From Eimeria praecox (taxonomy: Eukaryota), in assembly GCA_963920595.1 (NCBI GenBank), contig OY986946.1, positions 4,774,001-4,838,000 on the forward strand: DNA of 64,000 nucleotides. The letters are read 5' to 3'. The notes beneath the pieces are model-generated. The model was not told the origin of the DNA. It searched no databases and was given only the letters and a program-made list of their open reading frames with translations. Both the position numbers and the translations under genes were made by a program. Positions 1-64,000 of this stretch are shown in pieces (positions within the stretch are counted from its first letter, which is position 1; the number at the start of each line of letters is the position of its first letter).

Positions 1-9
1 AACAACGAT

Positions 10-3000
10 TTGACTACTGCAACCGAGCCTGCCTCCACGCTAGACTCCTGCATCATGTTGCTCCAGCACACAGGCACAATGTCGCAGATTCAACGCACGG
101 CCTTCTGGAGACAGCCATCACCCAAACATTGGCGCCCCCGAATGCCAGAAACGTTCAATGAAACGCAACATGCCTCCCACCCAGACCTGTCAAACCATAC
201 ACTGCAGCACATTCACACTGTCCTAACACCCTGCCCCATCCACTTGCTTCTTGACGCAGTTCCTCTGCAGTTGGCCTCAGGCTCCACACACACTCGAACA
301 CCGCATCTCACCCTGCACATCACCTCTCCACCCTTCACACAACACACCACCTACTCCAACCTAGCATCTGCTGCGTGCGAAATGCTTCCCCTCCACAACC
401 ATAAAGCAAGTCAGAACACACATTGTCAATATAACATCCAGCATCCGAAGCTCCTCCATCGCCACACCCTACCTCCCCCACATCGCCAATCGCGCAAACA
501 GATGTCTTGCCGCACACACATACCCACGCCGCTAAATGCCATCCAGCCACGCCGACATACCCAACTACCTGCCACTAAACATGCAAAGCGTGCACGACGA
601 TTACGCCTGTCCGACATCCTTATTACCAGCATTCAACGCACTTCCTCCTATACACAACCACCGACTCAACAACTCCTCCGTCCTAAAAACGAGCTGTCCA
701 CTGCAACCGAGCCTGCCTCCACGCTAGACTCCTGCATCATGTTGCTCCAGCACACAGGCACAATGTCGCAGATTCAACGCACGGCCTTCTGGAGACAGCC
801 ATCACCCAAACATTGGCGCCCCCAAATGCCAGAAACTTTGCATGAAACGCAACATGCCTCCCACCCAGACCTGTCAAACCATACACTGCAGCACATTCAC
901 ACTGTCCTAACACCCTGCCCCATCCACTTGCTTCTTGACGCAGTTCCTCTGCAGTTGACCTCAGGCTCCACACACACTCGAACACCGCATCTCATCCTTC
1001 ACATCACCTCTCCACCCTTCACACAACACACCACCTACCCCAGCCTAGCACCCGCTGCGACCGAAACGCTCCCCCTCCACAACCATAAAGCAAGTCAGAA
1101 CACACATTGTCAATATAACATCCAGCATCCGAAGCTCTTCCATCGCCACACCCTACCTCCCCCACATCGCCAATCGCGCAAACAGATGTCTTGCCGCACA
1201 CACATACCCACGCCGCTAAATGCCATCCAGCCACGCAAACATACCCAACTACCTGCCACTAAACATGCAAAGCGTGCACGACGATTACGCCTGTCCGACA
1301 TCCTTATTACCAGCATTCAACGCACTTCCTCCTATACACAACCACCGACTCAACAACTCCTCCGTCCTAAAAACGAGCTGTCCACTGCAACCGAGCCTGC
1401 CTCCACGCTAGACTCCTGCATCATGTTGCTCCAGCACACAGGCACAATGTCGCAGATTCAACGCACGGCCTTCTGGAGACAGCCATCACCCAAACATTGG
1501 CGCCCCCAAATGCCAGAAACTTTGCATGAAACGCAACATGCCTCCCACCCAGACCTGTCAAACCATACACTGCAGCACATTCACACTGTCCTAACACCCT
1601 GCCCCATCCACTTGCTTCTTGACGCAGTTCCTCTGCAGTTGACCTCAGGCTCCACACACACTCGAACACCGCATCTCATCCTTCACATCACCTCTCCACC
1701 CTTCACACAACACACCACCTACCCCAGCCTAGCACCCGCTGCGACCGAAACGCTCCCCCTCCACAACCATAAAGCAAGTCAGAACACACATTGTCAATAT
1801 AACATCCAGCATCCGAAGCTCCTCCATCGCCACACCCTACCTCCCCCACATCGCCAATCGCGCAAACAGATGTCTTGCCGCACACACATACCCACGCCGC
1901 TAAATGCCATCCAGCCACGCAAACATACCCAACTACCTGCCACTAAACATGCAAAGCGTGCACGACGATTACGCCTGTCCGACATCCTTATTACCAGCAT
2001 TCAACGCACTTCCTCCTATACACAACCACCGACTCAACAACTCCTCCGTCCTAAAAACGAGCTGTCCACTGCAACCGAGCCTGCCTCCACGCTAGACTCC
2101 TGCATCATGTTGCTCCAGCACACAGGCACAATGTCGCAGATTCAACGCACGGCCTTCTGGAGACAGCCATCACCCAAATATTGGCGCCCCCAAATGCCAG
2201 AAACTTTGCATGAAACGCAACATGCCTCCCACCCAGACCTGTCAAACCATACACTGCAGCACATTCACACTGTCCTAACACCCTGCCCCATCCACTTGCT
2301 TCTTGACGCAGTTCCTCTGCAGTTGACCTCAGGCTCCACACACACTCGAACACCGCATCTCATCCTTCACATCACCTCTCCACCCTTCACACAACACACC
2401 ACCTACCCCAGCCTAGCACCCGCTGCGACCGAAACGCTCCCCCTCCACAACCATAAAGCAAGTCAGAACACACATTGTCAATATAACATCCAGCATCCGA
2501 AGCTCCTCCATCGCCACACCCTACCTCCCCCACATCGCCAATCGCGCAAACAGATGTCTTGCCGCACACACATACCCACGCCGCTAAATGCCATCCAGCC
2601 ACGCAAACATACCCAACTACCTGCCACTAAACATGCAACGCGTGCACAGCGATTAAGCCTGTCCGCCATCCTTATTACCAGCATTCAACACCCTTCCTCC
2701 TATACACAGCGATCGACTCAACAACTCCTCCGTGCTAAAAACGAGCTGTCCACTGCAACCGACCCTGCCTCCACGCTAGACTCCTGCATCATGTTGCTCC
2801 AGCACACAGGCACAATGTCGCAGATTCAACGCACGGCCTTCTGGAGACAGCCATCACCCAAATATTGGCGCCCCCAAATGCCAGAAACGTTCAATGAAAC
2901 GCAACATGCCTCCCACCCAGACCTGTCAAACCATACACTGCAGCACATTCACACTGTCCTAGCACCCTGCCCCATCCACGTGCTGCTTGACGCAGTTCCT

Positions 3001-5424
3001 CTGCAGTTGACCTCAGGCTCCACACACACTCGAACACCGCATCTCACCCTGCACATCACCTCTCCACCCTTCACACAACACACCACCTACTCCAACCTAG
3101 CATCTGCTGCGTGCGAAATGCTTCCCCTCCACAACCATAAAGCAAGTCAGAACACACATTGTCAATATAACATCCAGCATCCGAAGCTCCTCCATCGCCA
3201 CACCCTATCTCCCCCACATCGCCAATCGCGCAAACAGATGTCTTGCCGCACACACATACCCACGCCGCTAAATGCCATCCAGCCACGCAAACATACCCAA
3301 CTACCTGCCACTAAACATGCAAAGCGTGCACGACGATTACGCCTGTCCGACATCCTTATTACCAGCATTCAACGCACTTCCTCCTATACACAACCACCGA
3401 CTCAACAACTCCTCCGTGCTAAAAACGAGCTGTCCACTGCAACCCAGCCTGCCTCCACGCTAGACTCCTGCATCATGTTGCTCCAGCACACAGGCACAAT
3501 GTCGCAGATTCAACGCACGGCCTTCTGGAGACAGCCATCACCCAAACATTGGCGCCCCCAAATGCCAGAAACGTTCAATGAAACGCAACATGCCTCCCAC
3601 CCAGACCTGTCAAACCATACACTGCAGCACATTCACACTGTCCTAGCACCCTGCTCCATCCACTTGCTTCTTGACGCAGTTCCTCTGCAGTTGACCTCAG
3701 GTTCCACACACACTCGAACACCGCATCTCACCCTGCACATCACCTCTCCACCCTTCACACAACACACCACCTACTCCAACCTAGCATCTGCTGCGTGCGA
3801 AAACCTTCCCCTCCACAACCATAAAGCAAGTCAGAACACACATTGTCAATATAACATCCAGCATCCGAAGCTCCTCCATCGTCACACCCTATCTCCCCCA
3901 CATCGCCAATCGCGCAAACAGATGTCTTGCCGCACACACATACCCACGCCGCTAAATGCCATCCAGCCACGCAAACATACCCAACTACCTGCCACTAAAC
4001 ATGCAAAGCGTGCACGACGATTACGCCTGTCCGACATCCTTATTACCAGCATTCAACGCACTTCCTCCTATACACAACCACCGACTCAACAACTCCTCCG
4101 TCCTAAAAACGAGCTGTCCACTGCAACCGAGCCTGCCTCCACGCTAGACTCCTGCATCATGTTGCTCCAGCACACAGGCACAATGTCGCAGATTCAACGC
4201 ACGGCCTTCTGGAGACAGCCATCACCCAAACATTGGCGCCCCCAAATGCCAGAAACGTTCAATGAAACGCAACATGCCTCCCACCCAGACCTGTCAAACC
4301 ATACACTGCAGCACATTCACACTGTCCTAACACCCTGCCCCATCCACTTGCTTCTTGACACAGTTCCTCTGCAGTTGGCCTCAGGCTCCACACACACTCG
4401 AACACCGCATCTCACCCTGCACATCACCTCTCCACCCTTCACACAACACACCACCTACTCCAACCTAGCATCTGCTGCGTGCGAAATGCTTCCCCTCCAC
4501 AACCATAAAGCAAGTCAGAACACACATTGTCAATATAACATCCAGCATCCGAAGCTCCTCCATCGCCACACCCTACCTCCCCCACATCGCCAATCGCGCA
4601 AACAGATGTCTTGCCGCACACACATACCCACGCCGCTAAATGCCATCCAGCCACGCAAACATACCCAACTACCTGCCACTAAACATGCAAAGCGTGCACG
4701 ACGATTACGCCTGTCCGACATCCTTATTACCAGCATTCAACGCACTTCCTCCTATACACAACCACCGACTCAACAACTCCTCCGTCCTAAAAACGAGCTG
4801 TCCACTGCAACCGAGCCTGCCTCCACGCTAGACTCCTGCATCATGTTGCTCCAGCACACAGGCACAATGTCGCAGATTCAACGCACGGCCTTCTGGAGAC
4901 AGCCATCACCCAAACATTGGCGCCCCCAAATGCCAGAAACGTTCAATGAAACGCAACATGCCTCCCACCCAGACCTGTCAAACCATACACTGCAGCACAT
5001 TCACACTGTCCTAGCACCCTGCTCCATCCACTTGCTTCTTGACGCAGTTCCTCTGCAGTTGACCTCAGGTTCCACACACACTCGAACACTGCATCTCACC
5101 CTGCACATCACCTCTCCACCCTTCACACAACACACCACCTACTCCAACCTAGCATCTGCTCCGTGCGAAAACCTTCCCCTCCACAACCATAAAGCAAGTC
5201 AGAACACACATTGTCAATATAACATCCAGCATCCGAAGCTCCTCCATCGCCACACCCTACCTCCCCCACATCGCCAATCGCGCAAACAGATGTCTTGCCG
5301 CACACACATACCCACGCCGCTAAATGCCATCCAGCCACGCCGACATACCCAACTACCTGCCACTAAACATGCAACGCGTGCAAAGCGATTACGCCTGTCC
5401 GCAATTTTTATTATGAGCATTTAA
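10..5424 (+). other. Repeat-generated ORF (1,804 aa, ~8 x 228-aa units); coding status doubtful
   Basis: Frame open because the 684-bp monomer has no stop in this frame. Starts at TTG and ends at a TAA carried by a variant monomer (gcaatttttattatgagcatttaa). Confidence 0.2.
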
Positions 5425-5481
5425 CGCACTTCCTCCTATACACAACCACCGACTCAACAGCTCCTCCGTCATAACAACGAT

Positions 5482-8400
5482 TTGACTACTGCAACCGACC
5501 CTGCCTCCACGCTAGACTCCTGCATCATGTTGCTCCAGCACACAGGCACAATGTCGCAGATTCAACGCACGGCCTTCTGGAGACAGCCATCACCCAAATA
5601 TTGGCGCCCCCAAATGCCAGAAACGTTCAATGAAACGCAACATGCCTCCCACCCAGACCTGTCAAACCATACACTGCAGCACATTCACACTGTCCTAGCA
5701 CCCTGCCCCATCCACGTGCTGCTTGACGCAGTTCCTCTGCAGTTGACCTCAGGCTCCACACACACTCGAACACCGCATCTCACCCTGCACATCACCTCTC
5801 CACCCTTCACACAACACACCACCTACTCCAACCTAGCATCTGCTGCGACCGAAACGCTCCCCCTCCACAACCATAAAGCAAGTCAGAACACACATTGTCA
5901 ATATAAAATCCAGCATCCGAAGCTCCTCCATCGCCACACCCTATCTCCCCCACATCGCCAATCGCGCAAACAGATGTCTTGCCGCACACACATACCCACG
6001 CCGCTAAATGCCATCCAGCCACGCAAACATACCCAACTACCTGCCACTAAGCATGCAAAGCGTGCACGACGATTACGCCTGTCCGACATCCTTATTACCA
6101 GCATTCAACGCACTTCCTCCTATACACAACCACCGACTCAACAACTCCTCCGTGCTAAAAACGAGCTGTCCACTGCAACCCAGCCTGCCTCCACGCTAGA
6201 CTCCTGCATCATGTTGCTCCAGCACACAGGCACAATGTCGCAGATTCAACGCACGGCCTTCTGGAGACAGCCATCACCCAAACATTGGCGCCCCCAAATG
6301 CCAGAAACTTTGCATGAAACGCAACATGCCTCCCACCCAGACCTGTCAAACCATACACTGCAGCACATTCACACTGTCCTAGCACCCTGCTCCATCCACT
6401 TGCTTCTTGACGCAGTTCCTCTGCAGTTGACCTCAGGTTCCACACACACTCGAACACCGCATCTCACCCTGCACATCACCTCTCCACCCTTCACACAACA
6501 CACCACCTACTCCAACCTAGCATCTGCTGCGTGCGAAAACCTTCCCCTCCACAACCATAAAGCAAGTCAGAACACACATTGTCAATATAACATCCAGCAT
6601 CCGAAGCTCCTCCATCGCCACACCCTATCTCCCCCACATCGCCAATCGCGCAAACAGATGTCTTGCCGCACACACATACCCACGCCGCTAAATGCCATCC
6701 AGCCACGCAAACATACCCAACTACCTGCCACTAAACATGCAAAGCGTGCACGACGATTACGCCTGTCCGACATCCTTATTACCAGCATTCAACGCACTTC
6801 CTCCTATACACAACCACCGACTCAACAACTCCTCCGTCCTAAAAACGAGCTGTCCACTGCAACCGAGCCTGCCTCCACGCTAGACTCCTGCATCATGTTG
6901 CTCCAGCACACAGGCACAATGTCGCAGATTCAACGCACGGCCTTCTGGAGACAGCCATCACCCAAACATTGGCGCCCCCAAATGCCAGAAACTTTGCATG
7001 AAACGCAACATGCCTCCCACCCAGACCTGTCAAACCATACACTGCAGCACATTCACACTGTCCTAACACCCTGCCCCATCCACTTGCTTCTTGACACAGT
7101 TCCTCTGCAGTTGGCCTCAGGCTCCACACACACTCGAACACCGCATCTCACCCTGCACATCACCTCTCCACCCTTCACACAACACACCACCTACTCCAAC
7201 CTAGCATCTGCTGCGTGCGAAATGCTTCCCCTCCACAACCATAAAGCAAGTCAGAACACACATTGTCAATATAACATCCAGCATCCGAAGCTCCTCCATC
7301 GCCACACCCTATCTCCCCCACATCGCCAATCGCGCAAACAGATGTCTTGCCGCACACACATACCCACGCCGCTAAATGCCATCCAGCCACGCAAACATAC
7401 CCAACTACCTGCCACTAAACATGCAAAGCGTGCACGACGATTACGCCTGTCCGACATCCTTATTACCAGCATTCAACGCACTTCCTCCTATACACAACCA
7501 CCGACTCAACAACTCCTCCGTCCTAAAAACGAGCTGTCCACTGCAACCGAGCCTGCCTCCACGCTAGACTCCTGCATCATGTTGCTCCAGCACACAGGCA
7601 CAATGTCGCAGATTCAACGCACGGCCTTCTGGAGACAGCCATCACCCAAATATTGGCGCCCCCAAATGCCAGAAACGTTCAATGAAACGCAACATGCCTC
7701 CCACCCAGACCTGTCAAACCATACACTGCAGCACATTCACACTGTCCTAGCACCCTGCCCCATCCACGTGCTGCTTGACGCAGTTCCTCTGCAGTTGACC
7801 TCAGGCTCCACACACACTCGAACACCGCATCTCACCCTGCACATCACCTCTCCACCCTTCACACAACACACCACCTACTCCAACCTAGCATCTGCTGCGA
7901 CCGAAACGCTCCCCCTCCACAACCATAAAGCAAGTCAGAACACACATTGTCAATATAAAATCCAGCATCCGAAGCTCCTCCATCGCCACACCCTATCTCC
8001 CCCACATCGCCAATCGCGCAAACAGATGTCTTGCCGCACACACATACCCACGCCGCTAAATGCCATCCAGCCACGCAAACATACCCAACTACCTGCCACT
8101 AAGCATGCAAAGCGTGCACGACGATTACGCCTGTCCGACATCCTTATTACCAGCATTCAACGCACTTCCTCCTATACACAACCACCGACTCAACAACTCC
8201 TCCGTGCTAAAAACGAGCTGTCCACTGCAACCCAGCCTGCCTCCACGCTAGACTCCTGCATCATGTTGCTCCAGCACACAGGCACAATGTCGCAGATTCA
8301 ACGCACGGCCTTCTGGAGACAGCCATCACCCAAACATTGGCGCCCCCAAATGCCAGAAACTTTGCATGAAACGCAACATGCCTCCCACCCAGACCTGTCA

Positions 8401-11400
8401 AACCATACACTGCAGCACATTCACACTGTCCTAGCACCCTGCTCCATCCACTTGCTTCTTGACGCAGTTCCTCTGCAGTTGACCTCAGGTTCCACACACA
8501 CTCGAACACCGCATCTCACCCTGCACATCACCTCTCCACCCTTCACACAACACACCACCTACTCCAACCTAGCATCTGCTGCGTGCGAAAACCTTCCCCT
8601 CCACAACCATAAAGCAAGTCAGAACACACATTGTCAATATAACATCCAGCATCCGAAGCTCCTCCATCGTCACACCCTATCTCCCCCACATCGCCAATCG
8701 CGCAAACAGATGTCTTGCCGCACACACATACCCACGCCGCTAAATGCCATCCAGCCACGCAAACATACCCAACTACCTGCCACTAAACATGCAAAGCGTG
8801 CACGACGATTACGCCTGTCCGACATCCTTATTACCAGCATTCAACGCACTTCCTCCTATACACAACCACCGACTCAACAACTCCTCCGTGCTAAAAACGA
8901 GCTGTCCACTGCAACCGAGCCTGCCTCCACGCTAGACTCCTGCATCATGTTGCTCCAGCACACAGGCACAATGTCGCAGATTCAACGCACGGCCTTCTGG
9001 AGACAGCCATCACCCAAACATTGGCGCCCCCAAATGCCAGAAACTTTGCATGAAACGCAACATGCCTCCCACCCAGACCTGTCAAACCATACACTGCAGC
9101 ACATTCACACTGTCCTAACACCCTGCCCCATCCACTTGCTTCTTGACACAGTTCCTCTGCAGTTGGCCTCAGGCTCCACACACACTCGAACACCGCATCT
9201 CACCCTGCACATCACCTCTCCACCCTTCACACAACACACCACCTACTCCAACCTAGCATCTGCTGCGTGCGAAAACCTTCCCCTCCACAACCATAAAGCA
9301 AGTCAGAACACACATTGTCAATATAACATCCAGCATCCGAAGCTCCTCCATCGTCACACCCTATCTCCCCCACATCGCCAATCGCGCAAACAGATGTCTT
9401 GCCGCACACACATACCCACGCCGCTAAATGCCATCCAGCCACGCCGACATACCCAACTACCTGCCACTAAACATGCAAAGCGTGCACGACGATTACGCCT
9501 GTCCGACATCCTTATTACCAGCATTCAACGCACTTCCTCCTATACACAACCACCGACTCAACAACTCCTCCGTGCTAAAAACGAGCTGTCCACTGCAACC
9601 GAGCCTGCCTCCACGCTAGACTCCTGCATCATGTTGCTCCAGCACACAGGCACAATGTCGCAGATTCAACGCACGGCCTTCTGGAGACAGCCATCACCCA
9701 AACATTGGCGCCCCCAAATGCCAGAAACGTTCAATGAAACGCAACATGCCTCCCACCCAGACCTGTCAAACCATACACTGCAGCACATTCACACTGTCCT
9801 AACACCCTGCCCCATCCACTTGCTTCTTGACGCAGTTCCTCTGCAGTTGACCTCAGGCTCCACACACACTCGAACACCGCATCTCATCCTTCACATCACC
9901 TCTCCACCCTTCACACAACACACCACCTACCCCAGCCTAGCACCCGCTGCGACCGAAACGCTCCCCCTCCACAACCATAAAGCAAGTCAGAACACACATT
10001 GTCAATATAACATCCAGCATCCGAAGCTCCTCCATCGCCACACCCTACCTCCCCCACATCGCCAATCGCGCAAACAGATGTCTTGCCGCACACACATACC
10101 CACGCCGCTAAATGCCATCCAGCCACGCAAACATACCCAACTACCTGCCACTAAACATGCAACGCGTGCACAGCGATTAAGCCTGTCCGCCATCCTTATT
10201 ACCAGCATTCAACACCCTTCCTCCTATACACAGCGATCGACTCAACAACTCCTCCGTGCTAAAAACGAGCTGTCCACTGCAACCGACCCTGCCTCCACGC
10301 TAGACTCCTGCATCATGTTGCTCCAGCACACAGGCACAATGTCGCAGATTCAACGCACGGCCTTCTGGAGACAGCCATCACCCAAACATTGGCGCCCCCA
10401 AATGCCAGAAACTTTGCATGAAACGCAACATGCCTCCCACCCAGACCTGTCAAACCATACACTGCAGCACATTCACACTGTCCTAGCACCCTGCTCCATC
10501 CACTTGCTTCTTGACGCAGTTCCTCTGCAGTTGACCTCAGGCTCCACACACACTCGAACACCGCATCTCACCCTGCACATCACCTCTCCACCCTTCACAC
10601 AACACACCACCTACTCCAACCTAGCATCTGCTGCGTGCGAAAACCTTCCCCTCCACAACCATAAAGCAAGTCAGAACACACATTGTCAATATAACATCCA
10701 GCATCCGAAGCTCCTCCATCGTCACACCCTATCTCCCCCACATCGCCAATCGCGCAAACAGATGTCTTGCCGCACACACATACCCACGCCGCTAAATGCC
10801 ATCCAGCCACGCCGACATACCCAACTACCTGCCACTAAACATGCAAAGCGTGCACGACGATTACGCCTGTCCGACATCCTTATTACCAGCATTCAACGCA
10901 CTTCCTCCTATACACAACCACCGACTCAACAACTCCTCCGTGCTAAAAACGAGCTGTCCACTGCAACCGAGCCTGCCTCCACGCTAGACTCCTGCATCAT
11001 GTTGCTCCAGCACACAGGCACAATGTCGCAGATTCAACGCACGGCCTTCTGGAGACAGCCATCACCCAAACATTGGCGCCCCCAAATGCCAGAAACGTTC
11101 AATGAAACGCAACATGCCTCCCACCCAGACCTGTCAAACCATACACTGCAGCACATTCACACTGTCCTAACACCCTGCCCCATCCACTTGCTTCTTGACG
11201 CAGTTCCTCTGCAGTTGACCTCAGGCTCCACACACACTCGAACACCGCATCTCATCCTTCACATCACCTCTCCACCCTTCACACAACACACCACCTACCC
11301 CAGCCTAGCACCCGCTGCGACCGAAACGCTCCCCCTCCACAACCATAAAGCAAGTCAGAACACACATTGTCAATATAACATCCAGCATCCGAAGCTCCTC

Positions 11401-14400
11401 CATCGCCACACCCTACCTCCCCCACATCGCCAATCGCGCAAACAGATGTCTTGCCGCACACACATACCCACGCCGCTAAATGCCATCCAGCCACGCAAAC
11501 ATACCCAACTACCTGCCACTAAACATGCAACGCGTGCACAGCGATTAAGCCTGTCCGCCATCCTTATTACCAGCATTCAACACCCTTCCTCCTATACACA
11601 GCGATCGACTCAACAACTCCTCCGTGCTAAAAACGAGCTGTCCACTGCAACCGACCCTGCCTCCACGCTAGACTCCTGCATCATGTTGCTCCAGCACACA
11701 GGCACAATGTCGCAGATTCAACGCACGGCCTTCTGGAGACAGCCATCACCCAAATATTGGCGCCCCCAAATGCCAGAAACGTTCAATGAAACGCAACATG
11801 CCTCCCACCCAGACCTGTCAAACCATACACTGCAGCACATTCACACTGTCCTAGCACCCTGCCCCATCCACGTGCTGCTTGACGCAGTTCCTCTGCAGTT
11901 GACCTCAGGCTCCACACACACTCGAACACCGCATCTCACCCTGCACATCACCTCTCCACCCTTCACACAACACACCACCTACTCCAACCTAGCATCTGCT
12001 GCGTGCGAAATGCTTCCCCTCCACAACCATAAAGCAAGTCAGAACACACATTGTCAATATAACATCCAGCATCCGAAGCTCCTCCATCGCCACACCCTAT
12101 CTCCCCCACATCGCCAATCGCGCAAACAGATGTCTTGCCGCACACACATACCCACGCCGCTAAATGCCATCCAGCCACGCAAACATACCCAACTACCTGC
12201 CACTAAACATGCAAAGCGTGCACGACGATTACGCCTGTCCGACATCCTTATTACCAGCATTCAACGCACTTCCTCCTATACACAACCACCGACTCAACAA
12301 CTCCTCCGTGCTAAAAACGAGCTGTCCACTGCAACCGAGCCTGCCTCCACGCTAGACTCCTGCATCATGTTGCTCCAGCACACAGGCACAATGTCGCAGA
12401 TTCAACGCACGGCCTTCTGGAGACAGCCATCACCCAAACATTGGCGCCCCCAAATGCCAGAAACTTTGCATGAAACGCAACATGCCTCCCACCCAGACCT
12501 GTCAAACCATACACTGCAGCACATTCACACTGTCCTAACACCCTGCCCCATCCACTTGCTTCTTGACACAGTTCCTCTGCAGTTGGCCTCAGGCTCCACA
12601 CACACTCGAACACCGCATCTCACCCTGCACATCACCTCTCCACCCTTCACACAACACACCACCTACTCCAACCTAGCATCTGCTGCGTGCGAAATGCTTC
12701 CCCTCCACAACCATAAAGCAAGTCAGAACACACATTGTCAATATAACATCCAGCATCCGAAGCTCCTCCATCGCCACACCCTATCTCCCCCACATCGCCA
12801 ATCGCGCAAACAGATGTCTTGCCGCACACACATACCCACGCCGCTAAATGCCATCCAGCCACGCAAACATACCCAACTACCTGCCACTAAACATGCAAAG
12901 CGTGCACGACGATTACGCCTGTCCGACATCCTTATTACCAGCATTCAACGCACTTCCTCCTATACACAACCACCGACTCAACAACTCCTCCGTGCTAAAA
13001 ACGAGCTGTCCACTGCAACCGAGCCTGCCTCCACGCTAGACTCCTGCATCATGTTGCTCCAGCACACAGGCACAATGTCGCAGATTCAACGCACGGCCTT
13101 CTGGAGACAGCCATCACCCAAACATTGGCGCCCCCAAATGCCAGAAACGTTCAATGAAACGCAACATGCCTCCCACCCAGACCTGTCAAACCATACACTG
13201 CAGCACATTCACACTGTCCTAACACCCTGCCCCATCCACTTGCTTCTTGACGCAGTTCCTCTGCAGTTGGCCTCAGGCTCCACACACACTCGAACACCGC
13301 ATCTCACCCTGCACATCACCTCTCCACCCTTCACACAACACACCACCTACTCCAACCTAGCATCTGCTGCGTGCGAAATGCTTCCCCTCCACAACCATAA
13401 AGCAAGTCAGAACACACATTGTCAATATAACATCCAGCATCCGAAGCTCCTCCATCGCCACACCCTACCTCCCCCACATCGCCAATCGCGCAAACAGATG
13501 TCTTGCCGCACACACATACCCACGCCGCTAAATGCCATCCAGCCACGCAAACATACCCAACTACCTGCCACTAAACATGCAACGCGTGCACAGCGATTAA
13601 GCCTGTCCGCCATCCTTATTACCAGCATTCAACACCCTTCCTCCTATACACAGCGATCGACTCAACAACTCCTCCGTGCTAAAAACGAGCTGTCCACTGC
13701 AACCGACCCTGCCTCCACGCTAGACTCCTGCATCATGTTGCTCCAGCACACAGGCACAATGTCGCAGATTCAACGCACGGCCTTCTGGAGACAGCCATCA
13801 CCCAAATATTGGCGCCCCCAAATGCCAGAAACGTTCAATGAAACGCAACATGCCTCCCACCCAGACCTGTCAAACCATACACTGCAGCACATTCACACTG
13901 TCCTAGCACCCTGCCCCATCCACGTGCTGCTTGACGCAGTTCCTCTGCAGTTGACCTCAGGCTCCACACACACTCGAACACCGCATCTCACCCTGCACAT
14001 CACCTCTCCACCCTTCACACAACACACCACCTACTCCAACCTAGCATCTGCTGCGTGCGAAATGCTTCCCCTCCACAACCATAAAGCAAGTCAGAACACA
14101 CATTGTCAATATAACATCCAGCATCCGAAGCTCCTCCATCGCCACACCCTATCTCCCCCACATCGCCAATCGCGCAAACAGATGTCTTGCCGCACACACA
14201 TACCCACGCCGCTAAATGCCATCCAGCCACGCAAACATACCCAACTACCTGCCACTAAGCATGCAAAGCGTGCAAAGCGATTACGCCTGTCCGACATCCT
14301 TATTACCAGCATTCAACGCACTTCCTCCTATACACAACCACCGACTCAACAACTCCTCCGTGCTAAAAACGAGCTGTCCACTGCAACCCAGCCTGCCTCC

Positions 14401-17400
14401 ACGCTAGACTCCTGCATCATGTTGCTCCAGCACACAGGCACAATGTCGCAGATTCAACGCACGGCCTTCTGGAGACAGCCATCACCCAAACATTGGCGCC
14501 CCCAAATGCCAGAAACGTTCAATGAAACGCAACATGCCTCCCACCCAGACCTGTCAAACCATACACTGCAGCACATTCACACTGTCCTAGCACCCTGCTC
14601 CATCCACTTGCTTCTTGACGCAGTTCCTCTGCAGTTGACCTCAGGTTCCACACACACTCGAACACCGCATCTCACCCTGCACATCACCTCTCCACCCTTC
14701 ACACAACACACCACCTACTCCAACCTAGCATCTGCTGCGTGCGAAAACCTTCCCCTCCACAACCATAAAGCAAGTCAGAACACACATTGTCAATATAACA
14801 TCCAGCATCCGAAGCTCCTCCATCGCCACACCCTATCTCCCCCACATCGCCAATCGCGCAAACAGATGTCTTGCCGCACACACATACCCACGCCGCTAAA
14901 TGCCATCCAGCCACGCAAACATACCCAACTACCTGCCACTAAACATGCAAAGCGTGCACGACGATTACGCCTGTCCGACATCCTTATTACCAGCATTCAA
15001 CGCACTTCCTCCTATACACAACCACCGACTCAACAACTCCTCCGTCCTAAAAACGAGCTGTCCACTGCAACCGAGCCTGCCTCCACGCTAGACTCCTGCA
15101 TCATGTTGCTCCAGCACACAGGCACAATGTCGCAGATTCAACGCACGGCCTTCTGGAGACAGCCATCACCCAAACATTGGCGCCCCCGAATGCCAGAAAC
15201 GTTCAATGAAACGCAACATGCCTCCCACCCAGACCTGTCAAACCATACACTGCAGCACATTCACACTGTCCTAACACCCTGCCCCATCCACTTGCTTCTT
15301 GACACAGTTCCTCTGCAGTTGGCCTCAGGCTCCACACACACTCGAACACCGCATCTCACCCTGCACATCACCTCTCCACCCTTCACACAACACACCACCT
15401 ACTCCAACCTAGCATCTGCTGCGTGCGAAATGCTTCCCCTCCACAACCATAAAGCAAGTCAGAACACACATTGTCAATATAACATCCAGCATCCGAAGCT
15501 CCTCCATCGCCACACCCTACCTCCCCCACATCGCCAATCGCGCAAACAGATGTCTTGCCGCACACACATACCCACGCCGCTAAATGCCATCCAGCCACGC
15601 CGACATACCCAACTACCTGCCACTAAACATGCAAAGCGTGCACGACGATTACGCCTGTCCGACATCCTTATTACCAGCATTCAACGCACTTCCTCCTATA
15701 CACAACCACCGACTCAACAACTCCTCCGTGCTAAAAACGAGCTGTCCACTGCAACCGAGCCTGCCTCCACGCTAGACTCCTGCATCATGTTGCTCCAGCA
15801 CACAGGCACAATGTCGCAGATTCAACGCACGGCCTTCTGGAGACAGCCATCACCCAAACATTGGCGCCCCCAAATGCCAGAAACGTTCAATGAAACGCAA
15901 CATGCCTCCCACCCAGACCTGTCAAACCATACACTGCAGCACATTCACACTGTCCTAACACCCTGCCCCATCCACTTGCTTCTTGACGCAGTTCCTCTGC
16001 AGTTGACCTCAGGCTCCACACACACTCGAACACCGCATCTCATCCTTCACATCACCTCTCCACCCTTCACACAACACACCACCTACCCCAGCCTAGCACC
16101 CGCTGCGACCGAAACGCTCCCCCTCCACAACCATAAAGCAAGTCAGAACACACATTGTCAATATAACATCCAGCATCCGAAGCTCCTCCATCGCCACACC
16201 CTACCTCCCCCACATCGCCAATCGCGCAAACAGATGTCTTGCCGCACACACATACCCACGCCGCTAAATGCCATCCAGCCACGCAAACATACCCAACTAC
16301 CTGCCACTAAACATGCAACGCGTGCACAGCGATTAAGCCTGTCCGCCATCCTTATTACCAGCATTCAACACCCTTCCTCCTATACACAGCGATCGACTCA
16401 ACAACTCCTCCGTGCTAAAAACGAGCTGTCCACTGCAACCGAGCCTGCCTCCACGCTAGACTCCTGCATCATGTTGCTCCAGCACACAGGCACAATGTCG
16501 CAGATTCAACGCACGGCCTTCTGGAGACAGCCATCACCCAAATATTGGCGCCCCCAAATGCCAGAAACGTTCAATGAAACGCAACATGCCTCCCACCCAG
16601 ACCTGTCAAACCATACACTGCAGCACATTCACACTGTCCTAGCACCCTGCCCCATCCACGTGCTGCTTGACGCAGTTCCTCTGCAGTTGACCTCAGGCTC
16701 CACACACACTCGAACACCGCATCTCACCCTGCACATCACCTCTCCACCCTTCACACAACACACCACCTACTCCAACCTAGCATCTGCTGCGTGCGAAATG
16801 CTTCCCCTCCACAACCATAAAGCAAGTCAGAACACACATTGTCAATATAACATCCAGCATCCGAAGCTCCTCCATCGCCACACCCTATCTCCCCCACATC
16901 GCCAATCGCGCAAACAGATGTCTTGCCGCACACACATACCCACGCCGCTAAATGCCATCCAGCCACGCAAACATACCCAACTACCTGCCACTAAACATGC
17001 AAAGCGTGCACGACGATTACGCCTGTCCGACATCCTTATTACCAGCATTCAACGCACTTCCTCCTATACACAACCACCGACTCAACAACTCCTCCGTGCT
17101 AAAAACGAGCTGTCCACTGCAACCCAGCCTGCCTCCACGCTAGACTCCTGCATCATGTTGCTCCAGCACACAGGCACAATGTCGCAGATTCAACGCACGG
17201 CCTTCTGGAGACAGCCATCACCCAAACATTGGCGCCCCCAAATGCCAGAAACGTTCAATGAAACGCAACATGCCTCCCACCCAGACCTGTCAAACCATAC
17301 ACTGCAGCACATTCACACTGTCCTAACACCCTGCCCCATCCACTTGCTTCTTGACGCAGTTCCTCTGCAGTTGACCTCAGGTTCCACACACACTCGAACA

Positions 17401-20400
17401 CCGCATCTCATCCTTCACATCACCTCTCCACCCTTCACACAACACACCACCTACCCCAGCCTAGTACCCGCTGCGACCGAAACGCTCCCCCTCCACAACC
17501 ATAAAGCAAGTCAGAACACACATTGTCAATATAACATCCAGCATCCGAAGCTCCTCCATCGCCACACCCTACCTCCCCCACATCGCCAATCGCGCAAACA
17601 GATGTCTTGCCGCACACACATACCCACGCCGCTAAATGCCATCCAGCCACGCAAACATACCCAACTACCTGCCACTAAACATGCAACGCGTGCACAGCGA
17701 TTAAGCCTGTCCGCCATCCTTATTACCAGCATTCAACACCCTTCCTCCTATACACAGCGATCGACTCAACAACTCCTCCGTCCTAAAAACGAGCTGTCCA
17801 CTGCAACCGACCCTGCCTCCACGCTAGACTCCTGCATCATGTTGCTCCAGCACACAGGCACAATGTCGCAGATTCAACGCACGGCCTTCTGGAGACAGCC
17901 ATCACCCAAATATTGGCGCCCCCAAATGCCAGAAACGTTCAATGAAACGCAACATGCCTCCCACCCAGACCTGTCAAACCATACACTGCAGCACATTCAC
18001 ACTGTCCTAGCACCCTGCCCCATCCACGTGCTGCTTGACGCAGTTCCTCTGCAGTTGACCTCAGGCTCCACACACACTCGAACACCGCATCTCACCCTGC
18101 ACATCACCTCTCCACCCTTCACACAACACACCACCTACTCCAACCTAGCATCTGCTGCGTGCGAAATGCTTCCCCTCCACAACCATAAAGCAAGTCAGAA
18201 CACACATTGTCAATATAACATCCAGCATCCGAAGCTCCTCCATCGCCACACCCTATCTCCCCCACATCGCCAATCGCGCAAACAGATGTCTTGCCGCACA
18301 CACATACCCACGCCGCTAAATGCCATCCAGCCACGCAAACATACCCAACTACCTGCCACTAAACATGCAAAGCGTGCACGACGATTACGCCTGTCCGACA
18401 TCCTTATTACCAGCATTCAACGCACTTCCTCCTATACACAACCACCGACTCAACAACTCCTCCGTGCTAAAAACGAGCTGTCCACTGCAACCCAGCCTGC
18501 CTCCACGCTAGACTCCTGCATCATGTTGCTCCAGCACACAGGCACAATGTCGCAGATTCAACGCACGGCCTTCTGGAGACAGCCATCACCCAAACATTGG
18601 CGCCCCCAAATGCCAGAAACGTTCAATGAAACGCAACATGCCTCCCACCCAGACCTGTCAAACCATACACTGCAGCACATTCACACTGTCCTAACACCCT
18701 GCCCCATCCACTTGCTTCTTGACGCAGTTCCTCTGCAGTTGACCTCAGGTTCCACACACACTCGAACACCGCATCTCATCCTTCACATCACCTCTCCACC
18801 CTTCACACAACACACCACCTACCCCAGCCTAGCACCCGCTGCGACCGAAACGCTCCCCCTCCACAACCATAAAGCAAGTCAGAACACACATTGTCAATAT
18901 AACATCCAGCATCCGAAGCTCCTCCATCGCCACACCCTACCTCCCCCACATCGCCAATCGCGCAAACAGATGTCTTGCCGCACACACATACCCACGCCGC
19001 TAAATGCCATCCAGCCACGCAAACATACCCAACTACCTGCCACTAAACATGCAACGCGTGCACAGCGATTAAGCCTGTCCGCCATCCTTATTACCAGCAT
19101 TCAACACCCTTCCTCCTATACACAGCGATCGACTCAACAACTCCTCCGTCCTAAAAACGAGCTGTCCACTGCAACCGACCCTGCCTCCACGCTAGACTCC
19201 TGCATCATGTTGCTCCAGCACACAGGCACAATGTCGCAGATTCAACGCACGGCCTTCTGGAGACAGCCATCACCCAAATATTGGCGCCCCCAAATGCCAG
19301 AAACGTTCAATGAAACGCAACATGCCTCCCACCCAGACCTGTCAAACCATACACTGCAGCACATTCACACTGTCCTAGCACCCTGCCCCATCCACGTGCT
19401 GCTTGACGCAGTTCCTCTGCAGTTGACCTCAGGCTCCACACACACTCGAACACCGCATCTCACCCTGCACATCACCTCTCCACCCTTCACACAACACACC
19501 ACCTACTCCAACCTAGCATCTGCTGCGTGCGAAATGCTTCCCCTCCACAACCATAAAGCAAGTCAGAACACACATTGTCAATATAACATCCAGCATCCGA
19601 AGCTCCTCCATCGCCACACCCTATCTCCCCCACATCGCCAATCGCGCAAACAGATGTCTTGCCGCACACACATACCCACGCCGCTAAATGCCATCCAGCC
19701 ACGCAAACATACCCAACTACCTGCCACTAAACATGCAAAGCGTGCACGACGATTACGCCTGTCCGACATCCTTATTACCAGCATTCAACGCACTTCCTCC
19801 TATACACAACCACCGACTCAACAACTCCTCCGTGCTAAAAACGAGCTGTCCACTGCAACCCAGCCTGCCTCCACGCTAGACTCCTGCATCATGTTGCTCC
19901 AGCACACAGGCACAATGTCGCAGATTCAACGCACGGCCTTCTGGAGACAGCCATCACCCAAACATTGGCGCCCCCAAATGCCAGAAACGTTCAATGAAAC
20001 GCAACATGCCTCCCACCCAGACCTGTCAAACCATACACTGCAGCACATTCACACTGTCCTAACACCCTGCCCCGTCCACGTGCTGCTTGACGCAGTTCCT
20101 CTGCAGTTGACCTCAGGCTCCACACACACTCGAACACCGCATCTCATCCTTCACATCACCTCTCCACCCTTCACACAACACACCACCTACCCCAGCCTAG
20201 CACCCGCTGCGACCGAAACGCTCCCCCTCCACAACCATAAAGCAAGTCAGAACACACATTGTCAATATAACATCCAGCATCCGAAGCTCCTCCATCGCCA
20301 CACCCTACCTCCCCCACATCGCCAATCGCGCAAACAGATGTCTTGCCGCACACACATACCCACGCCGCTAAATGCCATCCAGCCACGCAAACATACCCAA

Positions 20401-22524
20401 CTACCTGCCACTAAACATGCAACGCGTGCACAGCGATTAAGCCTGTCCGCCATCCTTATTACCAGCATTCAACACCCTTCCTCCTATACACAGCGATCGA
20501 CTCAACAACTCCTCCGTCCTAAAAACGAGCTGTCCACTGCAACCGACCCTGCCTCCACGCTAGACTCCTGCATCATGTTGCTCCAGCACACAGGCACAAT
20601 GTCGCAGATTCAACGCACGGCCTTCTGGAGACAGCCATCACCCAAATATTGGCGCCCCCAAATGCCAGAAACGTTCAATGAAACGCAACATGCCTCCCAC
20701 CCAGACCTGTCAAACCATACACTGCAGCACATTCACACTGTCCTAGCACCCTGCCCCATCCACGTGCTGCTTGACGCAGTTCCTCTGCAGTTGACCTCAG
20801 GCTCCACACACACTCGAACACCGCATCTCACCCTGCACATCACCTCTCCACCCTTCACACAACACACCACCTACTCCAACCTAGCATCTGCTGCGTGCGA
20901 AATGCTTCCCCTCCACAACCATAAAGCAAGTCAGAACACACATTGTCAATATAACATCCAGCATCCGAAGCTCCTCCATCGCCACACCCTATCTCCCCCA
21001 CATCGCCAATCGCGCAAACAGATGTCTTGCCGCACACACATACCCACGCCGCTAAATGCCATCCAGCCACGCAAACATACCCAACTACCTGCCACTAAAC
21101 ATGCAAAGCGTGCACGACGATTACGCCTGTCCGACATCCTTATTACCAGCATTCAACGCACTTCCTCCTATACACAACCACCGACTCAACAACTCCTCCG
21201 TCCTAAAAACGAGCTGTCCACTGCAACCGACCCTGCCTCCACGCTAGACTCCTGCATCATGTTGCTCCAGCACACAGGCACAATGTCGCAGATTCAACGC
21301 ACGGCCTTCTGGAGACAGCCATCACCCAAACATTGGCGCCCCCAAATGCCAGAAACTTTGCATGAAACGCAACATGCCTCCCACCCAGACCTGTCAAACC
21401 ATACACTGCAGCACATTCACACTGTCCTAGCACCCTGCTCCATCCACTTGCTTCTTGACGCAGTTCCTCTGCAGTTGACCTCAGGTTCCAGACACACTCG
21501 AACACCGCATCTCACCCTGCACATCACCTCTCCACCCTTCACACAACACACCACCTACTCCAACCTAGCATCTGCTGCGTGCGAAATGCTTCCCCTCCAC
21601 AACCATAAAGCAAGTCAGAACACACATTGTCAATATAACATCCAGCATCCGAAGCTCCTCCATCGTCACACCCTATCTCCCCCACATCGCCAATCGCGCA
21701 AACAGATGTCTTGCCGCACACACATACCCACGCCGCTAAATGCCATCCAGCCACGCAAACATACCCAACTACCTGCCACTAAACATGCAAAGCGTGCACG
21801 ACGATTACGCCTGTCCGACATCCTTATTACCAGCATTCAACGCACTTCCTTCTATACACAACCACCGACTCAACAACTCCTCCGTCCTAAAAACGAGCTG
21901 TCCACTGCAACCGAGCCTGCCTCCACGCTAGACTCCTGCATCATGTTGCTCCAGCACACAGGCACAATGTCGCAGATTCAACGCACGGCCTTCTGGAGAC
22001 AGCCATCACCCAAATATTGGCGCCCCCAAATGCCAGAAACGTTCAATGAAACGCAACATGCCTCCCACCCAGACCTGTCAAACCATACACTGCAGCACAT
22101 TCACACTGTCCTAGCACCCTGCCCCATCCACGTGCTGCTTGACGCAGTTCCTCTGCAGTTGACCTCAGGCTCCACACACACTCGAACACCGCATCTCACC
22201 CTGCACATCACCTCTCCACCCTTCACACAACACACCACCTACTCCAACCTAGCATCTGCTGCGTGCGAAATGCTTCCCCTCCACAACCATAAAGCAAGTC
22301 AGAACACACATTGTCAATATAACATCCAGCATCCGAAGCTCCTCCATCGCCACACCCTACCTCCCCCACATCGCCAATCGCGCAAACAGATGTCTTGCCG
22401 CACACACATACCCACGCCGCTAAATGCCATCCAGCCACGCCGACATACCCAACTACCTGCCACTAAACATGCAAAGCGTGCACGACGATTACGCCTGTCC
22501 ACAATTTTTATTATGAGCATTTAA
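5482..22524 (+). other. Repeat-generated ORF (5,680 aa, ~25 x 228-aa units, H/T/P/Q/L/S-rich); coding status doubtful
   Basis: Same frame as above, with a TTG start. Inter-monomer variants are mostly non-synonymous. Ends at the same TAA variant. Confidence 0.2.
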
Positions 22525-22581
22525 CGCACTTCCTCCTATACACAACCACCGACTCAACAGCTCCTCCGTCATAACAACGAT

Positions 22582-25500
22582 TTGACTACTGCAACCGAGC
22601 CTGCCTCCACGCTAGACTCCTGCATCATGTTGCTCCAGCACACAGGCACAATGTCGCAGATTCAACGCACGGCCTTCTGGAGACAGCCATCACCCAAACA
22701 TTGGCGCCCCCAAATGCCAGAAACGTTCAATGAAACGCAACATGCCTCCCACCCAGACCTGTCAAACCATACACTGCAGCACATTCACACTGTCCTAACA
22801 CCCTGCCCCATCCACTTGCTTCTTGACGCAGTTCCTCTGCAGTTGGCCTCAGGCTCCACACACACTCGAACACCGCATCTCACCCTGCACATCACCTCTC
22901 CACCCTTCACACAACACACCACCTACCCCAGCCTAGCACCCGCTGCGACCGAAACGCTCCCCCTCCACAACCATAAAGCAAGTCAGAACACACATTGTCA
23001 ATATAACATCCAGCATCCGAAGCTCCTCCATCGCCACACCCTACCTCCCCCACATCGCCAATCGCGCAAACAGATGTCTTGCCGCACACACATACCCACG
23101 CCGCTAAATGCCATCCAGCCACGCAAACATACCCAACTACCTGCCACTAAACATGCAAAGCGTGCACGACGATTACGCCTGTCCGACATCCTTATTACCA
23201 GCATTCAACGCACTTCCTCCTATACACAACCACCGACTCAACAACTCCTCCGTGCTAAAAACGAGCTGTCCACTGCAACCGAGCCTGCCTCCACGCTAGA
23301 CTCCTGCATCATGTTGCTCCAGCACACAGGCACAATGTCGCAGATTCAACGCACGGCCTTCTGGAGACAGCCATCACCCAAACATTGGCGCCCCCAAATG
23401 CCAGAAACGTTCAATGAAACGCAACATGCCTCCCACCCAGACCTGTCAAACCATACACTGCAGCACATTCACACTGTCCTAACACCCTGCCCCATCCACT
23501 TGCTTCTTGACGCAGTTCCTCTGCAGTTGACCTCAGGCTCCACACACACTCGAACACCGCATCTCATCCTTCACATCACCTCTCCACCCTTCACACAACA
23601 CACCACCTACCCCAGCCTAGCACCCGCTGCGACCGAAACGCTCCCCCTCCACAACCATAAAGCAAGTCAGAACACACATTGTCAATATAACATCCAGCAT
23701 CCGAAGCTCCTCCATCGCCACACCCTACCTCCCCCACATCGCCAATCGCGCAAACAGATGTCTTGCCGCACACACATACCCACGCCGCTAAATGCCATCC
23801 AGCCACGCAAACATACCCAACTACCTGCCACTAAACATGCAACGCGTGCACAGCGATTAAGCCTGTCCGCCATCCTTATTACCAGCATTCAACACCCTTC
23901 CTCCTATACACAGCGATCGACTCAACAACTCCTCCGTGCTAAAAACGAGCTGTCCACTGCAACCGAGCCTGCCTCCACGCTAGACTCCTGCATCATGTTG
24001 CTCCAGCACACAGGCACAATGTCGCAGATTCAACGCACGGCCTTCTGGAGACAGCCATCACCCAAATATTGGCGCCCCCAAATGCCAGAAACGTTCAATG
24101 AAACGCAACATGCCTCCCACCCAGACCTGTCAAACCATACACTGCAGCACATTCACACTGTCCTAGCACCCTGCCCCATCCACGTGCTGCTTGACGCAGT
24201 TCCTCTGCAGTTGACCTCAGGCTCCACACACACTCGAACACCGCATCTCACCCTGCACATCACCTCTCCACCCTTCACACAACACACCACCTACTCCAAC
24301 CTAGCATCTGCTGCGTGCGAAATGCTTCCCCTCCACAACCATAAAGCAAGTCAGAACACACATTGTCAATATAACATCCAGCATCCGAAGCTCCTCCATC
24401 GCCACACCCTACCTCCCCCACATCGCCAATCGCGCAAACAGATGTCTTGCCGCACACACATACCCACGCCGCTAAATGCCATCCAGCCACGCAAACATAC
24501 CCAAATACCTGCCACTAAACATGCAACGCGTGCACAGCGATTAAGCCTGTCCGCCATCCTTATTACCAGCATTCAACACCCTTCCTCCTATACACAGCGA
24601 TCGACTCAACAACTCCTCCGTCCTAAAAACGAGCTGTCCACTGCAACCGACCCTGCCTCCACGCTAGACTCCTGCATCATGTTGCTCCAGCACACAGGCA
24701 CAATGTCGCAGATTCAACGCACGGCCTTCTGGAGACAGCCATCACCCAAATATTGGCGCCCCCAAATGCCAGAAACGTTCAATGAAACGCAACATGCCTC
24801 CCACCCAGACCTGTCAAACCATACACTGCAGCACATTCACACTGTCCTAGCACCCTGCCCCGTCCACGTGCTGCTTGACGCAGTTCCTCTGCAGTTGACC
24901 TCAGGCTCCACACACACTCGAACACCGCATCTCACCCTGCACATCACCTCTCCACCCTTCACACAACACACCACCTACTCCAACCTAGCATCTGCTGCGT
25001 GCGAAATGCTTCCCCTCCACAACCATAAAGCAAGTCAGAACACACATTGTCAATATAACATCCAGCATCCGAAGCTCCTCCATCGCCACACCCTATCTCC
25101 CCCACATCGCCAATCGCGCAAACAGATGTCTTGCCGCACACACATACCCACGCCGCTAAATGCCATCCAGCCACGCAAACATACCCAACTACCTGCCACT
25201 AAACATGCAAAGCGTGCACGACGATTACGCCTGTCCGGCATCCTTATTACCAGCATTCAACGCACTTCCTCCTATACACAACCACCGACTCAACAACTCC
25301 TCCGTGCTAAAAACGAGCTGTCCACTGCAACCGAGCCTGCCTCCACGCTAGACTCCTGCATCATGTTGCTCCAGCACACAGGCACAATGTCGCAGATTCA
25401 ACGCACGGCCTTCTGGAGACAGCCATCACCCAAACATTGGCGCCCCCAAATGCCAGAAACGTTCAATGAAACGCAACATGCCTCCCACCCAGACCTGTCA

Positions 25501-26154
25501 AACCATACACTGCAGCACATTCACACTGTCCTAACACCCTGCCCCGTCCACGTGCTGCTTGACGCAGTTCCTCTGCAGTTGACCTCAGGCTCCACACACA
25601 CTCGAACACCGCATCTCACCCTGCACATCACCTCTCCAACCTTCACACAACACACCACCTACCCCAGCCTAGGATCTGCTGCGTGCGAAATCCTTCCCCT
25701 CCACAGCCATAAAGCAAGTCAGAACACACATTGTCAATATAACATCCAGCATCCGAAGCTCCTCCATCATCACACCCTATCTCCCCCACATCGCCAATCG
25801 CGCAAACAGATGTCTTGCCGCACACACATACCCACGCCGCTAAATGCCATCCAGCCACGCAAACATACCCAACTACCTGCCACTAAACATGCAACGCGTG
25901 CACAGCGATTAAGCCTGTCCGCCATCCTTATTACCAGCATTCAACACCCTTCCTCCTATACACAGCGATCGACTCAACAACTCCTCCGTCATAACAACGA
26001 GCTGTCCACTGCAACCGACCCTGCCTCCACGCTAGACTCCTGCGCCATGTTGCTCCAGCACACAGGCACAATGTCGCAGATTCAACGCACGGCCTTCTGG
26101 AGACAGCCATCACCCAAATATTTGGCGCCCCCAAATGCCAGAAACTTTGCATGA
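22582..26154 (+). other. Repeat-generated ORF (1,190 aa) ended by a +1 frameshift variant
   Basis: aaatatttgg (extra T) at ~26,120 shifts the frame to ...YLAPPNARNFA*. Confidence 0.15.
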
Positions 26155-29100
26155 AACGCAACATGCCTCCCACCCAGACCTGTCAAACCATACACTGCAG
26201 CACATTCACACTGTCCTAGCACCCTGCTCCATCCACTTGCTTCTTGACGCAGTTCCTCTGCAGTTGACCTCAGGTTCCACACACACTCGAACACCGCATC
26301 TCACCCTGCACATCACCTCTCCACCCTTCACACAACACACCACCTACTCCAACCTAGCATCTGCTGCGTGCGAAAACCTTCCCCTCCACAACCATAAAGC
26401 AAGTCAGAACACACATTGTCAATATAACATCCAGCATCCGAAGCTCCTCCATCGCCACACCCTACCTCCCCCACATCGCCAATCGCGCAAACAGATGTCT
26501 TGCCGCACACACATACCCACGCCGCTAAATGCCATCCAGCCACGCCGACATACCCAACTACCTGCCACTAAACATGCAACGCGTGCAAAGCGATTACGCC
26601 TGTCCGACATCCTTATTACCAGCATTCAACGCACTTCCTCCTATACACAACCACCGACTCAACAACTCCTCCGTCATAACAACGATTTGACTACTGCAAC
26701 CGAGCCTGCCTCCACGCTAGACTCCTGCATCATGTTGCTCCAGCACACAGGCACAATGTCGCAGATTCAACGCACGGCCTTCTGGAGACAGCCATCACCC
26801 AAACATTGGCGCCCCCAAATGCCAGAAACGTTCAATGAAACGCAACATGCCTCCCACCCAGACCTGTCAAACCATACACTGCAGCACATTCACACTGTCC
26901 TAACACCCTGCCCCATCCACTTGCTTCTTGACGCAGTTCCTCTGCAGTTGACCTCAGGCTCCACACACACTCGAACACCGCATCTCATCCTTCACATCAC
27001 CTCTCCACCCTTCACACAACACACCACCTACCCCAACCTAGCACCCGCTGCGACCGAAACGCTTCCCCTCCACAACCATAAAGCAAGTCAGAACACACAT
27101 TGTCAATATAACATCCAGCATCCGAAGCTCCTCCATCGCCACACCCTACCTCCCCCACATCGCCAATCGCGCAAACAGATGTCTTGCCGCACACACATAC
27201 CCACGCCGCTAAATGCCATCCAGCCACGCAAACATACCCAACTACCTGCCACTAAACATGCAACGCGTGCACAGCGATTAAGCCTGTCCGACATCCTTAT
27301 TACCAGCATTCAACACCCTTCCTCCTATACACAGCGATCGACTCAACAACTCCTCCGTGCTAAAAACGAGCTGTCCACTGCAACCGAGCCTGCCTCCACG
27401 CTAGACTCCTGCATCATGTTGCTCCAGCACACAGGCACAATGTCGCAGATTCAACGCACGGCCTTCTGGAGACAGCCATCACCCAAACATTGGCGCCCCC
27501 AAATGCCAGAAACGTTCAATGAAACGCAACATGCCTCCCACCCAGACCTGTCAAACCATACACTGCAGCACATTCACACTGTCCTAACACCCTGCCCCAT
27601 CCACTTGCTTCTTGACGCAGTTCCTCTGCAGTTGGCCTCAGGCTCCACACACACTCGAACACCGCATCTCACCCTGCACATCACCTCTCCACCCTTCACA
27701 CAACACACCACCTACTCCAACCTAGCATCTGCTGCGTGCGAAAACCTTCCCCTCCACAACCATAAAGCAAGTCAGAACACACATTGTCAATATAACATCC
27801 AGCATCCGAAGCTCCTCCATCGCCACACCCTACCTCCCCCACATCGCCAATCGCGCAAACAGATGTCTTGCCGCACACACATACCCAGGCCGCAAAATGC
27901 CATCCAGCCACGCAAACATACCCAACTACCTGCCACTAAACATGCAACGCGTGCAAAGCGATTACGCCTGTCCACAACTTTTATTATGAGCATTTAACGC
28001 ACTTCCTCCTATACACAACCACCGACTCAACAACTCCTCCGTCATAACAACGATTTGACTACTGCAACCGAGCCTGCCTCCACGCTAGACTCCTGCATCA
28101 TGTTGCTCCAGCACACAGGCACAATGTCGCAGATTCAACGCACGGCCTTCTGGAGACAGCCATCACCCAAACATTGGCGCCCCCGAATGCCAGAAACGTT
28201 CAATGAAACGCAACATGCCTCCCACCCAGACCTGTCAAACCATACACTGCAGCACATTCACACTGTCCTAACACCCTGCCCCATCCACTTGCTTCTTGAC
28301 GCAGTTCCTCTGCAGTTGGCCTCAGGCTCGACACACACTCGAACACCGCATCTCACCCTGCACATCACCTCTCCACCCTTCACACAACACACCACCTACT
28401 CCAACCTAGCATCTGCTGCGTGCGAAATGCTTCCCCTCCACAGCCATTAAGCAAGTCAGAACACACATTGTCAATATAACATCCAGCATCCGAAGCTCCT
28501 CCATCGCCACACCCTACCTCCCCCACATCGCCAATCGCGCAAACAGATGTCTTGCCGCACACACATACCCACGCCGCTAAATGCCATCCAGCCACGCAAA
28601 CATACCCAACTACCTGCCACTAAACATGCAACGCGTGCACAGCGATTAAGCCTGTCCGCCATCCTTATTACCAGCATTCAACACCCTTCCTCCTATACAC
28701 AGCGATCGACTCAACAACTCCTCCGTCCTAAAAACGAGCTGTCCACTGCAACCGACCCTGCCTCCACGCTAGACTCCTGCGCCATGTTGCTCCAGCACAC
28801 AGGTACAATGTCGCAGATTCAACGCACGGCCTTCTGGAGACAGCCATCACCCAAACATTGGCGCCCCCAAATGCCAGAAACTTTGCATGAAACGCAACAT
28901 GCCTCCCACCCAGACCTGTCAAACCATACACTGCAGCACATTCACACTGTCCTAACACCCTGCCCCATTCACGTGGCTCTTGAAGCCGTTCTTCTGCAGT
29001 TGACCTCAGGCTCCACACACACTCGAACACCGCATCTCACCCTGCACATCACCTCTCCAACCTTCACACAACACACCACCTACCCCAGCCTAGGATCTGC

Positions 29101-32100
29101 TGCGTGCGAAATCCTTCCCCTCCACAGCCATAAAGCAAGTCAGAACACACATTGTCAATATAACATCCAGCATCCGAAGCTCCTCCATCATCACACCCTA
29201 TCTCCCCCACATCGCCAATCGCGCAAACAGATGTCTCGCCGCACACACATACCCACGCCGCTAAATGCCATCCAGCCACGCCCACATACCCAATTGCCTG
29301 CCACTAAACATGCAACGCGTGCACAGCGATTAAGCCTGTCCGACATCCTTATTACCAGCATTCAACGCACTTCCTCCTATACACAACCACCGACTCAACA
29401 ACTCCTCCGTCATAACAACGAGCTGTCCACTGCAACCGAGCCTGCCCCCACGCTAGACTCCTGCGTCATGTTGCTCCAGCACACAGGCACAATGCCGCAG
29501 ATTCAACGCACGGCCTTCTGGAGACAGCCATCACCCAAATATTTGGCGCCCCCGAATGCCAGAAACGTTCAATGAAACGCAACATGCCTCCCACCCAGAC
29601 CTGTCAAACCATACACTGCAGCACATTCACACTGTCCTAACACCCTGCCTCATCCACTTGCTTCTTGACGCAGTTCCTCGGCAGTTGACCTCAGGTTCCA
29701 CACACACTCGAACACCGCATCTCATCCTGCACATCACCTCTCCACCCTTCACACAACACACCACCTACCCCAACCTAGCACCCGCTGCGACCGAAACGCT
29801 TCCCCTCCACAGCCATAAAGCAAGTCAGAACACACATTGTCAATATAACATCCAGCATTCGAAGCTCCTCCATCGTCACACCCTACCTCCCCCACTCCGC
29901 CAATCGCGCAAACAGATGTCTTGCCGCACACACATACCAACGCCGCTAAATGCCATCCAGCCACGCAAACATACCCAACTACCTGCCACTAAACATGCAA
30001 CGCGTGCACAGCGATTACGCCTATCCACCATCCTTACTGCCAGCATTCAACGCACTTCCTCCTATACACAACCACCGACTCAACAACTCCTCCGTCATAA
30101 CAACGATTTGACTACTGCAACCGAGCCTGCCTCCACGCGAGACTCCTGCGCCATGTTGCTCTAGCACACAGGCACAATGCCGCAGATTCAGCAATCAGCT
30201 TTCTGGAGACAGCGATCACCCAAACATTGCCGCCCCCAAATGCCAGAAAGGTTCAATGAAACGCAACATGCCTCCCACCCAGACCTGTCAAACCATACAC
30301 TGCAGCACATTCACACTGTCCTAACACCCTGCCTCATCCACTTGCTTTTTGACGCAGTTCCTCTGCAGTTGACCTCAGGTTCCACACACACTCGAACACC
30401 GCATCTCACCCTGCATATCACCTCTCCACCCTTCACACAACACACCACCTACCCCAACCTAGCATCTGCTGCGTGCGAAATGCTACCCCTCCGCAGCCAT
30501 AAAGCAAGTCAGAACACACATTGTCAATATAACATCCAGCATCCGAAGCTCCTCCATCATCACACCCTACCTCCCCCACTTCGCCAATCGCGCAAACAGA
30601 TGTCTTGCCGCACACACATACCCAGGCCGCTAAATGCCATTCAACCACGCCCACATACCTAAAGGCCTGCCACTAAACATGCAACGCGTGCAAAGCAATT
30701 ACGCCTGTCCACAATCTTTATTACGAGCATTTAACGCACTTCCTCCTATACACAACTACCGACTCAACAACTCCTCCGTCCTAAAAACGAGCTGTCCACT
30801 GCAACCGAGCCTGCCTCCACGCGAGACTCCTGCGTCATGTTGCTCCAGCACACAGGCACAATGCCGCAAATTCAGCAATCTGCTTTCTGGAGACAGCCAT
30901 CACCCAAACATTGGCGCCCCCAAATGCCAGAAACTTTGCATGAAACGCAACATGCCTCCCACCCAGACCTGTCAAACCATACACTGCAGCACATTCACAC
31001 TGTCCTAGCACCCTGCCCCATCCACTTGCTTCTTGGAGCCGTTCGTCTGCGGTTGACCTCAGGCTCCACACACACTCGAACACCGCATCTCACCCTGCAC
31101 ATCACCTCTCCACCCTCCACACAACACACCACCTACCCCAACCTAGCACCCGCTGCGACCGAAACGCTTCCCCTCCACAGCCATAAAGCAAGTCAGAACA
31201 CACATTGTCAATATAACATCCAGCATCAGAAGCTCCTCCATCGTCACACCCTACCTCCCCCACATCGCCAATCGCACAAACAGATGTCTTGCCGCACACA
31301 CATACCCACGCCGCTAAATGCCATTCAACCACGCCCACACACCTAAAGGCCTGCCACTAAACATGCAAAGCGTGCACAGCGATTACGCCTATCCACCATC
31401 CTTACTGCCAGCATTCAACGCACTTCCTCCTATACACAACCACCGACTCAACAACTCCTCCGTCATAACAACGATTTGACTACTGCAACCGAGCCTGCCT
31501 CCACGCGAGACTCCTGCGCCATGTTGCTCTAGCACACAGGCACAATGCCGCAGATTCAGCAATCAGCTTTCTGGAGACAGCGATCACCCAAACATTGCCG
31601 CCCCCAAATGCCAGAAAGGTTCAATGAAACGCAACATGCCTCCCACCCAGACCTGTCAAACCATACACTGCAGCACATTCACACTGTCCTAACACCCTGC
31701 CTCATCCACTTGCTTCTTGACGCAGTTCCTCTGCAGTTGACCTCAGGTTCCACACACACTCGAACACCGCATCTCACCCTGCATATCACCTCTCCACCCT
31801 TCACACAACACACCACCTACCCCAACCTAGCATCTGCTGCGTGCGAAATGCTACCCCTCCACAGCCATTAAGCAAGCCAGAACACACATTGTCAATATAA
31901 CATCCAGCATCAGAAGCTCCTCCATCATCACACCCTATCTCCCCCACATCGCCAATCGCGCAAACAGATGTCTTGCCGCACACACATACCCAGGCCGCTA
32001 AATGCCATTCAACCACGCCCACATACCTAAAGGCCTGCCACTAAACATGCAACGCGTGCACGACGATTACGCCTGTCCGACATCCTTATTACCAGCATTC

Positions 32101-35100
32101 AACGCACTTCCTCCTATACACAACCACCGACTCAACAACTCCTCCGTCATAACAACGATTTGACTACTGCAACCGAGCCTGCCTCCACGCGAGACTCCTG
32201 CGTCATGTTGCTCCAGCACACAGGCACAATGCCGCAAATTCAGCAATCTGCTTTCTGGAGACAGCCATCACCCAAACATTGGCGCCCCCAAATGCCAGAA
32301 ACTTTGCATGAAACGCAACATGCCTCCCACCCAGACCTGTCAAACCATACACTGCAGCACATTCACACTGTCCTAACACCCTGCCCCATCCACTTGCTTC
32401 TTGGAGCCGTTCGTCTGCGGTTGACCTCAGGCTCCACACACACTCGAACACCGCATCGCACCCTGCACATCACCTCTCCACCCTCCACACAACACACCGC
32501 CTACCCCAACCTAGCACCCGCTGCGACCGAAACGCTTCCCCTCCACAGCCATAAAGCAAGTCAGAACACACATTGTCAATATAACATCCAGCATCCGAAG
32601 CTCCTCCATCGTCACACCCTACCTCCCCCACATCGTCAATCTCGCAAGCAGATGTCTCGCCGCACACACATACCCACGCCGCTAAATGCCATCCAGCCAC
32701 GCAAACATACCCAACTACCTGCCACTAAACATGCAACGCGTGCACAGCGATTACGCCTATCCACCATCCTTACTGCAAGCATTCAACGCACTTCCTCCTA
32801 TACACAACCACCGACTCAACAACTCCTCCGTCATAACAACGAGCTGTCCACTGCAACCGACCCTGCCTCCACGCTAGACTCCTGCGCCATGTTGCTCCAG
32901 CACACAGGCACAATGCCGCAGATTCAGCAATCATCCTTCCGGAGACAGGGATCACCCGAATATTTGGCGCCCCCAAATGCCAGAAACGTTCAATGAAACG
33001 CAACATGCCTCCCACCCAGACCTGTCAAACCATACACTGCAGCACATTCACACTGTCCTAACACCCTGCCCCATCCACTTGCTTCTTGACGCAGTTCCTC
33101 TGCAGTTGACCTCAGGCTCCACACACACTCGAACACCGCATCTCACCCTGCACATCACCTCTCCACCCTTCACACAACACACCACCTACCCCAACCTAGC
33201 ACCCGCTGCGACCGAAACGCTTCCCCTCCACAGCCATTAAGCAAGTCAGAACACACATTGTCAATATAACATCCAGCATCCGAAGCTCCTCCATCATCAC
33301 ACCCTACCTCCCCCACATCGCCAATCGCGCAAACAGATGTCTTGCCGCACACACATACCCACGCCGCTAAATGCCATTCAACCACGCCCACATACCCAAT
33401 TGCCTGCCACTAAACATGCAAAGCGTGCACAGCGATTACGCCTATCCACCATCCTTACTGCCAGCATTCAACGCACTTCCTCCTATACACAACCACCGAC
33501 TCAACAACTCCTCCGTCATAACAAAGAGTTGACTACTGCAACCGAGCCTGCCTCCACGCGAGACTCCTGCGTCATGTTGCTCCAGCACACAGGCACAATG
33601 TCGCAGATTCAACGCACGGCCTTCTGGAGACAGCCATCACCCGAATATTTGGCGCCCCCAAATGCCAGAAACTTTGCATGAAACGCAACATGCCTCCCAC
33701 CCAGACCTGTCAAACCATACACTGCAGCACATTCACACTGTCCTAACACCCTGCTCCATCCACTTGCTTCTTGACGCAGTTCCTCTGCAGTTGACCTCAG
33801 GCTCCACACACACTCGAACACCGCATCGCACCCTGCACATCACCTCTCCACCCTTCACACAACACACCACCTACCCCAACCTAGCATCTGCTGCGTGCGA
33901 AATGCTACCCCTCCACAGCCATTAAGCAAGCCAGAACACACATTGTCAATATAACATCCAGCATTCGAAGCTCCTCCATCATCACACCCTACCTCCCCCA
34001 CTTCGCCAATCGCGCAAACAGACGTCTTGCCGCACACACATACCCACGCCGCTAAATGCCATTCAACCACGCAAACATACCCAACTGCCTGCCACTAAAC
34101 ATGCAACGCGTGCAAAGCGATTACGCCTGTCCACAATCTTTATTACGAGCATTTAACGCACTTCCTCCTATACACAACCACCGACTCAACAACTCCTCCG
34201 TCATAACAACGATTTGACTACTGCAACCGAGCCTGCCTCCACGCGAGACTCCTGCGTCATGTTGCTCCAGCACACAGGCACAATGCCGCAAATTCAGCAA
34301 CCTGCTTTCTGGAGACAGCCATCACCCAAACATTCGCGCCCTCAAATGCCAGGAACTTTGCATGAAACGCAACATGCCTCCCACCCATACATGTCAATCC
34401 TTACACTACAGCACATTCACACTGTACTAACACCCTGCCCCATCCACTTGTTTCTTGATACAGTTCCTCTGCAGTTGGCCTCAGGCTCCACACACACTCA
34501 AACACCGCATCTCACCCTGCACATCACCCCTCCACCCTCCCCAACCTAGGATCTGCTGCGTGCGAAGTGCTTCCCCTTCACAACCATAAAGCAAGTCAGA
34601 ACACACATTGTCAATATAACATCCAGCATTCGAAGCTCCTCCATCATCACACCCTATCTCCCCCACTTCGCCAATCGCGCAAACAGATGTCTCGCCGCAC
34701 ACACATACCCACGCCGCTAAATGCCATCCAGCCACGCCGACATACCCAACTGCCTGCCACTAAACATGCAAAGCGTGCACGGCGATTACGCCTGTCCGAC
34801 ATCCTTGTTACCAGCATTCAACGCACTTCCTCCTATACACAACCACCGACTCAACAACTCCTCCGTCATAAGAATGAGCTGGCCACTGCAACCGACCCTG
34901 CCTCCACGCTAGACTCCTGCGTCATGTTGCTTCAGCACACAGGCACAATGCCGCAGATTCAACGCACAGCCTTCTGGAGACAGCCATCACCCAAATATTT
35001 GGCGCCCCCAAATGCCAGAAACGTTCAATGAAACGCAACATGCCTCCCACCCAGACCTGTCAAACCATACACTGCAGCACATTCACACTGTCCTAACACC

Positions 35101-37821
35101 CTGCCCCATTCACGTGGCTCTTGAAGCCGTTCGTCTGCGGTTGACCTCAGGCTCCACACACACTCGAACACCGCATCTCATCCGGCACATCACCTCTCCA
35201 CCCTTCACACAACACACCACCTACCCCAACCTAGCACCCGCTGCGACCGAAATGCTTCCCCTCCACAACCATAAAGCAAGTCAGAACACGCATTGTCAAT
35301 ATAACATCCAGCATCCGAAGCTCCTCCATCGCCACACCCTACCTCCCCCACATCGCCAATCGCGCAAACAGATGTCTTGCCGCACACACATACCCACGCC
35401 GCTAAATGCCATCCAGCCACGCAAACATACCCAACTACCTGCCACTAAACATGCAAAGCGTGCACAGCGATTACGCCTGTCCTCCATCCTTATTACCAGC
35501 ATTCAACACCCTTCCTCCTATACACAGCGATCGACTCAACAACTCCTCCGTCATAACAACGAGCTGTCCACTGCAACCGAGCCTGCCTCCACGCTAGACT
35601 CCTGCGTCATGTTGCTCCAGCACACAGGCACAATGCCGCAGATTCAACGCACGGCCTTCTGGAGACAGCCATCACCCGAATATTTGGCGCCCCCAAATGC
35701 CAGAAACGTTCAATGAAACGCAACATGCCTCCCACCCAGACCTGTCAAACCATACACTGCAGCACATTCACACTGTCCTAACACCCTGCCCCATTCACGT
35801 GGCTCTTGAAGCCGTTCGTCTGCGGTTGACCTCAGGCTCCACACACACTCGAACACCGCATCTCATCCTGCACATCACCTCTCCACCCTTCACACAACAC
35901 ACCACCTACCCCAGCCTAGGATCTGCTGCGTGCGAAATCCTTCCCCTCCACAACCATAAAGCAAGTCAGAACACACCTTGTCAATATAACATCCAGCATT
36001 CGAAGCTCCTCCATCGTCACACCCTATCTCCCCCACATCGCCAATCGCGCAAACAGATGTCTCGCCGCACACACATACCCACGCCGCTAAATGCCATCCA
36101 GCCACGCAAACATACCCAACTACCTGCCACTAAACATGCAACGCGTGCACAGCGATTACGCCTATCCACCATCCTTACTGCCAGCATTCAACGCACTTCC
36201 TCCTATACACAACCACCGACTCAACAACTCCTCCGTCATAACAACGAGCTGTCCACTGCAACCGACCCTGCCTCCACGCTAGACTCCTGCGCCATGTTGC
36301 TCCAGCACACAGGCACAATGCCGCAGATTCAGCAATCATCTTTCCGGAGACAGCGATCACCCGAATATTTGGCGCCACCAAATGCCAGAAACGTTCAATG
36401 AAACGCAACATGCCTCCCACCCAGACCTGTCAAACCATACACTGCAGCACATTCACACTGTCCTAACAACCTGCCCCATCCACTTGCTTCTTGACGCAGT
36501 TCCTCTGCAGTTGACCTCAGGCTCCACACACACTCGAACACCGCATCTCCGCCTGCACATCACCTCTCCACCCTTCACACAACACACCACCTACCCCAAC
36601 CTAGCATCTGCTGCGTGTGAAATGCTACCCCTCCACAGCCATTAAGCAATCCAGAACACACATTGTCAATATAACATCCAGCATCCGAAGCTCCTCCATC
36701 ATCACACCCTACCTCCCCCACTTTGCCAATCGCACAAACAGATGTCTCGCCGCACACACATACCCAGGCCGCTAAATGCCATCCAGCCACGCAAACATAC
36801 CCAACTACCTGCCACTAAACATGCAACGCGTGCACAGCGATTACGCCTGTCCACCATCCTTACTGCAAGCATTCAACGCACTTCCTCCTATACACAACCA
36901 CCGACTCAACAACTCCTCCGTCATAACAAAGAGTTGACTACTGCAACCGAGCCTGCCTCCACGCTAGACTCCTGCGTCATGTTGCTCCAGCACACAGGCA
37001 CAATGCCGCAGATTCAGCAATCATCTTTCCGGAGACAGCCATCACCCAAATATTTGGCGCCACCAAATGCCAGAAACGTTCATTGAAACGCAACATGCCT
37101 CCCACCCAGACCTGTCAAACCATACACTGCAGCACATTCACACTGTCCTAACACCCTGCCCCATCCACTTGCTTCTTGACGCAGTTCCTCGGCAGTTGAC
37201 CTCAGGCTCCACACACACTCAAACACCGCATCTCATCCTTCACATCACCTCTCCACCCTTCACACAACACACCACCTACCCCAACCTAGCACCCGCTGCG
37301 ACCGAAACGCTTCCCCTCCACAGCCATTAAGCAAGTCAGAACACACATTGTCAATATAACATCCAGCATCCGAAGCTCCTCCATCGCCACACCCTACCTC
37401 CCCCACTTCGCCAATCGCGCAAACAGATGTCTCGCCGCACACACATACCCACGCCGCTAAATGCCATCCAACCACGCCCACACGCCCAACGGCCTGCCAC
37501 TAAACATGCAAAGCGTGCACAGCGATTAGACCTGTCCGCCATCCTTATTACCAGCATTCAACGCACTTCCTCCTATACACAACGATCGACTCAACAACTC
37601 CTCCGTCATAAGAATGAGCTGTCTACTGCAACCGAGCCTGCCTCCACGCTAGACTCCTGCGTCATGTCGCTCCAGCACACAGGCACAATGTCGCAGATTC
37701 AACGCACGATCTTCTGGAGACAGCCATCACCCAAACATTGGCGCCCCCAAATGCCAGAAACGTTCAATGAAACGCAGCATGCCTCCCACCCAGTGCTGTC
37801 AACGCCTGTACTGCAGCACAT

Positions 37822-37954
37822 GTGCCACACATCACGAGCAACACGATGCACGCCACAGTCAAGCATAAACACTACAGAAGTCTAGCACGCCCTACTGCCA
37901 AGCAAATAAACACAGCCTATTCCATCCACAGTGCCTACTAAGTATTACACTCGC
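37822..37954. other. ~132-bp insertion interrupting the terminal monomer
   Basis: Consensus ctgcagcacat-t-cacactgtccta is split by non-satellite sequence. GCCACAC occurs at both ends (37,824-37,830 and 37,953-37,959). Confidence 0.75.
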
Positions 37955-38585
37955 CACACTGGCCTAACGCCCTGCCCCATCCACTTGGCACTTGAGGCCG
38001 TTCCTCCGCAGTTAGTCTTAGGCGTCACGGCCACACGAACGCCGCCTCGCATCCTACACCTCACATCTCCACCCTTAATGCAACACGCCACTAAGCCAAA
38101 CCTAGCACCTGCTGCGTGCGAAATGCTCTCCCAGGACAACTCTCGAGCAAGCCACAACAGACAATGTCAAAATAACATCTAGCATCAGAAGCTCCTCTAC
38201 CACCGCCCCCTAGCTGCCCCACTTCGCCAGTCGCACATCCCAGATGTTTTGCGCTCCAAATATATGCACGCCGCCCAAGGAGAACCGTGGAGCCCGCATA
38301 CCAACAACTTGTCATTCAACGCTCAAGATCACTATGTACCTTCGCATCCTTATTATCAGCACTCACGAAACGTCTTCGTATGGATTAGGAGCGCCTCAAT
38401 GGCTCATCCGCGAAAGCTACGCCTTTTCCTTTGCTGCCAAGCCTGCCCATGGTGGAGAAGAGCCATGTGGTCTATTGGTGGCGAGTATTGGCTTAGGGCC
38501 GCAGATTAAATCCACACGCTGGAGGCACCAATCGCTTAATCATCTGAGGCATGTTAGCGGCCGCAACTTTGCATGATATGCAAAT
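37955..38585 (+). repeat. Highly diverged terminal satellite monomer
   Basis: Colinear with the monomer: cctaacgccctgccccatccacttg, cctagcacctgctgcgtgcgaaatgct, catccttattatcagca, gcagatta, aactttgcatga. Confidence 0.9.
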
Positions 38586-38589
38586 GGAT

Positions 38590-41500
38590 CCGCCGCTTTG
38601 CGGCGTGCACCCAGTGGCGCATCGTCTGCCGTAAAGGACGCCAGTTTAGGTTCGGATGCACTCTCCTCTTGGGGGGTTCTCGGCCAAACTTACACTCGAG
38701 TGTCTGATGCTTCGCAAACGGCAGGCGCAGAAAGGGACTTGCGTTCCCTCCTCTCCTTCTTCAGCCACATGAGCACTGCAAACTACTCCTTTAGTTTGAA
38801 AGAGACGTGAAAGTATCGTCTGCACTAGAAAACTGTAAAGTGGTTTCTCAACGAACATGCCAGCACCACAACACCCCCAGCTAGTCAAAGCAGCACAAAT
38901 CTGCCAATGCTCCGGACAGCCTTCCTGCTTGTCGTCAACTGCCACAAATCATATTCGGGCACAAGTGAATGCGCACTTCCTGAGGTATCCAGACCGGCAG
39001 TCGTGCGCCACAAATCAAGGTGGAGGCACCGCCTGCAGGAAACTACCTAATGTTTCGTGAGATTGCCTTTCAGCAGTTGGCGCAACGTAGGCAACGATGC
39101 TTGAACAAGCCTGCTGACAGCCGGACCTGCGGTCTGCAAACCAAATTCACAACCAAGACATGATGTCCAATTCTGCAGCTACAAACTGTGTGTATTTAGT
39201 TGACAAACTGCGAAGGCGAATTGTAGCCTTTTCAAATTATTAACGCGGAGCAGCCTCCCAAAACACCAGCATTATGAAGCGGTGTTGTAGTTAGGAAGCC
39301 CTTAATATCGAGGCTGACAGCAAGCAGGATCAAAGGAAGGAAACGCCCCACACAGGCACTGTGACAGCTGCGCGAGGCGTACGTTAGGCCGCAAGCTCTT
39401 TCAGCAGCTGTGCGGACGCACTGCCTGCATTTTGGTTGATGCCACAATCGCTCGCAGCCTCTGGGGAAGTGGCGAAGCATCATATACGCCTTCCACATTA
39501 ACACTTAATTTGTGCCTTCACATTCACAGACAATGAACGGAAGTCAACATGGAGTAGCAATGCATACACAGAAATCCAAAAACGCTTCACCTATAGCTCT
39601 TTCTCGTTGGATGCTGCCTTGAGTAACAAGGGAAGCTCTTTGAAATTCCTTCTTTCCGGGCCACGCGGTTTCATCAGCTGCGTCCATTCCGCCGGCCGCA
39701 CGCAAAGTTTGTGGGCCACACAAATGCGTTGAAAGCACCGCTTAGGCGATTCATCCAAAGCGTCTCACCAACTGAACCCCCAGTACACGAGTTTAGGTCG
39801 GAACCTCCTCAGCTTCCCTTTCACCTACACTTCGCCCCTTTCCCCTTCCCGCATCCCGACGGTTGCACACCAGCATTCCCTTCCATACACACCAGGCGTA
39901 AGAAGCTCTGCAACGCCTGATGCAAGTGTGATGCGTGGCCCACTGCTACGCACTAGTGAACGCCTAGGCCAGCTGAAAGCCAGCAGTGGCCCCTATGTAT
40001 CCTATATAGGCTAAAGCTGCGACGCCGCTCCTGGATGGTGCGCTTGACGCTACAGGATGGAATTACATTGCTAGACTGCGCGCAACCACCAACGACTGAA
40101 CCCGCACAAACCTCTGACCCCAGCATCCTTCTAGGCCGGCTTGCAAGAAATATGGACAGCGCTAGACTAGCTCCCGCTGCCATGCTCATTCATCCCGTTC
40201 CACAAGTGTAGCGTACGAGCTGTTCGGAATGCCATGCCGCTAAATGCCCTCAAATCAAGATGCAGTACACTACCAAGTACTTCTGCGGAGTCCACAGTAG
40301 TGCGAATCAGCAGTCTTACACGCAACCGATAATTGTGCAGGACCACTGTTCAGTGCTCCACTGTCTTAACCTCAACCGACAACACTACAGGCCTTTTCGT
40401 CAGCGTCTAGCAAGGCTGAGCACGAAGAGGGGCACGTGGGAAACATTCTCAACCACACAGGACGCCACGCAGGCGGACAGGCCCGCCTGCAACAAGCCAC
40501 ACAACCGCGCATAGACTCCTGCTGTCTGTCCACAGGCACAGGCTCTCGTACGCCAAGTGAACATAACAGCTGCGTCAATGAGCAATGGCGATCGCTGTAG
40601 TATATTTTGAGACATTATGCGTAGGGAAAGAACAACAAAGCCTGCAATCAGGCCTGGCGGCACATGGAAAGTAGAGCAAAGTGCCTTGTAAATCCATTTA
40701 AGCCTGATCCTGGAGAGTAGAGGGCAGAGCGCAACGGGATGGATGGGGCGATGCTTTGCCACTCTTAGTGCGACGTGGACGCTCCATTTACTCACGAACG
40801 CGGGATTGTATCCGTGGCGCTGGCCAGAACTATAAAGCAAACCGCTCATCCTGGAGCGTCACCAGCGCACCATCGCTGTTTGTCACAGCTTCTGCTAGGC
40901 CGTTTCACGATCGCCAGGTGCCAGTCAGTCGAGCAAAAGGTAGCTGGCACAGTCACTCCATGTGCATACAATCAATGCAGCAGCAACCTTACTGCCTGGT
41001 TGGTATGCATGCAAGAAAAATGGCTCAGCATTTCCACTGAAGACGCTGTCAATGCGCCTTTCGCCCTTGTGGACTGCACTGCACTGCTACTACAGTTCAT
41101 CTGGGGCGAAATGTGTGAAATGCAAATGGACTGCAGCCAGCAGAAAACGCTTAAACGGGAATATTATTGGTTGAAGGCCAATGTCGTGCGCTGCTGCCGA
41201 GTGCAACCGGACGTAGCAGGTACTAGTAGCCGCTTGCATCGGCACATAACGCAATTACACCAAAGAATAAGGCTGCTACTTTTGCTACCGCAGGGTTGAT
41301 GCCAAGCCTCATGCACATACGCGATACATTCGAAGTTCTCCCGAGGCAGAAATAGGCACAAATAGCCTAAGAAATCCATTTTTGGCTGCTATGCGTCGTT
41401 ACCATAGGTGTGTGAAGATGCCAAAGCTGGAACCGCCGCTACAGTCTTACCGATGCTGCCCAGTAATGATAGCGATAGTGATGTGTAGAGGTGGCAATAG

Positions 41501-42740
41501 CAAGCTATCAAGCGTTAAGCTTGAAGACTGAAGCAGAAAAGAGTTTGATCTGAACAGAAGCCGGTCGTCGAGTAGCCAACTCTAAGCGGCAGCAATACTT
41601 TAGTTTTCTTGTTCTTTCCACGGACAACCAGAGCAGCATCCCAGAGCCACGCTGTGCGGCAGCGTCGCTGAACTATTCGACGGCCGAGGTAAACGAATTC
41701 TTTGGTGCAAACGGGTGCAATACACGCTGAAATATGTTGCCATATTCACAGCCACGCCTGGGTTGCTCCCTGAGGCGATGATGAATGCTTCGGCACGATT
41801 CCGCACAGCCTTAACGATATCAAGCCAAACAGCTATCAGTGGAGTGTGCTCTCGGACACTGCCTAGTGCAGGTTTATGCCGCAGACCGCCTGCGAGAGCC
41901 AACAAGCAGCCACTTTATCCCTGGACAGCAGCGCGAAGATGAAGCCTACAACTGCCACGCTATCTTCTTCTCCACGCAAAGCAATGCATAAGTACTTCGG
42001 TGGCGTATCTACGATAAGAAACATAAGCATGCCCGCTGGAGCGTTTACAGTTTCGCCTGGATCACGTGTATTGTTGCATGCATTGGTCTGTCACGCACTC
42101 GCTGCACAGAATGCCATGTTACAGGCTAATGAACCATGGAACGAGCCGACGTCTCCTGCGCTTCGCAGAACGTTCGGGTTCACGCGTCGCTAGTAGCTCG
42201 ACGACGTATTTGCTGTCTCGCCCACACACAGCAGGCAAAAGCATATATTAGGCTTTTGTGGCCTGTCAGCGTTGCCATCCGCTGGCCTTTTCATGTACTC
42301 CTATCCAGGACCCAGCATAATCACCTCCGTCACCTGCTCCCACTACGATCTTATTATTTCGCGGTATTGAGTTGCTCGCGTCACATTAGGGCACCGTGAT
42401 CTTTTGAGAGAATAGATGGCAATCGCAGGACTCTCTGTCTGCTCACCCCAGCACAAGCGCTGGACTGTGAGCTGCGTGTTTTAACAACTCGGCATAATCG
42501 GCTTTATAAACTGCTCCGGCTACCCAGTAGTGACGCACACTCTATATACCCCTCGAGTATCGGCAGCGCCTCGCATATCCTTAATTGTTGTGTGAGCTCA
42601 TTATGCAGCAGGTCATCTTCGGGCAGCATGAAAAGACAGTATTTACGCTAGCCAGCTAGCTGGCTGAGCGTGATCTAGCATCCCTCGGTGCCTCCCCCCC
42701 ACCTCAAGAACGGTTCTTCATCCCTTACACCTGTGGCTTT
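38590..42740 (+). mobile_element. Fossil Ty3/gypsy (chromovirus-type) LTR-retrotransposon pol: RT - RNase H - integrase - chromodomain, non-functional
   Basis: Degenerate motifs in canonical order. RT: HIRAQVNAHFLRYPD (~38,950), LVDK..NY* (39,196-39,243), GV-x10-SP..V.R..L...FFP (39,551-39,658). RNase H: DH....H...RPFRQRLAR (from 40,341). Integrase Zn region: YYW (41,162). Integrase core: G..RF...L..RAN..PLE (41,760-42,050). GPF module: RWPF (42,280). Chromodomain: QYL..PPPHLKN (42,637-42,711). Many stops and frameshifts; catalytic residues lost. Assigned by eye from recalled consensus. Confidence 0.75.
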
Positions 42741-45700
42741 GAGACGTGAAAATATCGTCTGCACTAGAAAACTGTAAAGTGGTTTCTCAACGAACATGCC
42801 AGCACCACAACACCCCCAGCTAGTCAAAGCAGCACAAATCTGCCAATGCTCCGGACAGCCTTCTTGCTTGTCGTCAACTGCCACAAATCATATTCGGGCA
42901 CAAGTGAATGCGCACTTCCTGAGGTATCCAGACCGGCAGTCGTGCGCCACAAATCAAGGTGGAGGCACCGCCTGCAGGAAACTACCTAGTGTTTCGTGAG
43001 ATTGCCTTTCAGCAGTTGGCGCAACGTAGGCAACGATGCTTGAACAAGCCTGCTGACAGCCGGACCTGCGGTCTGCAAACCAAATTCACAACCAAGACAT
43101 GATGTCCAATTCTGCAGCTACAAACTGTGTGTATTTAGTTGACAAACTGCGAAGGCGAATTGTAGCCTTTTCAAATTATTAACGCGGAGCAGCCTCCCAA
43201 AACACCAGCATTATGAAGCGGTGTTGTAGTTAGGAAGCCCTTAATATCGAGGCTGACAGCAAGCAGGATCAAAGGAAGGAAACGCCCCACACAGGCACTG
43301 TGACAGCTGCGCGAGGCGTACGTTAGGCCGCAAGCTCTTTCAGCAGCTGTGCGGACGCACTGCCTGCATTTTGGTCGATGCCACAATCGCTCGCAGCCTC
43401 TGGGGAAGTGGCGAAGCATCATATACGCCTTCCACATTAACACTTAATTTGTGCCTTCACATTCACAGACAATGAACGGAAGTCAACATGGAGTAGCAAT
43501 GCATACACAGAAATCCAAAAACGCTTCACCTATAGCTCTTTCTCGTTGGATGCTGCCTTGAGTAACAAGGGAAGCTCTTTGAAATTCCTTCTTTCCGGGC
43601 CACGCGGTTTCATCAGCTGCGTCCATTCCGCCGGCCGCACGCAAAGTTTGTGGGCCACACAAATGCGTTGAAAGCACCGCTTAGGCGATTCATCCAAAGC
43701 GTCTCACCAACTGAACCCCCAGTACACGAGTTTAGGTCGGAACCTCCTCAGCTTCCCTTTCACCTACACTTCGCCCCTTTCCCCTTCCCGCATCCCGACG
43801 GTTGCACACCAGCATTCCCTTCCATACACACCAGGCGTAAGAAGCTCTGCAACGCCTGATGCAAGTGTGATGCGTGGCCCACTGCTACGCACTAGTGAAC
43901 GCCTAGGCCAGCTGAAAGCCAGCAGTGGCCCCTATGTATCCTATATAGGCTAAAGCTGCGACGCCGCTCCTGGATGGTGCGCTTGACGCTACAGGATGGA
44001 ATTACATTGCTAGACTGCGCGCAACCACCAACGACTGAACCCGCACAAACCTCTGACCCCAGCATCCTTCTAGGCTGGCTTGCAAGAAGTATGGACAGCG
44101 CTAGACTAGCTCCCGCTGCCATGCTCATTCATCCCGTTCCACAAGTGTAGCGTACGAGCTGTTCGGAATGCCATGCCGCTAAACGCCCTCAAATCAAGAT
44201 GCAGTACACTACCAAGTACTTCTGCGGAGTCCACAGTAGTGCGAATCAGCAGTCTTACACGCAACCGATAATTGTGCAGGACCACTGTTCAGTGCTCCAC
44301 TGTCTTAACCTCAACCGACAACACTACAGGCCTTTTCGTCAGCGTCTAGCAAGGCTGAGCACGAAGAGGGGCACGTGGGAAACATTCTCAACCACACAGG
44401 ACGCCACGCAGGCGGACAGGCCCGCCTGCAACAAGCCACACAACCGCGCATAGACTCCTGCTGTCTGTCCACAGGCACAGGCTCTCGTACGCCAAGTGAA
44501 CATAACAGCTGCGTCAATGAGCAATGGCGATCGCTGTAGTATATTTTGAGACATTATGCGTAGGGAAAGAACAACAAAGCCTGCAATCAGGCCTGGCGGC
44601 ACATGGAAAGTAGAGCAAAGTGCCTTGTAAATCCATTTAAGCCTGATCCTGGAGAGTAGAGGGCAGAGCGCAACGAGATGGATGGGGCGATGCTTTGCCA
44701 CTCTTAGTGCGACGTGGACGCTCCATTTACTCACGAACGCGGGATTGTATCCGTGGCGCTGGCCAGAACTATAAAGCAAACCGCTCATCCTGGAGCGTCA
44801 CCAGCGCACCATCGCTGTTTGTCACAGCTTCTGCTAGGCCGTTTCACGATCGCCAGGTGCCAGTCAGTCGAGCAAAAGGTAGCTGGCACAGTCACTCCAT
44901 GTGCATACAATTAATGCAGCAGCAGCCGTACTGCCTGGTTGGTATGCATGCAAGAAAAATGGCTCAGCATTTCCACTGAAGACGCTGTCAATGCGCCTTT
45001 CGCCCTTGTGGACTGCACTGCACTGCTACTACAGTTCATCTGGGGCGAAATGTGTGAAATGCAAATGGACTGCAGCCAGCAGAAAACGCTTAAACGGGAA
45101 TATTATTGGTTGAAGGCCAATGTCGTGCGCTGCTGCCGAGTGCAACCGGACGTAGCAGGTACTAGTAGCCGCTTGCATCGGCACATAACGCAATTACACC
45201 AAAGAATAAGGCTGCTACTTTTGCTACCGCAGGGTTGATGCCAAGCCTCATGCACATACGCGATACATTCGAAGTTCTCCCGAGGCAGAAATAGGCACAA
45301 ATAGCCTAAGAAATCCATTTTTGGCTGCTATGCGTCGTTACCATAGGTGTGTGAAGATGCCAAAGCTGGAACCGCCGCTACAGTCTTACCGATGCTGCCC
45401 AGTAATGATAGCGATAGTGATGTGTAGAGGTGGCAATAGCAAGCTATCAAGCGTTAAGCTTGAAGACTGAAGCAGAAAAGAGTTTGATCTGAACAGAAGC
45501 CGGTCGTCGAGTAGCCAACTCTAAGCGGCAGCAAGACTTTAGTTTTCTTGTTCTTTCCACGGACAACCAGAGCAGCATCCCAGAGCCACGCTGTGCGGCA
45601 GCGTCGCTGAACTATTCGACGGCCGAGGTAAACGAATTCTTTGGTGCAAACGGGTGCAATACACGCTGAAATATGTTGCCATATTCACAGCCACGCCTGG

Positions 45701-46679
45701 GTTGCTCCCTGAGGCGATGATGAATGCTTCGGCACGATTCCGCACAGCCTTAACGATATCAAGCCAAACAGCTATCAGTGGAGTGTGCTCTCGGACACTG
45801 CCTAGTGCAGGTTTATGCCGCAGACCGCCTGCGAGAGCCAACAAGCAGCCACTTTATCCCTGGACAGCAGCGCGAAGATGAAGCCTACAACTGCCACGCT
45901 ATCTTCTTCTCCACGCAAAGCAATGCATAAGTACTTCGGTGGCGTATCTACGATAAGAAACATAAGCATGCCCGCTGGAGCGTTTACAGTTTCGCCTGGA
46001 TCACGTGTATTGTTGCATGCATTGGTCTGTCACGCACTCGCTGCACAGAATGCCATGTTACAGGCTAATGAACCATGGAACGAGCCGACGTCTCCTGCGC
46101 TTCGCAGAACGTTCGGGTTCACGCGTCGCTAGTAGCTCGACGACGTATTTGCTGTCTCGCCCACACACAACAGGCAAAAGCATATATTAGGCTTTTGTGG
46201 CCTGTCAGCGTTGCCATCCGCTGGCCTTTTCATGTACTCCTATCCAGGACCCAGCATAATCACCTCCGTCACCTGCTCCCACTACGATCTTATTATTTCG
46301 CGGTATTGAGTTGCTCGCGTCACATTAGGGCACCGTGATCTTTTGAGAGAATAGATGGCAATCGCAGGACTCTCTATCTGCTCACCCCAGCACAAGCGCT
46401 GGACTGTGAGCTGCGTGTTTTAACAACTCGGCATAATCGGCTTTATAAACTGCTCCGGCTACCCAGGAGTGACGCACACGCTATATACCCCTCGAGTATC
46501 GGCAGCGCCTCGTATATCCTTAATTGTTGTGTGAGCTCATTATGCAGCAGGTCATCTTCGGGCAGCACGAAAAGACAATATTTACGCTAGCCAGCTAGCT
46601 GGCTGAGCGTGATCTAGCATCCCTCGGTGCCTCTCCCCCACTTAAAGAACGGTTGTTCATCGCTTGCATCTATGGCTTT
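38802..46679 (+). repeat. Tandem duplication, 2 x 3,939 bp (38,802-42,740 and 42,741-46,679)
   Basis: gagacgtgaaa starts at 38,802 and 42,741. All ORFs repeat with offset 3,939 (e.g. 39,232/43,171; 42,136/46,075). Confidence 0.98.
42741..46679 (+). mobile_element. Second (duplicated) copy of the fossil chromovirus pol RT-RH-INT-chromo segment
   Basis: Near-identical to 38,802-42,740. Confidence 0.75.
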
Positions 46680-47877
46680 GATGATCATGACGCACCTCGC
46701 AACACTACATTTATGCAGCCTAGCAAATCGTTCATATATCGCAACACTATAAGCAATGCCCTTAAGGCTGTCGTTTTTGTGCGTGTTTACGTTGGACCTC
46801 ATCACAGTACAGTCAAACGTTACCCAACACCTATCTAACGTACCGTCTGGCAGCAAGGCCACATACAGGCCGTGGTTGCTGTAACCTCAAGCCAAGCAAG
46901 TGAGCAATTGCTTGGACCTCAAACAACCGTTAAGCCAGCACTGAAGGCTGAACTTAGCACGCTTTGAAAGGATAGCAAATCTGAAAGGCAACGGAGACAT
47001 TGGCGTGAGTCTCAACCTACTTTCTTTGGGTAGTTTAACACCACCTTTTCAGGCCAGCAAGGCATTAATACACTGTCACCGAGACGTCTACTGAATGCTC
47101 TTCTCAGCAATAGCCGGCGAATGCTATCCCAATGAAATTACTAAATGGAGCAAGGCCAAGTCGGTGGAAATCAGCAAGACCCTGAAAACTGGGAAACGCA
47201 CAAGCAGCTCATGCCCATAACATTTTAACAGCGCGCTTCCAGATAATCTGTGCGCTGACTGACTGCCGCCGTCATACAGTCATCATCACCTGATCTCGAC
47301 GCGTGACCCCATTGAGGGACTGCAGTATTTGTCAAGATTTCGAAAACAGGCCTTAGGTACGGCGCACGCCGCACACTTGGGATGTCGATACTACCCGCTA
47401 CTACGACAACGTCCGTGATCGAAACTTGTGCTCAGGGGCTGGTCGGTGAGACAAATAGTTCCTTCTCCCCTGCTGAAGGCACGAACGGTATCCCCCCTGC
47501 CTTCACTTGCCAGTGACGCGCTTACTAGGAGATGCAGTCAGTTGCATCTCAGCTGAAATTCCCGCACGAACGCCACCGACGAGGACCATGATCATCTGAC
47601 GGTGCCTCTTCAAGCGATTCAGAGGGAAAACCCAAGCTAGAAAACATAAGACTCCGATGTCCCAACGTTCGACTGACATCCGTATATGATCTTGTCTCCT
47701 GGAAAAGAAGCGAACTACCAACTATGTATTTGCGTTTAGTGGTTCCTAAGGTCGTTGTGCCGTGTTCGTTAGGGAAGAGCCCCAGTCTTTACGCGCTGCA
47801 CCTGCGAAGCAAGTGATTCCTAAACTTGTTTTCATTTATTTTTTAATGCATCTAATCCTGTGGCCATCTGACCCGTC

Positions 47878-49950
47878 TTGCCAGCACTTCTGTGCACTCA
47901 GTCCCACAGCAACGCACTAACTACAGAACCAGTACAAGAACCGATTCTGGGTGTTACGATGCCGCAACTCGCCAAGTTTTCGACAGGGCGAAAAACAGTG
48001 TTTTTACGCATGCAGAACCTTGCACTGAACCCCGACCATTGCAGGCGGTGCAGCGCCAAACGAGTCGTTGGCCATTACCTCACTCGTGAAGACTCAGGCA
48101 AGCCCCCATGCAGCAGTGGACGCTAGGTATCTCATCTTTGCCGCTTGCGCAAACGCTTTATACAACGGCCAAATTGCCATCCCAAAGCCGGATTCTTACC
48201 AGACTACGCAGGGCGAGGATTACTGTAGCCATATTCAGGTTCGTTCAGCGGTCTACGAGTCTTTATGACAAAACTTTAAGCGTACATGTATACGCTAGGA
48301 TAATCGGCAGCATAGCTGTACTTCAGCTCCCCACCTTAAGCCAAAGATGCCATCTACTCTAACTCACAAACTGTCCCCGAAGCATACCATTTTTTCTGGA
48401 GCAGCCAATGGGGGCGGTATACTATATTCGTTTTTCATTTGTAGAAATAACCAACCGGTACCCAAGGCTCTCTGGCTAGAAGCTGCTACTACATCCTACC
48501 GAAGGCGCGAAGATATCGCACCACAGTACTGGCAACACACCAGCGGCTAGGCGTAACAAGAAGGCAGGGCAAGTGGATGGAAAGGCACGGGGCCATTTTG
48601 TGCCAAGCAAGAGGAGCGCCGCATCGCTGTGGGATGAATAATGCCATTATCTCTTGAGTCTTTCAGCACCCGAGCCGCCACACCGCAATATTTTGCAGAA
48701 GTAACGGCTTGGTTACAAGTGCAATGCTCCGCAGTGGGTGCTCTCGCTCGTGTGATTCCGTTTCAAAAAAGGGGCTTGGTTTATGCGGCACTGGCGTGAA
48801 TCTTCACAGTAGGTGCGCGGCCCCATTTACCGGTGCGCACGGTTTGGCAGGGTTGGCAATGCTAAAAAGGGTGGAGGCAAGCAATCTCAGCCTGAAACAT
48901 TCTAGTGGTACCTTGCTAAAATTGTTCATCCAGCCAGCGCGTTGCAGCGTCTACGCAGTAAGCAGCCACTAGTCGCAGTCCATCGCCTTTCTGTCCGCAC
49001 TAGGCACTGCAACATCTGTACGATGGCTTGAACATGCGTGCAATCCATTTGCCCACACGGCCGTAAAGATGGCAAACCAATCAGCAGCGCAAACGCGCTC
49101 ATTCATAATCTGTCGCCTTCCTTGCGAATAGTCGAGGGGCAGCACCGTAACAAAGATCTGGCGCTCCCCGATAGCATTCTCACGAAAAATGAATGAATGA
49201 ACAAACGAACACCATAATAACGAAAGTGCCTTCCCTTTGTTGAACGTACACTAAAACGCTGTTGTAAGCACGCCGTCTTGCAACTTAAAGGCACCCAGAT
49301 TTCACGCCAAAAAAGGACCGAAAACATATAACAGGATCTGGTGAGAGAGAAGCGGACACAATAAGTCGTGGAAACCAATTTAAGTGCCGCCTTGCTATTG
49401 CAACGTCCCAAGACGGCCGTCCACGCTGCAGCCAACCGCCGAGTTTATGTGTCTAACCAAATGCTTCCAGCGACGTTCTTGGCCAACAGAGCACTTTTAA
49501 ACGTTACCGCGGTGGTGAATACGGACGCATTCCACGATGAAATATATTGCCGCGTTCGCAGTCGATCCGTGAGGCCAGGCTGAATGCTTCGTCAGCAAGA
49601 TGCCGCACAAACTTAATCATGCCAAGCCAAACAACTACCAGTAGAGCGGGCTCTCTGCAACTGTCAAGTGCAGATGCATGGCACAGACAGCCTATGCGGC
49701 CCAGCAAGCATCCACTTAATCCTTAGAAAACAACACGAAGTTGCAACGGGCCACTGCTACGTCAGCTTCCTCTCCGTGCAGTCCAACGCACAAGCACTTT
49801 CGTGGAGCGTCCAAAGTAGGAAGGAAGGGTCTTTATGCTTGCACATTGAAACGTCTGCAGTTTGGCACGGGTCGCGTTTCTTGTTGCATGCCGGGCCCGT
49901 CACGCACTTGCTGCACAGAATGCCACAGTGCGGTCTAAAAAACTGTCCAG
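47878..49950 (+). mobile_element. Older fossil gypsy pol fragment (RT C-terminus/connection, RNase H start, integrase core)
   Basis: QEPILGVTM resembles the RT 'YLGY.I' motif (ORF 47,878). ITSLVKTQA..IAIP..SAVYE resembles connection 'L..L.KK..' / 'L..PD' / RNase H 'GAVL' (ORF 48,068). 49,575-49,925 is visibly homologous at DNA level to 41,775-42,120. Confidence 0.55.
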
Positions 49951-49999
49951 TAAGCAGCCACTTTAGTACAGCCCATTGTGCCAAGGAGCACCACATTCT

Positions 50000-52800
50000 T
50001 TTCCAGTTGATCGGGTGCTTTCCGATGCCCAGAGCACCTAGCCACCTAGTCAGACTCCAGGGCCTCGTTAGCACCTTAGGGCTGCTTTCACTACCCAAGG
50101 ATACATATACAAAGTTGCAAACCGTTGTCTGCCGCCGCTTTGCGCCGGGCACCCAGCGACGCATCGTTTGCCGTAAAGGACGCCAGTTTAGGTTCGGATG
50201 CACTCTCCTCTTGGGCGGTTCTCGGCCAGACTTACACTCGAGTGTCTGATGCTTCTCAAGCGGCAGGCGCACAAGTGGACTTGCGTTCCCTCCTCTCCTT
50301 CAACCACATGAGCAGTGCAAACTACTCCTTTAGTTTGAAAGGGACGTGAAAGTATCGTCTGCACTAGAAAACTGTAAAGTGGTTTCTCAACGAACATGCC
50401 AGCACCACAACACCCCCAGCTAGTCAAAACAGCACAAATGTGTCTCTGCGCCAATGGTCCGGACAGCCTTCCTGCTTGTCGTCAACTGCCACAAATCATA
50501 TTCGGGCACAAGTGAATGCGCACTTCCTGAGGTATCCAGGCCAGCAGTCGTGCGCCAAAAATAAAGGTGGAGGCATCGCCTGCAAGAAACTACCTAGTGT
50601 TTCGTGAGATTGCCTTTCAGCAGTTGGCGCAACGTAGGCAACGATGCTTGAACAAGCCTGCTGACAGCCGGACCTGCGGTCTGCAAACCAAATTCACAAC
50701 CAAGACATGATGTCTAATTTTGCGTCTCAGCTACAAACTGTGTGTATTTAGTTGACAAACTGCGAAGGCGAATTGTAGCCTTTTCAAATTATTAACGCGG
50801 AGCAGCCTCCCAAAACACCAGCATTATGAAGCGGTGTTGTAGTTAGGAAGCCCTTAATATCGAGGCTGACAGCAAGCAGGATCAAAGGAAGGAAACGCCC
50901 CACACAGGCACTGTGACAGCTGCGCGAGGCGTACGTTAGGCCGCAAGCTCTTTCAGCAGCTGTGCGGACGCACTGCCTGCATTTTGGTCGATGCCACAAT
51001 CGCTCGCAGCCTCTGGGGAAGTGGCGAAGCATCATATACGCCTTCCACATTAACACTTAATTTGTGCCTTCACATTCACAGACAATGAACGGAAGTCAAC
51101 ATGGAGTAGCAATGCATACACAGAAATCCAAAAACGCTTCACCTATAGCTCTTTCTCGTTGGATGCTGCCTTGAGTAACAAGGGAAGCTCTTTGAAATTC
51201 CTTCTTTCCGGGCCACGCGGTTTCATCAGCTGCGTCCATTCCGCCGGCCGCACGCAAAGTTTGTGGGCCACACAAATGCGTTGAAAGCACCGCTTAGGCG
51301 ATTCATCCAAAGCGTCTCACCAACTGAACCCCCAGTACACGAGTTTAGGTCGGAACCTCCTCAGCTTCCCTTTCACCTACACTTCGCCCCTTTCCCCTTC
51401 CCGCATCCCGACGGTTGCACACCAGCATTCCCTTCCATACACACCAGGCGTAAGAAGCTCTGCAACGCCTGATGCAAGTGTGATGCGTGGCCCACTGCTA
51501 CGCACTAGTGAACGCCTAGGCCAGCTGAAAGCCAGCAGTGGCCCCTATGTATCCTATATAGGCTAAAGCTGCGACGCCGCTCCTGGATGGTGCGCTTGAC
51601 GCTACAGGATGGAATTACATTGCTAGACTGCGCGCAACCACCAACGACTGAACCCGCACAAACCTCTGACCCCAGCATCCTTCTAGGCTGGCTTGCAAGA
51701 AGTATGGACAGCGCTAGACTAGCTCCCGCTGCCATGCTCATTCATCCCGTTCCACAAGTGTAGCGTACGAGCTGTTCGGAATGCCATGCCGCTAAACGCC
51801 CTCAAATCAAGATGCAGTACACTACCAAGTACTTCTGCGGAGTCCACAGTAGTGCGAATCAGCAGTCTTACACCCAACCGATAATTGTGCAGGACCACTG
51901 TTCAGTGCTCCACTGTCTTAACCTCAACCGACAACACTACAGGCCTTTTCGTCAGCGTCTAGCAAGGCTGAGCACGAAGAGGGGTGCCTGGGAAATATTC
52001 TCAACCACACAGGACGCCACGCAGGCAGACAGGCCCGCCTGCAACAAGCCACACAACCGCGCATAGACTCCGGCTGTCTGTTCACAGGCACAGGCTCTCG
52101 TACGCCAAGTGAACATAACAGCTGCGTCAATGAGCAATGGCGATCGCTGTAGTATATTTTGAGACATTATGCGTAGGGAAAAGAACAACAAAGCCTGCAG
52201 TCAGGCCTGGCGGCACATGGAAAGTACGAAGGGACTCCTTGCAAATTGAGGTAGACTGGGTCTTCGATTAGAGGATGCGATGTGCCGCACTGCAGATGGC
52301 GCAGGGCTCTGTCACTCTAATGGAAGCATGAGGACCCCACTTAAGAGCATGTCCGGCCTGATACGGCTTGCTGTTGCCGTAAAAGATACAGGTAAGGGGG
52401 CTCCATCTGCGCTTCATGACTGATTACCACCACATCGTCATAAGCTGTGGTTTCTGCAGCTAGGATACGCTGTTGCCATTAGCTAACCTAATTAATGGTG
52501 ACGCCAGGCAGTTTTTAATCCCCAGGCACGCGGCGCGTGCGACCTGGCACCTCTACGCTTCACAGCAAGAAGAAGCTTACAATCTTGGGCAATCCAGTCA
52601 TACAATATTATCCGCCTTTGTGCGTGCATCCAGTTAAGCCGAACTCGCCTCCAAAAGCGTTCATTATTCTGCTGAGAGCAACGGGCGAGACAACAGATTA
52701 GTGAAGTGCCGAAAAGAAAACCAACTAGTCACCCCGTCAGGCGCGAATGTAAGCAACGAAACAGCGCTATCAAGCGCTTCCGCAGTAGCAGGGTGCGCGC
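50000..52800 (+). mobile_element. Third copy of the fossil pol (protease end - RT - RNase H - start of integrase)
   Basis: 50,132-52,225 aligns with 38,590-40,675 (ORF offset 11,552), with residual colinear similarity to ~52,790. Upstream PSHLV..KLQTVVCRRF resembles the end of the protease region. Confidence 0.75.
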
Positions 52801-52939
52801 AATAGTAGATACGCTCCCACGATATCCACCAAAAAGAACAAAGCGTACAGCTAAATGGCTGGATTCGCATTGACCAGCACTAACTACAACGCAGTTCTGA
52901 GCCCGTTGCATGAACACATCTAAGCTTCACACCTAAGAA

Positions 52940-54663
52940 TCATAAAGACGTTTTGAGAATCCACAGGGAAGCAGGCACAAGCACATTCAGGCGTATTCGG
53001 GACTCAGCATTATTGCCACACATATACGCTAATGCCAGGTGTGCCAGCCAACGCACCCAAGCTGCAGCCAGCCATGCACTCTGTGGATTTGACCAAGCGC
53101 TTAGAGTTTCGGGTAGGCTGAATAAGCGACTTTCACATGCCAGCGCTTCAGTGTATATGTGTCGGAATGCCAGCATCCATGTACCGTCCGGTTAACACCC
53201 ACGCCTGTGTCTCTGCCTGAGGCAAGGCTGAGTGTGCTTTTAACCGCTTCGCACATTCTGAATTGCTCGAAAGTCGAACGACCTGAACGGCTTCATCCTT
53301 CCTGGCACGTCTACCATGTACATTGGAAGCTTTTAGGCTCAGAGGCAGTGAAGCGTTGCGTGCCATGGAATTGGTGGGATACACTTGGCGCTTTGCCGAG
53401 TGTTGGCGAATGGAAGTGCTGGCGGAACGACAGGCTGCCAAGCCCCGATAAATGACCGCCCACTGGTCCACCAGTGCGGCACAACGAAAAGCTTACCTTC
53501 CTGACGCTCTGCCCTGAACGATTCGAGACAGCGCGTCATTGATTGGCACTGAACCGTTCAGGAAAGCAAGCGAACTCACGAGAAAATGATTGGTATTGTA
53601 GAGGCTGGTTTCCTGCGGCAAGTTGGGATCAAACCAAGGCTGCCCTAGCCGATGAAAAGTATCTACTGCAATCGTCAAGTGCACATCAGCGGCGCACACA
53701 TCGTCCGAACCAGCCTCTACTTCAGTGTTTGGATGAAGCATAAAGCTATTTACTTTCACCGTCACACGAGCATGTTCCTCACGGTATACAGGGTACCGGC
53801 AATTTTACGTGGTGCACGGGCAGAGGAAGGCCAGTGTGTTTAACGAAGCATGCAAAGGCTGGCCTGGGCCTGACGCATTACTGCAAGCATTGTCCTGTGA
53901 CTCACTCTCTATACAGGGGGGCAATCACTCAAAATGGCGAAAAAGCGCTAGTTAATGGGGGATAGAGCTTTATTCGAACCTGGTGAGCGTGCAATTCACT
54001 CATCTTTTGGTTCAGGCAAAACAACCACAGGCCATGCATGGGCACAATCCCATCAGCAGGCTCTTGAGCAGCCTTTATTGAAAGGTATTCATTGCATCAT
54101 CGATTTCCAATACCTTGTGAACCTGGGTTTCGGGGTGAACCTATCCAACCTCAACCATTTGCCACGCTTCCTGAGTTTGGGGAAGCAATCGCATGTGCAA
54201 CCGGTAATCACTTCCCATACACATACATATTGATGTGCTTCTCCCCTCGGCGCTGCTAGGCTCGCTTTTGAGTACGCGCGCATTCGCACGTTCATCTGAA
54301 CAGTCATTCCTGTGCTGTTCATAGTTGCCTCGTCAAGCTCGTAGAACAGTCCATCGCTTTGCAATCACCCGTAAGCCTCCTACGTTAACACCCCTCTGTC
54401 GCATTGTTACGCACGAGCACGGTAAAGCGCGGAGCAAACAGCCTACCTAGCATTCCTGACGGCAACCCCCACAGACGGGTACTCCACAGTCGAGACAAAA
54501 AATGTGAGTTAATCGTGCTTCCAGCGTCTTGTACTTGTCCTTGCTTAGCCAGCATGCCGTGAAAATGCACAACAAAATGTGGAAGGCAAATGAAAGATAT
54601 GTGCAGCTTTAACCGTACTGCACACGCTCCGAGCACTCCAGAAAACGAAAACGGCCCCAACAA
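52940..54663 (-). mobile_element. Inverted fossil gypsy pol (RT - RNase H - integrase N-terminus)
   Basis: Minus-strand order. RT: GLF..TVQMNV..AY....L..EVI..FPKLRK (ORF 54,089-54,364). RNase H end: DALSR at 53,523-53,537. Integrase W.H.S.DF region: RWLAHLALAY (ORF 52,940-53,176). Confidence 0.6.
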
Positions 54664-54934
54664 AGCGGCATCCGGCTCAGTTTGAATGCCAGCTCACTTC
54701 CTTCAGGTTCGGTGATGCTGCGAATGTTACTGACCTTCAATGAAGTGCTACATAGCACTGCTGCATTTGGTTATGCCGCCAACGCATGTATTGCTCTTGC
54801 TTACCAGGCGAGAAGCCGCGGCAGTGTCGCGGCCCCTGAACACTGTTGCTCATAACTATTGCTAAGAGCAATCGGCAGCATCGGCCCATGAGCTTGAAGT
54901 CGAAGGAATGCGGCATCATGCTATCATAGGAGCA

Positions 54935-54935
<1 letters not shown>

Positions 54936-54979
<44 letters not shown>

Positions 54980-54982
54980 ACG
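54936..54982. repeat. (AC)n microsatellite with degenerate GCACAC tail
   Basis: ~17 AC units (54,936-54,969) followed by gcacacgcacacg. Confidence 0.97.
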
Positions 54983-55550
54983 TATAATCTGCTTTTTCAT
55001 ACATGCACTATAGGGAAGTTTCCAGAGTGTTTGCTGGCCCGATCAAGAGGACAGCACTAGCGATATCTTTCAGTTGGCTCCACAGGAAAAGTGCAGCCAG
55101 AGCAATATGCTGGCCGAATGCAGTTCCTCTAGTTGCGTCTAGCACCAACGCACAGGCTGATCTACACCGAATCCAAACAGCTTCAAATCTTCTGCGCCCG
55201 TCCTAAAGAGGTGAGCCTTGCCACAGGCTTTTTAACAATAGTGCGCCATTTGCATAGCAGTGGGACGCCTCGGAATGTGGCAAGCGCTACGTATTCGTTC
55301 GCGTACACTTCCTGACGTGGATTTTCATTGGGGCCATTCAACAGACAGCAGGAAAAAGCACTGGCCACTCGGCATGCAGGAAATCGTTGACACCTTTGAC
55401 ACCATAATGAGTGCTAATTGCTTGTCCTCGCAGTCGAAGCCATGCAGTGAGCCAAGCGCATTAGGATTGGGTATATAAAGGGCGCATTTCATTCAGCCGT
55501 CCAGCCTCTCATAGACTGACTGGGTTTGCAGCTAACGCATCTGCTCTTTC

Positions 55551-56224
55551 GTGGTCCTTCTTGCACCATCAGATACAATACACAGGGCTTCCGAAACGTC
55601 GCCGTATTCAGGGTACATATCAGAATCAGCTTCCGACGCTAAATTCAAAACTTGCTTCCACAAATGCCTTGGCTGTTCAACGCTTCACCGGCAGGTCGTA
55701 AAAGAGTGTAGCGAAACCCATCCGTTGGGCCAGAACATGCCGTGCTTCATTCGCAAATGTGCAAGATGCTCAGAAGAGACGCTGCGTTCCCACCTGTCTT
55801 CTGTCTTCTTTGCTATCCGAGTTTCACCTGTCAACAAAATCGCACCACTTGTTTTCACCAGTCAGACGTTGTTCACGGTAACGGAACCGGGCAGCTAGCG
55901 ATCTCCCTAGAACGAAATCAAATGGTGCATTCTGCGTACTGCGCAAATTATGCTTCCCCTGGAACCTGTCTCACCTTCGGAATCAAGTGCAAACAGATAA
56001 TGGAGACGGAGAACCTGCCTCCAAGTGAACGATCAACGGCCTGCCTATTACATGGACGAAGTGAGACGCCACAGTGCAAGGGCTACGCACGAGGAAACGC
56101 CACTTGCGCTAGAAAGGAGCTTCGGCGCATATCCTACACGAATCACGCATCGTCCGCGTTCACCTGCTTCAATGGAGCAATCTGTCCGTACATGACCTAT
56201 TCCTTCTCGTCAAGCAACGCATAA
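55551..56224 (+). mobile_element. Possible fossil integrase N-terminal fragment
   Basis: FIRKCARC (CxxC of an HHCC finger), followed in another frame by QMVH (cf. KMAH). Weak. Confidence 0.3.
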
Positions 56225-58741
56225 CTGGATTTTCTGAGGTCCTACGGTTCTAACGGCATGAAGCTAGCGATGCACAGCACAAACGTGTACACGGCGTTTA
56301 AAAGAAGGCACGCACAGTCTGGTGGGCCAAAGGTCTTGCCACGCTCATATATGCATGAACTTAGGCTTGTAATCTTTTCCTGCCAAACTTATGCTTCATG
56401 TGGAGGCTTAGCCTCAGTTAATATTTATCGCCTATCACAGTTCGATGATCACTGGAGGTTCCTCCAGACGCCTGATACGCTGCTGCCCACGTATGTGCGT
56501 TATGCAGAGCAACCCGATGACACGGAAAAACCGAGTTGTTGTTCCCAACGGGCGCCTCGTTGGATAGGCATGGAGCTGCACCGAGGTTAGGAGCCGCAAG
56601 ACCCACATTCCTGGCGCACTTAACCGGCATAACCCAAGAATCTGCGCGTCGTCATCTCTTTCGGGTTACCTAATGTGAATGCAGGCCAAAGTGCCTCTAC
56701 CGCTCAGTTACCTACATTGTTTGCACTGACACAATTAATACGGGGGCGCCATGATGGTGGCTTTGCTTGACTTGCTGCTCCGTCAAGCGTAGCCCCATTT
56801 ATCCCCACTACGCCCAAAAGGACATGCGAGAAGGCGGCCTTAGACCCCTTGCAGTGGGCGTTACCCTACATCCTGAAATATCGGTGTTTCACAAGAGATA
56901 TCAAGGAGGCCCCTTTGTGCTGTTCGTGCTGTTGCTGTTGGTGGTGCTGCTGAATAATCTTTGATGCCATCAGATTTACGCTTGCGACTCAGTTACATGC
57001 TCAATACACACTAGCGCATCAGCAAACCTGAGCACCCTGGAGCAACATGTTTCAATGCACAGTTTACTCAGTTCTATGTTTCCTCCTACCGTTGGTGTCA
57101 GGAACATCTTAGTCGCATACAGAAGTTCTGTAACGGATGGTACAATGCGCAGGGCTCGCCAGAACTAACAACCCACTTTAACAGAATATTCATCCGGAAG
57201 AAACGCGGTTGGAATGCAGAATGAACTGATATGTAGAATCCAGTCCTATGCATGGCATTTTACTAAAGCAGACGATAGCAGACAATGCCATTAGTCAGCC
57301 GAGCAGGTGTCGAAAGCCGGTTGCTGGCCCATTAACCGCTTTAAGCAAAGACGCACGCAGGTTGCATCAAGTAAAACAACACTTTCTAGGCCAAAGCTAA
57401 ATATTAGTGTAACTGTAGTGTATCCGCACCACCAGATATTCTACACGCCATGAACCAGCAGCATAACCTGCACAGAAACGCAGTCATGCTCCTCATGCAT
57501 GAGGCTGACGCCAACGAACGACGACGAATGACCATCAACTAAAGTTCGTAAATGCAGTTGATTGGTGAGATAATGCCTTCTCATTTGGCAGGCCCGCCTA
57601 GCTCATCCCAGCGACTGATCTCCCGATTCTAGGTATTTCCATTCAGCTTTCGACCAGGGGCCTTTAGAAGCATTGCCTTCGTAAGCTCCGATGCACCGCA
57701 TCTCACCAAGGTCCACGAGCGCGGCTATATACGTCAGTGCATTGTCAATAAGATTTTCAGGCCGCTGTGCTCACACCTTGCACAAACGTAGTGTTGCTTC
57801 ACTTATGGCTAAAGTATGCAGTCTGAGACGGTAAAAAATTGTCCGCCCTGAACTGCAGTGGATCAGGATTAATCTAGTTATCGTGCAAACGTGGAACTGC
57901 TTCTTGCTGTCCCACCTCCTACCACAAGCGTAAGATTAAACTAATAGGGGGCGTGGCATAGTGGCAGAAACAACATTTTCTGTCACTGACAACTTGAGTC
58001 GTTTAACGTAACGTCACGCATCGTCAACCAGTCACTGCCAGCGACTCAGCTTCACTATCCTAAGCAATATTCAAATTTTCACACCACAACAGTATTTGAC
58101 GTGCCCACGAAATTGCTTTATTGCAACTCTAAGGTTTATTCGCACTGAAAGCACGTAGGTGTAGTTCATAATATGTGCTCCAAGCGCATTACTTCAGAAG
58201 CCTCACGTAGTTGCATTTGCCCCCAAGGAACCAGTGGCAGTAAGCTACTTTTCAAGAGGTGAGCAGTGCTGCTCGTCATTGCTAGAACGGATGCAATACA
58301 GAAGCCAGTGCTCGTGCGCGCTAACTGTTGAGGTCGTCAATCAGATCAACTGGGCAACCAGCGTAGCTGGAGGACTTACATGAATGCGTTTCAGCATACA
58401 GATGACAATAATCGGTCAGAACTGTATTTTTAGGTTCTCATAGAGGAAAGGTGAAGAGCACAAACTGACCGCCTGACAATTCGCCCGCACGTCTCTTGAT
58501 TTCCAGCGTTCCAACATGCTACCGCATCTGTAAGATGGCAATGGAAACACGAGGTGCACCATTTCGTGCACTATACATGCAGTAAAGAACGTCTGCTGTC
58601 CAAGACGCAGGTCTACATTACCACTGAGCACAGGCAGTAGCAGAGGACTTTAAGGCAACCACGGCAACTATCGGAATCTTAGACGTGGCAACTTAAGCAG
58701 CGCAATTCGTGCTATGGCATTGGCCGCAGCAAGCCTGAAAC

Positions 58742-59083
58742 ATGGATCGCTCCACCAAATCATCAGTGGCGGCCCCTATGGACTGTATATTTCTAATAAG
58801 AGCAGTGAATGTAATCTGCAGGTTCGCGTACTGCCTAAGCAGAAACCCCCCTCCACGTTGGATTGGATCTGGCGGTGTAGTCCGATTGAAGCACATACAC
58901 AATTGGTGTAGCCAGCTGGTCTACCTCAGGATGCAACGGATGGTCCTCACCAGGCCTATGCGCCAGCCGGCTATACTTCCGCCGTCAGGCGCACAGAATG
59001 TGTTGCCCAGCACAGCACCAGTTGTACCTTATTTGCTGGTGCAAGAAAGTGTACCCACACTAGCAAGTGTAGATAGTGTTTAA
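58742..59083 (+). mobile_element. Fossil integrase core fragment
   Basis: DRSTK.....P (cf. VDRFTK....P), then I.S....RL and W..QL at roughly integrase spacing. Confidence 0.45.
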
Positions 59084-60110
59084 AAGGTGAGTCATAATGG
59101 GATGCAAAAGCCGTGGAAGCTCCTCCAAACAGAAACGTAGTTTGATGTGGTTGCACTCAGAAAAGGGGCGCTGAGGTCTTGTGAGCGTCTTAGAGCTGCA
59201 GATGCACGCGTACAGACGCTTATGCACACCAACTAACTTGGAGAATGTTTCACGTCTATGGCATTCAGCGCGTTCGTAGAAAAGGCGCCGCCTGATAAGG
59301 ATCCAGCAACTTTATGATGGTGCAGTTTTTCCTGGATAGCAAATGTGTCTCCTTTTGACATCATCATGTTGAATTCTCGACTCAATCAACGCCTCCTGTC
59401 TTTAACGTAGGAATATTGAAAGCATCGCAGCAGCATAAAACTTCCTAAGCAGCAGACAGGCAAAGCGCGAAACTAGCGGGTAATCAAAGCCCGAGATGCG
59501 CGTGAATGCAAGGCACCAGTGTGCTTGCACTACCATGCTTAATCTGGAAGAGTTAGCAGTTGCAACAGGCTTTGCCGAGGGCAGAGGTAAGATATCGACT
59601 GCTTTACGGCACCTGCAAATAACTAATACTTCAGAAAAACCATTTGCCTTTGTCTACGACACATATGCTGCCCACTTCCCGTATTGCTTGGCATAAGACA
59701 TCGTCAGGCGACGTAAATGCCGCTTCGCTTCACGCGCCTTTCAACTGTCTGTGCCATGCACAATGCACCAGTCAAAAATGCTTAGCACGCCATCTGTGCA
59801 CTAGGAGCCCTTCTCCTTGTGCACATCAGCAAAACACTTTATAGCTCCATCGGAATAAGCTGCAAGCCAATGCCAGGTGCAGAACCGTGGTCAGTGCCTC
59901 AAGACCTACACGTGCCTATGTTTAACTCTCAAAACCTAAGGCCAGTCACCATCACTCATCCGAGGAAGGCCTCACATCACTCTGAGCTTTCCGGAGCATG
60001 TGGAAGTGTGCATGAGCCTGCAATATTCTCACAACAAGCTCTGGTGGAAGCAAAAACCATTTTAATTCCAGGCAATGATTAATGCAGATTTCAGGCTGCC
60101 TGAAAGTTAA

Positions 60111-60347
60111 ATGCATGATGCTCCTTGTGTTTCTCATGCAGCCAGTATGGTCCTACGTTCTGTCGTGTGCAGATGCCCCCCGAGCTCCAGCCATGTTCCC
60201 ATATTTGTAGTTTGGATACAGCTTCTGAAAGTAAACAATTTGTTGCAGGAGTTCCAAGATCCATATAGAAATGAAACACACAATCTGGCGTGGATTAGAT
60301 GGATTCCACTCCAAGCTGCTTTACTGACTTCCAGCCTAGGAAGTTGA
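60111..60347 (+). mobile_element. Possible fossil integrase C-terminal fragment
   Basis: CPPSSSHVPIFVV resembles LP....HPVFHVS. Weak. Confidence 0.3.
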
Positions 60348-62120
60348 AGGTAGGAAGAAGGCCTGTAAAATTGATGAGGACATTGTTTGCAGGCAAGCTG
60401 CCCGCACATTCAACTGCGAAATACACCAACAAAAGCATGAAGTGGGAATTTCCGGGTCTTGATGCATTCTAGGAGTCAAATGCTTGCATGCGGGCGCCTA
60501 AAGACGCCGAGTACAACAGCGTGGCGCAAGGAGAGGCCAGCAACGGGCCTTTGAGTGTGTTGACATACACAGCATAATGCTTTGCCAGACGCCGTCTTGT
60601 CGGCTGGAGCCATGGAAGTTGGTATGTTCCGCATCAGCAGGAGATGCCGGCGTGCCATGGCCTCTGGAATGGATTCTAAGCAGCGTTGAGGTATATCGGC
60701 TCACATAACAGCATCAATTGAATGTGAGCGGACGTACTACATCATAGGTTAACAGTCCCAATTATGCCAGCTTGCAGAAACCCATGTTTTGTGCTAGAGC
60801 AATCTGCAGCCGTCGCGAATTGTATGCTCGGAATATTATCGGCGGCACGAAATACTGTTCGACCCATTATACTCGATATGAAATGAAGCACAGCTCCGCT
60901 TCTACGAGTTACATGCGCGCGATTTAGGCTTTACCAAAACGGTGCACTATACACCTCAAAAACGGTAGCTGCTGAATAAGGAGCTTAAGCGGCACGTACT
61001 ACAGTGAAGGCATGCCCTCAAACCCTCTGTTTGAAGGGTTCGAGTTACTGCTATTGCCATCACGAGAGGGAGATGCGGTGCTGCTTCAGAACCAGCAGTC
61101 CATACTAATGGGAGTTTCACAAGACGAGCCCGGTGAGCCCCATCTCAAAGCAATGCCGCAAAAAAATTCAATAGTCTCCAAGGCACTAAAAAGTTCAGCA
61201 TTGCTGTCTTTGTGCTGATTCAGTATGAAAGAAACGTGAGACTCTGGCGCAACTATCATTCATTTTCACAGCGCCTCGACCTCAGTAGTCTGGATCATGC
61301 AGCAAGTGCACGCAACAGCATCAAGTGAAACGTTCAGACACCTGACTGTTGCCATGCGCGTAGCGACCTATTACTCATGTTCCGCTGCATAACGTCTGCA
61401 GTCTACACACTTGCTAAAGAAGGTTAAAGTCGGTCAGATGCGGCTTGCTGTCTGCAAAATCAGTAAGGTGTAGGCTCTTTCTTAAGCTCCTCAAGGACCC
61501 ACATATAAGGCTCACAAATTTCACTTCTCTGCGAATAATTGCCTGAGTGCAGGTCTTGCGCAACTCTGAGGGTACTCCTGCGTTGCGTCCGAACAATTAA
61601 TTTCACAGGCCGCTAATTCGACATAAGAAAGGATCGGCGGATCGATACATTTGAGCTAGCGTAAAATGAGCAAAACCGAAGAATCCGCACTTACGCCCCA
61701 TAAGCATTTGCATGCATATAATTAAAAAGATACCCTGGTCGTAGTGTGCGTTTGAAGCAGATTCTGGCTCCCCCTCAGGCAGCTTTTGAAAAGGATAGCA
61801 GGATACAGCAGTGGCCCATGAACTATCCGGCCATTTCAAGCAAGCAAAAAGTTTACAGGAGAACGGCGATGGGCAGTGGGAATGCAAGCCAGTTCACTTG
61901 GAATCAATGAAGCCTGTGACCCCAAGCAGACCATAGTAGGGGACCAAGCTGCACGCATAACACACAAAGGCATCACATGCACAACCTACCGAAGCCGCAA
62001 GCTGCGAAGAGTATTTACTGCCTCACCTCCTGCACACATGTTCAGAGTCTGCATGCAGACTGACTCGACCCTAATGAGCGAGACAACACCAAAGCCAATC
62101 TTGCACCTAATCTAGTTCAC

Positions 62121-63651
62121 ATGCGCGAAAAGCATGTCATCGAATCTTACTCTCGCGCCATGCCGTTAGCAATGCCACCCTTTGAGCGACAGCCCTTGCC
62201 TCCGAAGCCAGAAAACGTGCACACTAGCCACGCCTTTCTGCTTCTTAAATGCCTTCATGATATCCCATGCATCTGGCCGTCAGTGCTGACTGATACGCAT
62301 GGAGGCACGTTAACAAGCATACAATTCAAGCTCTCCCGCTTGAAAAATATCTGGCTGGAAGATACCTCAAGAATCTGTGCCACATACGATCCTAGATAAA
62401 ACTCGGTGCCTACACCAAAGGCTCAAATGCATCTGTCTACTACGTCCGTCTTGCACACTCCCTCACTACACCAGACGAATCAGAAACTGTACGCGAACCA
62501 TTTAAACCGTGCTGCCTCGTCTAGTTCTAGCAGGCATGACTCGTGAGACTTGGCGCATGTGGCTTGCGTTGCGAGGCTAATGAGCATTACATTTTCAGCA
62601 CTAGGAAGCACCTCGGTCTACGGCGCTACACAAACAACTAAAAAGGTCAAACTCCTGTGCGAACACCTAGCTGCCCTCCACCCTAAACCTACGTCAGCAG
62701 TGTACCCCATTAAGCAAATCGTGGCACCGCGACATCACAAAGTATAGGCAAGCGTCTCGTTAAGAAGTGACGCACGTCCTACAGCACCACCAGGAGCGTC
62801 ATAAGCTACACCAGATGTCCCATCCCAGTTACATCCAACCGACAAACTGCTAGTATCCAGGAGCACAGAAAGCGCTGCTGCTTCAGCTTGGGTCTGCTGA
62901 AGACAGCGGTTCCTTTTGCATGTCAGGTGCGGCGAAAAAACGATATGCTTAATCGTACAAGGTGCTTCTTTACGCTCCAGGCCCCGCCATGCGAACAGAC
63001 GCATCTCCCACGCACAGGTGAGTCCAAGCAAATCCATATCAAGGCATTTCACACATAGCTTGCCCCGCGGCAATTGCAGAGCATTCTAATTCATTTTGCA
63101 CAGCATGGCTGGTTTTATAGAGTGACCCTGTTGGCAATTTCTCCTTGTTGGTGTATGCACACTAATAGTTATGTACAAAATCGACGCAGCGCACCAACTG
63201 GAAGGAGCGGCAAACCGTCTACATCTGTACAAATAAGACACTAGCAGGGTGCAGACGGTTTACTTTTCCAAGCGGGCTAACCATTCGTAAGGGCCCTCCT
63301 CAATCACAAACGCCCCACCTAGCAGCGTAGGGCATTCGCGGACAACGGAGTCCAGCGGTAAGTCACAGACAGCCCTGATGTTGTTGGCAGCAGCTATGCC
63401 AAGCTTTCGTAGCAAGCCTTCACGCTGTAAGGCCTGTCAATATCTTGCTCCTTTGCAATAAGCAAAAGATACCACAAACGCTGTCCCAACGCAACAGCTC
63501 TGCAGTTGACTGGCTGTTCCAGCCTCTGCTGTTCCAGCAGAGACTCAGAGTGCCAACTCCGTCTCTCATGGGGCGATCCTCAGTTACACTCACAAGAGCC
63601 GCGCTGCTTCTCAAAGAAGGATTGTTTTGCGTGCAAGGAAAGCGCAGCTAA
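62121..63651 (+). mobile_element. Fossil gypsy RT (N-terminus through connection), probably continuing past the window end
   Basis: RT N-terminus: LPPK....H and RL...W....SRICA (ORF 62,121). FSALG resembles FS.LD (ORF 62,550). Connection: AV..L.Q.L.....LRVP (ORF 63,445). Confidence 0.55.
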
Positions 63652-64000
63652 TGAAGCGGCAATTTCTGTTAAACTGCTGAGTGCCAGAAAGGGCCAAATT
63701 GTCCCAACAAACAACGCGGAGTTCGACCTGCATCAGCATCACACCCATCAGCCCCTTGCATTTCAACATGTGCCCGATACGCCTCTATTTGCGCCAGTCC
63801 AAATGCACACCCCTTGATAATCTTCCATCACAGGCATTCACCGAAGCCCTGGATGTGAGACACGCACTTGCTAAAAAACAGTGCAACGGCGGGAATGTTC
63901 CAGTTGCAAGTGTTCGTTATCTTTGCAGTTCACGATCAACTCCATCCAAGCACACGCTCCTTTTACCGTAGTACGTGGTTCTCACGGATGTTCAAGTAAA

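Follow-up and report, generated by a model that had tools for sequence, protein, structure and literature searches.

The closest described counterparts of the locus analysed here are satellites of Toxoplasma, which have been reported at subtelomeres and near the centromere of chromosome IV (PMC9498087). Heterochromatin marks have been reported for the T. gondii sat350/Sat680 and TgTAS blocks (PMC4008256, PMC9498087), while the 529-bp repeat (sat529), present in 85-205 copies at one locus on chromosome IV (PMC8092015), has been termed centromeric (PMC9498087). According to the available accounts, coccidian satellites are mainly subtelomeric (PMC9498087) and mapped coccidian centromeres are gene-free intervals (PMC8515493). 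The Hi-C centromeres of Eimeria tenella are gene-free, span 15-74 kb and in one case lie beside a repeat (PMC8515493), and the subtelomeres of this species are gene-poor and of low uniqueness (PMC9131526). Both share gene-free or gene-poor stretches with our locus; unlike it, they are not described as satellite arrays.

Our analysis covered a window of 64,000 bp, the features of which are listed in Table 1. It contains 55 full monomers, arranged head to tail on the same strand with a period of 684 at 16-37,624 (684 bp in 46 monomers, 685 bp in eight and 665 bp in one). Core monomers 1-38 have no indels and a mean pairwise divergence of 2.8%, and their + strand is C/A-rich (C 40%, A 28%; GC skew about -0.49). 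Edge monomers 39-55 carry 1-bp insertions, one 19-bp deletion and stops inside the open frame. Divergence climbs with position along the array (Spearman 0.67, p=2e-8), amounting to 7.1% in monomers 45-55, and in-register homology reaches about 38,600 (z=9; forward score 12.1 against a null maximum of -2.6) through a 77% relic across which the strand skew weakens. The 133-bp insert within this oldest copy showed no relation to the monomer, its score being equalled by 106 of 300 nulls. Thus, the homogeneous core and degenerate edge claimed in the preliminary description are both borne out. In addition, 12 identical pairs were found among distant monomers, and none of the 55 monomers is interrupted by an insertion. 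A local two-monomer alternation was detected in monomers 23-32 (lag-1 minus lag-2 divergence 2.7 points, permutation p=0.0014, for a stretch picked after inspection); the same test over all monomers 1-38 gave p=0.015. The array is satellite DNA: its copies are tandem and non-coding, with a homogenised interior and a diverged edge.

Table 1. Features of the analysed window (positions within the 64,000 bp).
Feature	Positions	Strand	Remarks
Giant ORFs of 1,807, 5,699 and 1,209 aa	1..26154	+	Single stop-free monomer frame; judged non-coding
Homogeneous core, monomers 1-38, all 684 bp	16..26007	+	Array continues leftward out of the window
Ancient ~141-bp tandem duplication inside monomer	4734..5015	+	Monomers 7/8: 4,734-4,874 vs 4,875-5,015
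Local two-monomer higher-order alternation, monomers 23-32	15064..21903	+	
Diverging edge, monomers 39-55	26008..37624	+	90-98% vs reference monomer
Truncated monomer	37625..37821	+	Monomer positions 1-197, 92%
133-bp insert within oldest copy	37822..37954	.	Relation to monomer not detectable
Oldest monomer relic	37955..38600	+	77% over 37,955-38,274, then about 57%, in register
Macro-repeat unit 1	38590..42742	+	~3.9-4.1 kb, non-coding
Macro-repeat unit 2	42741..46681	+	Recent tandem copy of 38,802-42,742, 99.3%, period 3,939
Macro-repeat unit 3	46682..50131	+	Old; left boundary inferred
Macro-repeat unit 4	50132..54200	+	First 2.1 kb 97% to unit 1, rest old; right boundary approximate
Unique DNA	54200..64000	.	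Without detectable gene

As in T. gondii sat350/Sat680 (TgTARE1) with TgTAS, a long monomer (about 350 or 680 bp in that species) adjoins gene-poor duplicated DNA. Sat680 is a dimer of 350-bp units, whereas the 684-bp monomer lacks a 342-bp dimer structure and no telomere is seen here; the two are likened by description and not by sequence. Four 12-mers looked for were absent from seven supplement files of PMC4008256, although these files may contain no repeat sequences. The sat529 repeat is likewise comparable by description rather than by sequence, being a homogeneous long-monomer array with a different monomer length. Plant satellite centromeres with CRM-clade chromoviruses also combine a homogeneous core, a diverged edge and local higher-order repeats; unlike them, our locus has no detected chromovirus pol, insertion-free monomers, a flank without inverted copies and a monomer several times longer than is typical. 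In the literature searched, which comprised few subscription journals and left the supplements of the centromere atlas outside its scope, no description of a 684-bp protist satellite was found. The repeat block as it stands is undescribed there, yet ordinary in kind.

Within the monomer, the internal duplication scored 6.4 against a maximum of 4.5 among 150 nulls (z 15-17 in a second test). A Sat680-like 342-bp dimer and a five-subunit monomer were both rejected, as this duplication was the only internal homology of the kind, and an array of 5S, tRNA or snRNA genes was rejected because the monomer has no Rfam or tRNA match. G4/i-motif potential, folding and 10-bp periodicity of the monomer did not exceed what its composition predicts, and a 10-bp WW period was absent from the top five periods.

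It is extremely improbable that the array codes for a giant repetitive protein. A single frame remains free of stops in 36 of the 38 core monomers, for which the chance is 0.003 under base shuffling; it becomes 0.095, however, under an order-2 Markov model that preserves trinucleotide composition. Furthermore, variants in the open frame are spread evenly over codon positions (28/22/21), 16 of 71 are synonymous against 27% expected, and the edge monomers gather stops and frameshifts. No homologues of the monomer ORF were found among 132 candidates. An atlas search for homologues (best value 0.81, recognition 720) and PDB searches (best E values 0.049 and 0.41) were likewise empty. The 5,699-aa ORF is judged to be a neutral by-product of one stop-free frame, and serves as a caution that a satellite can yield an ORF of this length neutrally.

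To the right of the satellite, 38.6-54 kb consists of four non-coding units of about 3.4-4 kb, arrayed on the same strand and of very unequal ages (99%, 97%, 69% and about 50%). Unit 3 is anchored at 48,137 (to 40,007) and at 49,513-49,955 (to 41,703-42,146; 69%), while the old part of unit 4 is anchored at 52,448, 53,262 and 53,916 (to 40,903, 41,814 and 42,109, respectively); unit 4 also carries an insert of about 350 bp near 53,283-53,630. Every flank repeat is direct and on the same strand, and inverted copies are absent. Contig depth indicates a low copy number for the units (about 2-5), and they do not form a dispersed family at identities of at least 80-85%. No additional unit was found in 54,200-64,000, which includes (AC)23 at 54,936-54,981 and a drop in GC to 47-49% at 57-62 kb.

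In agreement with the earlier claim that no intact gene is present, none was detected, though a spliced lineage-specific gene may still exist. Flank ORFs of at least 100 aa number 24, compared with 26.4±5.2 under a Markov null. No Pfam match reached the curated cut-off, either for 18 whole frames or for the roughly 200 flank ORFs submitted singly (out of 347 with at least 38 aa); there was no tRNA across the whole window, and Rfam matched nothing at 35-64 kb or 3.4-5.5 kb. Homologues of the ORF at 49,617-50,246 were absent among 116 candidates, and phmmer of 38,214-39,299, with stops read as X, returned no match in 1.84 billion proteins.

The preliminary description had also interpreted about 25 kb of the flank as retroelement fossils and the satellite as retroelement-derived, and neither interpretation was upheld. 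The search for pol employed Pfam, phmmer, tblastn, a profile built on 86 pol proteins of the gypsy/chromovirus type and a decay model that allows for frameshifts. Artificially decayed pol controls could still be detected with up to about 50-60% of their bases replaced. Against reversed or Markov controls, no signal stood out for RT, RNase H, integrase or chromodomain, nor was homology to RT, RNase H and integrase found in the order of gypsy elements. The chromodomain profile, which has low sensitivity because the domain is so short, had no match, and a restricted test at 40.1-40.7 kb scored 15.9 against a null maximum of 21.6. Gag and protease gave no significant match by Pfam and tblastn, the two methods applied to them outside the decay model, and no PBS or PPT was seen by eye. 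LINE, copia and gag-only classes were covered at Pfam sensitivity, with gag also covered by tblastn. RT, RNase H and chromodomain motifs had been read by eye in the monomer and in 38.2-40.5 kb, but this reading was rejected after the pol profile and decay tests. The monomer itself is not detectably related to the flank or to pol: comparisons with 38.6-42.75 kb, 49.3-50.13 kb and the pol profile were at null level, and the profile of the macro-repeat unit gave no match.

The flank units, the monomer or both could nevertheless descend from a Ty3/gypsy element (chromovirus) decayed past detection, or from a gag-only, copia or LINE class, and Eimeria chromoviruses are indeed reported to be highly fragmented and diverged (PMC4199364). 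The best tblastn match aligned RT/RNase H with 49,791-50,243 (E=0.17), a 65-bp piece of the 69% block matches contigs of another organism at depth, and two of 24 restricted tests beat all 40 nulls, with scores near zero; these two, however, lie on opposite strands of a single stretch and point to different domains. The 69% direct repeats may be read as old LTRs flanking an interior of about 3.3 kb, but homology runs on outside them and between units is not restricted to termini. In the forward decay model, nothing was clear of controls among 17 slices of the flank, taken on both strands, or on the two strands of the satellite (best real score +0.1, best control -0.3), while controls decayed by 50-60% replacement and 1% indels scored 7-72. 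A joint three-copy pol test was also null, although both of its positive controls were detected. We thus regard such an origin as distinctly unlikely.

We favour, with a probability of about 0.6, the reading that the window holds the right end of a large 684-bp array and an older four-unit array of about 4-kb units, which together likely form a block of silent heterochromatin, sited either at the end of a chromosome or at one internal locus, and not the centromere itself. Unequal exchange and gene conversion among same-strand copies would homogenise interior monomers and make short local dimers, whereas border monomers, partnerless on one side, would decay neutrally; the divergence gradient and the identical distant pairs support this explanation. 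Tandem duplication and conversion on a longer unit, at several dates, may have built the flank, and the monomer itself grew at least partly via its old internal duplication. The direct, same-strand, uninverted repeats support host recombination over transposon insertion, in line with a centromere atlas that associates same-strand nesting with the former and copies on both strands with the latter (10.64898/2026.09.17.752431). The low-copy flank units, the neutral open-frame variation and the random flank ORF statistics all support the silent block, as would, for a coccidian host, the gene-free nature of mapped centromeres and the mainly subtelomeric location of satellites in that group. Silent chromatin and chromosomal position are here inferred by analogy: the block is likely a heterochromatic satellite like Toxoplasma sat350/sat529, and a probably heterochromatic boundary between satellite and gene desert is a fair reading.

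Depth ratios in three runs place the monomers genome-wide at a few hundred, roughly 190-750, a rough figure since summed contig depth does not equal copy number. This is in the size range of the single-locus 529-bp array of Toxoplasma, and hence supports the silent block. It should be mentioned that a few hundred copies would also fit arrays of about 15-35 kb on each of about 15 chromosomes, centromere-sized for Eimeria (15-74 kb, PMC8515493), which counts against it. A paralogous single-copy edge exists elsewhere (34 differences in 276 bases) and also favours the silent block; in several runs, loose ends suggest that a diverged subfamily of the monomer occurs at other sites. Base composition is compatible with a coccidian host. 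Three unrelated runs showed the satellite alone at low depth, as expected of trace DNA, which makes it useful as a high-copy marker, whereas one run contained the flank alone; exact-pattern scans found none in metagenomes or prokaryote genomes. No RNA run was listed as containing the sequence, which does not bear on its expression. Concerning a chromosome-end site, the absence of a telomeric tract from the window and from the loose ends listed counts against it; CCCTAAA near-matches in the monomer are weakly raised (5 against 1.5±1.3, in one of three patterns tried). Short motifs gave no proof of a coccidian host: the count of TGCATGCA was 4 against 2.0±1.3 expected, and CAG and TTTAGGG showed no excess.

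A centromere within or beside the block carries a smaller but appreciable probability. In the one Hi-C run, which lacks the organism, 1,938 million letters yielded no read from the window. Any tandem array that evolves in concert is expected to have a uniform interior and an edge that decays, and the layering therefore does not single out a centromere. The gene-free flank, at 38.6-64 kb and past the end of the window, might contain the centromere, with the satellite being pericentromeric, as on chromosome 1 of E. tenella and chromosome IV of T. gondii; this we consider unlikely. At least 25 kb lack a detectable gene, GC falls, and at 56-62 kb the stop-like trinucleotide index rises to about 1.0 from 0.65-0.8 in a within-window comparison, a shift in the direction that has been described for silent regions of Toxoplasma, centromeres among them (PMC4008256). 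However, this bias equally marks subtelomeres and any gene-poor region. Similarly, the Hi-C centromere of E. tenella chromosome 1 is "adjacent to a repeat", but such a neighbour is noted for only one of 15 centromeres (PMC8515493). Very unlikely, in our opinion, is that the satellite itself bears CenH3 as a satellite-type regional centromere in a protist. In its layering from core to edge and its local higher-order dimers it is similar to centromeric satellites, its copies could be distributed over all chromosomes, and the diverged subfamily suggested by the loose ends would fit. On the other hand, the layering is generic, the 10-bp WW period is not prominent, and the centromere atlas classes all three of its protists and all four of its algae as "cryptic" and puts candidate centromeric satellites at 140 bp on average, against 684 bp here (10.64898/2026.09.17.752431).

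There is a very small chance that a coccidian host carries this 684-bp, strand-skewed, dimer-bearing satellite with CenH3 on every chromosome, amplified tandemly with no detectable retroelement seed. If so, the satellite type of centromere would occur in a lineage in which those mapped are non-repetitive. Should either the array or the gene-free flank prove centromeric in a coccidian, it would show that Apicomplexa have switched between the non-repetitive and the satellite type of centromere, and would offer a direct CenH3/Hi-C test of how satellite centromeres originate.

Autocorrelation revealed a period of 684 across the first 38 kb of the window, an array overlooked by TRF because the period limit of that program was 500. 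With one monomer as BLAST query, 55 full copies were found, followed by a 197-bp partial copy and a 133-bp insert, which separates the partial copy from a relic, the oldest decayed monomer. Core monomers 1-38 are each 684 bp long and differ by 2.8% on average; the difference is 7.1% in edge monomers 45-55, and divergence increases along the array (Spearman 0.67, p=2e-8). In-register monomer homology reaches about 38,600 (z=9), past which forward scoring remained at null level. The + strand of the satellite is C/A-rich (GC skew about -0.49), a skew that weakens across the relic. The tiling, the divergence gradient and the in-register relic therefore confirm the homogeneous core and degenerate edge proposed in the preliminary description.

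Features of the window, in window coordinates
Feature	Position	Counterpart	Observation
55 full monomers	16-37,624		BLAST
Relic	37,955-38,274	monomer	77% (BLAST)
Relic, continued	38,275-38,450	monomer	forward score 12.1, null maximum -2.6
Relic, end	38,450-38,600	monomer	forward score -2.3, null maximum -4.1
Stop-free ORFs	1-26,154		1,807, 5,699 and 1,209 aa
Loose ends	37,190; 37,292; 37,473; 37,608; 38,007		contigs of several runs go on as diverged sequence
Old edge	38,307-38,582	single-copy paralogue	34 differences in 276 bases
Tandem duplication	38,802-42,742		99.3% (BLAST)
Unit repeat	50,132-52,226	38,590-40,673	97% (BLAST)
Unit repeat	49,513-49,925	41,703-42,116	69% (BLAST)
Anchor	40,007	48,137	colinear, same strand
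Anchor	40,903	52,448	colinear, same strand
Anchor	41,814	53,262	colinear, same strand
Anchor	42,109	53,916	colinear, same strand
Anchor	49,635	53,282	colinear, same strand
Best-conserved unit part	42,070-42,134		around TGCATGCA octamer
Single contig of run X4	38,590-42,628 and ~49,260-50,131		4,907 bases, no skips, depth 3.5
Weak old direct repeat	54,300-54,645	59,300-59,640	offset about 4,993; score 7.7, null maximum 3.7
Unit-motif look-alike, 27 bases	58,764-58,790	48,111; 51,533	not significant (local test)
(AC)23 microsatellite	54,936-54,981

Within the satellite, 12 identical non-adjacent monomer pairs were found, and short blocks repeat at lags 2-26. Monomers 23-32 show the clearest two-monomer alternation (p=0.0014, the stretch having been chosen after inspection), which gives p=0.015 over all monomers 1-38. 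The monomer itself contains an old tandem duplication of ~141 bp, while a 342-bp dimer or five-subunit structure sought inside it was absent. Its stop-free frame, which gives rise to very long ORFs, arises in 0.3% of base shuffles and in 9.5% of order-2 Markov simulations. The 71 core variants are evenly distributed across codon positions, 16 of them being synonymous (expected 27%), and a search for homologues of the ORFs, including Pfam, found none. We treat these ORFs as neutral, and a coding role for the array appears highly improbable. Gene finders may nevertheless annotate them as a giant protein, the variation of which is neutral.

To the right of the satellite, the flank shows a period of 3,939 at 38.5-47 kb (autocorrelation). 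Sensitive DNA comparison added colinear anchors, with scores of 2.8-20 where the null reached -0.8 at most, and the duplications and anchors together therefore define four head-to-tail units of 3.4-4 kb at 38.6-54.2 kb; none was found past this point. Unit 4 carries a recent conversion patch and an insert of ~350 bp. Old unit boundaries are only inferred, because identity between anchors (40-53%) is close to that of unrelated DNA. Contig depth indicates a low unit copy number of about 2-5, and no codon pattern was detected in the conserved unit block (mismatch phases 22/29/19). In sequencing run X5, high-depth contigs of another organism match the best-conserved part over 65 bases, possibly a conserved element common to a relative. 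The motif look-alike lies about two unit lengths further on.

The preliminary description also reported ~25 kb of retroelement fossils in the flank, a supposed chromovirus graveyard, which could not be recovered. At cut-off, Pfam returned nothing when 38-64 kb was submitted as six X-read frames, nor in about 200 of the 347 flank ORFs sent singly, and phmmer gave 0 matches for the best-looking flank stretch. The gypsy references included two IMG/VR 'viral' contigs, L005 (171-4,451) and L006 (2,313-6,161), which resemble intact Ty3/gypsy retrotransposons and have a chromodomain-like C-terminus, a judgement made by eye and helped by the Pfam labels that L005 homologues carry. The best tblastn E values were 0.17 and 0.27, and pol profiles, built from the query and 85 query-covering homologues of the 120 obtained, reached an i-E of 1.2 at best (hmmsearch). 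With a model of neutral codon decay that allows frameshifts, real and control sequence alike scored 16-23 (Viterbi); forward values were -1.6 to +0.1 in 17 slices on both strands versus -1.7 to -0.3 in controls. Positive controls made by decaying a distant gypsy reached 40-72 when 50% was replaced and 7-37 when 60% was, with 1% indels; their signal faded once replacement was 70%, or once indels were 3% at 60%. For an RT of caulimovirus type, more distant still, detection was lost at 60%. Joint tests of three unit copies and of the monomer with the relic were null, and both positive controls passed. The proposal that chromovirus fossils seeded a satellite centromere is unsupported.

The flank thus holds no detectable chromovirus graveyard. 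It may hold remains beyond the detection limit, gag-only pieces or non-gypsy elements, and a retroelement origin too old to be detected seems quite unlikely. In its favour, gypsy motifs were visible in the first by-eye reading, the match at E=0.17 paired RT/RNase H with 49,791-50,243, and 2 of 24 restricted tests exceeded 40 nulls, with negative scores; these two, however, concern opposite strands and different domains. Eimeria chromoviruses are themselves described as fragmented and diverged (PMC4199364).

No intact gene was detected, as had been stated: flank ORF counts agree with the Markov null, a tRNA search of the window and an Rfam search of 35-64 kb and 3.4-5.5 kb gave no match, and the Pfam searches above gave none at cut-off. 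GC is about 50%, and dinucleotide observed/expected ratios are 1.39 (GC), 1.31 (CA), 1.27 (TG) and 0.76 (TA), a composition in line with Eimeria-like coccidia but with certain green algae too; no enrichment of coccidian marker motifs was seen. At 56,000-62,000 GC drops to 47-49%, with more TAA/TAG/ATT-type triplets, and CpG observed/expected falls to 0.73-0.76 at 58-62 kb.

Concerning copies elsewhere, 4 of the 10 runs listed contain more than half of the words from 36-44 kb. Monomer to single-copy contig depth ratios were about 240-540 (X1), 210-750 (X2) and 190-740 (X3); summed contig depth is not copy number, and they are read only as a few hundred copies, roughly several times the 55 in the window. 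In three low-share runs the satellite stands at a depth of about 10-100, and two of these contain essentially nothing else, a pattern as trace DNA would give. Run X4 shows the reverse, flank without satellite; its contig could stem from a unit transcript, a satellite-less strain, a filter hole or a path that the assembler took through the repeats. The paralogue match ends at 38,582, where the macro-repeat begins, likely a rearrangement junction. Behind 37,608 the loose end keeps the monomer register, with about 16 of 26 bases shared by eye, and diverged loose ends are present even in a trace-level run. Taken with the paralogue, these ends suggest one or more additional edges, and another monomer subfamily, elsewhere.

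The satellite shows tandem amplification, a homogenised interior, a decaying edge and an internal duplication, and in the flank a longer unit was tandemly duplicated more than once. Going by what is established for satellites, gene conversion and unequal exchange would drive these changes, and the block would be silent. By analogy, we favor a subtelomeric or single-locus heterochromatic block over all rivals (probability roughly 0.6). E. tenella subtelomeres are described as gene-poor (PMC9131526), and those of Toxoplasma as carrying sat350/Sat680 and sat240; Toxoplasma also has a 529-bp array on chr IV (PMC4008256, PMC9498087, PMC8092015). Centromeres in E. tenella Hi-C data are reported as intergenic and 15-74 kb long, one next to a repeat (PMC8515493). 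In T. gondii and P. falciparum they are described as islands of heterochromatin that are poor in genes (PMC13739221), and an atlas of 325 genomes classed each of its 3 protists as 'cryptic' (10.64898/2026.09.17.752431). A centromere within the flank is rather unlikely, and a satellite bearing CenH3 decidedly so. The locus would work like coccidian satellite blocks such as those of Toxoplasma, but judged by dimer structure its monomer would not belong to Sat350/Sat680. The boundary between satellite and macro-repeat is real, of a known kind and apparently undescribed.

What the first reader, a model, noticed from the sequence alone, without database searches (positions are those of the whole stretch)
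38590..42740. Nearly full-length chromovirus pol ghost hidden in apparently non-coding DNA
No long ORF survives, yet RT, RNase H, integrase Zn region, core, GPF and chromodomain remnants appear in Ty3/gypsy order over ~4.1 kb. Substitution load is extreme (YxDD reads HTQK; chromodomain YLVKW reads YLR*P), while motif spacing is often retained. Standard annotation would likely miss it. LTR retroelements are absent from most apicomplexans but chromovirus-like elements are reported in Eimeria.
Basis: partly seen in the sequence, partly recalled or inferred. Interest (0 to 1): 0.7.

Follow-up and report, generated by a model that had tools for sequence, protein, structure and literature searches.

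The report
Duplicated decayed repeat beside a satellite
This is gene-free DNA copied two to three times next to a long satellite repeat, and it is possibly what is left of a long-dead jumping gene, but the motif order claimed on this strand scores no better than chance and the only hint lies on the opposite strand, so it looks ordinary.

Summary
The claimed plus-strand order RT-RNase H-integrase-chromodomain is not above chance: Pfam, phmmer, frameshift-aware profile tests (91 and 110 gypsy Pol proteins) and HH-suite give decoy-level scores, and the inferred YxDD position moves with the window chosen.

The span's ends are duplication breakpoints. It is one of 2-3 recent copies (97-99%) of a 7.6-kb block beside a 684-bp satellite of at least 37.7 kb. 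The block is built from older 3.7-4.2-kb paralogues (53-72%) with a faint codon-phase bias.

An unbiased scan finds its best Pol-like collinearity on the minus strand, 47.4 to 44.7 kb, whose RNase H-to-chromodomain part is duplicated at 42.5 to 40.8 kb (z 5.0; best decoy 3.1). The paralogues did not confirm it.

Verdict: about even odds of a dead chromovirus-like relic, a kind already reported in hundreds of fragments per Eimeria genome. The host was not identified. Look-ups of earlier findings showed nothing on this DNA.

The parts
1..38583 (.). Tandem array of a 684-bp C/A-rich unit that runs off the left end of the window; last full unit 37055-37738, degenerate edge to 38583
   Evidence: 55 anchors spaced 684-685 bp, one gap of 1350; mean 25.7 differences between 46 full-length units; edge 63-90%; GC skew about -0.48
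5425..22524 (+). Stop-free frame of 5,699 codons inside the satellite; no sign of purifying selection
   Evidence: 37 synonymous, 93 non-synonymous and 4 stop variants against 38.5, 91.1 and 4.4 expected; no significant Pfam, Atlas or homologue hit
38590..42742 (.).
   Evidence: satellite junction bridged without differences in runs X2 and X3
42741..46681 (.). Copy 2 of unit A, equal to 38802-42742
   Evidence: 99.3%, 27 substitutions, no gaps; no listed contig bridges the 42742/42743 joint (tables cut)
46682..50131 (.). Unit B, an old paralogue of A; with A it makes the 7.6-kb block 42743-50342
   Evidence: 47859-48141 matches 43649-43950 at 56%; 49513-49959 matches 45642-46089 at 69-78%; one 4,907-bp contig of X1 runs from B into the whole of A
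50132..52226 (.). Copy 3 of the 5' part of unit A, equal to 38590-40673
   Evidence: 97.3%; right junction seen as a loose end in X2 and X3
52227..53916 (.). Unit C, a third old paralogue that continues in register after copy 3
   Evidence: patches of 53-71% identity to A and B, scores 49-79 against a null maximum of 39
41703..42134 (.). Best-conserved block among the paralogues (also 45642-46073, 49513-49943 and, split, 53146-53916); identity unresolved
   Evidence: 72% A-B, 56% A-C; an 84-aa ORF from an unnamed ENA contig aligns without gaps at 38%; no match to Pol
44750..47400 (-). Candidate Ty3/gypsy pol relic (inferred, unconfirmed): RT about 47360-46500 with best-fit YxDD at 46817, RNase H about 46450-46100, integrase about 45750-45000, chromodomain about 44800
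   Evidence: 31 and 24 bits above permuted profiles, z 5.0, second profile z 3.5; posterior positions; HH-suite 214 columns, E 0.19
40810..42742 (-).
   Evidence: copy-2 positions minus 3939; quarter-profile ranks 2 and 3 of 240 at 42001-42843 and 41101-41973

Best explanation
The span is one of two to three recent DNA copies of a gene-free 7.6-kb block next to a 684-bp satellite, and the block is likely built from ancient, dead Ty3/gypsy (chromovirus-like) pol units that would read on the minus strand, not the plus strand. Shown: the copies, their breakpoints, the three older paralogues and the absence of an ORF. Inferred: the units once coded for protein (codon-phase bias); they came from retroelement insertion or tandem duplication long ago; they decayed to roughly 50% identity or less to the active ancestor. 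Also inferred: they now spread only by unequal crossing-over and gene conversion, together with the satellite edge, in a gene desert that may be subtelomeric. No present function is needed.
For: Copies at 99.3% and 97.3%; junctions seen in runs from other studies. Copy 3 ends and unit C goes on in register at 53%, as expected of exchange between old paralogues. Mismatches between paralogues pile up in one codon phase: three-way identical columns 56, 38 and 56 of 115; p 0.017 for B-C and 0.070 for unit A. In a scan of 188 windows the minus window 44551-47600 lies 30.8 and 23.8 bits above order-permuted profiles, 0 of 24 as good; the best of 188 reversed-DNA decoys reach 14.2 and 8.7 on re-test. 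Three quarter-profiles slid independently rank 2, 2-3 and 3 of 240 on the minus strand in Pol order and spacing. HH-suite gives its only long alignment, RT palm to RNase H, in the same register. Reid 2014 lists 777 and 1,353 fragmented copies in two Eimeria species.
Against: The minus peak was picked after a scan, and the planned scan-level null was lost with the script machine. Its absolute log-odds stay negative (-27, -2.5, -9). Each quarter-profile score is only at decoy level, and the HH-suite E is 0.19. Adding paralogues B and C lowered the RNase H slice from 11.3 to 6.6 bits and favoured another register. Two- and three-copy tests of the conserved block give 16-17 bits, equal to the null, where a real core would give 25-85. 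The phase-defined frames match neither Pol nor PDB. A plus window over the same DNA reaches 13.6 bits, so noise of that size occurs. With free phase the periodicity test is null (p 0.72). The host is unknown.
Confidence: 0.5

Rival explanations
1. The 3.7-4.2-kb units are a pseudogenised tandem array of a host gene family (for example surface antigens), and the conserved blocks are former exons.
For: Patchy conservation with one codon phase more diverged. The A-C indels of 366 and 6 bases keep the frame (offsets). A gapless 38% relative exists elsewhere. sag arrays are reported in E. tenella (PMC9131526, passages).
Against: No Pfam family in 6 frames of A or 12 frames over the B and C blocks. 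It does not explain the minus-strand Pol signal.
Confidence: 0.2
2. The units never coded for anything: they are old non-coding segmental repeats or LTR-like blocks, and all motif likenesses are chance.
For: At least four mutually exclusive registers look plausible. Nothing reaches single-domain significance. The 0.42-kb block starts TG and ends CA in A and B.
Against: Phase bias. All five real peaks beat all seven re-tested decoys at the higher decay setting. No purine tract or target-site duplication at the block, and homology crosses its left edge.
Confidence: 0.18
3. One reading: a near-complete plus-strand pol from RT to chromodomain lies in 38590-42740.
For: z 1.58 for the span. Plus windows 40501-43550 and 51001-54050 reach z 2.5 and 2.3-4.5.
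Against: All tests listed in the observation check. A forced fit must end near the span's end in any case. The span's ends are breakpoints. It cannot coexist with the stronger minus signal on the same bases.
Confidence: 0.12

Closest known systems
Fragmented chromoviral LTR retrotransposons of Eimeria (eimten1LTR and relatives; Reid et al. 2014, PMC4199364; passages of main text and of supplements 5 and 6)
   Same: Dead, stop-ridden, highly diverged gypsy pol in a gene-free region; domain order as in the minus-strand candidate.
   Different: Reid's copies were found by HMM search at E<=0.01; nothing here reaches that. No LTR pair, primer site or purine tract was shown. The host here is unidentified.
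Degraded LTR elements of Cyclospora cayetanensis (PMC4851813, passages)
   Same: Putative elements in which no RT or chromodomain could be detected.
   Different: Those have LTR pairs 85-98.6% alike; the only LTR-like pair here is 69-72% alike and lacks the other marks.
Gene-poor, low-uniqueness subtelomeres of Eimeria tenella and Toxoplasma gondii (PMC9131526, passages)
   Same: No gene, tRNA or Rfam family was found; segmental duplication; strong GC skew with the C-rich strand to the left.
   Different: No telomere lies in the window, so the position is inferred; those passages name no 684-bp satellite.

Membership tests
Ty3/gypsy chromovirus | RT domain with YxDD | tested here: inconclusive
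   Plus strand: decoy level and unstable position. Minus strand: best fit at 46817, posterior 0.79, motif not intact; HH-suite E 0.19.
Ty3/gypsy chromovirus | RNase H after RT | tested here: inconclusive
   Best RNase H signal is on the minus strand near 42.0-42.8 kb but falls when paralogues are added.
Ty3/gypsy chromovirus | Integrase (HHCC finger, DDE core, GPY/F) downstream of RNase H | tested here: inconclusive
   No significant single-domain hit; minus quarter-profile rank 3 of 240, below the best decoy.
Ty3/gypsy chromovirus | Chromodomain at the integrase C-terminus | tested here: inconclusive
   No chromodomain hit above controls anywhere; minus best fit has posterior 0.30.
   power ends near 1.2 substitutions per site
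Ty3/gypsy chromovirus | LTR pair with primer-binding site, purine tract and target-site duplication | tested here: not met
   A TG..CA block of 0.42 kb recurs, with 8 of 15 purines upstream and unlike flanks; primer site judged by eye only.
Ty3/gypsy chromovirus | gag upstream of pol | tested here: inconclusive
   A 78-sequence Gag profile gives 16-22 bits on both strands, with no specific hit.
Eimeria chromovirus family (eimten1LTR) | RT groups with Eimeria elements and the host is an eimeriid | not testable with these tools
   No Eimeria name among the 120 Pol proteins listed, most of which carry no species name; no genome; organism names coded.

The most novel reading that the evidence does not exclude
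A tandem array of dead chromovirus pol units has become structural chromosome-end or pericentromeric DNA in a coccidian, travelling between loci with the edge of an undescribed 684-bp satellite that keeps a 5,699-codon open frame.
Probability: 0.08. Interest if true: 0.5.

Novelty: new member of a known kind. Interest (0 to 1): 0.14.

Why it matters
If true, it is one more unannotated, very old gypsy relic. It would suggest that coccidian gene deserts hold more retroelement debris than HMM-based counts show, and that such debris is recycled by segmental duplication. That changes repeat annotation, not biology. The case is also a caution: at this level of decay several incompatible by-eye motif orders look convincing, so decoy-calibrated tests on both strands are needed.

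Tried and rejected
No signal from: Pfam, PDB, Rfam on 36000-64000, tRNA scan, word-based homologue searches of the conserved block and the satellite unit, ESM Atlas on the satellite unit, hmmsearch --max, tblastn with 148 ORFs (best row E 0.008, in the satellite) and 17 single Pol proteins as profiles.

Motif scans for copia and LINE references found 0 loci, so those classes were not tested. No RNA holder was listed, and raw-read run X6 laid 0 reads; neither is evidence.

Rejected: that the satellite derives from gag or pol; that its open frame is a selected gene; that the 0.42-kb block is the integrase core or a proven LTR; and my own plus-strand register over 49501-52550 (z 1.1, 1.2 and -0.6).

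The TGCATGCA octamer (recalled as an Eimeria mark) is not enriched: 6 against 6.3 expected. Scoring of hand-picked segments was not carried out, so single motif assignments are judged only through posterior positions. The scan-level permutation null was not obtained. Ling 2007 was not held. Three look-ups of earlier findings gave three notes on Dam-bearing gypsy elements, which do not bear on this, and nothing by sequence or place.

Full report
Anatomy. Bases 1-37738 are a tandem array of a 684-bp unit (55 anchors) with a degenerate edge to 38583. 38802-42742 is repeated at 42741-46681 (99.3%, 27 substitutions) and 38590-40673 at 50132-52226 (97.3%). The span's ends are therefore duplication breakpoints, and 42743-50342 is a 7.6-kb block. 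Four runs from three studies hold 75-82% of the sampled words; one may be the window's own source. Contigs bridge the satellite junction (X2, X3) and the A-B junction (X3), show the copy 3-C junction as a loose end, and one X1 contig runs from B into the whole of A. No listed piece bridges 42742/42743, so that joint is unconfirmed. Below these recent copies lie three old paralogues, A, B and C, 53-72% alike in patches at offsets of 3.65-4.2 kb.

References. Motif scans gave 140 loci, with 17 long Pol ORFs; 8 of 8 checked carry RT, RNase H, integrase and chromodomain in Pfam. One profile used 91 of 148 ORFs. A second used 110 sequences kept from those 17 and 120 database hits after dropping short or rearranged ones. 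No listed name is from an apicomplexan, most carry no species name, and this is the main weakness of every test below.

The span has no ORF above 176 codons and the quoted residues exist at 39563-39574 and 42640-42654. Pfam, PDB, phmmer, tblastn and hmmsearch found no retroelement domain. A codon-decay, frameshift-aware aligner gave 18-20 bits, within controls, and chains reached z 1.35 at most. The best hits of 11 domains are not in order. End to end, the span scored 5 bits below the reversed profile, whereas 53 of 54 held-out decayed Pol genes scored above it, and 9 of 9 by 9-32 bits at 0.9 substitutions per site with 3% indels. That test assumes RT starts in the first 350 bases. The freer protease-to-chromodomain version gave z 1.58, against 3.8 and 5.4 for controls at 0.9 and at most 2.0 at 1.2 or more. 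The posterior place of YxDD depends on which copy is read. HH-suite aligned only 30-39 columns in the three plus frames. The plus-strand order is not supported, though decay beyond about 1.2 substitutions per site cannot be excluded.

The minus-strand hint. Sliding the whole profile over 188 windows gave a peak on the minus strand at 44551-47600. On re-test it lay 30.8 and 23.8 bits above permuted profiles (z 5.0), and z 3.5 with the other profile. The best of 188 reversed-DNA decoys reached 14.2 and 8.7 bits, z 3.1. Four other real windows reached 11-19 bits, one of them on the opposite strand of the same DNA, so part of this is noise. Quarter-profiles ranked RT, RNase H and integrase 2nd, 2nd-3rd and 3rd of 240 in the right order, each at decoy height. 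HH-suite aligned 214 columns from RT palm to RNase H in the same register, E 0.19; the other two minus frames gave 19 and 30 columns. Against it: absolute log-odds are negative; adding paralogues lowered the signal and raised a different register; joint tests of the conserved block are null despite good power; and the frames set by codon phase match nothing. The scan-level null was lost.

Former coding. Mismatches between paralogues favour one phase: 56, 38 and 56 of 115 three-way identities; p 0.017 and 0.070 in two fixed-phase tests; p 0.72 with free phase. This is a weak sign that the units once coded for protein, on either strand.

Mechanism. Shown: repeated DNA-level duplication, and no coding capacity today. 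Inferred: an old coding unit of about 3.8 kb, more likely than not a gypsy pol, was arrayed, decayed, and was later recopied by unequal exchange with the satellite edge. X2 and X3 hold a second satellite end that appears to join this block 40 bases further upstream. A subtelomeric position is inferred from gene absence and skew only.

The satellite. One frame is stop-free for 5,699 codons. 59 of 4,000 shuffled units have such a frame, but the variants are neutral (37, 93, 4 against 38.5, 91.1, 4.4) and nothing related was found. It shows no link to pol or to the block.

Comparison with print. Reid 2014 (PMC4199364; passages, supplements 5 and 6; file 1 not searched) reports highly fragmented chromoviruses, with 777 and 1,353 fragments in two species. 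PMC9141347 finds gypsy-like elements in all nine Eimeria genomes studied, and PMC4851813 finds LTR elements without detectable RT in Cyclospora (passages). PMC9131526 describes gene-poor, low-uniqueness subtelomeres, and PMC8515493 lists 32 degraded LTR elements (passages). PMC11912684 and bioRxiv 10.64898/2026.09.17.752431 (passages, supplements not seen) added nothing on this locus. The titles and abstract starts listed by four searches named no 684-bp satellite, which does not show it is undescribed. The host is not identified. The dinucleotide bias (GC 1.39, CA 1.30, TA 0.75) fits a coccidian, by my recall only.

Verdict. Observation partly confirmed; interpretation partly supported as to class, not as to strand or motifs; at best a further member of a known kind; interest 0.14.

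Noticed in passing
window 1-38583: Satellite of at least 37.7 kb with a 684-bp unit, most uniform in the centre and diverged towards the edge; one frame stays open for 5,699 codons, yet variants are neutral. No relative found.
   Followed up: yes
window 38307-38582 and 50092 (runs X2, X3): A second satellite end with 34 differences appears to join the same block 40 bases upstream of the junction used in this window, pointing to at least two loci with this arrangement.
   Followed up: partly
window 42742/42743: No listed contig of four runs bridges this joint, while the other junctions are seen; it may be strain-specific or an assembly error.
   Followed up: partly
window 51001-54050 (+) and 54001-57050 (-): Two further windows with Pol-like collinearity of 11-19 bits above permuted profiles, weaker with the second profile (z 2.4 and 0.8).
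   Followed up: partly
window 43649-43950 and 47859-48141: This paralogous pair scores best as RT palm on the minus strand and rises from 6.7 to 9.1 bits when both copies are used, a register that conflicts with the main candidate.
   Followed up: partly
window 53234-53628: Unit C has about 366 extra bases inside the conserved block relative to A and B, a multiple of three.
   Followed up: no
window 54385-54624 and 59386-59619; 44842-45025 and 49774-49941: Two further weak old repeats, one direct (62%) and one inverted (60%).
   Followed up: no
window 54936-54981: (AC)23 microsatellite, the only short tandem repeat reported in the window.
   Followed up: no
P0030, P0072, P0088, P0103, P0111: Five of the 120 listed chromodomain-type Pol proteins also carry Pfam PF00692; two of them are named dUTPase by their source.
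   Followed up: no
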